NCBI RefSeq assembly: GCF_006345805.1 | Contig: NC_043003.1 | Span: 17,236,001-17,300,000, forward strand | DNA length: 64,000 nucleotides | Direction of reading: 5' to 3' | Origin: Octopus sinensis | Lineage: Eukaryota | Part shown: in pieces, positions 1 to 64,000 of the stretch | Numbering within the stretch: position 1 is the stretch's first letter | Layout of the letters: each line of letters starts with the position of its first letter | The notes under the pieces: generated by a model | Told to the model about the DNA's origin: nothing | The model's database searches: none | The model's input: only the letters and a program-made list of their open reading frames with translations | Translations under genes and position numbers: made by a program

Positions 1-421
1 GTTTTGAGTCCGATGCCCCTGCACAGCTCCTTGGACAATTGTTTTCTAGCCTTGGGTTGACTGAAGTCGTGTGAATAGAATTTGTCCTGGAAAATGTGTA
101 GAAGCTCCTCAATTGTATACACAAACATACACACGAGTATTCTGCCTGTCTGTTTATTTCCCTATCTATCAATCTATCCATCTATCTGTGTGTTTGTGGC
201 ATAAATATCATGTCTAACCACAAACTCATCGTTAGAATGTATTAAAAAAATACAAGAATGGAATTCCTGCCTTTTAAGCTACATCCTGCTTAACTGCGAA
301 ATATATTTCAGACAACCAACAAATTTCATTATAAACACGGAAGTGGTATAAAAGTTCGAGACTTGAACTTTTATACCAGATGCACAAGTACTACACTTTC
401 TTTTTGGTTGTTTATGCATAT

Positions 422-757
422 AGGCGCAAGAGTGGCTGTGTGGTAAGTAGCTTGCTTACCAACTACATGGTTCCAGGTTCAGTCCCACTGCATGACACCT
501 TGGGCAAGTGTCTTCTACTATAGCCTCGGGCCGACCAAAACCTTATGAGTGGATTTGGTAGATGGAAACTGGAAGAAGCCCGTCGTATATATGTATGTGT
601 GTATTTATATATAGGTGTGTATGTCTGTGTTTGCACCCCGCCCCAGCATCGCTTGACAACCGATGCTGGTGTGTTTAAGAAGTAGGCTTACAAAAAATAA
701 GTCCTGGGGTTAATTTGCTCAACTAAAGGCGGTGCTCCAGCATGGCCGCGGTCAAAG
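422..757 (+). mobile_element. tRNA-derived SINE, family A (internal (TA)/(TG) tract)
   Basis: Head gagtggctgtgtggtaagtagc...ggttcagtcccactg; near-identical to other copies in the window. Confidence 0.8.
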
Positions 758-1345
758 CGTAAAACGTGTAGAGTATACTTCAAAGAATCACTGTAAACTC
801 ATTCTAATGCATTTCACTAAAGAAAATTTAGAAAAACACTGATTGACACTACAACATATTTTATACAGAATTCCACAAATGAGAAGATTTATTATGAAAT
901 ATTATGGAATATTACTAATAGCAAAATACAATCCAAACATCAAAGCACACATAAAGCATATGTAAATGGATATACAAGGAATCTACAAAGAGTTAACCCA
1001 TGAATAATTTTAAATCTAGCATGACGATTTTATCAGTTATATAAGTATTTTCACGATCCTTTGCAACCTACTGCAAAGTATGCGTACACCATAGCATTAT
1101 TATCATTTTATTGTGATAATGAGGTCGAGAAAGTTTTGAAGGGTTAATTTAAGAGAACTATTGTTTCAAACTAAACATGAAATAATAATAAGGAAAGATG
1201 GAAAATATTTGATAATAAAGATAAAACACGAAAGCAGTCTTGTCTTTAATAAAACTTGTTTGGAAGAAAATTTGTTCCCTATTTGCACACACGCATGTGC
1301 ACACGTGTGTGCATGTGTGTAATCATGAACATATTGTTTATAAAA

Positions 1346-1800
1346 GTGGAAGCGCAATGGCCCAGTGGTTAGGGCAGCGGACTCGCGGTTTCAATTCCCA
1401 GACCGGGCATTTGTGAGTGTTTATTGAGCGAAAACCCTGCTGTACTCTTTCACCACAACTTTCTCTCACTCTTTCTCCCTGTTTCTGTTGTACTTGTATT
1501 TCAAAGGGGCCAGCCTTGTCATACTCTGTGTCACGCTGAATCTCCCCGAGAACTACGATAAGGGTACATGTGTCTGTGGGGTGCTCAGCCACTTGCACGT
1601 TAATAAATGAGTTGCGACATCACTGGTGCCAAGCTGTATCGACCTTTGCCTTTCCCTTGGATAACATCGGTGGCGTAGAGAGGGGAGGCTGGTATGCTTG
1701 GGCGACTGCTGGTCTTCCATAAACAACCTTGCCCAGACTTGTGCCTCGGAGGGTAACTTTCTAGGTGCAATCCCATGGTCATTCATGACCGAAGGGGGTC
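1346..1800 (+). mobile_element. tRNA-derived SINE, chimera of family B head and family C tail
   Basis: A-box tggcccagtgg; 5' half matches 25161-25545 and 3' half matches 16788-17124. Confidence 0.75.
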
Positions 1801-1959
1801 ACAACTTACTACAAAATTGTTTATAAAGTATGTTGTCGTTTATGTGTATAAATATAAACAACAAAGATATTTAGACCACATATATACGCACTTATATGTG
1901 TGCGCGGGTTTATAGGTACATTCCACACGCGCACATGTTCCCATTGTGTTCTCTAACTT

Positions 1960-2254
1960 GTTGCTGTTGTTTGTTCCTTCTCGAGCCACGCCTGGCTTAT
2001 AAGGGCCGGTTTCCCGGTTTCCTAAGCGTATAGGTTCCCCACCTGGACAGGATGCCGATCCGTCGCAGGTGAGCGGCAAGATGCAGGGGAAAAGAGTGAG
2101 AGAAAATTGTGGCAAAAAAGTCAGCAGAAGTTCGGAGCCGTGTGGAGCTTAGGTGCTTCGCTCATAAGCACACACATTGCCCGGTCTGAGATTCGAACCC
2201 GCGATCCCTCGACCGCGAGTCCGCTGCTCTAACCACTAGGCCATGTGCCTCCAC
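1960..2254 (-). mobile_element. tRNA-derived SINE, family D
   Basis: Reverse complement of the copy at 8172-8486; A- and B-box-like motifs on the minus strand. Confidence 0.75.
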
Positions 2255-2625
2255 TTTCTGTAAGTTAGTGGTCAACAAAGATCAATAAAGTTAGCAACTC
2301 CCTGAAAAGGGTATTGGGACTAATGAGGATGACTAAACTCTTAAAGACAGCACCCCAGCATAACCAAAGTTCTATGACTGAAACCAATGATCTTTAAGTA
2401 TTAGGCAAGCTGAAATCTACGTCTTTCATTTTGTTTTGACAGTCTCAAAGTTTGATTACATTTATTTTGCAAGTTACAACCTACTACTATCAATTATGTT
2501 TGCTAAAAAATGCAGCCATGCAGTTTAGTTAACCACTCAAATTTTCCTAAATAATACAAAATCAAAATATATTAAAAATATCATTTACCATAGTAGAAAA
2601 GAACTATAACCCTATTTTCTAGTTA

Positions 2626-2787
2626 TACTCTTTTACTTGTTTCAGTCATTTAGTCGAGCAAATCACCCCCAGGACTTATTCTATCGGTCTCTTTTGCCGA
2701 ATCGCTAAGTTACAGCGACGTAACCACACTAGCGGTCAAGTGATGTTGGAGAGACAAACACAGACACACACAAACTTATACACACAC

Positions 2788-2827
<40 letters not shown>

Positions 2828-2966
2828 GGCGGGCTTCAGTTTTCCTTACCAAATCCACTCACAAGGCTTTGGTCGGCCCGAGGCTATAGTAGAAGACACT
2901 TACCCAAGGTGCCCCACAGTGGGACTGAACCCGGAACCATGTGGTTGGTAAGCCACTCCTACGCCT
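2626..2966 (-). mobile_element. tRNA-derived SINE, family A
   Basis: Reverse complement of 422-757 and 62428-62888. Confidence 0.8.
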
Positions 2967-3349
2967 ACAAGTTATGGTAAACATTAGCAAATATTATTTT
3001 TCAAAATAAGTTCAATATTTTTAAAGAGTATTAAATAGAATTTCTTTTCTCAAAAAAAAAAATATTCTATGAAATGTATCATGTTGAATCTGAGAACAGT
3101 TATGAATGAAAGTAAGCTTTTAAATACGTATTTCCTCATAACTTACCATATATTTGACTAATAGCGAATATGTAAACATCTTCAGTTCCAAGATAGATGT
3201 GTAATGGTGTCAAGTCAGAAGGTTACAACTGCTTTAAAAAAGTAAAGGATGTAACTAAGGTTCTATATATTTAAAATTTCTATCCAGACCAAATATTAAT
3301 AATGTTTAACATAAGCAATCTATTGTTTCTAATAAAAGCAGTAAACAAA

Positions 3350-3607
3350 AATAATAAATGCGCCCTTTTTAAAGCCTAACCAGGCTCATGGGCCCGGTTT
3401 CCCGGTTTCAATGGCGTATGTGTTCCCCAGCTGGACGGGACGCCAGTCCATCGCAGCGTTACTCATTTTTGCCAGCTGAGTGGACTAGAGCAGCGTGAAA
3501 TGAAGTGTTTTGCTCAGGAACACAACGCGACGCCCGGTCCAGGAATCGAAACCACAATCTTACGATCATGGTGCTGACACCCTAACCACTAAGCCACGCG
3601 CCTCCAC
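3350..3607 (-). mobile_element. tRNA-derived SINE, family E
   Basis: Reverse complement of 60210-60465. Confidence 0.8.
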
Positions 3608-4041
3608 AATAAAAACAGTACAAAACGAAAACATTCAGTATTCACCGGATCACTTTGGTACAATGGTAGAACGTCTGACATGGATAGAGAATATATAGGC
3701 TTCAGACCCATGAGTGGCCTTCGACTTCTCTCGCCCAAATATATTTTGACCCAATCTCTAAACGTTATTATTTATAGCTTTATCTATTTCACATTCCACT
3801 GTCAAAAATAATATTCAGTATCGCTTTTTCTCTAAATAAATCATATACTTTGTTTATAATTATATAATTTATATTCTTGTATAATGTATGAAAGTACATT
3901 AACCTTTTGATGAGAGTAATGAATAACGATTTCTTTGAAGTTTAGATGTTTACTTCACATTACTATAAAAATAAATTAAAAAGGTTTACTTCCTGTGTTG
4001 TTTGTAAAATTTTAATTATTTACCACCAATATTTAGCAATA

Positions 4042-4501
4042 TGGAGGCGCGTGACTTAGTGGTTAGGGTGTCAGCATCGTGATCGTAAGATTGTGGTTTC
4101 GATTCCTGGACCGGGCAACGCGTTGTATTCTTGAGCAAAACACTTCATTTCACGTTACTCCAGTCCACTCTGCTGGCAAAAATGAGTAACGCTGCGATGG
4201 ACTGGCGTCCCGTACAGCTGGGGAACACATTGTGTAAAAAAATTAAATAAATGCGCCCTTTTTTAAAGCCTAGCCAGGCTCATGGGCCTGGTTTCCCGGT
4301 TTCCATGGCGTATGCGTTCCCGAGCTGAACGGGACACCAGTCCATCGCAGCGTTACTCAGTTTTGCCAGCTGAGTGGACTGGAGAAACGTGAAATGAAGT
4401 GTTTTGCTCAAGAACACAACGCGTCGCCCGGTTTAGGAATTGAAACCACAATCTTACGATCATGAGGCTGACACCCTAACCACTAAGCCACGCACATCCA
4501 C
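4042..4501. mobile_element. Two family E SINEs tail-to-tail (4042-4230 plus, 4246-4501 minus)
   Basis: Arms are reverse complements over about 190 nt. Confidence 0.8.
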
Positions 4502-5344
4502 AGATGTCTGCCAAACAGAAACTAATTCATAGGATGTATACTGAACAGAGAGAATCTAACCAACCTGCACTAATAAAAATATTTTATAGTTTTGATAAAT
4601 GTTTATTAGAAATTCTGAAGTCATTTACTGTGAACAATAACATACAAAGAAGCATATTTATAAATATTATTGCTGAAATATTTCCAAATCTTGCCACAGA
4701 TGGAATATTAGAATACACATATTCTTTTATTTAAAAAATGTGAATGCATAATATGGTTTTGTACGAAAATATCGTTCTTACAAGAATTATAAACTAGTAA
4801 TGACAATAACCTTTACAAAACTATAGTATCAGTCGAAAAACAGTTCTTAATAGCTGTTAGCAATATTGATTAAGAAATAGCAACAATCCCTAATGTTTTG
4901 TAATTAAGTGAATACTAAATGTTTAGGACATCAGTATGGATGCTTTGGTCTTCCATAGCTTTCCTATGGTTGTTGAATCTTAAACAAACTTGCTGTAGCT
5001 ACCGGTTTGTTTGTTTGCTTAATGGTCATAGCATTGAATTTTCTATGTGGTAAGCAAAGTTAAATTAGTTAAGTGCTACATGTAATAAAATTTTAAGTAC
5101 AATTTGAAAATTTGAGCATCTTTCATAGAATGTGTGTCCACTGTGTGAAGATAATATTTTACTTAAAGTAAAATATACTCCATTTGTGTAATAAATGCAC
5201 TGAAGAATTGTGGATATTGTGATGGAGCCAAAAACTTTTTCTTCAATGTTCTAGTTGTATTCTAATTATAAAGATTATATTACTTTTTAAATGTATACTA
5301 TCCATGATGCAACTAGTTGATTTAATTTTTATGATGATGATGAT

Positions 5345-6335
5345 GATCATCATCATCATCGTTTAACGTCTGGCATGGGTTGGACAAATTTGACTGAGGT
5401 CTGGAGAGTCAGGAGGCTGCACCAGGCTCCAATCTGATCTGGCAAAGTTTCTACAGCTGGATGCTCTTCCTAATGCCAACCACTCCGAGAGCGTAGTGGC
5501 TGCTTTTTACGTGACACCAGCATGGGAGCCAGCCAGGCAGGCCTGGCATCGATCACATTCAGATGGAGCTTTTTACATGCCACCAGCACAAAAGCCAGTC
5601 AGGAGGTACTGGCATCAGCCATGATTGGTTGGTGCTTTTTATGTGCCACCGGCATGGAAGCCGGTCAGGGGGCACTGGCCACAGCAACGATAGTGGTTTT
5701 ACTTGACTCAACAGGTCTTCTCAAGCATATTATATTGTTCGACGCATCAGGGCTAGACATACGTAGCTGCAATCTCACTTTAGTTGCCAGGTCTTCTCAA
5801 TCTCCAAAGGTCCCAGTCTCCCATCATTGCCTCTGTGAGGCCCAATGTTCAAAGGTTATGCTTCACAACCCCTTCCCATGTCATTCTGGATCTACCTCTT
5901 CCACAAGTTTCTTGTACAGTTAAGGAGTGGCCCTTCCACACACAGCTGTCTTCATTCATACATAAGACATGGCCATACCAATGCAGAGGCCTCTCTTGCA
6001 CACCACATTTGATGCTTCTTATGCCCGACTTTTCTCTCGGGATACTTACACTCTGTCGTGTATGCACACTGACATTACACATCCAGCAGATCATACTAGC
6101 TTCATTTCTTTCAAGCCTACGCATGTCCTCAGCTTTCATGGTTCATATTTCACTGCTGTGTAGCATGGCAGTTCACACATATGCATCGTACAGTCTACCT
6201 TTCACCCTGAGCGAGAAGCCCTTAGTTGCCAGTAGAAGTAGGAGCTCCCGGAACTTTTCCCAGGCTATTCTTACTCAAGTTGTTACACTCTCAGAGCAGC
6301 TACCCCCACTACAGACTTCGTTGCCTAGGTGGTGA
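5345..6335 (-). mobile_element. 5'-truncated, decayed RTE-clade LINE (C-terminal ORF remnant, 3' UTR and (GAT)n tail)
   Basis: Minus ORF 5849..6139 (RRLERNEASMICWMCNV...LHWYGHVLCM...GRGRSRMTW) resembles the C-terminal RLxWxGHVxRM...GxRPRGRPxxTW region of RTE elements. Confidence 0.75.
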
Positions 6336-6503
6336 CGAGAGAGAAAAAGAAAACTTTATTGGGATTTGTCTGCTATTACTGGAATTGAAAAATATGAGAT
6401 ATTTATGAAATTTTAAAATAAATATAGTTAGCTTTATTTCTGTTTAGATATAACAACTTAGTGATGAAGCTTATATTTAAAAATCTTTAATTCTTATCTA
6501 CAG

Positions 6504-6646
6504 ACAAGAGGGCTTGGCACCAAATTTCACTACCAAACCAGCAACTCGCCAAGTTGGTAAGAATCTTGTGATGGAATGTCAACTCAGTGCAGATCCAAAA
6601 CCTACAATTGAATGGTTCCGTGATGACACAAAATTAGCAGCAGGAG
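6504..6646 (+). CDS. unc-22: Twitchin exon A, first half of Ig1 (QEGLAPNFTTKPATRQVGKNLVMECQLSADPKPTIEWFRDDTKLAAG)
   Basis: Acceptor ttcttatctacag, donor gtaact; phase 2 in, phase 1 out; absent from the ORF track. Confidence 0.92.
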
Positions 6647-8171
6647 GTAACTAACAAACTATCTTAATATTAATGAATATTTCCTTTATTTCAGTGTTTT
6701 TATTTGTAAAAATTTAGCAGACTCTCAGCCTAGTACAGATTTGAAACCAGATACTCAGTCACTAAATTGCTCCATAAACATCAAACTGTAACCTAATATT
6801 TTAAAACCATACTATATAATTCCAGTGGATTTTATTTTATTTTTCTAGCTGATCATATATGTTCCAGCCATGACTATCCCACCTTTTCTATTATTTTTCA
6901 ATAGTCTCTAGAACTACATTTTCCAATATATATCATTGCTTTTTTTTTTAGTATAGTAGGGTGGGATCTGAGAAGCATTTTGCTGCTTTTTGTAGTACAA
7001 CAAGCAAACAGATACAGTTTCCCAACTGATAAAGGCTTGAACTCTTGTCAGTTGTATTTACATTTTAGCACTGTTTTCTTTCAGTCTCATTCACTTATTT
7101 TCACAGATATTATGCCTTATACACAATAGTTTTTCTTTTAATTATAATTTGCTAATGTGAAAAAATTATAAGCTATCAAGAAGTTCCAAATTCAAGCATA
7201 TAACACTTGTGGAAAATTATTGTTTAATATGTTCATTGGCATCTTAGCTTTGACTAGGACAGTTTTTTAAATGCTGGCAATTTCATATTGCAAGGGCAAA
7301 TGCTTTTACAAACTTTCCTTGCACTAAACAATAGTAATTAAGGAAGTTTATTTACATATGAGCCAAAGTTCTGAAACAGTTAGTGTTATGTAAACTTTAG
7401 TGATTAGTACAGTGGTTTAGGAATTTCAACTGTGTTTCGTGGTCTGCTACCACAAAAGCTCCTTTATAGGATCCAGTTAGCTCAAGACATTATCAGGAAG
7501 AACTACATCCGATTTCGGCCCCTACTCCTCTACCGTTTTGACATGGCACCCACCCCTCCCCCTTTCGGAGGTGTCTTCAGCTCTGGTGTTGGGCGCATGT
7601 CTTCTTTCTTCTTCTTTCTTCTGTTCCCTGACCTCTTCGATGTAGCGTCAAGGAGTGCCAGCGGGCGACTGACTGTCTTGTCAATTTTTTTCCCTTTAAA
7701 TACCTGCTGCTAGGCTCCAGCAGGCAGCCCCAGCAAGTTGTCATGTGACACTGTCTCAACTTTAACTGACCAATGAAGGCATGTAGTCTTAGCCCACGCA
7801 TTCTCTAAATGAGACTGTCACCTGTCAATCAGCGGAGCTAATTCAGTGAGAATTTTAGAGATGAAGAATTATATACATTATTTATATTATTTACCTTATT
7901 TACATTTGACAGATATTTCTTCTCATCAACAACAAACAAGATGAGGACAAATATCCGTCAAATGTTAGTGTTCTGACATAATCACACTGGAAAGCTACTT
8001 TTAACATAACCTGAGAACACACTTCTTACAGAGTCACACAAGGAATCAGACCTATAGAGTGCAAGAAATTAGTGTGACATTAATGCTTTCATGAAGATCA
8101 TAAAAGATGTGAGAATGATCACAGATAAAGCTGATTGTTGATATAGATTTCTGAGGTAGTACCAAATATTT

Positions 8172-8486
8172 GTGGAGGCACATGGCCTGATGGTTAGAGA
8201 AGCGGACTCATGGTTGAGGGATTGTGGGTTCGAATCTCAGACCAGGTGATGTGTGTGTTTATGAGTGAAAACACCTAAGCTCCATGCAACTCTGGCAGAA
8301 GGTAATGGTAAACTTCTGCTGACTCTTTCGCCACAACTTTCTCTCACTTTTTTCTCCTGCATCTAGAAGCTCACCTGCAACAGACCAGCGTCCCATCCAG
8401 GTGGGGAACCTATATGCCGATGAAACCGGAAAAACGGCTCTTATGAGCCTGGCATGGCTCAAGAAGGAACATATAGCAACAACAGC
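8172..8486 (+). mobile_element. tRNA-derived SINE, family D
   Basis: Head gtggaggcacatggcctgatggttag...gggttcgaatctc. Confidence 0.75.
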
Positions 8487-8941
8487 ACCAAATATTTAAA
8501 CAAGCATAAGTGAGGTGAAACTGGTATAGTTAGGCATCAAAACCAGGTTGCAGATTTTGTTCGCTGGAACTTACCAGTAACCCGCAATCTGTTAATGCAT
8601 TAATATTTATATGACATGTATCTAATATTGCTATTAAAGAAGATTACCAAAATATCAGTTTTATGCAATATATGTTTTTTATCAAACTATTAGTCTATTT
8701 AATTGCCTTTGAGAATTGTTATCTGCTGAATCTGTTTATGAAGAGAAAATTTGGACTACAATATAAGCTGACAACATTCATAACAATATGTATCTTAGTA
8801 GTTTAAATAGACATTAAATTTCAGCATATAGAGTATTATTAAGATTTAATAACAGTTTGAAATTCAAATCATATTAATACTTCTATAAGTAAAATTATTC
8901 ATGTTATAAAAATATGTATTGATACAATTATTTCCTTTCAG

Positions 8942-9097
8942 GCAACATTACAATGCGCATGGATCCGAAAGGGCCCAAGGCTTATGCCCTCACACTAGAA
9001 ATAAAAAACGTTGGTAATGCTGATGCAGGGTCTTATAAAATCGTGGCGAAGAATGATCTTGGAGAGAGCAATGCTACCATTAAGTTGAACTTTGATA
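8942..9097 (+). CDS. unc-22: Twitchin exon B, second half of Ig1 (GNITMRMDPKG...DAGSYKIVAKNDLGESNATIKLNFD)
   Basis: Acceptor tttcctttcag, donor gtaagt; phase 1 to 1; overlaps ORF 8953..9150. Confidence 0.93.
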
Positions 9098-9424
9098 GTA
9101 AGTATGGTCCAAAAGATTCCCCCCCGAAAATTCATGTTTTCATCTTATAATTTTAGTGTTCATTAAGTTAATTATAATTATTTACTACAAACTAATTCCG
9201 TATACACAATTTCTATGTTTTAAATTGAGAAGTCTCATAATTAATTGCAAAGTGATTACTCTTAAATGTAATGTTGAGGAAAAAGCACTAAATAACAAAA
9301 TTCATTTCATATTAAATCAAAATATGAATGTTTGACTTTGGTACAGTTGGGGGTATGAACAATTTAATCATCATCACTATTTCACTGCTCTTAGCTTATC
9401 AATCTGACAAGGATAAAACAAAAA

Positions 9425-9696
9425 GTTGATCTCAACAGAATCTAAGCTCAAAGCAGAAGTTGATCTCAACAGAATCTAAGCTCAAAGCAGAAATTGATCT
9501 CAACAGAATCTAAGCTCAAAGCAGAAGTTGATCTCAACAGAATCTAAGCTCAAAGCAAAAGTTGATCTCAACAGAATCTAAGCTCAAAGCAAAAGTTGAT
9601 CTCAACAGAATCTAAGCTCAATGCAGAAGATGAACTCAACAGAATCTAAGCTCAAAGCAGAAGTTGATCTCAACAGAATCTAAGCTCAAAGCAGAA
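9425..9696 (+). repeat. Minisatellite, 8 x 34 bp (gttgatctcaacagaatctaagctcaaagcagaa)
   Basis: Units start at 9425, 9459, 9493, 9527, 9561, 9595, 9629 and 9663. Confidence 0.95.
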
Positions 9697-10405
9697 GGAG
9701 ACAACACTAATTATCACAAGGCATTTAGTTGGGCATGCTACCATACTAATACATTATAAAACTCGGTCAAATTAATTCAAATTCATTCTCCTCATTCAAA
9801 CCTTATCAAACAGATATACTTCATCATGATCACAATCAGGGACTGGAAAGAGTTAAGAAGTATAAGAAAATTACAACATAAAAAAATGCCTTTATAAGCA
9901 ATATATAAATGTAAATACAGAAATAGTTTGACATAATTGATTTATCCATTAAATGAATAACTGATAGCAGTTAAGTGTATATACATACACTCACGCTCTT
10001 ATAAACACAGTGTAAGAACACACAACTTGATGTTAGTCTGATGAAGTGTCACTCCAATATAGTCAATCACAAATATTGCATAACTTTTCACATAAAATCA
10101 CTTACATGTAATGGCATTCGAAATGGAGTGGTTACAGTTGTAATCCATGATAAAGTTGTGTTCAGTTACTTATATATATATATATATACACTGTGTATAG
10201 ACTTGATATTTGGAATGACCAATTTCAAATACTATTGGATTTTACTCATAAAGTATTGGAATCTTACATATATACCATTCTGCCTAAAAAATGGATCTAC
10301 AACTTCAATTTCCCTACATATCTCACATTTATTTTCTTTCCTACACCTCACTCTCTATTTTGTATCATATCTAAATTAACTATTACTTAACTATTCTCTC
10401 ACACC

Positions 10406-10453
10406 ATCTCTGATGAAGGTATATAATAAATATCCTGGAAACAGCTGTAAGAC
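10406..10453 (+). ncRNA. Minimal type I hammerhead-ribozyme-like motif in a TA-embedded repeat
   Basis: ATCT-CTGATGA-AGGTATAT(AATAA)ATATCCTG-GAAAC-AGCT-GTA-AGAC: catalytic core, stem II hairpin and palindromic stem III. Confidence 0.5.
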
Positions 10454-11151
10454 CTTCTATATATAATGTTCTAAAATCTACTGAGCCTTGGTTTTTTATC
10501 TCATTACGAAAAAAATTATATATATATTTATAAATATATATATGAAGAGCCTTCAGGATCACAAGGCAACTTCACTACTGCTATCACAATAAAATGTACC
10601 CAGTACACTCTGTAGAGTGATTGAACTGAGAACGGCATCCAGTTATAATATCAAAACCCAAAATAACACATACAAATGAGATATCATTTCTGATTGCCTA
10701 GGAATGCAGTAATTTTAAATAACAAAATGACTTGGCCAATAACAATCCATCAAATCCATACCGGTATGGAAAGCAGATATGAAATGACGATGATGACTCA
10801 TTAAACAGATCTTGCTAATTTACATACATATATATTTGTAAATAAATATCGAGCAAAGTGATGTTTTGTTATGCATAAATATATATATATGTGTGTGTGT
10901 GTGTGGTGTGTGTGTGTGTGTGGTGTGTGTGTGTGTGTATAAAAGAAAAAAGCCTTATACAACATAGATTAACTTTTCAATTGCAATGAGACTTCTCTAT
11001 CATTACCATTTTCATTAAATGTTTTTAAAATCATGCATCATTTATTATTTATATTTATATATTATTATTTCTGTTTTTCCTTCACTCATTAGCAATAGTG
11101 GCATACATATATCTATAGCTATATGTATGTACATATACAAATATATATATG

Positions 11152-11185
<34 letters not shown>

Positions 11186-12027
11186 TATACATATACATAT
11201 ATATATATGCATATATGTATTTGGTACATGCATATATATATATATATTCTTTGCAGTGGTTAAATGTCAGTATTTACACCCAAATAATAAATGCTGAACT
11301 TTAACCATTATTACAAAATGTTATATTAAAAGAAACCTGTGAAAAAAAAAAGTGGTGGTGAGATATTGGTTAATTCCTGAGTGATGGATTAACTTCAGTA
11401 TGCATGCAATACCAACTAAATTTTGGGGAATATCATAAATATATGGAACTTCAAAAAAATAAGTAAATAAAATAAACAAATGGATAAAACAACAACAAAA
11501 ACAGGAAATCATAAAATTTGTTGTCATGTTTTATACTGTAACTTTAAGAAAGATTTACGACTATTCCATGACATAGTGGATTGATGAAGTCATTTATAGA
11601 ATCAGTTAAAAATATACTATATTTGAATGGAATATATTTTTCATTGATTCTTTTCACCACATTGTTCATTCATAAAATCATATTCCTCTAATTGTTATAT
11701 GTTAAATGAACCCCCCCCCAAAAAAAAATGATTATGGAGACTAAATAAAAATAACTTCTGCATTTGTGTTTGATGGAAATTATTTGATCGAAATTGCTTA
11801 ATGAAAATATTTAATTATGTAACTTAAAAACGTGACAGACTGTTATTTTAAAACTTGAAAACAAACTGAAATTACAAAGTTCTCTGCTTGAAGAAAATTT
11901 TATTGCCAAATGCAATATATTGATAAATGGAAAACCGTACACAACAAAAACTTTGATATTAAGGCGCCATTTTCTATAATAGGTAGCTTAGCTAATCCTA
12001 ATTACAACATAATCCTCTCTGTGTGGA

Positions 12028-12422
12028 CTCTCTTTTACTTGTTTCAGTCATTTGACTGCAGCCATGCTGGAGCACTGCCTTTAGTCAAGCAAATCAACCC
12101 CAGGATTTATTCTTTGTGTGCCTAGTACTTATTCTATCGGTCTCTTTTTGCTGAACCACTAAGTTACGGGGATGTAAACACATCAGCATCGGTTGTCAAG
12201 CGATGATGGGGGAACCAACACAGACAAATAAACACATACACACACACACATACGCATATGACAGGCTTCCTTCAGTTTCCGTCTACCAAATCTACTCACA
12301 AGGCTTTGGTCAGCCCGAGGATATAGTAGAAGACACTTGCCCAAGGTGCCATGCAGTGGGACTGAACCTGGAACCATGTGGTTGGTAAGCAAGCTACTTA
12401 CCACAAAGCCACTCTTGCACCT
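12028..12422 (-). mobile_element. tRNA-derived SINE, family A
   Basis: Full-length reverse-complement match to 62428-62888. Confidence 0.8.
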
Positions 12423-14277
12423 ATTTTAACAATTTTTTAGAATACAATTCCTAATGATATTTAATTATAAAAATATATTAGAATTTTTAAACATCAAATT
12501 AACTATGGGTATCTGGTAGAGAAAAATAGAAATCAAAGGGGTCCATAGGTAAAAAATGGTTGAGAAAACTAGGTTAAAGGGACATGTGAGTATGAGAAAG
12601 ATAGGAAAATGTATGTTTGGTGCCAACTTTTAGAAGTGATTCAAGAAATGGAAGTGATTCAAACTTTTGGAATTGATTCAAGAAATGCAAATAAAAGTTG
12701 TTAATTTATGAAGTCTCAATGATCAATTTTATTTCCTTTTATTTAGTTCTGTTCTCGACTGGTCATGAAGCTGTTTATCTTTGATGAGAGAATTATTAAC
12801 TGTTCATTAAGTACAAGAAGCCACATGTCATATTTGGTTTGTTTTAGTAATTCCTGAGTAAATGGAAAATGATGCATTAGATTTTTGAATTTTAATCTTA
12901 TAATCATTATCCATTAAAAATAAATCTAAAAGAGGATATATATTAATTGATGGAATTCATTACATTTGCATATATGCTGGTAAAATATTAGATAAACGAT
13001 ATATGCATCATGACCAGTTGATTTTTATATCCTTCTTTGATTTTTATTTCAAATGTTATTACGTTATATATTTCAACATTTTAGTTTTATTTATTGTTAT
13101 CTTTTTTTATTGTTTTAATTCTATCATGTTCAGTGCATTTATTTATTATTCATTATTATTTATTATTTTTTTACATTTCAATTTTAATTTGAATGCATTT
13201 TCTAAAATGTATTATAAAGTTTTATTAACAATTTTAACATTAGAAAAATCTGAAAAATTTTTCTTATGTGAATTGTGTTCGTCTAGTCTTTATTGTTGTC
13301 TGTATTGCTGCCTTGACAATGAAGCTGCATCACTTTTAGTCTTACTGAAATAAAAATTTTTGTCACTATATCTATATATAATATTATATATTACAGCATT
13401 TTTAGCTGGTTTAGGAACTTTCTGGACTATAACACCATCTGACTGTTCAGGGTGTCTTCAATATCAAATAAAGCATTCACTTAGAAGGTGGGGGATAATA
13501 TATTTATTACCTGATTCGTCATCGTCAGCATTCGAAGGGTGCTTTTTATGTGCGACTAGCATGGGTACTAGTTATGTGGCCATCAAGTGATTGTACTGGA
13601 ATAATGATTCAAGAATTATCTCTTAGGAAAAGTTCATTATAGAACAAAATACAACTATGGAAGGAATTGTATTGACAGAAAACAACATTGCATCTATCAT
13701 TTAAAACTTTTTGGCTAAAAATTTCAAAATATAAACATTACTATTAATCATTCATTTGTTATTCAATTCTTCAAGTTTCTTCAAAATTCTGATGAAAACA
13801 TTACTTAAAACTTTTTAATATAAAAAGCTACTAGAAACAAAGTAAAAGCTAATTTATATTCTCTTTAACCATAATATATCCCAGGACCACAACTGTTGTG
13901 TTTTCCTGAGCAATATGAAATAAAATACTCTCAGCTATCAGGTGTTAAAGGAATCCGGTTATTTTCCAGTGAATAATTTTTCACCAGCAAACCTACAACG
14001 TATGCTTTTGAAAATAATTTTGAAACTTGAGTAATTTTACCTGAATACAGTCAGAATTCAAATTGCTAGATTAAAACATATAGAACGTAATGGATAATGA
14101 TCTAATAATGCTTATTGTTAATTTTTATTAACACTCTAATTAATATTTCATAAGCTAGAAGTTTTGCAGCTTTACGGATAGTTTCATGGCATCTTCACAA
14201 GCGGTCTTTACTGCAGATGTCCAGATGAAAAGTATCCTGCTTGATGTATCAGTCTATGTTTGTAATTTGTGTTTTAG

Positions 14278-14583
14278 GTATGGGTGCAGAACCGAAAGGC
14301 AAACCTATGTTCACCAGTAAACCTGCAATCCGACAGCTCGGAGAAAAACTAATCATAGAGTGTAAGCTCACAGCTGATCCTAAGCCAGATATAGCTTGGC
14401 AACTCAACAACAAAACTGTATCTCAAAATCAGCGGATTAAAATGCAAATCAGATCTCTTGGTAAAAACCATACAATCTCTTTAGAAATCAATAAGGTAGG
14501 CAGTGCAGATGGTGGTGAATATAAGGCTATTGCTAAAAACACTGCTGGTGAATCTACAGCCACCATCAATTTAAACTTTGAAG
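14278..14583 (+). CDS. unc-22: Twitchin exon C, complete Ig2 (SMGAEPKGKPMFTSKPAIRQ...GESTATINLNFE)
   Basis: Acceptor gtgttttag, donor gtaagt; 306 nt, phase 1 to 1; lies within ORF 14241..14615. Confidence 0.94.
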
Positions 14584-15019
14584 GTAAGTTTTATTCAGAC
14601 CAAGCAATAAAATAAATCCTATTTTTCCTTATAACCACTTTTTCTATTCTATCACTTAAGTGCACTTTCTGATCAAATACAGCTTTCCTATGGCACTACA
14701 CTCTTCTTTCACCATGATTGACACATTTCTGTGGCACCTCTTTTCTTGCCTAATACTTTTAAGGTAACAGGAATCAAATAAATTCTTCAAACTCTAACTC
14801 TCAACCTTTCTCCTCCTATTAATTTCACTATAAAATTATTAATCAATTTAAATACTATATCATCTAAATATCTCTCTAGTAAAATATTTCTTAATTCAAT
14901 AGACATCTACATGAATCTTTGGAGCTATCTCTAATTATATATCTATCTGTCTGTCTATATATCTCTCTATCTCTACATCTAATCAATCTGTATGTGTATA
15001 TATACATACATACATATGT

Positions 15020-15056
<37 letters not shown>

Positions 15057-16787
15057 CTCACATACACACAGACAAACACACAGAGTCTCAGGATTTATTT
15101 TTATTGATTAAAAACAGATCAATATCAAGATTTTGAATTCTGTTGGTAGCTGAAGACAGAAACCCTGTTGATTTGCTGCTGATATTTGGAGAACTGTATA
15201 AGGCAAATTCAATTGCATTCCATAGCTGAGGTTTGGAAACTTTCAAAGACAGCTCAACTAAACTGTTCAAAATGTTAATTTATTAAAGCAACATATTTCT
15301 GGATTCATGCAGTTTGTAAAAAGTTATACCTAAACCAGTGTAATTCGATATTGTACAAAATTTCAGTGTTACTTTATTTTGTCCAATCTAACATTTATTC
15401 TAACCACGAGTGATGTCCTCAAAATTTGTCTGCTTTAAATATTAAGTCACACCCATGTGATTCATTGTCTGCTCGTGTGTGCGTATATTTGTGTGACAAC
15501 GTGTGTATTTATGAAATTTCAAGCAAAAAGCTTGATCCACTGAGCAGCGTTTTTATACACTCTTATAAATATACTCATATAATACATACACATATACCCA
15601 GCCCATGATCGTTCAATGATCAAGATGCGAATTTTTATTAGGAATGTAAAATAAGATAAGTTTAAATATTAATTGGGACCAGATTCCTGTAGAAAAATGT
15701 ACAAAGAAAACATAACATCAATTATTTGTCCTTTAAAACCAGGCATGTCACTTGATTTGTTTGCAGTGATCCAAAAATGGCACTTTTAAAAATGTCCAGT
15801 TCAACAAACATGAAATTACAGAATACCATCAATTTTAAACAGAATAGCATTCAAATAATTCAGGAAGTTTGCAAAATAAACAAAGCATTTCAAATAAGAT
15901 ATATGCAAATTAAAATTAGTTCCCATTAATTTTGTCGTGTTAAAACCAACCAATTAAGTTCAGGAAATGTATTTGGTAAGTAATGGATTCCACTACTGAA
16001 GTTACAGAAAAGGTCACCAGATAGCTTTGGAAAGTGAGCAGACCAGTGGTTTGCTACTACTGGGATACAGACTGGAACTTGATCAACCCTGACTGGTGAG
16101 GGGGCCTGATGTAAGATCTAAAATGCCCCAAGATACCAGAAACATTACTGATGATGCACTCCAGAGTATCTGTGAGATGTACCTTGTGGATAAAGAAGAC
16201 TGTGGGAACAAATTTAGCAATTTTTGGCAAAAAATGTACCCTTTTACCAAGCTATAACAAAAAGTTAGTGAAATATTTAAAATGTTTACAGTTAGATAGA
16301 CAAATTTTTTATTATTTTCTGAGATTTTACAAAAACAACAAAAATATTAAAAACAAAAACAAAAATATTTTAAAACATCAGAAATAACCTTGTCGTATAT
16401 TAAGTGGGTTGTTAACAATGATCTAAGATTAATCTTTGTTACTTGGTTGCAACAAAATTGTAAAATATTTAAACAAAATTGAAGACTAACAGAGAATGTG
16501 TCATGTGACATTCAGTCATATGATTTGTTGCCACAGATAGGTATGGATTTGAAATCAACTTTAATATCATTAGCTATTTAGTCAGCTGTGTATCTTACAT
16601 AATGACATATATACTCTGTCGATAGGCCAGTTATTGTGGTATTTGTCCTAAGATAACATATCTTAGGGACTTCCTGTGTTAAAAACACGATATATCATAG
16701 AGAAGCAAATACTCATCCCAGCAGCAGCTGCCAAGTGAGAATGCCAGAAGCATTTTGGGCATTTGGAGCCTTTACAATAGCATGGAT

Positions 16788-17124
16788 GAAGATGTATGGC
16801 TCAGTGGTTAGAGCGTTGGGCTCGCAATCATGAGGTAGTGAGTTCAATTCCTGAACCAGGCTTTGTGTTGTGTTCTTGAGCAACACACTTTTTTTCACAT
16901 TGCTCTAGTTCACTCAACTGTAGAAATGAGTTGAGATGTCACTGGTGCCAAGCTGTTATCAGCCTTTGCCTTTCCCTTTGATAACATTAGTGGCATAGAG
17001 AGCGGGGGGGCTGGTATGCTTGGGTGACTGTTGGTCTTTCACAAACAACTTTGCCTGGACTTGTGCCTTGGAGGGTAACTTTATAGGTGCAATCCCATAG
17101 TTATTCATAACAGAAGTGGGGTCC
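16788..17124 (+). mobile_element. tRNA-derived SINE, family C
   Basis: Head tggctcagtggttagagcg...gagttcaattcc; shared tail ...tcatgaccgaagggggtc. Confidence 0.8.
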
Positions 17125-18712
17125 TTACTTTTTACAAAGGTGTTTCAAAACCTTGTATAATTGTAATTACTACAATAAACCAACTTTCCAAATTATGAAA
17201 TGAACTAAGAATACCAAAGAGATTTGCAAGTTAAGCATTCTTCCTGAATAATATTGAATTTTTAAAAAATTAAATTTGGTTATATTTTTCTTTTTAATTT
17301 ATATTTACAATATAAGTTGATTTGATTACAAAAATTTCTGAAAATATTGTTTTAAATTTTTACTTAGGCAAACATATGTGCTGTTAAAAATATACATCTA
17401 GTTTATAGTTTAATTAACATTACACAAATATATCTTTAAAATTTCATCAGCTTATCAAAGATTATGCACTTTAAACTCTACTGATCTAACTTTATTGCAC
17501 ATAGTGACAAAACAACAGAACATACATATTCTCAAAACAAGTACTGCTTTAAAATTAGATAACTTTAGATCATAGCTGCAATGAAATTAACCCATCACTG
17601 CTTTATTTTCTATGCTGTTGGTAGATATCAACAAAATCTTCATATAATATGAATGTTTAAAATAAAACTTGCGCAAAAGCGACATCTGTTATATGCAGCT
17701 AATTAGACAGTATATTTTATAGATTCATTTGCTTGCTTTCCATTTGTTGACACAAATGATGTGAACAATATTTTATGCTGTTTAAAAGAAAACATGGTAT
17801 AAAGGTTTGCTTTAAAAGTTTTGAAATACTAACCTGCGCTCTAAACAGCTTGATTGAAGACATTCATTTGCATTTGCATACAATCGCTTTGAAGTGATAT
17901 ATTTTTTAAGAAAATTCCATTTAATTTGTATATTGTAAAAGAAATAAAAATTAAGCGCACTCATATAAGAATAAGCTTATAGTTTATTTTAAGTTCTCAA
18001 TATTTATCGTTATATCTTTTTGATATTGTTTTTCATTTGTACAAAAACTTTCTTTAAAATCAATCACATGATTTGTTTTATAATACATCATTCTTAATAA
18101 ACAACTCTTCACAGAATTTTTCTATTTCCTTAACATTCTAAATTTGTCTACTTTTTAACTTTTTTTTTTTCTTTACTTGTAAGTGCACTAACATTTTATA
18201 TTTTTCAAAAACTTGTTTTAACTTTATATAAAGGACAGAACATTGAAAATGCTCTGCCAACACAAACAGCAGATAAAAGCATCACAGGAAATATTCTGTA
18301 AATAATCATTTTCGAGCTGATGCATAAATCTGCTTTGTGTAGATTTTTAATAGAAGAAATACATATTAATGTATGAATATGTTTGAATTACCTTCATACA
18401 TGAAGTCTATATATTTTTTTCTATTTTTGAAATGAGGTTCAATAAGGTTATTATTATTTGATTTCTAATATGAGGTACTTTGATAATAGTTAATTACTGT
18501 CAATTACAATTATAAATAAATATACAATCTAGTTCTTTCTTTAGGTAAACAGGATTTATGCAGAATTAAATTTTGGCTTATGAATTCTATGCTTGCTTAT
18601 TTCTTAGATTTTTATTCTCTCACTCCACTCTCTGAGTCTCACTCTACTGTTTGTCTTTCTGTTCTCTAGTTCTTACTTTCTTGTTATCTGTACATGTATA
18701 CATTTATGTATT

Positions 18713-18747
18713 TCATCTTGTGTGTGTATGTATATATATATATATAT

Positions 18748-18797
<50 letters not shown>

Positions 18798-18798
18798 A

Positions 18799-18884
<86 letters not shown>

Positions 18885-18930
18885 TGTAAATATATATATA
18901 TATATGTAAATATATATATATATATATGTA
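18713..18930. repeat. Long (TA)n/(CATA) microsatellite, one of many in the window
   Basis: Direct inspection; source of the YIYI-type ORFs. Confidence 0.95.
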
Positions 18931-19818
18931 AATAATAAATATTAGGGAATAAATCCAAATTTACAGGGAAAAATCAGATTTAGGATAAATCCAATTTTAT
19001 AGTAAAATATTATAAATATTATTAGAGACAAAACCACTATTTTGCAAAACAAACAAGGAAAGACTTAATCAATACATAAAATTTTAGAAGGAATAGGAAT
19101 CTTTCAAAGATAATCCCAAACAGCGGTTCTATCTTACCTGTAAAATCCATAATTTACGAAATTGCGGTATTACACTCAATATACAAAATTATCAATATTA
19201 TATAAATAATAAATATTAGGGAATAAATCCAATTTACAGGGAAAAATCAGATTTAGGATTAAATCCAATATTAAGTCTTCTTGTTTGTTTTGCAAAATAG
19301 TGGTTTTGTCTCTAATAATATTTTATATATGTAAATATATAAATATATATGAATATATAAATAAATATATATAAATATTATATATAAATATATATATAAA
19401 TATATATTTTATATATTTTATATATATTTTATATATATATATAAATATATATATATAATATATACATAGAGTGAGTAATGAGGATGAAATTATAAGAGTA
19501 GGAAGCTATTGCTTTAAAATTGACACCATTGAATTTAAGGAAATTTCTGTTGTTTCATTAATCCCATTAAAAGTACATTAATTATTATATTGAAATAATT
19601 ATGTTATTAGAAACAATCAAATTTAACAATATTCTTTATATGATATAATATAATATAATGTATAAATATAACTCTAAGTTAAACTTATGAAAATCTATAT
19701 TTAAATATGTATGTTCATTTTATCATAATAGAAATTATATATTTAGCTTTTTGGAATTGCCTACTTTTATAATATACTTTAATATTTTTTCTACTTTCTT
19801 TTCATTTCCATAAAATAG

Positions 19819-19828
19819 GTAAACAAAC
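19819..19828 (+). CDS. unc-22: 10-nt microexon GTAAACAAAC (G-K-Q-T linker between Ig2 and Ig3)
   Basis: Long pyrimidine tract (tttttctactttcttttcatttcc) then aaaatag, donor gtaagt. It converts phase 1 (exon C end) to phase 2 (exon D start), which the frame requires. Confidence 0.8.
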
Positions 19829-20054
19829 GTAAGTATTTAATCAATTTTTTCTCAATTTCTACAATGGTTAATTGTTTGATATTTTTAGTCTCGTTTTAAC
19901 TGTTAATCAAATGTGAGAAATATACATAAAAATATGTTAAGTAATGGAATTGAAAATTGCTAAAATTAATAAACAATATAAAAATTAAGTTTTTAATTGT
20001 TTATCATTAAAGTACCTAAATCTCAATATTTTCTTTTACTTTTTCTTCTAATAG

Positions 20055-20271
20055 GGAAGCTGGCAAGGCTCCACATTTCACCCAAAAACCTATTATAAAA
20101 CAACCTCAGAAAAATCAACTTACAATGACATGCAATCTTGAATCAAGCTCCCAACCTGTTATCAAATGGTTTCGTGAAGCTACAGAAATCAAGCAAGGTG
20201 GACGTTACACTATCCAAACAACTAAGGACCCTAAAGGTCCTAATATGTATATTATCGTGCTGACAATCAAA
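20055..20271 (+). CDS. unc-22: Twitchin exon D, first part of Ig3 (EAGKAPHFTQKPIIKQ...MYIIVLTIK)
   Basis: Acceptor ttttcttctaatag, donor gtaagt; phase 2 to 0. Confidence 0.92.
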
Positions 20272-20325
20272 GTAAGTTACATTTGAAGATATGAATAACA
20301 GTTTATGACTGTAAGATTATAAGAC

Positions 20326-20612
20326 TGTGAAGGCACATGGCTCAGTGGTTAGAGCGTTGAGCTTATGATCAAGAGGTTGTGAGCTTGAATCCCAGACCGG
20401 GCTGCGTGTTGTGTTCTTGAGCAACACACTTTATTTCACGTTGCTCCAGTTCACTCAGCTGTAGAAATGAGTTGTGACATCACAGGTGCCAAGCTGTATC
20501 GGCCCTTGCCTTTCCCTTGAATAACACTTCTGGCATGGAACTTTACCCGGACATGTGCCTGGGAAACTTTCTAGGTGCAATCCAATAGTCTGTGTCGTGA
20601 CCGAAGGGGGTC
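20326..20612 (+). mobile_element. tRNA-derived SINE, family C (internal deletion)
   Basis: Matches 16788-17124 and 36210-36524. Confidence 0.8.
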
Positions 20613-21304
20613 TCAGAAGATTAGAAAGGTTAAAAGCTCTAAAATCGTCCATAGACATTTTAATCATCAAAAATAATTACACTCTTACCCAGTTATGCTT
20701 AAATGATACCTGAGTGTTACAGCATTAGGGAATAGCATAAATTAATTATATGTCATGTGATCCTTTCCTGTAATATTCTAACAACATGTTTGTTGTAACA
20801 GAACTGTGACCTCTCATTGTAGAGAGATAGCAGCTCAAATTGAAGAGAGTTCCTGATCTCTGAACTATAGTCTCTGTTGAGTGATATTACTCTAGGGGTC
20901 TTTCAGATGAACCCATTTCATCTGCTTGTATTTGTAATTGTACTCTTTCAATCATTATCTGACGTTCGTAACCATAGGTGAGGATAGGTATGGAAACCGA
21001 ACCGAAGTTAGTAAGTTTGGCTAATTTTACCAATCACAGAAGACCTAGTTTGGAATCCAGCAGGAAATTGTAAAGACAGCTGATTCTGATAGGAACCTAT
21101 GGAGGAAGTACCTGAGGACTCTACTCCAACTCTCCCTGAAATAGTGAGCAGTGAAAATGGATGGATATAACGATATCAATGCCTGGTCTTCAAGATTTAT
21201 TTACGTATTTATTGATTAATTTGTGGGGTTTTCTACTCTCACTTATTGCTATGTCCTTCTTTCTTATTCTTAACTATATCTAAGTTTTAAATTATTATTT
21301 GCAG

Positions 21305-21395
21305 GATCCAGCACCAGCCGATGGTGGAGTATATAAGTGTGTTGCTTCAAATGAGAATGGTGAATCTAATGCAAATATTACACTGAATTTCCAAG
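21305..21395 (+). CDS. unc-22: Twitchin exon E, end of Ig3 (DPAPADGGVYKCVASNENGESNANITLNFQ)
   Basis: Acceptor ttatttgcag, donor gtaaat; phase 0 to 1. Confidence 0.92.
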
Positions 21396-22341
21396 GTAAA
21401 TGATTAAAACACAAAATTTTAAATGACTGTGATTTACATGAGTGTATACAAATGTAACCATTGGTGACTTGACCATATTTTATTAAAAAATTTGCAGTTT
21501 ATTTCAACATTGATCATTTCAACAAATTCATGTGAATATATATATATATATATATATATACATACATATGTACATATGTACATGCGTGCGTATGTAGGTA
21601 TATATATATATTATATATATATTTTAGGTTGTTAATTTGAAAGAAACTGTTTCATATTACAAGAAATAACCATTCTTTTCTACAAAGCTTTTCATATATA
21701 ATCACATTGTTATTCATTTAATTAATGAGTTATTCAACTCATAAAGGTATCGAGTGTGTCAACTTTGCACTACTGTACTACCTACAGCAGGTAATTATAC
21801 TACCACAAGACCTTACTTACATCCATCTGAACCTCTTTGTTGAAAATTACAGCTGAGCTAAGGACAAAATGCAGAGCCACTGATTAGATATGAAATGTTG
21901 ATTTCATACAGATTATTATGTTAGATTATGTAGGCTCTATCCTACCATATGCTGTTTTATAAAATTACATTTTGAATTCCTAAGATTTTAAATCCCACTG
22001 TGAATTATCACTTGAAATAATATATGTTAATAATATACATTAAGTTTAAGGAAATTTCCTTAAATTTTCTAATGCAATGTTTAAGTTAGTATTTGATATA
22101 GTCAATGAAATGAGAAGTAAAATTCTGTTTAGAAATGATAATGCAGTGAAGAAATGACTATATTAGTCATTGACTAATATTATTTTAATTATTCAAGCAA
22201 GTACTGGCTTGTTTCTATATTATTAGACCTTCTCAGAAAAAGCAAACTCTACACTTCAATACATTTTCTGCTTTAGTGAGCAGTGACGAGATAGTCAACT
22301 CTTAAAGACATTTTAAAAATAAAACTTTAATATATTTTCAG

Positions 22342-22568
22342 ATACAGAAAAAACTGAGCCTGCTGGCAAAGCACCAAATTTCACAGAAAAACCTAAAATA
22401 GCACAAGACGCATCAGGGAAAAATATCCACATGGAGTGTAGTTGCATAGCTGATCCAAAACCCACAATTACTTGGTATAAAGGCAGCACCCTTTTGAAAG
22501 AAAACAACAGATTGAAATTGAAAACAACCCAAGATAAAGATAAATATACCTTTATGTTGGATATATTG
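22342..22568 (+). CDS. unc-22: Twitchin exon F, first part of Ig4 (DTEKTEPAGKAPNFTEKPKIAQD...KYTFMLDIL)
   Basis: Acceptor tatattttcag, donor gtaaga; phase 1 to 0. Confidence 0.92.
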
Positions 22569-23061
22569 GTAAGAGAACGAATTTCTGCTCTAATTTTTCT
22601 CATTTAACATTTTGTATAGAATTACAAATCATGGTTAACTGTGTAACTAAGTGAATTGTAATCCAGCTAACTTATTAGCATCAAATGATTTAAGCACATT
22701 TTTTACTAGTTTCAATTACTGGAATGTGACTGTCAGAGCACTATCTACAATCATATTGTTTCCAGCTCTTAGTTTAGTCTGATATTTTTTTAAGCAATTT
22801 CTGTTAGTTAAATCAAACTGTTAATTAAACTGCTACATGACAGGTCATAAAGGACTTATTTTCCTGGTATCCGTGCATCGTATATGATACACATTCTCAA
22901 TTTTTCACAACAACCAGAATAACAAGGGATTTATGAAAAGAAAGGTTTATATTGCTCAGAACAAGGAGTAATGAATATATAATAGTACATCATATGTGAT
23001 GTGCAGAACACTTGGCTGATAATCCAAGATCTCAAAAGAATTGATATATATATATATATAT

Positions 23062-23348
23062 GTGGAGGCACAATGGCCCAGTAGTTAGGGCAGCGGACTT
23101 CCTAGACCAGGCGTTGTGAGTGTTTATTGAGCGTAAACACCTAAAGCACCACGAAGCTCCAGCAGGGGGTGGTGGCGATCCCTGCTGTACTCTTTCACCA
23201 CAACTTCCTCTCATTCTTTCTTCTGTTGGCCTGCTCGCTTAGCCAGCGGGGTGGCATCATTTGAAGGCTAAAACAATGCAAAGCGCATTGTGACCAGCGA
23301 TGTGTAGCAACATCTGACAGCCTAGTCGGTCACGAGGATCACAGTGAT
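23062..23348 (+). mobile_element. tRNA-derived SINE, family B variant
   Basis: Head gtggaggcacaatggcccagtagttagggcagcgg. Confidence 0.7.
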
Positions 23349-23601
23349 ATATTGATATATATATATATATATATATACACATGTATATATATCATACACC
23401 TACTAATAGAGTACCAATACATATTACCCACCAACTAAACCAAATTAACCTCCAATAGCTAAAAGTTTGAAACCAAGCATGGATGTTTGGGATAAATTCA
23501 TGAAAATGCTTTGGACAGACAAAGGGTCAAACAAAAATTTCTCATTTTCTGAAGGGCTATTTAAATTTAACTAATTACCTTTGTTTTATTCTATGTTTTA
23601 G

Positions 23602-23693
23602 AATTTCACTAAAGATGATGCGGGTGTGTACAAGGTGGTCGCTAAAAATGCACATGGAGAGGGCACTGCAAACATCACTCTCAACTTAGATGC
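23602..23693 (+). CDS. unc-22: Twitchin exon G, end of Ig4 (NFTKDDAGVYKVVAKNAHGEGTANITLNLD)
   Basis: Acceptor ctatgttttag, donor gtaagt; phase 0 to 2. Confidence 0.92.
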
Positions 23694-23939
23694 GTAAGTG
23701 CATGTTGCTAAGTTTTATTTTACTTAAATGATGTTTATTTTGTTGAAGGATTTTCGTTTGAAGACATTTCCAGTTGAAGTTGATTTTAATATTACCCCAG
23801 AGTGGGCAGCGAGCTGGCAGAATTGTTGACACGCCAGGCAAAATGCTTAACTGCATTTTGACTGTCTTTACATTGCAAATTCAAATTCCTCAAGGAATGT
23901 AAGCAACAACAGTGTGATAGTATGTACAGTCTTATTTAA

Positions 23940-24160
23940 CCCCTTCGTTACGGTATTTATTTTGAGGTGCTCTGTGTTTCTTTCAATTACTTTAAATATA
24001 ACAAAGAACTTAATAAAATAACTTAGTTATCATTAGGCTAGTGTTAGGAATATAAATTGTAACTAAGGTTTGGTGGAAGATTTTAATTCAAATCTTATGA
24101 AAACAAGACATTTGTACTACAGAGCCAGAGCCAGTTTCAGCCGGGTTGGTAACGAAAGGG
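23940..24160. mobile_element. piggyBac-like MITE
   Basis: TTAA on both sides; TIRs CCCCTTCGTTAC / GTAACGAAAGGG. A second copy starts at 63960 and runs off the window. Confidence 0.75.
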
Positions 24161-24507
24161 TTAATATGTTGATGTACATTCAAACATGGAAAGACAATAC
24201 GCTGTACAAGGTATCTCAAGAGAAATTCTCCTTATAGACAATATAAGTGTAAACACCACTAGGCCATGAATGATGTAACCATACCATAGGATGCATGTAT
24301 TTCTGTGTCATTGCACTGCATCAGCTACATATACTGAGCTGTCATTTATGGCTAATATAAGAGCTGGTCGCTCTTATATTAGAATAGCAAATGCTATATT
24401 TTCTGATATATATAAAAAAGCTTTCCCAAAAGAGAATAAATCAATTAAAGGTGAAGATACTTGAATTTTTGAATAATAAAGATGATTGAAAGCAATCTTT
24501 TATCTTT

Positions 24508-24740
24508 TAATTGTTTCAATCATTAGACAGCAGCCATGCTGGGGCACCACCCTGAAGAATTTTTTCACAGTATTTAATTTTTTAAAGCTTAGTACTTATT
24601 CTAACAATATCTTTTGCTGAGCTGCTAAGCTATGGGGATGCAAACACACCAACACTGGTTGTCAAGTGCTGGTGGAGGACAAACACAGATACAAAGATGC
24701 ACACACATAAGCACACGCACACACACACACACACACACAC

Positions 24741-24773
<33 letters not shown>

Positions 24774-24947
24774 GTGTGTGTGTATATGTATACAATGGCT
24801 TTTTTCGGGTTCCATCTATCAAATCTACTCACAAGGCTTTGGTTGGCTTGAGGCTACAGTAGAAGACATTTGCTCAAGGTGCCATGCTGTGGCACTGAAC
24901 CCAGAACCATGTGGCTGGGAAGCAAGCTTCTTACCACATAGCCATGC
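24508..24947 (-). mobile_element. tRNA-derived SINE, family A (diverged)
   Basis: Reverse-complement similarity to the other family A copies. Confidence 0.7.
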
Positions 24948-25010
24948 CAAAACTTCAACATTGTCAAAGGTGTTTTAAAAATGATGCACTTGATAATTAG
25001 GAAATATAAT

Positions 25011-25604
25011 ATATTCTTCTGTTGTGTCTTGAGAGAGTAATTTTCTTTTTGTGCCTTATAATTTAAAACAAGACTATTGAAAAGGTTGCAAGATAAAACG
25101 GAAATTTTAGGAAAATAAAAATAAGTGGAAATTTTATCAGTGAGTGTGTTAAATTATAAGGTGGAGGCGCAATGGCCCAGTGGTTATGGCAGCGGACTCG
25201 CAGTCGGAGGACCACAGTTTCGATTCCCAGACCGGGCGTTGTGTGTGTTTATTGAGCAAAAACACCTAAAGCTCCACGAGGCTCCAGCAGGGGGTGGTGG
25301 CGACCCCTGTTGTACTCTTTCACCTCAACTTTCTCTCACTCCACTCTTACTTCCTGTTTCTGTTGTACCTGTATTTCAAGGGGCCGGCCTTGTCACTCTC
25401 TGTGTCACGCTGAATATCCCTGAGAACTACGTTAAGGGTGCACGTGTCTGTGGAGTGCTCAGCCACTTACACGTTAATTTCACAAGCAGGCTGTTCCGTT
25501 GATTCGGATCAACCGGAACCCTCATCGTCGTAACCGACGGAGTGCTTCCTCCTAAATTATAAGACACAAGAACAAAATTACTCTCCCCAGACACAACAGC
25601 ATAT
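25011..25604. mobile_element. TIR (MITE-like) element with a family B SINE (25161-25545) nested inside
   Basis: About 52-bp inverted arms at 25011-25064 and 25553-25604; the same arms occur at 40872-41076. Confidence 0.6.
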
Positions 25605-25695
25605 GCTTCAACACACGAACTCATATAAAGAATCTTGCAAACCAAATCCAAAAACAAAATATAATATTCTTCAATTCTATTTAATTCTTTGGCAG

Positions 25696-25951
25696 CCAAC
25701 AAAAGGACAAAGATGCAGAGAAAGATGCAGAAAAAGATAAAGAGAAAAAGACAATAACGTTAACAGATAAAGCCACAACTAAAATTGAACTGGATAAAAA
25801 GCGAGTAACATTTGAACAGAAAGTTGATAGCAAGGAGAAGCCAACTGCCCAATGGTTTTTTGGAAACAATCCTTTGAAAAGTGGTGGGAGATACAAGATG
25901 GATGTGTCACAGAAAGATTCAAGTTACTATGCTAGCATGCAAATGGATGAG
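25696..25951 (+). CDS. unc-22: Twitchin exon H, charged linker and first part of divergent Ig5 (AQQKDKDAEKDAEKDKEKKTITLTDK...PTAQWFFG...YYASMQMDE)
   Basis: Acceptor ttctttggcag, donor gtaatt; phase 2 to 0, matching exons G and I. Confidence 0.88.
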
Positions 25952-26001
25952 GTAATTAGAAAATATTTAATAACTTTTTATATCAGTTACAAATATATAT
26001 A

Positions 26002-26401
26002 TACTTAGCAGTATGACCCGGCGTTGCTTGGGTTTGTTTCGACCTTTTAGAATTGGAATTTTTGAAAAGTAAAAAGTTTGCATTATGTAGCTTGTTATTC
26101 TCTATAAGTGAACATTTTTCTGATTGAAATACACCGAAAAATGGCGACACAGCAGTCAAAAGATCGTTAAAAAATAGGTATCTTCATAGAAAAAAAAGGC
26201 ACCTTTTTGATGTAAATAATTTTTGGTGTTAACATGGTTTGATTTGAATTTTATCTTCTACGGAATGAAGAGCAAGCCTTCTTCTATCATACTCTCAATT
26301 TTGGTCAACTTGCGCCACAGGGTCTCGGTGGAGATAGTGTTAGTTGAAGGCTACCAAACCTGCCATACACAGACAACTTCAGCTTTATATATATAAAAGA
26401 T
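26002..26401 (+). mobile_element. Probable non-autonomous Helitron-like element
   Basis: 5' acttagcagtatgacccggcgttgcttggg and 3' ctttatatatataaaagat resemble the ends of Lep1/HINE-type elements. Confidence 0.45.
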
Positions 26402-27269
26402 GTGAAACACACATACACTAAGTGTGTGGTTTTCTAGTTCATGGGTAGGCTGTGCTCATAGGCATAAAAGAATATACTATCATCAATGTGCCTGATGTTG
26501 AAATGCCTGGAAATCATAGACAAGCAAGGCAACTCACATAAGATCCCATTCAGGAGTGATGGTCACAGATGTTTCATCATTTTTGTGACCTATCAATAAT
26601 GTGTACCCAAACAAGGCTTGATGCAAGCTAAATCACATTCTATGACTATATGCTGAATGGTGTAAGAACCATCTGTTGGTATATCCCAATATATAGATAA
26701 GTGCACACACATAAAATTAAAATATATTTTCCAAGGGAAGTAACTCTGTACATTTGCTTTCTTTAGTGGAAGAATGACAGCATTAAAATATATATATATA
26801 TATTTTTTGAGAATTGAGTTACAATCTGGCTCTCATGATTCTGCCAAAATAGGCTAATAAAATAGAATTATATATGTCTAACAAGGAAGTGCAACTTATC
26901 TCAAAAGATCCAACTGCTGTTAGATATCATTATAATATTTTTAGACCAACAAGATGAATTTAAAAATCAAATTATTAATATCTTGCATAATGTTTTTGGA
27001 CTGGGAATTCTCCTGAATATAAACTGCCTTTGTAACCCTTTGTCATTGGAATGCTAAATATGTTTTATAATGAAAGGCCTGGATGATCCTTCACTGGCTT
27101 CAATGCTGAGTGTTGTTCTATCAATGGAACTACTTTCTTTTTATATCATACTGGCTGAGTATTCCACAGCCCCTTGTAATCTTTAATGTAATCCTATGAC
27201 TGAATCAGTGTAATTCAATGTAATACAGGGCAGATCTTTTGAAATTACAAATGCTATCCCTTTTCTCAT

Positions 27270-27373
27270 GAAGGTGCGTGGCTTAGTGGTTAGGGTGTCA
27301 GCATCATGATCGTAAGATTGTGGTTTCGATTCCTGGACCGGGCGACGCGTTGTGTTCTTGAGCAAAACACTTT
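27270..27373 (+). mobile_element. Family E SINE head fragment
   Basis: gcgtggcttagtggttagggtgtcagcatc...gtttcgattcctgg. Confidence 0.75.
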
Positions 27374-27471
27374 AAGTAAAATTTGTCAAGAATTCTTAAA
27401 CACTTGAGTGATATTAAAAAAAAAACAAATTCAAAAGCTTCAATATATTTTCAAACTTCTTTTACCTTCAG

Positions 27472-27559
27472 GTCACCACCAAAGATGCTGGTCCTTACAA
27501 ATGTGTAATTCAAACACCATTTGGTGAAGGTGTTCAGCTAATGAAATTGTCATCAACAC
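27472..27559 (+). CDS. unc-22: Twitchin exon I, end of Ig5 (VTTKDAGPYKCVIQTPFGEGVQLMKLSST)
   Basis: Acceptor cttttaccttcag, donor gtatgt; phase 0 to 1. Confidence 0.9.
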
Positions 27560-27669
27560 GTATGTATTTCTCTTGTCATAAAAATTTTGGATTGATATTA
27601 CAAATATTAGAATTATTAATTTAATTAGTATCATATTTCAATTAATAACTATCTTATTAATCTTTTCAG

Positions 27670-27731
27670 AACTGATCCCTCCCAAAGTGAAGGGCGACCC
27701 TCCAAAATTCATCACAAAACTAACATCAAAG
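27670..27731 (+). CDS. unc-22: Twitchin exon J, linker and A strand of Ig6 (QLIPPKVKGDPPKFITKLTSK)
   Basis: Acceptor tcttttcag, donor gtaaga; phase 1 to 0. Confidence 0.9.
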
Positions 27732-28596
27732 GTAAGACAAGATATTGATTTGAATATAACTAAAATTTATGGTACTTTCTTTTATGGGAGGAGCTAACCT
27801 CTTCATTTCCAAAGATGGAAAATGTTTTAGCGTTAAACGTATTTTAAGGTGGCAAGCTTGCAGAATCGTTAACATGCCAGGCAAAATGCTGAGTTGGATT
27901 CTGTCCATCATTATTTTCTGAATTCAGATTCTGCCAAAGTCGACTTTACCTTTCATCCTTTCAGGATTGATAAAATAAGAACCAGTTTATTGTCAAATCC
28001 ATTACAGCATTGGATTGAATGTCTTGTAATGTCTGTTCTGACTCTGTAGTCTGAGATCAGCAACTTTGCCTTCTATCTTTTCATGGCTGAGAAATAAAGT
28101 ACCAAAGCAGTCTGGATCGGTGGCACTATCGGAGTTTGCTACTTGAAACTTTGTCATATCAGTTCTGGCTCTTTGCATTCTCACAACAACACTTGTGACG
28201 ACATCAGGGTGGAGTGTATTGGCTCAAGTTGATGGCCCTTCCCTTGCATAAACAACAAGGGCATGGAAAAGGGAAATTTGCATGCTCGAGCTACTACAAA
28301 ACTTCCTCAAAAGAGTTTGCCCAGGCCTGTGCATACAAATGCTGTTGTATAGTCAGTGTTGGCTTCATGAAAGCTTTCTATGCACAGTGATAAAGAGTAC
28401 TAAACAACTAATGTTTAGTATTGATGGAAATATGTATTACTTACCAAAGTCTTCATTACTTTCTGTTTTAGAAAAAGCATTAAACAAAGTACCTTAATAG
28501 ATAATCTAATGCAGAAGCCAACTTTATGAAATAGTATTGTTTTCAATTACAAGATGTACCTTTTTCCTGAATGAAATTAAGAGAATATTTTGTTGT

Positions 28597-29120
28597 GACC
28601 CCCTTCAGTCATGAATGACCATGGGATTGCACCTAGAAAGTTACCCTCTGAGGCACAAGTCTGGGCAAGGTTGTTTATGGAAGACCAGCAGTCGCCCACG
28701 CATACCAGTCTTCTCTCTCCATGCCACCGATGTTATCCAAGGGAAAGGCAAAGGGGCCGATACAGCTTGGCACCAGTGATGTCACAGCTCACTTATTAAT
28801 GTACAAGTGGCTGAGCACTCCACAGACACGTGTACCCTTAACGTAGTTCTCAAGGAGATTCAGCATGACACAGTGTGACAAGGCTGGCCCTTTGAAATAC
28901 AGGTACAACAGAAACAGGGAGAAAGAGTGAGAAAAAGTTGTGGTGAAAGAATATAGCAGGGTCCACCACCATCTCCTGCCGGAGCCTCGTGGGGCTTTAG
29001 CTCCACGAGGCTCCAGTGTTTTCGCTCAATAAACACTCACAATGCCCAGTCTAGGAATCAAAACTGCGATCCTACGACCGCGAGTCTACTGCCCTAACCA
29101 CTGGATCATTGTGCCTCCAC
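28597..29120 (-). mobile_element. Chimeric B/C SINE, reverse orientation
   Basis: Reverse complement of the chimera at 1346-1800. Confidence 0.75.
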
Positions 29121-29362
29121 TTAGAGAATATACTGGTTTCAAATTTTGGTAGAAGGCCAACAATTTTGGGGATGGGGTAAATCAATTACATCGGCCCTTA
29201 TGATCAGTAAGTACTAATTTTATCAACCTCAGATGGATGAAAGGCAAAAATCACCTTGGCAAAATCTGAACTCAGATTGTACAGACAGATGAAATCAGAG
29301 AATCTATTACAATAAGGTTATGTAAAGTATCTCTACATTATTTTCATTTGTTCTCATTACAG

Positions 29363-29606
29363 ACATTCAATATAGGAGAGCCTATGGATATTACACTTAA
29401 AGTTGCAGGAACTGAACCAATTACCACCATATGGTATTTTAATGATAAAGAAATCAAAAGTTCCTCAGCTGCAAATATTTCTTATGAAAGAGGTACTGCT
29501 CGATTCTATATGTCCAAAGTAACACCAAAAGACGCTGGCGTGTACACAGTTGAATTGAAGAATCCTGTTGGATCTGAAAAAGGATCTGCAAATATGATTG
29601 TTAAAG
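29363..29606 (+). CDS. unc-22: Twitchin exon K, body of Ig6 (TFNIGEPMDITLKV...DAGVYTVELKNPVGSEKGSANMIVK)
   Basis: Acceptor ttctcattacag, donor gtaagc; phase 0 to 1; lies within ORF 29348..29623. Confidence 0.93.
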
Positions 29607-29807
29607 GTAAGCAAATCATTTAACTAAGAAAAAGAAAATAAAACAAACCAAAAGCCCTATTTATTGTTAAAGTGCAAGGTTATTCTATGGAGATAAAATC
29701 CATTGATTTAACCCAACCTTCTGCCTCAGTATATGTTGTAGGGGCCCCACTGTTGATATTGAATATAATAGCCTGCATAGAATTTTGACTGACAATTCTA
29801 ATAGTTT

Positions 29808-30222
29808 TGTAGTAAGAAGCTTGCTTCCCAACCATATGGTTCTGGGTTCAGTCCCACTGCATGGCACCTTGGGCAAGTGTGTTCTACTTAGCCTTGGGGT
29901 GACCAAAGCCTTGTGAGTGGATTTGGTAGACAGAAACTGAAAGAAGCCCATTACATATATCTATATCTATATGTGCGTGTGTGTATGTGTGTGTGATTGT
30001 GTATGTGTATGTTTGTGTGTCTGTGTTTGTACCTCCACCATCACTTAACAACCGATGTTGGTGTGTTTATGTTCCTGTAACTAGCAGTTCGGCAAAAGAG
30101 ACTGATAGAGTAAGTATATGGTTTACAAAGAATAAGTCCTGGGGTCGATTTGTTCGACTAAAGGCAGTGCTCCAGCAAGGCCACAGTCAAATGGCTGAAA
30201 CAGGTAAAAAGAGTAAAAGAGT
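29808..30222 (+). mobile_element. tRNA-derived SINE, family A, ending about 60 nt upstream of exon L
   Basis: Matches 62428-62888. Confidence 0.8.
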
Positions 30223-30281
30223 ACGTTACATTTGAAGTTCTTGTATATGGCATTCTAAAATATGTCATCTATTTATTACAG

Positions 30282-30654
30282 AGGACGAGAAGAAGAAGCA
30301 GAAGGAAGAAGAGATGCAACGAAAGGAAGAGGAGAGAAAGAAGCAAGAGGAAAGAGACAAATTAGAGATGGAAGAGAAAGAAAAGAAAAAGAAGAAGATG
30401 ACAAGAAAAAGGAGGAGGAGAAAAAGAAATTGGAATTGAAAAAGCAAGAAGAGGAAAAGAAGAAGGCAGAAGAGGATAAAAAGAAGAAGGAGGTTGATGA
30501 CAAGAAGAAGAAAGAGGATGAGGAGAAAAAGAAGAAAGAGGATGAGGAGAAAAAGAAGGAAGAGGAAGAGAAAAAGAAGGAAGAGGAAGACAAAAAGAAA
30601 AAGGAAGACGAAGAGAAAAAGAAGAAAGAGGAAGAAGAGAAAAAGAAGAAAGAA
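30282..30654 (+). CDS. unc-22: Twitchin exon L, about 125-aa Lys/Glu-rich low-complexity segment; 1-nt frameshift near 30381-30390 as written
   Basis: Acceptor atttattacag, donor gtatgt. The 5' part reads EDEKKKQKEEEMQRKEEERKKQEERDKLEMEEKEKK in the frame set by exon K. The 3' part reads EEDDKKKEEEKKK... in the frame of ORF 30262..30687. Confidence 0.8.
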
Positions 30655-30739
30655 GTATGTAAATTTGTTAATTATTTACATTTGTAAAGGCATGTGCATA
30701 TACTCACACATATATACACATCTACACAAATGAGTATAT

Positions 30740-30773
<34 letters not shown>

Positions 30774-30803
30774 TGTATGTATATGTATGTGTGTGTAAGT
30801 GCA

Positions 30804-30844
<41 letters not shown>

Positions 30845-32010
30845 TAGAGAAAAAAACACTCTTATGTAATTAAAACAATGATAGGCATAAAACATAAATG
30901 AAAAAATAAAATATATGATAAAACATTTATCTAAATCATAAAAAGTACATAATAATAAATAAACAGTATGTAATAAGTTAAAAGACCACACATGTTTCAT
31001 GGCTATAACTTCAATTCGAATTACAATCAAATTTAACTTATATACCTTTTTTTTTATTTTTATGTACTTTTTGTGATCTAGATAAATGTTTTATCGTATA
31101 TCTTATTTTTTCTATATGATATGGTTTATGTCTATCATTGTTTGAATTACATAATAGTGGTTTTTCGCTAATTTATATATATTATTTATTTATATTGTGA
31201 GATTTGATTTAATACTAAATTGAATTTTTCCCTGTAAGTTTGGAGTTATACTCCCTAATATTATTATTATTATAATATATGCTTTTGGTGCAAATGGTTT
31301 TTAATTACGGTGCCATGATGTACAATCCTGTAACTAACAGTAATGGTATTTTTTTATATAAGCTTAAAGCTTATGGTGATCACCATGCAATGACTAAGGG
31401 AAATAGTCTAAAAAAAGAGGCATATAAAAGTAACACACACTTGGTCACGTTAACAAAGGGGTGTGAGTTCGACTCTCATGAGGATAGGAAAGCCTTCTTT
31501 TTTCTGTTGAGGGCTTATATGCCCCTATATTAGACCATTTTCCTTAATCACTGCATGGTAATCACCATAAGCTTTAAGCTTATATAAAAAAACACCATTA
31601 TATATATATATATATATATATAGTAATCCCTCATCATTTTGTGGTTCACCTGCCATGTACTCAGTCAAGGAAATATTGTATATATATATATATGTCATTG
31701 TTCAGTTTTATATCTATGTATGTACGTATGTATGTGTGTATGTATGTATGTATATGAATATGCATATATGTATGTATGTATGTATATATGTATGTATGTG
31801 TGTGTGTGTATATATATATTATGTATGTTTGTATGTATGTATATTTGTACCTTTACATCTTATTAATGATGATTGCTTTAAGACAACACAATTGTGTAAT
31901 GTCAGTTTTGTATATCATTTTCTCTTTGAGCTTGCTTTGAAAGCTTATATTAGTGTTTATAAATTTTATGCTCCAATCTAATGTCAGTTCATCTTTTTAC
32001 TAATTTCCAG

Positions 32011-32026
32011 AAAGCTGCTCCCAAGG
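32011..32026 (+). CDS. unc-22: 16-nt microexon AAAGCTGCTCCCAAGG (KAAPK)
   Basis: Acceptor ctttttactaatttccag (with a ctaat branch-like motif), donor gtaagt; phase 0 to 1, joining exon L to exon N. Confidence 0.82.
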
Positions 32027-32454
32027 GTAAGTAAACCTAATTATTTCTAAGCAAGTACTTAAATTCAAATAGGGTTTTTACATATTAAAAGAAAATTATC
32101 ATAATTTTTGGAAAACATGTCAGTTCATTTAAAATGTTTGCATCCTTCAACACATATAGTTCCATAAACAAAATACATTTGAGCAACAACTTAAAATTAA
32201 ATCATAATTAATATTATTTAATACACTCTCATTATGGAATACTGTGTAAAATTCCAGCTGTTGTCTGATGATATTTTTATATTAATTAAACTTCTTACAT
32301 AAATACAAGCTAATTCCATTTTCAGTTTTATGGGGATTATTTTTTCTTTAAAATCATACATATTGTTGTAGAAAGGGAGAAAAAAGACTGACAACAATAA
32401 TTTACATTTACCTACAGTAGAAGCAGAGATCGACTACACAGAAATAATCAACTA

Positions 32455-32968
32455 CCGTAAATCCTCGAGTATAGTCTGCCCTTGAGTATAATACGCAGGG
32501 GATTTTTAAGGGGCTGTACCTCTGAAAAACCTAAACCTTGTGTATAATACGCACCCCTCCTCTAACTTGAGTCAAGGAGGTCTATATAACGTCCTTGGTT
32601 TGTAAAAATGTATACGGTAACGTCCTTTATTATTATTGTATATATAACATAATGCAAACGTGTAGCTTTTTTGTGCATTTTGTTTGCAGAAAATAAAAAG
32701 AAATAACAGTAATAACGTTTAATAAATGTTGCTTACTGCAAGTTATGGATGATTCTTTTATGACTTCATTGCTTTCAGGCTTAGCTTAAGGTATTTTCGT
32801 GCCTGACATCACAAAATGTGTCTGAATAAACATTGCCGGACAACAAATAGAGATTCAGACATTGCTTAGAAAATATTTTTCATTTTTAACCTCGTATATA
32901 GTACGCACAAGAGGTTTTGACCTTTAAATTTTGGAGAAAAAATGCAGATTATACTTGAGGATTTACGG
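32455..32968. mobile_element. pogo/Tigger-like (Tc1-mariner superfamily) MITE
   Basis: TA on both sides; TIRs CCGTAAATCCTCGAGTATA / TATACTTGAGGATTTACGG. Confidence 0.8.
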
Positions 32969-33755
32969 TAATCATTTCAAATACTTGCATATATTAATTC
33001 CAGTGTGTCTGGCAGGATAATATGAATTTTATGCAGATACTGGTTCACAGAATACATATAACTGATTTCCAACCGACTTTTTTTTTATTGCTTTCATTCC
33101 CTGATTTTATTATTTCTTGTTATGTTTGTGCTACTATCAACAGACAACAAGTTAAGAAAATTTGCTTTAAATTTTATCAGCTATTCACATACCTGCATTT
33201 CATGTTAGACACAGCAGCAGAAATATTGGAATGAGACAAGTGGGCACAGCTGGTTGGATACTGATGATTTGGCATGGTTAACTGGACATTGAGCCTGTTT
33301 TGGCAACAGTACTTTTTGGCACTAGAGGCAAACATACACACACATGTGCGCACATGCATGCAGAAATATACGCATACAGATAGAAAGAGTGAGAAAGACA
33401 TTATTGTTTATTAAAACAACTTCCCTCTCCTTGTACACAGTGAAATATACTCACCTACATAAACAAAGAGACAGAAAAGAGAGAAGGGAAGAGAGAGAAA
33501 GGGAGAGAAAGAAAGGGTGAAAGAATGAGAGAAACATTAAACTGAGAAATAAAAGGCATCAAAATGCCTGATGTTAAGTCTGCATCAAATCAGCAATGTC
33601 CAAAACAGCTGTACCAAAACATCTCATACATGCTCAAGCAGATATATATATATATATATATATATAAACATCTAATATAGGATACAATTTTTCGAAAAAA
33701 ATTTTATCAATGGCCAGCATTTAAAAAAATACCATTAATGGTTAAATTTATATAC

Positions 33756-34041
33756 AACTTATAAACAAGGGCAAAAGAAAAAAATTCTAATGCCAAATAT
33801 GCTGAAAATAGACAAATTGTCAATAACCATATAATTTATCACTATAAACATGTGTCTCGAAGTAAGCCAACACAAATTTCTAAAATATTCCTAAAAAATT
33901 CCAACAGAATTTTTTAGAAATTTCTGCCAGCCTACTTTGAGACACGTGTTTATAGTGATAAATTATATGGTTATTGACTATTTGTCTATTTTCGGCATAT
34001 TTGGCATTAGAATTTTTTTCTTTTGCCCTTGTTTATAAGTT
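33756..34041. repeat. Fold-back with about 110-bp inverted arms between two (TA)n tracts
   Basis: 33756-33867 is the reverse complement of 33930-34041 with few mismatches. Confidence 0.85.
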
Positions 34042-35230
34042 TTTTATATATATATATATATATTCCATGTTAAGTAACTAAAATTTCTTATATGTCTCTT
34101 GATAGTTGCAATGACAATCCTCTTCATATGACTCCATTATATTTTTAATATAATTTGAAAATGCATGCATCTGTTTATTATTTGATTATTTATTTAAAAA
34201 TTTTTTTTTCTTTTGCGCTAATCAAACTCTGAAAGTACCCCACTTCATATACTTCAAAGGAAAATTCCTTGAAAAAAATTTCAGAATTGTACTTTCAAAG
34301 TTGCCAGCGGTGTTTGTTCGCGCATTCCCACCCATCCTAATTATTCCATGCTTTTTTGTTATATTTATGTCAAATCCATGTGTCATTGTGTATAAGTTTT
34401 TGTTCAGTTAGTTGTAACTACAGCTTTGAGTTTTTTTAAGACTTAATTATTTCTTGAATTCAGTTATTTAATGTTAATAGAATTGCACCACAGGAACTAA
34501 CTTTAAGTTTTGTTAATCAATGGTTGAATATATAATTTTTTCCTTTTTAGAATTATTCATTTCACCCTTTTGGTTACCCGTTACGTTGATAAAAAGTATA
34601 TTCATTCATTTTAATTAATGATAAGTGTTGGGTTGCAAATAATCTATCTTCAAATACTATTATTGTATTTCGTCACATGTAGATATTTTCTTAACAAACC
34701 AAATAACTTCATTATTTATATTTTATGTTTCTTTATTTAAAGCTAAAAGCATTTCCAAAAGTCAGGTGTTTTATTTCTAAGACCAGTTTTACACTTCAGC
34801 AATAAGAAAAATATTATCTGAAAACATTAACCACAAAGATATGAAATGATTAAAATTAAAGATTCGGCAAATTAATTATTTCTCAGCTACTTCTAGGTGG
34901 TTAGACTATAAGGCTGTTATCTTTCTCAGAATATTTTCAGTAAATTTAAGGTTCTGAAAAACACAATTATAAGTGACACAATATGTAGAAGTGGTGAGAA
35001 ATACTAATATTGTAGTAATTTATATAAATTTCTTTCAAGGGAAGAGGTATAATCAATTCAGTTGAATACTCACTGATAAAAGATTTAAGCTTGGAGTGTA
35101 GAGCACGGAAACTAAATGCAATGCATTTTGCCCAGCACCTCACCAATTCTGCTAACCCTTGTAGTACAAAATCTCACAGTTATATAAGTGTAGAGTTTTA
35201 CTATATATTTCTTAATCTTTACTCTTTCTT

Positions 35231-35716
35231 AATCATCATCATCATTTAACATCGATTTTCCATGCTAGCATGGGTTGGACGGTTCAACCAGGGTCTGGGA
35301 AGCCAGGAGGCTGTGCCAGGCTCCAGTCTGATCTGGCAGTGTTTCTACAGCTGGATGCCCTTCCTAATGCCAACCACTCTGTGAGTGTAGTGGATGCTTA
35401 TTACATGCTACCGGCACAGGGGCCAGAGGAGGCTGGCAAGCAGCCATGATTGGTTGGTGCTTTTTACATGTCACCGACACAGATGCCAGTCAGGTGGTGT
35501 TGGCATCAGCCACGTTCGGATGGTGCTTTTTACGTTCCACCGGCACGGGAATCATAACTACAATTTCCATTTGATGTTTATTTTGATGTTGATGTTGACG
35601 TAGTTGACCCAGTAGGTCTCCTCAAGCACAGCGGGTCACTCTACGATCCAAGGTTAGCACAGCAAGCTATCCTGCGAGCCATGAAGTCACTTCAATTGTC
35701 AGGTATTTGCAGTCAC
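35231..35716 (-). mobile_element. 3' UTR and tail remnant of the same RTE-like family as 5345-6335
   Basis: Shares catcatcatttaac...gcatgggttggac...ctacagctggatgcccttcctaatgccaacc with 5350-5760. Confidence 0.7.
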
Positions 35717-36209
35717 AGCATATATCTTTCTTAATCTTTACTCTTAATGAGAAGTGCATGTTGCTTTGAGGAAAGCAAAGAATAAATTAGATATAAAGTT
35801 TAGTGAATTGAGTGAAAACTGAGCCATAACTGAATTTTGTTTCTTTTAGGGAAAACAATTTTATGATTATACTTTGAATGGATTATTTAAAAATATATTG
35901 ACTTATTAAAAAAAAATCATCATCTGCATGGTGAACAGTGAGAATCCAAATGATGATTTGCAAATTTATTCTTAACACATTCTGGCAGCTTCAATTGTAA
36001 ATATGCAAATTGCTGTTGGGTTATGTCACAGGAAAACAATTTCCCCTTTGTGTTGAATGTATTTTCATGACATACTCAATTCATTAATGCAAGGGATTCT
36101 GTGACACTCAATGTTTCAACATCATTGTGCCTCATCAGCCCAAGGTACATCAAACTAATAAATCTTGTTTATAATTTCCGCAAGCAGTTTGCTACTGCAT
36201 GCTGTATAT

Positions 36210-36524
36210 GAAGGCACATCACTCAGTGGTTAGAGCGTTGAGCTTACAATTGTGAGGCTGTGAGTTCAAATCCCAGACCAGGCTGCGTGTTGTGTTCTTG
36301 AGCAAGACACTTTATTTCCCATTGCTGTAGAAATGAGTTGCAATGTCACAGGTGCCGAGCTGTATCGGTCTTTGCCTTTCCCTTGGATAACACTGGTAGC
36401 ATGGAGAGGGGAGGCCGGTATGCATGGGTGACTGCTGGTCTTCCATAAACAACCTTGCCCGGACTTGTGCTTGGGAGGGTAACATTTTAGGTGCAATCCC
36501 ATGATCAATCATAACCGAAGGTGA
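36210..36524 (+). mobile_element. tRNA-derived SINE, family C
   Basis: Matches 16788-17124. Confidence 0.8.
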
Positions 36525-37451
36525 TCTCAGCATCAGAAGCTGTATATGCCAACCAATAATAGTTCCTCAGATACACAGTGTACCACCAGAATGAAGATGA
36601 TGACCTGCATATTCATTTTGAATTAATTCTGGCAGATTTGAACATGAATTTACTAATCACTGCCATCAAGTGAACTACAATACTCTCCTAATCACTGTTA
36701 CGTTTTATCACTTCATATTTCAAAAATAACCAAGTAGGTTAAAATTTCAAGCAGTGTAAAGAAAGAGAAATCTTAGTAAAGTTTTCATGGAATCTGACAA
36801 TTTCTAGAATACTTATGACATTATGTATTTCTTAAACACTCTGAAGTATTAGTCCAAGCATGTATAAAGAGAGATATGCATACATGTTTCAATCCATTAG
36901 TTCATATATTTGATAACTTCTTTTGTGGAGGTCAGTACTCTTAGTTTAGACAATTTAGTTTAGTCCAACTCTTCTGTTAGCCACCCATTATTTGACTTCT
37001 AACCACTAACAGTTCTGAGTTCTACTTCACATAGTTTGCACTCTACAATTTTAAAGAAGCCTCTCAAATATTTCCTGATTTACAACTCTTATGAGTGATT
37101 CCATTCGATTCTTCTAGTTCCTGACACACTTATACAATTTCTATGCATGCATCATACAATATCACTACACAAGATATTACTTAGATCATTTAAAAACTAA
37201 GAACATTAAATCAAGAAATACTTGCCAAATATTGCAGAGTTCTTTAAATTAAAGAATGTTCTTTAACTTCACTCCTTATTTCATTACTTTGGGATTTATT
37301 TCCAAGAATAATCAGTAATATTTGTAATATACTTTCTGCGGTATATGAAACATTCTCTGTTGCAATGTTTCTGACTTGCAGTTATCAGAAATAACACTTC
37401 CATATAACGTTTTCTAACACAGTTCTATATTTAAGAGATGAGGAATTATGT

Positions 37452-37841
37452 ACATTATTTACATTATTTACAACTGACGGATATTTGTCCTCATCTTGTT
37501 TGTTGTTAACACAACGTTTCGGCTGATATACCCTCCAGCCTTCATCAGGTTCTCATTTCTAAGGTATTTTTCAATGTTGTAAGAGCACGGGCTACTAACC
37601 CCAAGATTCCAAGTTCGATTCCAGACAGTAACCTGAATAATAATTATAATAATAATAATGATGATGATGATGATGATGATAATAACAACGACATCGAAAA
37701 ATACCTTAGGAATGAGAATCCAGGTTCGAAATTTCCCCAAGACACCTGAAGAAGGCTGGCGGGTATATCAGCCAAAATGTTGTGGTAACAACAAACAAGA
37801 TGAGGGCAAATATCCATCAATTGTAAATAATGTAAATAATG
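37452..37841. mobile_element. Inverted-repeat element carrying hammerhead-like motifs in both arms (Penelope-like terminal repeat remnant)
   Basis: Arms 37452-37579 and 37686-37841. The minus strand of the left arm reads CTGATGA-AGGCTG...CAGCC-GAAACGTT-GTGTT. Confidence 0.55.
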
Positions 37842-38124
37842 AATGTTTTCTAAGTTTCAGACATTGGACTGAGACCTAGTTTTCAAAAGGTTTATCAGCT
37901 AACTCATATTGACCGCAGTAGTTCATCTGATAACTGTGGGCTAAATATTAAAAAGTGATGGTTAGCATTATCTGCACTGAGGTTTATCTCCATATTTATG
38001 AATTCTTTGCATCTAAAATTATTATTGTTGTATATACATACCGACACATATACATATAGATATGTAAGAGTGCATAGCACTTACAATCACTAGATTATGT
38101 TTCAGTTTCTTGAGCAAAACACCT

Positions 38125-38655
38125 GATGTGTGGTACACTGTGTACCTGTTCAGATATGTGGTACACTATGTACCTTTTCAGATGTGTGGTACACTTTGTA
38201 CCTGTTCAGATGTGTGGTACACTATGTACCTGTTCAGATGTGCGGTACACTATGTACCTGTTCAGATGTGTGGTATGCTAAGTACCCGTTCAGATGTGTG
38301 ATACACTATGTATCTGTTCAGATGTGTGGTACACTAAGTACCTGCTCAGATGTGAGGTACACTATGTACCTGTTCAGATGTGTGGTACACTATGTACCTG
38401 TTCAGATGTGTGGTACACTATTTACCTGTTCAGATGTGTGGTACACTATTTACCTGTTCAGATGTGTGGTACACTATGTACCTGTTCAGATGCGTGGTAC
38501 ACTATGTACCTGTTCAGATGTGTGGTACACTATGTACCTGTACAGATGTGTGGTACACTATGTACCTGTTCAGATGTGTGGTACACTATGTACCTGTTCA
38601 GCTGTGTGGTACACTATGTACCCGTTCAAATATTATGTGTGGTACACTATGTACA
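38125..38655 (+). repeat. Minisatellite, about 19 x 28 bp (tgttcagatgtgtggtacactatgtacc)
   Basis: Contiguous units with point variants and no unique spacers. Confidence 0.95.
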
Positions 38656-38816
38656 TGTTCACATAATGTCAATTTGATGGAGTGAGGGACCTAATGTATA
38701 ACACAAACATTAGATCGCTATAAACAAATCATTTATGCTGGTTGTTCAGCAAGAAATTGCAGGAGTGAATTGATTGAATTCCAAGAGATTATCACATCTA
38801 TCTATCTATCTTTCTT

Positions 38817-38895
<79 letters not shown>

Positions 38896-39040
38896 TTGTG
38901 TGTGAGTACTTCAAGAACATTTTAATTTTCAACCCATTTGAAAACTACAATTGCTAGCTTTTAATATCCATATGTTTGTGTTTGAAACTAACTTCCTGTG
39001 TTTTAGTTTATCCAATTTTTTATTCCACATTTTCCTTTAG

Positions 39041-39046
39041 GAGAAA
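39041..39046 (+). CDS. Possible 6-nt symmetric microexon GAGAAA
   Basis: Strong pyrimidine tract (tttttattccacattttcctttag) but weak donor gtaata; phase 1 to 1, so not required by the frame. Confidence 0.25.
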
Positions 39047-39411
39047 GTAATATTAATAATTTTAAAATCCCAGCAACTAATAATAACCACATTTGACAAC
39101 TTGAATTAAATAGTGCTGGAAGTTTGTTATTTTTCATTTACAAAAAAGCAAACATTTAATTAAGAATATTAACTGCAAAATACCAACTACATACTTACAT
39201 TTCTGCTTGATAAATTAATGGCTGCATGTTAAAATACTGAAGTAGCTTTATTAATTATATTATGTACAAAGAAATATATATAAATAAGAAAAATCTCAGT
39301 GAATTCAATGTATCGTTACTCTGTGTGTAGCACGAGCTCTGCAGTTATAATTTGCTATATTATAAGAACGATTTACATTTAAGATATTTAGTGTCTAATC
39401 GTTGATTGGCT

Positions 39412-39443
<32 letters not shown>

Positions 39444-39962
39444 TATATATAAATGTGTGTATATATATACATATACACATATATATAAATGTGTGTATAT
39501 ATATACATATACACATATATATAAATGTATATATATATATATATATATGTATGTATGCATTTGTATGTATATATATACACACATATACATATATATGTGT
39601 ATATATGCATATATATTCTACTACCTATTTTTAATATTTTCATAGCAGCATAACAATATAGCAATTAACCAAAATATACCAATTTGTTATAACATTCTAT
39701 ACATTCGTTAAGTAGTATTTCTAGAATATAAAATATTATAGAAATTTTGATGTTAAATATAAAAATAATTTACATGTATTTAAATAGTTGTAAAACAAAA
39801 TTCTGTCGGTATGAATTTTTTTAATATATATTTTTTTCCTTGTTTTTTTGTACATGTGAAATTGTACTTTCAGTAACCAGAAATTAATCTTCGAGTTAAA
39901 TTTAAACAGTCTTATTTATACGTTACAGTGTAGCCAATTTTAAACAAGTGTATAAAAACATA

Positions 39963-40374
39963 TACTCTTTTACTCTTTTACTTGTTTCAGTCATTTGACT
40001 GTGGCCATGCTGGAGCACTGCCTTTAGTCAAGCAAATTGACCCCAGGACTTATTCTTTGTAAGCCTAGTACTTATTCTATCGGTCTCTTTTGCCGAACTG
40101 CCAAGTTACATGGACGTAAACACACCAGCATCGGTTGTCAAACAATATTGGGGGAACAAAGACAGACACACAAACATACACACACACACACATATATATA
40201 TACATATATACGACGAGCTTCTTTCAGTTTCCGTCTACCAAATCGACTCACAAGGCTTTGGTCGGCCCGAGGCTATAGTAGAAGACACTTGCCAAAGGTC
40301 TTACACAGTGTGACTGAACTTAGAACCATGTGGTTGGTAAGCAAGCTACTTACCACACAGCCACTCCTGCGCCT
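39963..40374 (-). mobile_element. tRNA-derived SINE, family A
   Basis: Reverse complement of 62428-62888. Confidence 0.8.
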
Positions 40375-40871
40375 GTATTTTGATATTTTAGGAAAATTGT
40401 TTTAAAGAAGTAAAGAAACTAAAAAAATCTTTGTGGGAATTTGTTATTATAGGTGGTGCTCCAGCATGGCCACTATCAAATGACTGAAACAAGTAAAAGT
40501 AAAAGTATAGAAATATACCATCATTTGAAGTTGGAATAAAATATTATAAAATATTTATTACTAATTTATTTTTAAGGCTATCTCTACAGAAATTTATTTT
40601 TAAGGCTATCTCTATAGAAATTAAAACCAGCCTTGGTTTGTTAGGAAACTTATCAGTGCTGTTTCAATAGACAATCTGCAGAGATAACCTTAAAAAATGA
40701 TCTAATGGCACTGCTAACTCCGTAGGACAGTGTTGACTCATAAAACCTTTAAAATACTTGGTAGTATATTACAGGTGCTTAACAAAATATGGTGCCCCTA
40801 CAAGTAACTAATATTAATAAGTGTAATATCAAAAAAATTCATGTGTATAATATTATAGAGGATATCAAGAT

Positions 40872-41076
40872 ATATTCTGTTGTGTCTGGGAAGAGTCATT
40901 TTCTTTTTGTGCCTTATAATGTAACACACTCACTGGTAAAATTTTCACTTATTTCTTATTTTTATTTTCCTAAAATTTTCGTCGAGTCTTGCAACCTTTT
41001 CAATAGTCTTGACTCTGAGTGTGTTACATTATAAGGTACAAAAAGAAAATGACTCACTTCAGACACAACAGCATAT
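40872..41076. mobile_element. Short MITE-like element with about 60-bp inverted arms
   Basis: 40872-40932 versus 41016-41076; same arm family as 25011-25604. Confidence 0.65.
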
Positions 41077-41453
41077 GCTTCTACACACACATGTATGTAT
41101 GCATATATGTAATCATGTATGTATATAAATTTGTATAATAATAAATATCTAGAACCATATGTAAATCTAATTTTCAAAATGAAAATCAGTATATTCAGTG
41201 AACAGGAATGTTTGAGAAAAAAGATTAACTTTTATAATAAATTAGAACATTGAGAACTATATCACACGGATTACTGTTAAAGATATTTAGAATTAACATA
41301 GTTATTAGCTTTTGTCCTTAAATTGAAAATCAATATCCTAGCAATTTAAAACTGGGTATAATTGATTTTGTCTTTGTCTAAAATATATGTTGTCAAAGCA
41401 TGATAGTTCTGTGTTGTTCAACAAGTCTGTATTTGCCCTGCTTGCTATCACAG

Positions 41454-41672
41454 CTGCCGAACCAGAGCCGAAAGAAGAAGCGCCCGCGCCCGCGCCACAG
41501 CCGCCTCTTCCCACTGTCAATGAGCCCATCGCTGATGAGGATGCAGGTAAAACACCAAAATCCCGATCTCCCTCACCCCAATTCCAAGCTCCAAACAAAG
41601 ATATGCCAAAAAAGGCTAAGTCTCCTCAGCCATATCGGAAACAACCTACAACTATTTTTGAGTACGAAGAAG
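41454..41672 (+). CDS. unc-22: Twitchin exon N, Pro/Glu-rich PEVK-like (AAEPEPKEEAPAPAPQPPLPTVNEPIADEDA), with a proximal donor after 41546 or a distal donor after 41672
   Basis: Acceptor cttgctatcacag; GC-rich island in an AT-rich intron; both donors (gtaaaa, gtaggt) are phase 1; lies within ORF 41387..41680. Confidence 0.8.
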
Positions 41673-41863
41673 GTAGGTAATGCGCATGCAACAATGAAAC
41701 CAACCTCTACTGATATTCCGCATGGGCATTTGTAATGGCGGCATAGGATCTGCTAAAGAAGATTACAACTAAAGGTTGGCATTTTGTTCATCAAAAGGGT
41801 ATTTCCAACTAGAAAAGGCAGTTTATTGAGCATTATTGCTCATATATATATATAAATATATAA

Positions 41864-41917
<54 letters not shown>

Positions 41918-42024
41918 ATACATTCGTAAGCAGTAATCTATATGTATGTGTATGTATGTGTGTATGAATGTGCATGTGTATGAGTGAGTGTGTGAGTGAA
42001 GTGAGTGTAGGTATGTTCATGCAT

Positions 42025-42055
<31 letters not shown>

Positions 42056-42219
42056 GTGTGTATATATATATAATACATATGTAAGCAGTAATCTATATGT
42101 ATGTGTATGTATGTGTGCATGAATGTGCATGTGTATGAGTTAAGTGAGTGTAGGTATGTGCATGCATTTTATATATATATATATATATATAAATCTAGCT
42201 TTATACTTAAATGTAATTC

Positions 42220-42252
<33 letters not shown>

Positions 42253-44413
42253 AATATATATATTGAGTTGGTTTAAGTCATTGGAGGGCAGTCGTGCAAG
42301 GACATCTCTTTCAAGCATTGTTCTTTAATTAACAACACCATTTTGACACCTGTATATTTTATCAACTTTGGAAGATGGAAAATCAGAAGGAACCAGGGTG
42401 GGATTTGCAATCAGAACAAAGTTATGTGCAACGAAATATTAGAGCTTACTGATTCTGCTGTTCACCTGCTGATATACATCCTTCAGCCTTCTATGTAAAT
42501 TCTATCTACCAACTTCCATCCACATGGCATTAACTAACTCTGCAGTGTGATATAAGACCCTTCTCTAATGTTGTATGCAGTAGGATTGAACCCATATATA
42601 GAGATAGAATGAAGGCAAATGGCCTAGAGGTTACAGTGTTGCACTCTTGATCAATTTCTGGACAAGGTGATATATTGTGTTTTTGAGTAAAACACTTTAT
42701 TTTGTGTTGCTCTGTGATAACCTTGACATTTGACATGTGGTACATAATGCATCGGATAACCAATGTTGATTTGATGGATGCAATGAGCTCAGGTATAGCG
42801 TTCAGCAAGAAAATGTGGAACCCTCATCTGTTGAGAATTACAGGAAAGTCCACTCAATATATATGAAATGCTTTTCGGTTGCAAGTTAAGTTGCTGAAAA
42901 TACAAGCAATATTTTAGAATTCAGTTTATTCCTTTTTCTTTAAAAAAGACCCCTGTTAAAAGAAATCATGTTATTTTGGCAAACTTTCTTGTTAAGGGTC
43001 TTTGGAGCATTTCTAACAGAAACCTCTGATGATGTGATGATCTAGGATTGCATATAGCTATCCTGATGGAACCTGTTTTGTGATTGGCACCAAAACACAT
43101 GTACGGATGTTGTAAATAAATAATGTCCTGCTATGCTCTCCAGATTTCATTTGTGTGTATATATATATACATATATATATGATCATAGCCAGGTGAAGTT
43201 GTTGGGACACTGTGGCGACATATGACATATGTCTTGCATCTTGCACATTTTTAAGTGTTTGAAGCTTAATCTTTTTCTAACTCTGAATATGGCTGATTTC
43301 CCCCTAGAGAGAAGGAGAGTGGAGAATCAATAATACTGGCCTGGGGCTTTATTTGCTGAACCTATGGGATGAAATACAAACACAACCCTTGCACTCAGGT
43401 GTTGTAACTCTACCAAATCACCACATATATATTTATATATATATATGCATACATACAAGTTCATATATATATATATATGCATAGAGAAACATATTGGGGT
43501 TGCGATTCTTCTACATACTAATTTCAATTATAATACTAACTCCTATTATTGAACCATTTTGGAATTTATGAAATCACCATCAGTGAAGATAATTTATGAA
43601 TGAAACCTAGTGATGATAACGTATGCATGCATTAAGGTATGTATGTATGTATGTATTTATGTATGCATGATGGGTGTATGTGTTTGATAGAAATCTAGTT
43701 CTTCATTCGTATGCCATAGTAAACATTTGAAGCATATTCTCCCACAAAACATGTTAAATATTTCAGCATGGATCGTTATATTTTAATGCAAGAACCTATA
43801 TTGGGTTTAGTAAATTAATTATCTAAAGCATACAATAGTAATTTATTCTATACTTAATTTGTTAGGTAAATAATATTTGAAATTTTAATCTTTAAAATTG
43901 AATTAATGCATCAAAATTATGTATTTTTTAAAAAGAAGAAATCTCTATAATCATTTTTCATTAGAAATTCATTTGCTGTCTTAAAATATGAAAGATTTAA
44001 TTCATAACAGAGGTAAGCTCCAATTTCCAAAGTTATATATATTTTAGTAACTTCAGTTTCAAAATGATTAGTATTACATTGGTAATGAATTATACACTAA
44101 TATAACAAGTGATTTTAAAAGTACATCCATTATAGTATTACACATGAACTCTATTTTATAGAAAATAAGACACCATCAAGGTTCTTCAATTGAAATATCA
44201 TTTTAAAGTTTCAGTTAGATCTTTTTGCATTTAAGCATATTATTGTATCTAAATTAGTCAAGTATTGTTTTAAAAGCCAAAAAATAATGGAAGTTATGAA
44301 AATTATTAATACAAGCCAGTGGTTCGTACTATTAACCTTGTATTTCAATATTTCAATATTTCAAAGTGAAGGCCCTATCTTGGATTAAAAAATATAATTT
44401 AAAACATTTATCG

Positions 44414-44444
<31 letters not shown>

Positions 44445-44475
44445 ATATATATATAATATATATATATATCACAAC

Positions 44476-44523
44476 GTCTCCGATGAAGGGATATAATAAA
44501 TATCCTGGAAACAGCTGTAGGAC
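44476..44523 (+). ncRNA. Second copy of the hammerhead-like motif (core CCGATGA variant)
   Basis: GTCT-CCGATGA-AGGGATAT(AATAA)ATATCCTG-GAAAC-AGCT-GTA-GGAC; flanks match 10400-10520. Confidence 0.45.
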
Positions 44524-46899
44524 CTATCTATAAATGTTCCAAAATCTACTCAGCTTTGGTTTTTTATCTCATTACAAAAAATTTTTTATATATATATCAG
44601 ATAATGCTTGATGCATACTACATTCTATTATAGTATTATTGAAGAAAAATGCATAAAAATAAATGATGCAAAGACTGTTATTATATGAACATTTTATTTA
44701 ATATTACAATATTATATGAAAATTTTATATCAAGATATAATGTCTAGCAAAAGTAACTTAGCTATACAACAAAAAAAGTGTTTAATAATTGGAGAGGTAA
44801 TTTAAAAATGATTCCTAGAACTTAGCCAAATTAACCTAAAATATAGTAGTGAACTATTTTGTCAATGAATTAAAGAAAAAAATTAGAGATAGAGTAATTC
44901 ATGTCTCCTAAATTTTGTTACTAATATCAAATCTCAACAAAACTTTATCTTCATGTAAATTAGCTTCGTTATTTGAAAATAAGAATGATTTCTTTAATGA
45001 ATTCAGGGCCATACAATTAGGGGTAGTGGTATGGTTACTTATTTCAACTGCAATACTTCACAGGTACTGGTGCTTATTTTATTGACCCCAGAAGGATGGA
45101 AAGTGAGGATAACCTTGGCAGGATTCAAAATCAGACCTTAAAGAGGCGTAACTACATACTATCTGCTTCTTTATCAATTCTGTCAATGCATCGTCGTTTA
45201 ATAATAACAATAATAATAATAATAAAAGCATTAATGACAATAATAATAAAGTAATAACAGCAATAATAATTTCTTGCATTCTATGATTATAATAATGGTA
45301 GCATTAGTAATAATAATAAGCTTCTCTAAATTAAAATAATGGCAATACATAATGATAATAATAATAATAATAATAATAGTAATAATAATAATAATAATAA
45401 ATGCATTAATAACAATAATAATAAAATAATAACAGCAAAAATAATTTTTTGTATTCTATGATAATAATAATGGTAGTATTAGTAATAATAATAAGCTTCT
45501 CTAAATTAAAATAACAGCAATACATAATAATGATAATAACAATAGTAATAATAATAATAATGGTAATAATAATAATAATGATAATAATAATAATCTTTCT
45601 AATATAGGCACAAGGCCTGAAATTTGGGGGCAGTGGGGTAGTCGATTATTAGTACTTATTTCATCGATCCTGAAAGGATGAAAGACAAAGTTGACCTCGG
45701 CAGAATTTGAACTCGGAATGTAAGGATGGACAAAATGCTGCAAAGCATTTTTCTTTGCATGCTAATGATTCTACCAAAAATGGAATCATGTAAACACTTA
45801 AAGGGGAAAACAGGTATATGTAAATTGTAAAAAATCTTTGTTATGAGAGTCAAATAATCACCAGCAACAATCACTGTAAAGTAAATAATGAAATATCTCA
45901 AAATTACCAGAAAAAAATGTGTGATTAACATCAATTAGAAGAGTAGTACTATATAAAAAAAACAGTGGTGAAGGCTCCATCGAGTTGTTGACCTGCTAGA
46001 AATAGAAGGTGCATTTCCTTTAAATTAAACCAATGCCTTAAGAAGGAAGGGTCTCATTGGATCATGTAGTTTGAGATATGCCTTATCTGAGACAAATGGG
46101 ATGACAATGGCTAGAATACCTTCGATTATTCTACATCTGTTTAGTCAGGGCTAAATTATGAGTTTCATAACAACAGTAAATCTTGTTGGAATTTTGAGTA
46201 CTAAATATGCCAAAAAAAAGAAGAATGTGAAACAAGATATCTAAATTAATTGTGAAAATATCCAAATTAATTTGTGAAAATAATTTACAAAATTACTTTG
46301 ATTATTAATATGGCATAACTATCAAGAAATTCTAGACACAGTGCTGGAATAGAAGAAAGAATTCTTCTTAAAAACTACTCATCTACAGAACTTATAGTTA
46401 TGGGGTTAGTAGACTGGCACATTGGGCTGGGCTGTACTAGTAAGGAAAAATAAATGGTTCAAACTAAGAAACACAAACACCAACCCTTAAATTAATAATG
46501 AAATATTCCTTATATATATAATATATTGAAATTAGATATTATAGATTGTTATCATGGCAATACTGATTAGAAACTTATGTGGAAGGATAGTAGAGATTGA
46601 TAAGGAAAGAAAGTGCATGAGGAAGAGTTGAATAAGAGAGAAATAATGTTTGAAATCTGAAACAGAAAATTATGAAAATGTGAAAACAGACTGATTTCTC
46701 TGCCTTTAAACAATACTGAAGAATAGAATATTCTGGTCCATCGAGGGCTATTCAGAAATACCTTTGATAATACTCATAAGTAGTGATCATAATTGTACTA
46801 CTTTTTTTTAAAATGCCAACGCATGCAATATTTTTTTTTCACAATTAAAATACAACACCAGCTACATTTCTTTAAGATTTTATCTGGCTCCTAATTACA

Positions 46900-46962
<63 letters not shown>

Positions 46963-49900
46963 TAAGTCTATATATGAATATATAGTATAGTATATTGTGT
47001 AAAATATATTACAATATATATATATATAATATATAATATATATATATACATTTATAATATAAATGTATTATATATAATATGCATATGACAGGCAATTCTT
47101 AAGTTCAAATTCATAGTCAATTCTAAACATATATTTATATAATATTTAAACATAAATATATTATATATCTATATATCTATCTTTGCATCTATCTATTTAT
47201 ATATATAATTGACTAAGATTAATTTTGAGCTTCAGTTAATGTCGACGAAAGAGTAGTCAACTTCAATAATATATATATATATTTTTACTTAGCTAAAACA
47301 CTGAAGAAGTGTTCTTCACACGACTGAAAAGTACAGTATAATGTGTGTCAGTATGTATGTGTGTGCATGTGCATGCATGTATGTGCATATGTGTGTATGT
47401 ATAATATATATTATAGTGTATAATATCTTTTATATGCACATTTAAACGTGTGTATACTATACACATGTATATTATGTTATACTTCATATGATTCATATAT
47501 ATATATATATATGTTAATATGTATATATATATAAGGATTTCTTTATTTTTATTATTATTGTGTATGTTTACATGTATGTGTGTGTGGTATTTGTGTGTGT
47601 GTAAGTGCTGTATGTGTGTGTCGTATGTGTGTATGTGTGTGCTTGTGTGTATGTGCTGTTTGTGTGTGTATGTGCTGTGCTGAGTGTGTGTGTGTGTGAG
47701 TGTGTGTATTATTTGTACTTGTGTGGTGAATGTATGAAACAGCTTTACAGTCCTCATACTGAAAGCTAAATGAATGGTCTGCAAATAACATAATTTTGAA
47801 CTACCTTAGTTTTCAAGGAAGTCTACCTTGTTACTTAAATTCACTGGAAGCCAGAAAAATCTTGAAATATTTTAACAAGCTAACTTGTAAATGAGCACTA
47901 TTATATAACACAATATTGCAAAAAAATATATATTTTACATCAGTTACACATATTTTAGTCTTGCATATTACCTAACTATCTATCTATCTAGCTGTCTCTC
48001 TCTTTGTTTCTCAATGTATCTATCGATGTATCTCTATATTAATCTATCATTATTATCAAAAAAGCAGTATTATAACACACGCTTAATGTCTGTGCGCTGG
48101 TCTCGTGAATTTTTATATCAGTAATATTGGTTTGCTGGTAATGTGTAGTTGATGTTCTAACCAAAGTTAAAAAGTTTTTGATAAACAGTTTCTGTCAGTA
48201 TACCACCCGCTAAAACTGCTTATTATAAACTTTTTATTATTATTATTATTCTTAAAGAATTGCATGTAGCACACATTTGGTAGTTCTGATTAATAAGAGA
48301 ACGAATATTATATTTATTAAATTTGAATGATTGCTGTTATGAAATATCAGAATGCAGGAAACTTTAGTGATATTGATTTGTTTATATTTCTCAGTAAATT
48401 CAAGACATCTGTCTTTGCTGGAGGTTTGTTATATTTAATAACAAAGTTTTATAATTGAACATCAAAGTGCTACATTTAATTATAGAACTATGTCATCAAA
48501 TGAACAAACCAACAGTCACATTTGAATTTGTTATCAGTGATTTTCAAGATGATATACACAGCCAGCAGCCACCATTCAATTTTAATTAAGAAATTGCGTT
48601 TTATAAATTCTGTTTTACTGGAAATCATCACTTACGAATATGTGCTACAAATAATTCATCAAAAGACTTGCATCATTATTGAAGTAACTTTCCAATTAAT
48701 CTCAAAGGTAAAATAATTTTATGTATCTAAAACATGTAGATTAGAAAGCTTGTTTATTAATAATAACTCATGATGGGTGTATGTGTCTTTCCACAGTCAA
48801 GATGTTCATCATTCATAATGTAAAAATATAGAAGTAATTCTGATTTCACTCTGTTAGGTATGAGACTAATGTTCTCTAAGGAATATTCTTGTTTTCACTT
48901 CATTACTTGTATTTATTCTGGCAACCTAAATAGGTGATTTGAATTCAGCACCATCTAATACTGAAATAAGATACAATAATTATTTTCATCTGATGTTATC
49001 TGTCTAAATCATTTCTATCATTGTATACATAAAACTATATTAAAATGACCTCTATTGTAAGGCTTTGCTATTAAATATAATTGACTAAGAATATTTATTT
49101 TCAAAGGTAGCAATGAAATATAGATATATTAAGGCTTTGTCAGAACACAAAAACCGTAGCATAGAAGCTCAAGTTTAAATGAATTTGAAACTTGATTTAC
49201 ATTAAGTTCTGTAGAATAAATACAGAATACATATCAAAACACTATGTGAATGAAAGAATTTCAAAAGTGCAAGGCCAAATGATGCTTTTGGTATTTCCTC
49301 ACATTATTCTAAACCTGCAGATATATAATAGTTTATAGAATTTCTACATAACTATGACATTGATTAATTTTTGAAAAACAAGATTCTTAAATTTTCACTT
49401 TCATAGAAAATGGCTAGTTTTACATCAATTATATTTCTGTGTAGATTAGAAATAGTTTTTGATGAGTTTGGAAAGAATGCTCATTGTCTGCTTGGCATTG
49501 ATTAAGAGTTATCTTAAGTTAATTTGTCCAGATTTTTGAAATATTGTCAACATTCTAAGAGGCATTAAAATCATATTTTTTTATGACTGTAAGGAAAAAG
49601 ATAATGTCTGGACGATATTTTCCAACTGTCACCACTCATTTTTAGATAGAGGAACATATTTTTTGTGAATATATAACATGGACCCCCTTTATTTTAATGT
49701 TTTACTTTCACTAAGTTTGTGGAAGTGAAAAAGATTTTTAAAATTGCAACTTTCAAAATTAAAGTCGCTATTTTGGTATTGAAAGTTACAAACCAAATTT
49801 TACAAAATATCCAGTTCTTCTGGAAGAAATATCTGAAGAAAGCAGGATGCAGACCAGTTTATGAAATTATATATGAAAGCAGAGTTGTAACTATTACAAT

Positions 49901-50844
49901 ATATAATATAATGGAGAATTGAAACCAATTATTTCTTTTCCTTTTATTCATGAAATGTTATGAATATAATACTCATAACAAGAAACTAAAACTGTGTTCA
50001 AACTTATGTTAGGATAAAACTGTAACTTAATTACCTGGCAATGTGTTTTAATAGATTTTCAGTGTTAATTTCATATTAGTATATTTTTTTCACTGATACA
50101 TTGTGAGCTTCTCTCATTGCCATGTCAGCAATTATGCCTGTAGTCATCTACATATGATGCGGCAGTTACATGATGATGCAGAAGTTTTTGAAGCAATCAA
50201 TGATAGCAATCAGCCATGAATTACTATTTATAATTGTAATGTGTGATAATGACGTTATAAATACTGTGCAATTATAATGTTAATTGCATGACAATTTGAA
50301 AGGATTATAAATCAGTGATAAATTGATCAATAATAATTTTCCTCAGCATATCAATGTAAAAGCCACAAAACTTCAATTCAAAAAACAAACTTTGTACAAC
50401 TAATGCCATCTATATATCTCAATGAGAACATGAAATCTATGAACTTCATTGATCAATCTGTTACATAGAACACATAAGTACAGCATTTTCTCATTGACTG
50501 GCCATACATTTACAATGAGGAGTCATTACAGCACATTACAATGCAGTACACAATGCAGATAGAAAAATATCAGTTGATAACACTACTATTCTATATAAAA
50601 CTTAAAAGATAAAACTAGATTTATTCTGGAAGCATTATTTATAGCAAAACACAAACCAGAAATCAACATACAAATAAAGCGCATATAATAAAATAAAACA
50701 AGAAAGAAACAGAGATAAATGGGCTGGCTCTGGCTATCAGTACATAGAGAGGTTCATATCAAGAGATTTGAATTCTCCCTAAACTTTGCCTTCAGCACTA
50801 ACAAATTGCTTTAACAATGACATTGCCTGATGCTCCATGCTCTA

Positions 50845-50885
<41 letters not shown>

Positions 50886-52758
50886 CAAAAATTCAAACAA
50901 GTATTCCTTTTATCGTTAATAAATATATTAATGAAAATGCAAAAGTAGAGAAACAAAAAAATTGATTACATAAATAATACATTAATAGCAGGAATCTATA
51001 ATAATAATAATCAGTTGGATAAAATGCACAAAGAAAAGGAAACCACATATGAATGTACATAAGCATAAATGCATGTTCATTGAGATAGCATAATTATTGC
51101 ATATATCTCATTTACACGGAATAGTTTCTGCAGATAATTAAGTCTCTAAAATGTAGATTACATGCTCCGATCAATATCTTCCAAAAAAAAAATCATGCAT
51201 TGTTATTACTGTTTGCAATGAATGCTGGTCATAAAGATATAGTTTTGATACGTTCCTGTCAGTTATCTGTTATCTATTCGTCATTCACATTGCATCATGT
51301 TCGTAGTTTCATGATCGTTCATGCCATAATTACATATATAAGAGCACTGTTGTAGTTTTTGTTATAACTAATTGTTATTTGTGCAACTGTCATGAGTAAT
51401 TTTTGTATAATGTCTTCTGTATTCTTGTTTTATGTTATATGTTCATGTAATCTTAACAAATATCTTAAACGATGTTCAGTTAAATTTATGTTTTATATAA
51501 ATTATAGTTAAACTCAATCATAAAGGCTAAAGTCCTCAAATTATATGTTAATTATTTTAAGTAATAATTATGAAGTACTTTTAAATAGGAATCAATTACA
51601 AATAGATTAATTTTGTAATACAGACAGTAACATTATTTATTTCTTGTGAAATCTGCAATTTATTTCCCGCACTGAAACACTTAGAATAAATATAAAAAAT
51701 CATTTTCAAAATTAATTTCATTTGAGAAAGAATCTTTAAAGATATAGCTGCTGAACTATAAGTAAAACTTTTGCTTTGCTTTTGTTTAATTGATTTGAAA
51801 TAGCAAGAAATACATATAGCCTATATAATTTTATAAAAAGCCAGAATGTAAGTTGGACATTAATTTTGGCTTTTAGAAGTTGATTTGAATCTTTGGGGAA
51901 TGAAGACTACTTATGTTATTGCACTGAAGAATCTGAAACCATTATTTAGCAAAATGTACACAAAATTAATTAATTCATTTGGATATTTTAATAATGTAAA
52001 TGTTAAATAACTGACTGTATGGGTTAAATCTAAAGTCTTTTGGAAAGATGTCAGTATTGATATATATAAGATATGACAATGAAACTTGAAAATGATGATT
52101 ATTAAGCTATCAATAGAACTTATATGTATGTAAATTATAAATTCAATATGTTCCTTCCTTTCGTAAGCCTCACTTATGAAAGTAAGTTATATTAGTTGTA
52201 GTTTGAATTCCGAAAAAAAAAAAAAAAAAAAACCAAAAGCTGTTAACTTAAAATGTTATGGGAAAAACCATCGACATATCTTTAAATTACTAATTAATGC
52301 TACATGTCCAATAACATTGAATTTAAAATGCATAGGTTAAGTTTTAAGACTTCGCCATCATGAAATGTATAATGGTTAGTGGTTGTTAAAGATTTCACGA
52401 GATATAAAAAAAAAACTATTTCATTGGATCAGCCTCTTTTGAGATGAGTTACTGTCTGAAAGATTTAAAGTCAATTTGTGATTGTTACTGTAAAAGAGTA
52501 CTTCGTAAACATTTATGTCATTTATCATTATCAAAAAGAATAAGCATTTATACAGATTGGTGAAAATATATTTTAATCCAACCATTTATATTTCAATTCA
52601 TCTAAATATAATGGTTCCATGAAGCCCTATATATATATATACATTAATTCTGTAAGGTCCAATTTTCATTTAAAATTTGTTGCATGCAAGCAAGCGGTAT
52701 GCGTACCATCAATCATACTTTATTTTGAGTATCTGCCTTTGCTATGTTCGCAATGAAG

Positions 52759-52941
52759 AGGATGTAGATGGAATCAACATGTATCCACCTTCATTGAGAG
52801 GAATGCCAGACACTGACGGCTATGAAGCCGATGAGGATGACACAGTGATCATACCAAATGGTCACAATATTTGTCCAGAAATTACAACTGAAGACTATGA
52901 TGGACTTTCTGATGACGACTTCTTCAATGAAGACGATGAAG
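52759..52941 (+). CDS. unc-22: Acidic candidate exon (EDVDGINMYPPSLRGMPDTDGYEADEDDTVIIPNGHNICPEITTEDYDGLSDDDFFNEDDE); 5' boundary uncertain (52759 or 52768)
   Basis: Coding-like Asp/Glu-rich open frame in ORF 52677..52997 ending at GAAG/gtattt in phase 1. Both candidate acceptors are phase 1 but atypical. Confidence 0.55.
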
Positions 52942-54354
52942 GTATTTTGGCAGGATGCATCAATCAACAAATTAGTAAAGGTCAAACAATAACCTAAAGG
53001 GAATATTATTTTAAATGCTTTGTAAGATGGAGAGAGAGAAATTGAGGGAATGTGTGCATGAAAGAGAAAGTATGAGAGACACAGAAAGATGGAGACAGTG
53101 AAGCAAACACAGAGATTACTCTGTCTTATCAGAGGATAGGTCATTACATATGTACAATGTTTTTGGAAACAGAGCACACAGATGCCAGATCATTTTTCTA
53201 AAATCCTATCCTTTCTAGATTTCTTTCACTCCATCTCAAAGCAGTTATTCCTTGGGATTGTTGTACCTTAAATATACTGAATCAAGGAACAAAATTATTT
53301 TTTCAAAATTTAATATTTACTATAATAAATTTAGAATTAAAAAAATTTGGCAAAACTTGGGACATCAATTATAAATCAGGTATCTTAAATTAAGTTATCT
53401 GATTATTAATTTTTGTTAATTTTTGTTAATTTCACTATGCTGAGAAAATGGAATGTAACATGTTCCTTTGATTGAGTATATTTGAAATGATATATAAATA
53501 TTAGTGATGTATCATATGTAATTTTACTTTTACACGTTTGCTTCTGGTTAATCCTTACACATTTCATCTACTGGGAATATTCTTTATACTGTGCACTCTT
53601 AGACACTATTAAGCTATATCAATACATTTTTTATTAGAATTACGGTGTGTCTAGGGTGTACATGGTTAGTTATACCCACAAAGTATCAAAGGATTAATCA
53701 TTAGCTTCAACTTCCTGACAACTGTTTCTTTCTCTTTGGTTTTATCTTATATTTATTTCAGTTTTCCTAAAACAGATTTCAAGATGACATTACAATAATG
53801 CAACAGTCGTAATGCTTATTCCGCATTCCATATGCTGTATGCTCCCACAGCCCTGATTATTTGCTGCTTAGATATTGCGCTAAATATTGGAGCAAGCCCA
53901 AACAATTGCTCAGATTCAACAGTTTATTTGCGCTCTTGGCTGAATCTTTGTATATGCGCTGGGAAAAAAAAATTTCTCCAACAATTCCCCTCCTCTGTTT
54001 TTTTTTTCTCTTTCAATTTTGCTAATTATATTTTCATTTCAGAAATAAATATATTGCACTAACTGGTAATGTGATGATAAACACTTTGATGTGAAAATAT
54101 ATTTAATTCAATTTATTAGGAAAAATGAATAATTAATTATATTTGCAATATTAATCAATAATATTTTCAGTATGCTCAAAGTCTCTTGAAGTAAATTATA
54201 TCTCGAAATCATGTAAAGAATTTGAACCTAAATATTTTATAAAATTTAGTATTCATCAGTTGAAGTAAAAATTATATAAATGCTATCTGATTTTATTCAT
54301 TTTACAATGAACATTTATTAACATTTATCTTTTTTACTTTACAATCAACAATAG

Positions 54355-54365
54355 GAAAAGAGAGG
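54355..54365 (+). CDS. unc-22: 11-nt microexon GAAAAGAGAGG (G-K-E-R)
   Basis: Pyrimidine tract tttatcttttttacttt, acceptor caacaatag, donor gtaagt; gives the phase 1 to 0 conversion needed to enter exon O. Confidence 0.72.
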
Positions 54366-55672
54366 GTAAGTTGCTTCACTTTCTTCATTGACAAATTATA
54401 ATATTACTATATATATATATATATATATATCATTGTTTCTAATTCTCTCTAAAGGAGACTAGATATAGTTTTATATTTAGAACTGTATATTTAGGACAGC
54501 TGGAAGAATGGTGTTTTACTTGTATAAAATCATCACACATTTTCACAATTATATTTAATGCAAATTTTTTTAGCTATCAAAACAACGAAGAAATAAGGAA
54601 TTCCAGTAGTTCAATACAGAGTCAGAAAACAAGTGTTTACTTATCAAAAATATTTTTAAAACTTGCAAATGATCATAGTTGAATTATTGGATTTAGCCTC
54701 TTCTATAAATTTTCTTTTTATTTAATATAGATATGATATATTGATGTTATCATAAATCGCAGACAATAGCAATTTTATTGGTAGTTTAGTTTATACCAAC
54801 AAAAAAATATTTGGGCATTTCGACAAAAAAAAATTTGACATTTTCACCGATATGAAAGTCACAGATGCATACATGTTGTTAATTATTTACAAACATGCAC
54901 ACTATACTAACACTTTTAAAGATATACATAACTATCTGGAAGTAAGTGCTAGATAATTCAAAATATTCATATATTTCCTATTAATATACTTATTTCATTT
55001 ATTTGGCATCACTTCATCCCTATCACTGACAACATGAAAAGACATTAAAAACGATAAGTTTTTTTCATATATTTTGATGGCTTCTGTTATTATTTAAGAA
55101 AGTATGAGAGTTTTCAATTTCTTCTCAGTTATCAACCATATAATCTTAGATAAAATTTTTCTCTCATCTTTCATTTCTTTAATGTTTGTGGCACATTGCC
55201 TATCTCTTTGGTTTAATCATCACTGCATAATCTCTTATTTTTTAGTGGCGTCTGTCATTGATTACATTAAACTGATAATATACCTTGTGTTGACTGAGCA
55301 TGAATGGATAAGTAGGTATTTAAAGAGTGGTGCTTTCTAACTACCCACTAGATCTCACTTAGAAATCCACTCTCCATTTTCACAATGTAAAATGTTTTCT
55401 CGCCTAAGTTTCGAAAATTTTCGTCCACTTTATGCAAATATTATATATTTCTATATGTTTTTAAAATTATATCTTCATGGAGTTAACTTTGGATTCCTTA
55501 ATGACAATACAACCTTCGTATAATTACGGTATCTTTGGCCTAACGAATAGCTAGCTGAGTATCCCTCATTGAGTAATTATTACATCAGAGGATCTGCTAG
55601 CTAGGAAACATATGTAGCCTGGATTTTACCTCTTTCACTCCCTCAATTTGGATACACACACACACAAACACA

Positions 55673-55708
<36 letters not shown>

Positions 55709-56628
55709 CATACATTCACACACAAACATAAATGCTTACATACATAATACATACATGCGTATGCTTGTGTATATATATATGTGTGTGTGTGCATGTGTGT
55801 ATGTAACCAATAAAATACAAAAGAAAAAGAAATATATATATATATATATATATTCTATCAGAATTTTTAAACAAAGAAACAAGGAGTTTGTTGTTTTAAA
55901 AGATATAGAATTGCACCTCAGAACATAATGTTATCTCATAGGAAAACTTATTCTTTACTTACTTTGCTAACGGATCTTACATTTTCTTTGTTTTACATTT
56001 ACAAAGCATTCTTATTGTGGTTACACAAACAACGAAGGAAGTTATCAGGGTGTTACCGTCAGCATTTAAACAATGTATAAAAATTCATTCAGACAACCTG
56101 AATATATGTTAGTACACTGTACACTTAACCAATTAAATTCTTTAAAATTTACACAACAGAAAACATATATCTCCCATTTCCACGATGGTTCCTAATAATC
56201 ATCCTGCCATGGATACTAGGTATATGGATGATACATATCTGTATTTTCGCCGAAAGACATTTATTCGCTACAGTCTAGGCCCATATGAGGTAAATTTTAC
56301 TTTATTGAGCAGTTAATTTCGAAACATCTAAAGGTATTTCTTGTATTTTGTTAAGTTACCAATAATAACATTTATTTTATTATTTCATTTTACTTCTATT
56401 ATCACATGACAATCACCATAATTTTTGAGAACCAATAAATGCTAAAATTTAATTGATAGATATTTAGATTAGGTATTGATAATGTTTTTATTGCTATATT
56501 TTTTAACTATTCAACTCCCAATTTTTGCTACAGTTTTGAAAATATCTATTCTTAATGTAATTGGGGAAATAAGATTTTCCTTAAAATTGATTTATATAAT
56601 TTTTTATATTAATTAGTTCACAAATCGC

Positions 56629-56663
<35 letters not shown>

Positions 56664-57585
56664 ATATACATACATTCACACACAAACATAAATGCTTACA
56701 TACATAATACATACATGCGTATGCTTGTGTATATATATATGTGTGTGTGTGCATGTGTGTATGTAACCAATAAAATACAAAAGAAAAAGAAATATATATA
56801 TATATATATATATTCTATCAGAATTTTTAAACAAAGAAACAAGGAGTTTGTTGTTTTAAAAGATATAGAATTGCACCTCAGAACATAATGTTATCTCATA
56901 GGAAAACTTATTCTTTACTTACTTTGCTAACGGATCTTACATTTTCTTTGTTTTACATTTACAAAGCATTCTTATTGTGGTTACACAAACAACGAAGGAA
57001 GTTATCAGGGTGTTACCGTCAGCATTTAAACAATGTATAAAAATTCATTCAGACAACCTGAATATATGTTAGTACACTGTACACTTAACCAATTAAATTC
57101 TTTAAAATTTACACAACAGAAAACATATATCTTCCATTTCCACGATGGTTCCTAATAATCATCCTGCCATGGATACTAGGTATATGGATGATACATATCT
57201 GTATTTTCGCCGAAAGACATTTATTCGCTACAGTCTAGGCCCATATGAGGTAAATTTTACTTTATTGAGCAGTTAATTTCGAAACATCTAAAGGTATTTC
57301 TTGTATTTTGTTAAGTTACCAATAATAACATTTATTTTATTATTTCATTTTACTTCTATTATCACATGACAATCACCATAATTTTTGAGAACCAATAAAT
57401 GCTAAAATTTAATTGATAGATATTTAGATTAGGTATTGATAATGTTTTTATTGCTATATTTTTTAACTATTCAACTCCCAATTTTTGCTACAGTTTTGAA
57501 AATATCTATTCTTAATGTAATTGGGGAAATAAGATTTTCCTTAAAATTGATTTATATAATTTTTTATATTAATTAGTTCACAAAT

Positions 57586-57588
<3 letters not shown>
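55709..57588 (+). repeat. Tandem duplication with 960-bp period, bounded by (TA)n tracts
   Basis: Lines at offset 960 match; the only difference I saw is 56173 C versus 57133 T. Confidence 0.95.
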
Positions 57589-57620
<32 letters not shown>

Positions 57621-57957
57621 AAAATCATATACATTTATATCAATTATATTGCATTATATAACAAATTATATAGTATTATAATGTTATTATGTGGCATTAC
57701 TATAATGTAGTACTGTAATACTATATAGTATCACCATATTATATTTTTGTATGGTATATTGATATAAGTGTTAAACTTAACATTATTTTTGGAAATAAAA
57801 TTGTTGATTGCACTCAGCTACCTGACAAGAGGCACTGTGTACATACTGACACACACACACACACACACATGCATATATATATATGTGTGTGTGATATGTA
57901 TATGTTTATATAGTGTATAAATATATGTGTGTAAATGTGTATCTCTAAATATGTATA

Positions 57958-58011
<54 letters not shown>

Positions 58012-60209
58012 CATCATCATCATTTAACATCCAAAAGCACATTGGTGGATGATCAAATTCTTTTAAAAGTTGAATGTTGATAGTACAAAACAAATGGTTT
58101 CATGCAAAAAATGTACAAATATTTGATCATAGTTTAAATAATAATACAGTCACTCTAACAAGAATGGCTGAACTTCCAATATTATTCAAACTATGGTTGA
58201 ATAATTGCAAACTTTATCAAGTTTGTAACATGACAGTTGGAAGAAAAAAGAAGTGCACCAGCTCTAGAATATATAAGTACATGTATGTCTGTTGGCATGT
58301 AAATATGTATATAAATAGGTATGTGGTGAAGCAATTAGCTGAACCCTAATTATAATTATGCTTATGATTATAAAATATAATTTTACCTATAAAGGTTATT
58401 TCAATGTACTGATCTACTTGGTGAAATTATTAAGTAATTGATTGATTAATTAATTAATTTGATTAATAAATTTTACTCTTTATTATTAATTTAAAATATA
58501 TAAATAGGGTGTAAGAATTTATTACTTGTAAACATCTTTGTATTTTCTATAGAAATTATGTGCCCAAGGTCATTTAATTATTGGGACGTAATCTTTTCTT
58601 TATAAAATTTATTCATCTCCAATGACTCAAAGAGTTAGTATAAACCGCAGTTTTGATCTGACTTTATTATGATATGCAGAGAAGAAATAAAATTATGCCT
58701 GGTAATCACATCAGTCTTTTAAAAGTGCTTTAGATTTTGTGAGCTGCTCAGGCTTTGGAGATATTTGCATTTTAGAAATATAAAAATATCTAAAATTCCT
58801 GAATTCTCTTCCATAAATCCAATATATATATATATATATATATAAATGTGATGGTGCAATTTTCTAATGCTGCTAACCATACTTCTAAAAATCATAAGAA
58901 TCAGTAATTTTGATATTTTGTAATTAAGGAAAGCTGAGTAAGATATAAATTATTTAACAAACAAAATTCACGTAGGAAAACCACCCTCAATTACATTTAA
59001 AGACGATAGCTAAAAGTTTGGTTGGCTTCATAAACAGCCAGCCAAATAAGATACAATCCACCATCTAACTTGAAACTTGTGAACTTTAGTATGCTATAAA
59101 AAAAATTGTGATTTAATTATTGTTTTGAAAGTAAGTCTTTAATTAATAGCACCTTTTTAAAGGTAGATTTATCTTATTATTGCCCACCAAAAATTATATA
59201 AAAGGCAACATACCTTGGAATTATTCCTTTGGTAATTACCATTAGAGCAAAAGCGTTGGATCCCATCAAAACATCCAGCCCATGTCAACATGGGAAGTGG
59301 AACTAAAGATGATGATGACAATGATATTGATAACGATGATTACTAATTTCCATACTTTTGTAAAAGAAACTATTAAAATACCATTTATAATAGAATAAAT
59401 GTTCCGCAGCAGCAGAAGTATCCATGTTTTATTTATACTTTATGAAGCATCTATCAGCTCTTCCTTAGAATTTGTAAGTTTCAGTAAATAGAAGAAAATT
59501 AAGATTCACATTTTCAAATACATACTATCTATACTTTGTTACATATTTTTCTCATTACATAAACTTTGTTTATGATCGTATATCAGGACAATGATCCTCA
59601 AGCAAACAACTTAATTTTCTATTATCTCATCATGTACTGTCAAGACGTTTGAAAGGTCTTCTTTTGATGTAAAGATTAGAATGATACAAAGCATTGAAAT
59701 AATATTTGTGCTAGTTGATATCATCTTATTAATGCTACATAAGGAATACCATTTATTTTGGGTTGAAAATGTTATCAGTATTACAAGTGCTGATATCAAC
59801 TTAATGCTACATTCAATGCATAGTATGCAATTTTATATGCCAACAAATATATAATAGTAGAAATAATTGCTTTCATCTTGAAAAAGAGCTAAAATATAGC
59901 AGAGCATAGACATGGGTGGTTAAGTGCTGAAGCTTCATCCAATGAAATCACTTCTACAGGTTATTTTTTTTTATCAGAACATAGTATGTTAATGTATGCA
60001 AATGCAGTTGGAACATTTTTAGGAATTCCTTCACTTGTAGTCTTTGAATGAGAATAGTATTATAATATAATCAATTTTGAAATATAGATGCAAATATGAT
60101 ATCATCACCATCATCACCATTAAAAGCAGACGTTAAATGATGATGATGATGATGACATCATATTTGCATCTAGTTTTAATTAATTTTATCATCATCATCA
60201 TCATCATTT

Positions 60210-60465
60210 GTGGAGGCACGTGGCTTAGTGGTTAGGGTGTCAGCATCATAATCGTAAGATTGTGGTTTCGATTCCGCGACCGGGCAACACGTTGTGTTCT
60301 TGAGCAAAACACTTCATTTCACTTTGCTCCAGTCCACTCAGCTGGCAAAAATGAGTAACACTGTGATGGACGGGCGTCCGGTCCAGTTGGAGAACACATA
60401 CGCCGTAAAAACCAGGAAACCGGGCCCATGAGCCTGGTTAGGCTTTAAAAGGGCGCATTTATTTT
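60210..60465 (+). mobile_element. tRNA-derived SINE, family E
   Basis: Full-length match to the reverse complement of 3350-3607. Confidence 0.8.
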
Positions 60466-60697
60466 ATTTTTTATCATCCTCATTTAATGTCCGTTGTCTA
60501 TGCTGCAAGGGTTGGACAGTTTGACCAGGGTTGGAAAGCTGGAAGACTGCATCAGACTCCAGCTTCTCATATTTTGCAAATAATGTTGAAAAAATATCAC
60601 AATTTTTGTCTTCCATAACAAATTTACAAATATTCACTCGTAGTTTTGTAAAAGGATTATCTCAAAACACCTTTTTAAACATACAAAGACAGATATG

Positions 60698-60731
<34 letters not shown>

Positions 60732-60991
60732 TACATAGATGCATTCATGCATAATATATACTGCATACATATCTGTGGGTGCATATGCCTGCATGTGCAT
60801 ATATATAATTACATATCTACATACACACACACACACACACATATATATATATGCATACATATACAAACATATATATTAACTTTTACAATAATATTGAGTA
60901 ATCCTTCAGTTTTATGTTAAATTGTTCTTATATATAATTTGGCATATAAACATCTTGTGTGTGTGTATGTATGTATGTGCGTGTGTGCCTC

Positions 60992-61034
<43 letters not shown>

Positions 61035-61629
61035 GCATACACATATGTATGTGTTGTATATGTGTGTACATGTGTCTGTAACTTATAAAATAACTTATAA
61101 ATATATGATGTACACACACATACACACTTGACAGGTTTTCACGAAGATTTTGTCACCAAATTCCAATCATAATTTATTGTTAAACACTAGGTCATGGTAG
61201 GAGGTACTCAACCATAGTATGGTGAATTCATAAACATTTACATCTTGCTTTGTATAATAAGACAATATTGTGAAAATGTGTGATAGAAAATGTTTACAAG
61301 TGTCAATACATTCTTCAGCAATTATATGAAATATGAATAAAATTATTAAATTGAACTTGATCAATATATTGCTTTTATTATAACTGTATTTATATCTTTA
61401 AATCATTTAAAATGATTTAAAACAAAATAACATTTGATATTATTCCATACATACTTTCTTTGGGATTACAAGCAACATTTTATATAAAATATAAATATTG
61501 TATTTAATTAAAATATATATTTGTAGGTTCCTTTCATTTGCTGGCAGGGATAGAATATTTAATATATTTTGTAAATAACCAGAATTAAATTGCATTTCAT
61601 GTTTACTAATGAGATGATTCCTATTACAG

Positions 61630-61723
61630 GATGAAGGAAGAAGAGCTTCAAAAGCTCAAAAGGGAGCCCGACCACAAGGCCCAACATTTTCAAAACCTGC
61701 AGAAAACAAGGTTGTTGTTGAGG
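61630..61723 (+). CDS. unc-22: Twitchin exon O, RRAS-containing linker and start of Ig7 (DEGRRASKAQKGARPQGPTFSKPAENKVVVE)
   Basis: Acceptor ttcctattacag, donor gtaagc; phase 0 to 1; GPTFSKP resembles the Ig A-strand motif. Confidence 0.85.
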
Positions 61724-62427
61724 GTAAGCAAACTAGTCTATACCTGTTCAAAGAATTTATTTTAAGCAACAAATCTTTATCATAATGCAACACTTTCGTG
61801 AACAGTATGGTGAAATTTTCACAAAATGTATTACTTTGAAAGAAAAAGACTTTTTGAAATCAATTGTAAATTAAGAGAGTTGTAGTTTACTTGAAACATT
61901 GTAGTATAGAAGTAGAAAATGAGTGAAATGAGAAATAAGGAAAGCTTTTAACAATGCAGAAAGTTTTTTAGATATTTATATTTTGGGTGCTGTTGTGTGG
62001 ACGCTCCCAGACGATGAAGTAGGCTATCCCAATACGTAGATATAGAGGGAGAAGCCTAGACGTCAGGAGCACAGCTGTGTAGACTAGAACAGTAGTAGTG
62101 GAGCAGAATAGAGTTGAGTAGTAGAGGCATCCGAACATGGGACATAACAGTACAGACGAGGATTTCGTAGCTCACCTAGGATTTCGAAGTACACACAACC
62201 ACTGTGTAGCATTGCGACATAAGAGGTGCAAAGGCCTTGCTACAGAATACAATCTAAGAAATGCGTGTTTACATAGACCCTGCCGTTTTGGATAGCCTGG
62301 TGTTTGAGTTAACAGCAGTAGCAACTCTCCAAATGTTGGTGTAGTTAGTGTTATAGATGTCACATTGAGGAAAGTGGTGCTGGTCATGGTGAAGACAGGC
62401 TGTAGGTTGGAAGCAGTGAAGTCTTCA

Positions 62428-62595
62428 GCAGGAGTGGCTGTGTGGTAAGTAGCTTGCTTACCAACTACATGCTTCCTGGTTCAGTCCCACTGCGTGGCAC
62501 CATGGCCAAGTGTCTTCTACTATAGCCTCGGGCCGACCAAAGCCTTGTGAGTGGATTTGGTAGACGGAAACTGAACGAAGCCCGTCGTATATATG

Positions 62596-62659
<64 letters not shown>

Positions 62660-62888
62660 GTGTATATGTTTGTGTGTCTGTGTTTGTCCCCCCACCATTG
62701 CTTGACAACCGATGCTGGTGTGCTTACGTCCCCATAACTTAGTGTTTCAGCAAAAGAGACTGATAGAATGAGTACTGGGCTTACAAAGAATAAGTCCTGG
62801 GGTCAATTTATTCGACTAATGGCGGTGCTCCAGCATGGCCTGCAGTCAAATGACTGAAACAAGTAAAAGAGTAAAGAGAGTAAAGAGT
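62428..62888 (+). mobile_element. tRNA-derived SINE, family A, apparently full length
   Basis: Head, internal microsatellite and (aaagagt)n tail all present. Confidence 0.82.
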
Positions 62889-63156
62889 ATATTACCAACA
62901 TACAATCAAATATGTAATTGATTTAAGTTCTTTTATAATGTCATCTGTAGGCAAAGTATGGTCAAAATGTTTTAGATGTTTGCTTCACAGCCACAAGGGC
63001 CTGCATTTGGTTTCATTGTATGAAATGTTGGAAAAATGCCATTTTCTGTAGCATCAGAGCAACCTTGTGAGTGAAAATGAGTCAATGGAAACTATATAGA
63101 AGTCTGTCATGTGAATTGTACTTGCAATTCAAAAGTCACCCACTCTGTCACAATGA

Positions 63157-63577
63157 TTCTTATTTCTTTATTGCCCACACGGGGCTAAACATAGAGGGGA
63201 CAAACAAGAACAGACAAACGGATTAAGTCGATTACATCAACCCCAGTGCGTAACTGGTACTTAATTTATCTACCCCGAAAAGATGAAAGGCAAAGTCGAC
63301 CTCGGCGGAATTTGAACTCAGAACGTAGCTGCAGGCGAAATACCTATTTTTTTACTGCCTACACGGGGCTAAACAGAGAGAGGGCAAACAAGGACAGACA
63401 AACGGATTAAGTCGATTATATTGACCCCAGTGCGTAACTGGTACTTAATTTATCGTCCCCAAAAGGATGAAAGGCAAAGTCGACCTCGGCGGAATTTGAA
63501 CTCAGAACGTAACGGCAGACGAAATACGGCTACGCATTTCGCCCGGCATGCTAACGTTTCTGCCAGCTCACCACCTT
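63157..63577 (+). mobile_element. Tandem dimer (about 184-bp period) of a SINE 3' domain (family F)
   Basis: Two copies of acggggct...aaaggcaaagtcgacctcggcggaatttgaactcagaacgta; decayed copies near 45050-45150 and 45640-45730. Confidence 0.7.
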
Positions 63578-64000
63578 CACAATGATTCTACTTGAGAATT
63601 ACATTATGCATCCATGTGTCTACAGAATTCTCAGCCACTTACATGTTAATTCAAGAGAAGGTAATTTGATTGAAGAAAGAACTGAATCCTCATTATCAAA
63701 TGATCCAGGTCCACCGTAGTATCATCTCTTAAATTCATAAACAATAAAAATGACATAGAAGTGTTAGTTTTAAATCTTTTCCAAATTTTCCTGGTGACAA
63801 TACAGTGTCATTGAAATTATTTAATTGGAAGAGTTCTGAAATCTGTTTCGTACTCATATGGACAATACTTGCTTAGCTGCCAAGCTAACTTTATCAGGAA
63901 ATAAGATATTTCCTGATTATAGTTGTGAAACTAAATTTTCTTCAGTGTAGAAGCATTAACCCTTTTGCTACCATATTTCCATTGAGATGCTCTGTGTTTC

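Follow-up and report, generated by a model that had tools for sequence, protein, structure and literature searches.

In the I-band of titin, Pro-rich and acidic, Glu-rich modules are encoded on symmetric exons whose muscle-type-specific skipping sets the passive stiffness of a protein whose PEVK exons number over 100 and whose length covers half a sarcomere. For vertebrate titin, I-band PEVK splicing is summarised in PMC3835035. The same source describes, for projectin, the arthropod orthologue of twitchin, an alternatively spliced PEVK region located between two Ig tracts, which includes a 24-nt exon and gives rise to forms of 34–624 aa, with Pro, Glu, Val and Lys accounting for 42–100% of the PEVK sequence of its isoforms (PMC3835035). 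For Mytilus twitchin, the account given in PMC6059360, which cites Kusaka 2008, refers to tissue-specific isoforms with and without the segment D1, of which the D1-containing one is reported as specific to catch muscle. Twitchin-type proteins are located on the thick filament (PMC12040844). The idea of a spliced linker has precedents within this protein family, since the arrangement is known from the springs of insect projectin and vertebrate titin.

Here, we have analysed a 64,000-nucleotide stretch of genomic DNA from Octopus sinensis, which we refer to as the window and on whose + strand all features described below are located. Between the Ig-domain exons K and O, a region of about 32 kb holds a charged-helix exon (L), a 16-nt microexon (M), a Pro-rich exon (N) and an acidic exon, all of which interrupt the Ig tract with PEVK-like unique sequence. 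The main exons K, L, N, acidic and O are real. Upstream of this linker, the window contains six I-set Ig domains and the exon preceding exon A, itself coding, lies beyond it, so the gene begins before the window and the true number of preceding Ig domains is at least six. Pfam assigns the tandem I-set with E-values of 3e-17 (exon C) and 3e-15 (exon K), and the closest match among solved structures is titin. The gene appears to encode a titin-family giant muscle protein of the twitchin/projectin-like type, for which 'I-set Ig tandem' is the only firm identity. The MLCK-like kinase domain near the C-terminus and the Fn3-Fn3-Ig super-repeats of such proteins would be encoded far beyond the 64 kb of the window. 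Exon K (29363–29606) encodes the second half of the sixth I-set Ig domain in the window; it is entered in phase 0 and left in phase 1 at the donor AAAG/gtaagc (29606/29607). A relative represented by the ENA contig ctg109939l contains K, L, M and N in the same order, with exons that are about 74% identical. Its ortholog of K shows 80% protein identity, with substitutions distributed as 11/9/45 over the three codon positions. As judged from sequence comparison, in which the substitutions of K, of the first part of L and of N gather at third codon positions, K, L and N are under purifying selection. Every match in the protein collections is a genomic open reading frame that runs into an intron.

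By its arrangement, the locus can be likened to the PEVK/NTCS-1 region of projectin, where P/E/V/K-enriched unique sequence is likewise found within an N-terminal Ig tandem. Whereas the projectin region is built from many small exons, there are four or five here, one of the Glu/Lys helix type and one strongly acidic, whose alternative use we infer. The twitchin of Mytilus galloprovincialis contains a domain of PEVK-like character and, between Ig7 and Ig8, the phosphorylation linker D1, and in our case exon O likewise carries an RRAS sequence just before an Ig domain; compared to the Mytilus protein, where its counterpart may be either the Ig6-7 or the Ig7-8 linker, the potential linker would be about three times longer and comprise three chemically distinct modules. 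With the titin I-band spring, the linker shares Pro-rich and acidic modules on symmetric exons, although it contains only a handful of linker exons. In the reading that we favour as probable, if well short of assured, these exons encode a non-Ig linker in the N-terminal Ig tract with at least four exons following K, which could be skipped in a frame-keeping manner, the frame being closed by entry into O at position 61637. A sequence-only reading of the same DNA had already described the exit of K in phase 1, the KE-rich exon L, the microexon M, the long and short forms of N and the acidic exon, all of which we find in the sequence, and its estimate of a linker of about 270 aa agrees with the exon total of about 267 aa.

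Exon L is Glu/Lys-rich, begins at either 30282 or 30284 and ends at 30654, where it exits in phase 0 at the donor GAA/gtatgt (30654/30655). If spliced at the proximal acceptor ttacag/AG (start at 30282), its frame matches the ortholog (EDEKKKQKEEEM...) but encounters a TGA at 30437–30439. The distal AG of cagAG (start at 30284), chosen in the sequence-only reading, provides a frame that is open throughout its 371 nt, in which the first 38 or so codons do not match the ortholog; from this earlier proposal the exon holds, whereas the frame of its first part is not supported. Near 30397/30398, the assembly is apparently one base short relative to the ortholog, which in the ENA species extends over 302 nt in one open frame from phase 1 to phase 0 (L001 11624–11925). 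In the first part of L, substitutions by codon position amount to 10/6/20.

If the frameshift were real, L would be a dying exon in this species, and the acidic open reading frame discussed below could similarly be an unspliced chance frame confined to the lineage. We regard this account, in either or both of its parts, as distinctly unlikely. The one-base discrepancy and the in-frame TGA at 30437 would be expected from decay, and cagAG offers a distal AG of poor acceptor quality. Against this, the downstream two-thirds of L still read as a clean E/K helix in the ortholog-matching frame (LELKK...) and all Ig exons are intact.

With 70% Glu and Lys, repeated E4K4-type blocks, an internal periodicity of 24/45 nt and a P+E+V+K content of 71% that does not include Pro, L differs in character from the other modules, and the earlier suggestion of a charged helix is borne out by structure prediction. 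For the region 30397–30654, AlphaFold2 predicts a single 84-residue helix encompassing residues 2–85 of 86 with a pLDDT of 96.5, and the segment is most likely one long α-helix. In composition and predicted uninterrupted helicity, L resembles the ER/K single α-helices (SAH) of, for example, myosin VI, myosin X and caldesmon, which do not form a homologous family. SAH helices serve as spacers of considerable stiffness and are unfolded by low forces. We note that AlphaFold2 is prone to draw a helix for any E/K-rich sequence.

The microexon M (32011–32026) comprises 16 nt that encode KAAPK plus G, with a P+E+V+K content of 60%, and converts phase 0 into phase 1. Together with its splice sites, it reads tactaatttccag/AAAGCTGCTCCCAAGG/gtaagt. 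In a stringent splice scan of the L–N intron, at a background density of about one such microexon candidate per 10 kb, M was the sole candidate to pass. The ENA species also offers a single candidate (L001 12943–12961), which is found about as far downstream of L as M is and which, with 19 nt encoding KAPPPK plus G and hence a nearly identical K/A/P peptide, causes the same phase shift. Combined, L and M preserve phase 1 with 371+16 nt in the window and with 302+19 nt in the ENA species. The comparison supports a pairing of L and M through a microexon, which is conserved in a distant relative.

Exon N is PEVK-like, as had been recognised from the sequence before, and can be read in a long form of 219 nt (41454–41672) with 48% P+E+V+K and a short form of 93 nt (41454–41546) with 55%, the latter ending at an inner donor GCAG/gtaaaa (41546/41547). 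Both forms are entered and left in phase 1. All three species retain the GT of the inner donor, which the coding sequence A-G-K/N would also explain. N is 93% identical to its counterpart in a close species (P0003) and 73–75% to that of the ENA species (P0004), and its substitutions in the phase-1 (Pro-rich) frame are distributed as 9/10/27 over the codon positions (chi-square p=0.0013). The segment encoded by N is rich in Pro, Glu and Lys, carries Ser-Pro motifs and is probably disordered.

Conservation extends from N into its introns. The upstream flank (41395–41453), with a GCATG at 41398, aligns with z=10.1 relative to shuffled sequences, and the downstream flank (41673–41772), with GCATG at 41684 and 41720, with z=21.8, 62 out of 88 bases being identical in the ENA species. 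Strong flank conservation is seen at N only, the values for the intron flanks of K, L and M being at most 2.7. All three GCATG sites are kept in three species. They constitute the GCAUG core and not the full UGCAUG, and since GCATG is over-represented in the window (72 instances compared to about 30 expected), the motif is informative at N only through its conservation. Strongly conserved intron flanks bearing GCAUG are typical of regulated alternative exons, and the pattern suggests N as a candidate for an Rbfox-type regulated alternative exon. The sites at 41684 and 41720 are also able to pair with each other.

These flanks also bear on the possibility that K-L-M-N-acidic-O' would always be included in full, giving a fixed linker of about 265 residues whose phase symmetry would reflect the architecture of titin-family genes and not regulation. 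This reading, which we consider unlikely, would account for the conservation of L, M and N as a set and for the frequent occurrence of phase-1 boundaries between domains elsewhere in the gene (B to C, C to D, E to F and I to J), and it finds a parallel in the limited PEVK splicing of lepidopteran projectin (PMC3835035). It is challenged by the highly conserved, GCAUG-bearing flanks that distinguish N from its neighbours, which would be unusual for a constitutive exon, and by the alternative splicing of the orthologous regions in projectin, titin and, reportedly, Mytilus twitchin.

The acidic exon (52759–52941) extends over 183 nt from phase 1 to phase 1, between the acceptor aatgaag/AG and the donor GAAG/gtattt, within a 107-codon open stretch in AT-rich DNA. 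Asp and Glu account for 34% of its residues, with a net charge of –20, in keeping with the acidic segment proposed earlier, and P, E, V and K together for just 23%. AlphaFold2 shows no secondary structure (pLDDT 56) and the segment is predicted to be disordered. Its single homolog, found in a closely related genome (P0005), is 96% identical; beyond P0005 no deeper homolog was found, nor a counterpart in the 10 kb following N in the ENA species. This single close homolog would also be expected of the chance reading frame considered above, and from a rough estimate based on base composition, about 0.3 open stretches of 107 codons are expected per strand in 32 kb. Conversely, the limits of the acidic composition coincide with an acceptor and a donor that are both usable, with a phase of 1 to 1 that fits the neighbouring exons, and in comparison to P0005, 2 of 54 exon residues are changed and 3 of the 17–18 residues of the read-through, all of which argues against a chance frame.

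Exon O (61630–61723, 94 nt, phase 0 to 1) encodes the last residues of the linker (DEGRRASKAQKGARPQ), followed by the first part of the next Ig domain. From the acceptor ttacag/GATG at 61629/61630, its Ig frame (DEGRRASK...GPTFSKPAENKVVVEG) begins in phase 0, which confirms the phase assigned in the sequence-only reading for this acceptor, though not as the sole reading of the exon, since the alternative acceptor gatgaag/GA at 61636/61637 yields an exon of 87 nt that is entered and left in phase 1. Whichever acceptor is used, the Ig frame is unchanged and Gly-Arg-Arg-Ala-Ser is rebuilt. As an acceptor, the distal AAG looks weaker than the proximal CAG at 61629. In exon D of the same gene, a distal AAG (20059/20060) is located 5 nt past a TAG and has to be used because splicing at the proximal site would introduce a stop. 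Following this precedent, the ability of the acceptor at 61637 to take phase 1 implies that an adaptor exon is possibly unneeded.

The sequence-only reading had instead assumed entry into O in phase 0 throughout and an 11-nt microexon, optionally joined by a 6-nt exon, at the end of the chain. The textbook character of the proximal site ttacag/G at 61630, the presence of a true microexon (M) at the locus and an 11-nt AG...GT candidate (GCCCATATGAG) would be in line with such a scheme. This candidate, the sole one of its kind between the acidic exon and O, has weak signals and is found at both 56279 and 57239, once in each half of a 960-bp tandem duplicate that is 99.9% identical. A relaxed scan returned 37 equally weak candidates that include it, at the level of chance, and a stringent microexon scan from the acidic exon to O returned none. 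For the 6-nt exon there is one candidate at 29673–29678, 66 nt past the donor of K, which does not rise above chance. We hold the scheme to be very improbable.

A different role of the tandem acceptors is conceivable. With O entered at 61630, L alone joins in frame, and in both species the exit of L is in phase 0. L might thus be spliced to O at 61630, and K, M, N or the acidic exon to O at 61637, with frame fit and nonsense-mediated decay (NMD) selecting among the products. The equivalence of both acceptors with respect to the Ig frame and the tandem-acceptor precedent of exon D are compatible with these two routes. The proposal is argued entirely from frame arithmetic and M is conserved right after L, suggesting that L normally continues into M, and we regard it as a long shot. 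Much the same doubt attaches to a general form of the idea, where the reading frame would serve as splice logic, such that L could continue only via the conserved M, back to phase 1 and on to the PEVK and acidic cassettes, or via 61630, phase-1 exons would need 61637 and mismatched products would be degraded by NMD. If true, the microexon and the tandem acceptor would act as a joint frame switch, linking splice choices that lie far apart.

Returning to the favoured reading of frame-keeping cassettes, M would serve to bring the frame back to phase 1 after the exit of L in phase 0. Phase 1 is preserved by the pair L+M, by N in its long or short form and by the acidic exon, as the sequence-only reading had stated, and because all enter and leave in this phase, each could be skipped without loss of frame. 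Muscle-specific splicing factors acting at the conserved GCAUG-bearing flanks would decide at least on the inclusion of N, and the frame into O would be closed by the distal AAG acceptor at 61637 and not by an 11-nt exon. O would then add a putative kinase site directly before the next Ig domain, its RRAS sequence (R-R-x-S, protein kinase A-type; 61639–61650) being located 10 residues ahead of the Ig A-strand motif GPTF. By such combinatorial splicing, the linker may be tuned to the type of muscle. If true, the gene would provide linkers ranging from 0 to about 265 residues that differ in stiffness and charge, as is found in projectin and titin.

We re-read the sequence around each proposed exon, listed the open frames, annotated the upstream Ig exons and sought related sequences elsewhere. 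The resulting exon map places eleven exons of a titin-family gene (A to K) on the + strand of the window, which encode six I-set Ig domains, with Pfam I-set matches at E=3e-17 for exon C and 3e-15 for exon K and with titin as the best match among solved structures. Because a coding exon beyond the window precedes exon A, the linker following exon K, which the sequence-only reading had assigned to Ig6-Ig7, lies behind what is at least the sixth Ig domain. Twitchin is a reasonable, if putative, label for the gene, whose kinase and Fn3 repeats would fall outside the window. The G-H junction (23690-23700, 25693-25700) is apparently of phase 2, with donor TGC/gtaagt and acceptor tggcag/C (slashes denote exon boundaries), unlike the junctions between other Ig domains, which are of phase 1, and exon H opens with a Lys/Asp-rich mini-linker (QQKDKDAEKDAEKDKEKK).

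An annotated twitchin of Octopus sinensis is absent from public protein collections, which do contain genomic ORF fragments from three other genomes. The first, from a distant relative, is found on the 110-kb contig ctg109939l of ENA ERZ21867824 (hereafter the ENA species), with exons of about 74% DNA identity, and its overlapping loci L001 and L003 were merged into 39.9 kb for comparison. A close relative is represented by Logan SRR11869384 and SRR11869390 (loci L004 and L005), with 93% protein identity in the PEVK-like exon N, and the third source, Logan ERR12921339 (locus L002), carries exon K only. The ORFs from all three genomes are genomic, each running into an intron, and none is a transcript. 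A protein search with exon K returned two genomic ORF fragments as sole matches, a search with exon N, the acidic exon and exon O returned two N-exon ORFs only, and the ORFs of exon N and of the KE-rich exon L from the window itself had no exact-sequence match.

The splice sites at both ends confirm that 29607-61629 is exactly the intron space between exons K and O. The donor of K (AAAG/gtaagc, 29606/29607) leaves one base (G) over and thus exits in phase 1, and exon O starts at 61630 after ttacag, where the sole frame containing the Ig A-strand (DEGRRASKAQKGARPQGPTFSKPAENKVVVEG) begins in phase 0, and ends at 61723 in phase 1. Within these 32 kb, neither strand yielded a further gene or a match to an Rfam family or a Pfam domain, and exon L, exon N and the acidic exon had no Pfam match.

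Exon N (41454-41672, 219 nt) is bounded by the acceptor ctatcacag/CT and the donor GAAG/gtaggt and resides in a region (41382-41732) with two open frames in the window and the ENA species alike, the phase-0 frame comprising 117 codons. Between the two, the substitutions counted in the Pro-rich frame are 9/10/27 by codon position (chi-square test, p=0.0013), a pattern from which we infer that N codes in phase 1, as had been proposed. Phase 0, which would permit direct joining of L to N, is also open in both species, but it would place 27 of 46 substitutions in second codon positions and was rejected. The substitution pattern thus shows selection to act on the Pro-rich frame alone. A scan of JGI metagenomes revealed no relatives of N. 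The short version of this exon envisaged by the sequence-only reading would arise from an inner donor (GCAG/gtaaaa, 41546/41547) yielding 93 nt; it is possible and not supported by the comparison, since the conservation of the inner GT in three species is equally explained by the coding of Ala-Gly-Lys/Asn and since the strong inner donor found in N of the ENA species is a different one, absent from the window.

Exon L ends at the donor GAA/gtatgt (30654/30655) in phase 0, and its 302-nt ortholog in the ENA species (L001 11624-11925), which is open throughout in one frame, likewise enters in phase 1 and exits in phase 0. The fully open frame initially read for L requires the distal AG of cagAG, with a start at 30284. 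This reading did not hold at the beginning of the exon, as the first 34 codons agree with the ortholog only in the frame from the proximal acceptor ttacag/AG at 30282 (EDEKKKQKEEEMQRKEEERKKQEE vs EDEKKKKKEEEMKRKEEERRKNEE), where substitutions by codon position are 10/6/20, and as use of the distal AG would lead to an immediate stop in the ENA species, which identifies the proximal AG as the ancestral site. The frame from the proximal acceptor meets a TGA at 30437, and for the later part of the exon (LELKKQEEEKKK...) it is the other frame alone that agrees with the ortholog. DNA alignment locates a one-base deficit near 30397/30398 (GAAGAAG-ATGAC in the window vs GAAGAAGGATGAA in the ortholog). 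Either a base was lost in the assembly, or in the allele, or the exon is damaged by a real frameshift in this species, an assembly error of one base being a probable cause; the exit phase is 0 whichever explanation holds. Downstream tandem donors with exit phase 1 (30658/30659 in the window, GTAG/GT in the ENA species) are weak sites and were discarded. The segment 30397-30654 consists to 70% of Glu and Lys and is predicted by AlphaFold2 as a single 84-residue helix with a pLDDT of 96.5. The prediction agrees with the stiff charged helix suggested for L, at the strength of a model that comes easily for any E/K-rich sequence. An internal periodicity of 24 and 45 nt (30287-30655), together with about 23 codons in excess of the ortholog, suggests that the charged helix varies in length between species by gain or loss of repeats.

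To pass from the phase-0 exit of L to the phase-1 frame of N, exonic sequence with a length of 1 modulo 3 is needed. We scanned the L-N intron for microexons under stringent settings (a tract with 70% or more pyrimidines, AG, GT, a donor agreeing with the consensus in 5 or more of 7 positions, and the absence of stops), which yield candidates at a chance rate of about one per 10 kb. The scan returned a single candidate in the window, 32011-32026 (tactaatttccag/AAAGCTGCTCCCAAGG/gtaagt, encoding KAAPK + G), and a single candidate in the ENA species, L001 12943-12961 (ctttgcag/AAAGCCCCACCACCCAAAG/gtgagt, encoding KAPPPK + G), which follow L at distances of 1356 and 1017 nt, respectively. Both lie within AT-rich introns, shift the phase from 0 to 1 and encode peptides of Lys, Ala and Pro alone, a composition whose chance we estimate from base composition, by our own calculation rather than by a tool, at about 1e-5 or less per candidate. 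By plain edit distance, this pair does not stand out among relaxed candidates, and BLAST of the L-N intron detected repeats only and no conserved islands. Since neither species has a second stringent candidate and the two share the phase shift and a K/A/P-only peptide, microexon M is regarded by us as a real exon on these sequence criteria. Together, L and M span 371+16 nt in the window, against 302+19 nt in the ENA species; each sum is divisible by three, which confirms the frame-keeping unit described earlier.

A match just 5' of M (J 15472-15504) falls within a transposon-like repeat and was dismissed. A transposon-like repeat common to the window (37479-37843) and the ENA contig (L001 2635-2749, 8756-9074, 15467-15921) occurs in several copies and in both orientations. 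The M-N intron also contains a 28-nt minisatellite (GATGTGTGGTACACTATGTACCTGTTCA; 38125-38661, 19 copies, 90% match), which is the source of long spurious open frames. More SINE-like copies are scattered across introns, examples being one at 45001-45140 and a 184-nt tandem pair at 63161-63527.

The acidic exon (52759-52941, 183 nt, phase 1 to 1) contains 34% Asp and Glu, carries a net charge of -20 and is predicted by AlphaFold2 to be unstructured (pLDDT 56). Among 1.8 billion representative proteins, the 96% identical P0005 was the only homolog found; it too is a genomic ORF, from a close relative. Neither the acidic exon nor O gave a tblastn or tblastx match in the ENA contig DNA, which reaches 10 kb past N and whose introns are about 1.6 times longer, so that the absence of the acidic exon within this distance says little. 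Since the composition starts and stops at usable splice sites and the phase fits the neighbours, the segment is probably an exon, and the least secure of the four. Donors in its interior giving exit phase 0 (52763, 52844) were rejected, as they are weak and would split a uniformly acidic segment.

For the closing of the frame before O, the 11-nt phase adaptor of the sequence-only reading found no backing. Its sole candidate (GCCCATATGAG) occurs at 56279 and again at 57239, once in each copy of a tandemly duplicated 960-bp unit, and a relaxed scan between the acidic exon and O returned 37 candidates comparable to it. The stringent scan of the same region found none, except for a 23-nt candidate in the 960-bp duplicate, and for the additional 6-nt exon no candidate was distinguishable from chance. 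The 960-bp unit itself (55693-57612) is present in two tandem copies with one mismatch (56173 vs 57133), reflecting either duplication in the very recent past or an artefact of the assembly. A simpler way to close the frame would be offered by a second acceptor, gatgaag/GA at 61636/61637, seven bases into O, which takes phase 1 and restores the same Gly-Arg-Arg-Ala-Ser. A precedent for such a site is found in exon D: the donor of exon C (14583) is perfect and of phase 1, entry into D from the proximal TAG acceptor (20055) leads to a stop, and only an AAG situated 5 nt downstream, at 20059/20060, brings D into frame (AGKAPHFTQKP; tandem acceptors, 20052-20060), which indicates that distal AAG acceptors are used in this gene. 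Exon A (6501-6509) shows the same tandem-acceptor layout, cag-ACAAG/. Predictors taking the first AG would mis-annotate exons D and A, and D and O may need the distal AAG. With the acceptor at 61637, all blocks between K and O would run from phase 1 to phase 1 and direct joining of K to O would also be in frame; with that at 61630, L with its exit phase of 0 would alone fit O.

Regulated, often muscle-specific alternative exons typically show conserved flanks and GCAUG motifs. Cross-species conservation extends into the intron flanks of N, where alignment z-scores are 10.1 upstream and 21.8 downstream, as opposed to -1.2 to 2.7 beside K, L and M. The GCATG core occurs three times in the conserved flanks of N (41398, 41684 and 41720). 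These flanks constitute the best, if indirect, sign of regulated splicing in this region. The two GCAUG-bearing sites 3' of N (41683-41690 and 41719-41726) are mutually complementary (GCGCAUGC with GCAUGGGC or GCAUGCGC) and could form a hairpin, instead of or besides binding protein; a consensus RNA fold of the downstream flank pairs both GCAUGC sites, with no covariation among three sequences only.

A linker of this design is already known in the protein family, with differential splicing in the octopus gene being putative. In projectin, a PEVK region between two N-terminal Ig tracts is encoded by small exons, one of 24 nt, and exists in splice forms of 34-624 aa (PMC3835035), and Mytilus twitchin contains a small PEVK-like domain (PMC12040844). 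Between Ig7 and Ig8 of the latter resides the PKA site D1, whose phosphorylation releases catch (PMC12040844), and the D1-containing isoform is reported as catch-muscle-specific (Kusaka 2008, as cited in PMC6059360). Exon O encodes an RRAS sequence ten residues ahead of its Ig domain, a site of the PKA type, and the K-to-O linker may thus be the counterpart of the Mytilus D1 linker. The initial observation was largely right, impressively so in its call of the microexon, and its mechanical interpretation is plausible by analogy to titin, projectin and the cited work.

The conserved frame-restoring microexon of 16 or 19 nt and the GCAUG-bearing flanks of N offer handles for experiments, and the small set of four modules would be suited to single-molecule mechanics. 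If the cassettes were spliced differently between muscles, passive stiffness in a soft-bodied animal would be set by a simple genetic dial made of one stiff and charged helix, a coil rich in proline, an acidic stretch and a kinase site. Catch-like holding of muscle might be influenced as well, and the rule known from titin and projectin, that exon choice sets spring length, would be extended to another phylum.

Follow-up and report, generated by a model that had tools for sequence, protein, structure and literature searches.

A repeat-built, E/K-rich exon with a predicted single alpha-helix opens the Ig7-Ig8 linker of a twitchin-like gene in Octopus sinensis

The springs of titin-family proteins are usually described as disordered PEVK-type coils and unfolding Ig domains. 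E4K4-type sequences, on the other hand, form ER/K single alpha-helices (SAHs) via i to i+4 salt bridges, a motif that is well known and occurs widely, and twitchin and projectin are known to have charged PEVK-like linkers. An exon at 30282-30654 of the window, i.e. the whole 64-kb stretch of Octopus sinensis DNA analyzed here, is made up largely of lysine and glutamate codons and raises the question of whether a long charged helix could be part of a twitchin spring. An original prediction, made from the nucleotide sequence, had placed this exon between Ig6 and a PEVK-like segment of twitchin and had proposed an SAH of about 18 nm. We asked which reading frame the exon uses, where it lies in the gene, whether it is conserved and what kind of structure its product is likely to adopt.

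Exon boundaries, composition and reading frame

The E/K exon was found to be exactly one exon-like unit with the boundaries originally assigned to it. Its acceptor AG lies at 30280-81, preceded by a pyrimidine tract (tctatttattac), and its donor GT at 30655-56 (gtatgt). Purines account for 93% of the 373 nt (A 220, G 126, T 15, C 12), and a whole-window scan identified the exon as the sole 120-nt stretch with at least 85% purine or pyrimidine in 64 kb. Using Tandem Repeats Finder, a 24-bp period was detected (15.8 copies, 68% matches, score 187), in good agreement with the proposed unit of roughly 24 bp, together with a second period of 45 bp in the 3' half (30454-30655). The Pro-free tract rich in K, E, D and R that had been described is likewise present: the frame starting at 30283, on which that description was based, is open for 124 codons with 86% K/E/D/R and no Pro. 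The openness of this frame is weak evidence because 15 T in 373 nt rarely yield stop codons. An exact look-up of the 141-aa open reading frame of the window in this frame found no record.

The frame actually used is set by the upstream Ig7 exon, which ends in phase 1 at 29606 (GTT AAA G/gt, the slash marking the splice site). The codons of the E/K exon consequently run from 30284, where the true frame begins EDEKKKQKEEEMQRKEEER. In the window, the 30284 frame reads EDEKKKQKEEEMQRKEEERKKQEERDKLEMEEKEKKK, next MTRKRRRRKRNWN, and then reaches a TGA stop, and no open frame of the window copy joins the rest of the gene. The translation given in the original prediction, which follows the 30283 frame, represents the true protein from ca. 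30394 (EDDKKKEEEKKKLELKK...EEEEKKKKE), but its first ca. 40 residues (GREEEAEGRRDATKGRGEKEARGKRQIRDGRERKEKE), with an out-of-frame start reading GREEEAEGRRDATKGRG..., do not belong to it. The true frame of the window copy is thus the 30284 frame upstream of 30391/30392 and the 30283 frame downstream.

A second O. sinensis copy was available on contig VCDQ01001320.1 of GCA_006345805.1 (L003), which we treat as an independent, older assembly. Here, an extra A at 30391/30392 fuses both good halves into one open frame. L003 corresponds to window positions 1..34583, where its contig stops, with 99.46% identity, 48 mismatches and 41 indels. Its E/K exon comprises 401 nt, the additional sequence compared with the window being one A, one AAG and one 24-nt unit. 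The entry frame is open from phase 1 to 0 over 133 codons plus the split first codon, yielding 134 residues, while the other two frames contain 2 and 5 stops. With its frame restored, the window exon encodes 125 residues.

The 1-nt deficit of the window is most likely an assembly error and less likely a variant allele. This assignment is based on the indels between the two assemblies, 24 of which are 1 nt long, making this the commonest difference, and one of which breaks a conserved Ig exon in L003. The latter lacks one base at window position 14523, within the Ig3 exon (14241-14612), and it is because of this loss that the Ig3 domain is missing from the public gene model P0003.

Table 1. Features of the linker region and of dispersed repeats in the 64-kb window (window coordinates; a slash marks a splice site)
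Feature	Position	Strand	Description
Ig7 first exon	27670..27731	+	..LIPPKVKGDPPKFITKLTSK; splice sites read, sequence in P0003
Ig7 second exon	29363..29606	+	TFNIGEPMD...SANMIVK; ends phase 1 (G/gt)
E/K exon	30282..30654	+	373 nt in window; enters phase 1 (codons from 30284), should exit phase 0
36-residue in-frame part of E/K exon	30284..30391	+	(E)DEKKKQKEEEMQRKEEERKKQEERDKLEMEEKEKKK; best conserved part across both species
Internal GC donor of P0003	30343..30344	+	AA/GCAAGA; deduced from model end ...EEERKKKLLPR
1-nt deficit site	30391..30392	+	window AAAAAG-AAGAAG vs GCA_006345805.1 AAAAAGAAAGAAG
87-residue in-frame part of E/K exon	30394..30654	+	EDDKKKEEEKKKLELKK...EEEEKKKKE; clearest K4E4 blocks
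Micro-exon, 16 nt	32011..32026	+	AAAGCTGCTCCCAAGG (KAAPK), phase 0 to 1; ttccag/.../gtaagt
PEVK-like exon	41454..41672	+	AAEPEPKEEAPAPAPQPPLP...PKSRSPSP...KKAKSPQPYRKQPTTIFEYEE; Pro-rich, phase 1 to 1
Candidate exon, linker end/Ig8 start	61630..61723	+	DEGRRASKAQKGARPQGPTFSKPAENKVVVE; assigned by sequence inspection only
SINE-like element copies	2623-2977, 12155-12426, 24586-24975, 29685-29951 (-), 40028-40402, 62465-62698 (-)		

Repeats are also found elsewhere in the window. Many copies of a dispersed SINE-like element, reading ...TKSTHKALVGPRL..., lie beside microsatellites, one of them within the intron just upstream of the E/K exon. An intronic minisatellite at 38068-38685 has copies that read as VHYVPVQMCGTLCTCSDVWYTMYLFRC-like open reading frames in all three frames, and a tandem duplication of ca. 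960 bp within 55605-57273 results in identical sets of open reading frames at 55605-56313 and 56613-57273. An apparent conserved block at 37739-37837 was discarded as an exon, being a dispersed repeat.

Position in the gene, public model and orthologs

Judged by its Ig array, the gene represents the N-terminus of a twitchin-like protein of the UNC-22 family. The Ig domains match, in collinear order, the N-terminal parts of proteins that carry the names twitchin, unc-22 and projectin. The NCBI protein P0003 ('disorganized muscle protein 1, partial [Octopus sinensis]'), found with the upstream Ig exons, is identical to the window exons and equals exons Ig2-Ig7. An exhaustive search with P0003 returned 423 proteins at E <= 1e-30, and the collinear N-terminal matches include twitchin isoform X7 from Anopheles coluzzii (7602 aa) and a twitchin-like protein from Ptychodera flava. 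The unique linker after the N-terminal Ig tract is present too, Ig7 being followed by the E/K exon, then the micro-exon (KAAPK) and the Pro-rich PEVK-like exon. Further family features, namely Fn3-Fn3-Ig super-repeats and a C-terminal MLCK-like kinase domain, fall outside the 64-kb window. The twitchin identity that had been proposed is in agreement with these results, but the domain preceding the E/K exon had been numbered one too low. It is Ig7 rather than Ig6, because the window's first Ig matches Ig2 of the cuttlefish protein P0022, whose Ig1 finds no counterpart there, Ig1 lying upstream of the window. The E/K exon opens the Ig7-Ig8 PEVK-like linker.

Downstream, the 16-nt micro-exon, which is also used by P0003, joins the E/K exon to the PEVK-like exon and is needed to keep the frame. 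The phases of this exon chain (1 to 0, 0 to 1 and 1 to 1) fit, therefore, with the E/K exon read in the restored frame only. The tail of the PEVK-like exon (41555-41659, PKSRSPSP...KKAKSPQPYRKQPTTIF) weakly aligns to the linker of the Batillaria protein P0082 (PK.RS.SP...KKAKS...PY.K.PTTI, E = 0.03), pointing to a conserved motif in a linker that diverges elsewhere. Because the PEVK-like exon leaves in phase 1 and the candidate exon at the start of Ig8 is entered in phase 0, more linker exons would be expected between 41.7 and 61.6 kb. An open stretch rich in acidic residues at 52674-52994 (NEEDVDGINMYPPSLRGMPDTDGYEADEDD...DDDFFNEDDEG) lies within this linker interval and could be another exon. 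The Ig5-Ig6 linker at 25694-25750 is likewise charged and repetitive (QQKDKDAEKDAEKDKEKK) and is short.

For mussel (Mytilus) twitchin, a PEVK-like domain and a phosphosite, D1, have been described between Ig7 and Ig8 (PMC12040844). A search for PKA sites in the octopus Ig7-Ig8 linker yielded KSRSPS in the PEVK-like exon and, just before Ig8, RRAS in the candidate exon, both as matches to the consensus only. RRAS may correspond to the mussel D1 site. In insects, the projectin PEVK region, which follows the N-terminal Ig tract, is highly divergent and alternatively spliced and consists of small exons; the number of Ig domains in this tract is 8 for insects and 7 for crayfish (PMC3835035).

P0003 is the only public gene model. 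Its C-terminal end runs from ...SANMIVK into EDEKKKQKEEEMQRKEEERKK and then KLLPR, i.e. it enters the E/K exon in the 30284 frame, uses just the first 61 nt and reads the micro-exon in a shifted frame, KLLPR rather than KAAPK. The GC donor deduced from this end (Table 1) may serve as an alternative 5' splice site or may result from misplaced spliced reads; GAAAGAA stands at the end of both the internal site and the true exon, which could lead to such misplacement. No transcript spanning the full E/K exon was found, and a protein search with the whole linker gave only unrelated E4K4-rich proteins and no ortholog. A protein search with Ig7 alone returned two exon-sized matches only and missed the identical P0003, so that an empty result there is not evidence of absence. 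The name of P0003 hides a twitchin N-terminus (Ig2-Ig7), and the model skips one Ig exon and truncates the E/K exon. With 1-nt indels in coding exons of both assemblies, annotation of the twitchin locus needs transcript-based correction.

Conservation of the E/K exon was assessed using a 110-kb ENA contig of another species (ERZ21867824; L001), which was reached via the Ig7 exon. Between L001 and the window the exons alone align (70-76% DNA identity), there being no alignable introns, and the Ig7 protein sequences are 82% identical. The Ig7 exon of L001 (9992-10228) has the same phase-1 end; an orthologous Ig7 exon also occurs in L002. About 1.4 kb downstream of the L001 Ig7 exon lies a purine-rich E/K exon of 302 nt with AG/GT splice sites (11624..11925). 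Its entry frame contains no stops, compared with 3 and 9 in the other frames, and leads from phase 1 to 0, encoding 101 residues. The start of the exon is conserved (EDEKKKKKEEEMKRKEEERRKNEE in L001, EDEKKKQKEEEMQRKEEERKKQEE in octopus), with 69% identity over aligned columns. We take the source of L001 to be a coleoid cephalopod because its similarity to octopus is at least as high as the octopus-cuttlefish similarity in other Ig domains; the repeats on this contig do not match those of octopus or of cuttlefish. In the 8 kb that follow the L001 E/K exon, neither the micro-exon nor the PEVK-like exon was found. L001 also carries a second Ig7-like exon (140-405, ca. 74% DNA identity to the window Ig7 exon) upstream of its Ig6 exons, which may point to an additional domain or to local duplication in this species or assembly. 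The cuttlefish locus L004 (75.7 kb) covers only Ig2-Ig3 because the introns are large, and hence yields no third E/K exon.

Helix prediction and competing explanations

The restored 134-residue peptide of L003 consists of 44% K, 38% E, 7.5% D and 2% R, has a net charge of about 0 and contains no Pro and no Gly. The charged fraction of the 125-134-residue peptide is 91-92%. Charge patterning was evaluated with simplified implementations of our own, as opposed to SCAN4CSAH, FT_CHARGE or Waggawagga. We defined a charge-pair score as the number of opposite minus like charge pairs at i+3/i+4 per residue. Scores of 1.15 (L003), 1.12 (window) and 1.00 (L001) were obtained, compared with 0.01 +/- 0.11 for shuffles of the same composition (z about 10) and 1.43 for an ideal (E4K4)12 peptide. 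The charges recur with a period of 7.8-8.1 residues, the power exceeding that of all shuffles, and the i+4 pairs are divided into 45-50 acid-to-base and 44-49 base-to-acid pairs. Only 7 of the 134 residues are hydrophobic; in any 28-residue window or register at most 2 of the 8 a/d positions are hydrophobic, and there is no heptad seam. By every sequence-level measure computed (charge, lack of Pro and Gly, i+3/i+4 pairs, period and lack of a heptad seam), the tract is SAH-like, as had been claimed.

Structure prediction points in the same direction. AlphaFold2 was run without alignment on the two in-frame halves separately and modeled each as one helix, comprising residues 2-86 of the 87-residue half (mean pLDDT 96.4) and residues 2-35 of the 36-residue half (pLDDT 97.9); used in this way it makes helices of most E/K-rich sequences and is blind to the difference between a monomeric helix, a coiled coil and a disordered polyampholyte. 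At 0.15 nm per residue, the predicted rod would measure 18.8-20.1 nm in octopus and 15 nm in L001, compared with 45-51 nm when fully extended, so the originally suggested length of ca. 18 nm holds (18-20 nm). A PDB sequence search returned a single low-complexity match, which was not significant (E = 0.076), and no match was returned when the predicted helix was searched with Foldseek. A single alpha-helix is the best reading of the tract as modeled.

How unusual such a tract would be for this gene family can be judged from the sequences directly after Ig7 in orthologs, where Sinanodonta, Batillaria and Anopheles have a linker in the same place. The octopus E/K exon has alternating K and E/D blocks, 0% Pro and a charge-pair score of 1.15. 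In the bivalve Sinanodonta (P0122), more than 20 PKPEEKKPAPKPEEKK repeats are found, with 30% Pro and a score of 0.02, i.e. the linker starts with Pro-rich PEEKK repeats. KKEEPPA repeats are present in the gastropod Batillaria (P0082; 21% Pro, score 0.27) and E/V/K repeats (KVELKKVERKE) in Anopheles twitchin (P0075; 1% Pro, score 0.05). The SAH-type charge pairing of the octopus tract is absent from all three of these linkers. Lymnaea shows a polar, non-repetitive start. The Pro-rich octopus PEVK-like exon itself has 23% Pro and a score of -0.03. As for presence and length variation across cephalopods and bivalves, which the original prediction had put forward as a check, the exon is present in L001 and its length varies (373, 401 and 302 nt), and the bivalve Sinanodonta has Pro-rich repeats instead. 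A 40-residue window with a charged fraction of at least 80%, no Pro and at most 1 Gly occurred in none of the 218 proteins retrieved, which together have 513,300 residues and are for the most part giant Ig proteins. The tract of octopus and L001 is therefore unusual within its own family and, in this small sample, looks cephalopod-specific.

Several other explanations have to be weighed against a free-standing helix. The exon may be real and yet encode a disordered polyampholyte, a Pro-free PEVK-like entropic spring arising from slippage of the purine-rich 24-bp repeat and forming no stable helix. The helix is, after all, a prediction, and linker sequence is hypervariable and composition-biased across animals (PMC3835035). 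Tract length also varies as it does in unconstrained low-complexity sequence, one 24-nt unit and 3 nt setting the two assemblies apart and ca. 100 nt the two species. However, a disordered polyampholyte does not sit well with a charge order that is non-random (z about 10) and has an 8-residue period above every shuffle, nor with the absence of any Pro or Gly from 134 residues, compared with 23% Pro in the PEVK-like exon. Further, experiments show natural ER/K tracts and E4K4-type peptides to be helical, and the AlphaFold2 pLDDT values lie at 96-98. Taken together, we consider a disordered tract unlikely. A coiled coil, or a charged docking surface for a filament protein such as myosin, paramyosin or actin, would also differ from a free-standing spring. 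Coiled coils are a frequent prediction for E/K-rich helices, certain single helices bind partners, as is reported for the INCENP helix and microtubules (PMC4571873), and regulated binding is known to take place at linker regions of twitchin (PMC12040844). With just 7 hydrophobic residues in 134 and no 28-residue window exceeding 2 of 8 hydrophobic a/d positions, we regard this explanation as very improbable.

A different kind of objection is that little of the tract might reach the protein at all, either because the window represents a genuine frameshifted allele or because the exon is removed, wholly or from the GC donor at 30343 onwards. The entry frame of the window does reach a TGA, P0003 does continue from the first 61 nt through a GC-AG intron to the micro-exon, and skipping the E/K exon and the micro-exon together would preserve the frame (phase 1 to 1). 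Against a frameshifted allele, L003 and the distant ortholog L001 are both open through the entire exon with matching phases, and 1-nt indels, the commonest difference between the assemblies, break a conserved Ig exon as well. Use of the GC donor, in turn, shifts the frame not only of the micro-exon (KLLPR compared with KAAPK) but also of the PEVK-like exon, and the GAAAGAA shared by both sites offers a way in which spliced reads could be misplaced. Loss of the tract from the protein by either route seems quite unlikely to us.

Proposed mechanism and comparison with known systems

We lean towards the reading, which we hold to be probable, that the E/K exon is the first exon of the twitchin post-Ig7 linker and encodes a monomeric, semi-rigid ER/K helix of ca. 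19-20 nm. Such a helix would connect Ig7 in series to the disordered, Pro-rich part of the linker and, at rest, serve as a spacer holding Ig7 ca. 20 nm from the remaining linker. At low load, it would unwind non-cooperatively to ca. 45-50 nm and refold, by analogy with the myosin-10 helix: placed between titin I27 domains, that helix retains its helical structure, shows non-cooperative unfolding without a peak at forces below 30 pN and is predicted to fold again (PMC4183817). At modest load, the octopus helix would thereby provide ca. 30 nm of extra length before the PEVK-like coil stiffens and long before Ig unfolding. The length of the exon would change by whole 24-bp (8-codon) units, as it differs between the two O. 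sinensis assemblies and between species.

More tentatively, and with considerable doubt on our part, coleoid cephalopods might have swapped the Pro-rich start of the Ig7-Ig8 spring for a repeat-built ER/K helix of adjustable length (ca. 15-20 nm), making a two-stage element that other molluscs lack. If true, this element would couple, in series, a helix that unwinds at roughly constant low force and an entropic PEVK-like coil. A helix beside the PKA-regulated part of the linker could then tune the passive mechanics of obliquely striated hydrostat muscles. More generally, a long free-standing charged helix in a titin-family spring would add an element that extends at approximately constant low force and refolds fast, and cephalopods would lend themselves to comparison with the twitchins of bivalves, gastropods and insects, in which Pro- or Val-containing repeats are retained at this place. 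The apparent novelty lies in the combination, with the twitchin linker of cephalopods beginning with an exon that encodes an SAH-type tract. Our search of the literature, which was incomplete and mostly covered non-subscription sources, found nothing linking a single alpha-helix with twitchin, projectin or UNC-89 beyond chance co-occurrences.

Among giant muscle proteins, E/K-rich low-complexity springs are known from C. elegans TTN-1, with predicted coiled-coil and charged repeats, and from crayfish connectin, with SEK repeats. By their descriptions, these are different genes with repeat units different from those of the octopus tract. The closest counterparts by position are the PEVK-like linkers of Mytilus twitchin (Ig7-Ig8) and insect projectin (PEVK and NTCS-1, Ig8-Ig9), which occupy the same place after the N-terminal Ig tract and share with the octopus linker an E/K bias, small exons including a micro-exon, divergent sequence and variable length. 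The alpha-helical linkers of myomesin are likewise helices in series with Ig domains and are proposed to be reversible strain absorbers (PMC4142248), a role similar to the one suggested here; they are, however, short and packed on the neighbouring Ig rather than long, charged and free-standing, and have no homology to the octopus tract. In terms of sequence character, the tract most resembles the SAH domains of myosin-10, myosin-6, caldesmon, INCENP and the CAF-1 KER, being highly charged, free of Pro and Gly and without a hydrophobic seam, with acid and base blocks of a period of ca. 8 and dense i/i+4 pairs (PMC4183817, PMC5812594). These domains likewise act as linkers between two modules, the octopus helix being a predicted one. 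Compared with the myosin helices, the octopus tract is almost Arg-free (K 44%, R 2%) and its blocks are more regular. Unlike all of the SAH domains listed, it lies inside a titin-family elastic linker, beside a Pro-rich segment, and is encoded by one repeat-built exon of variable length.
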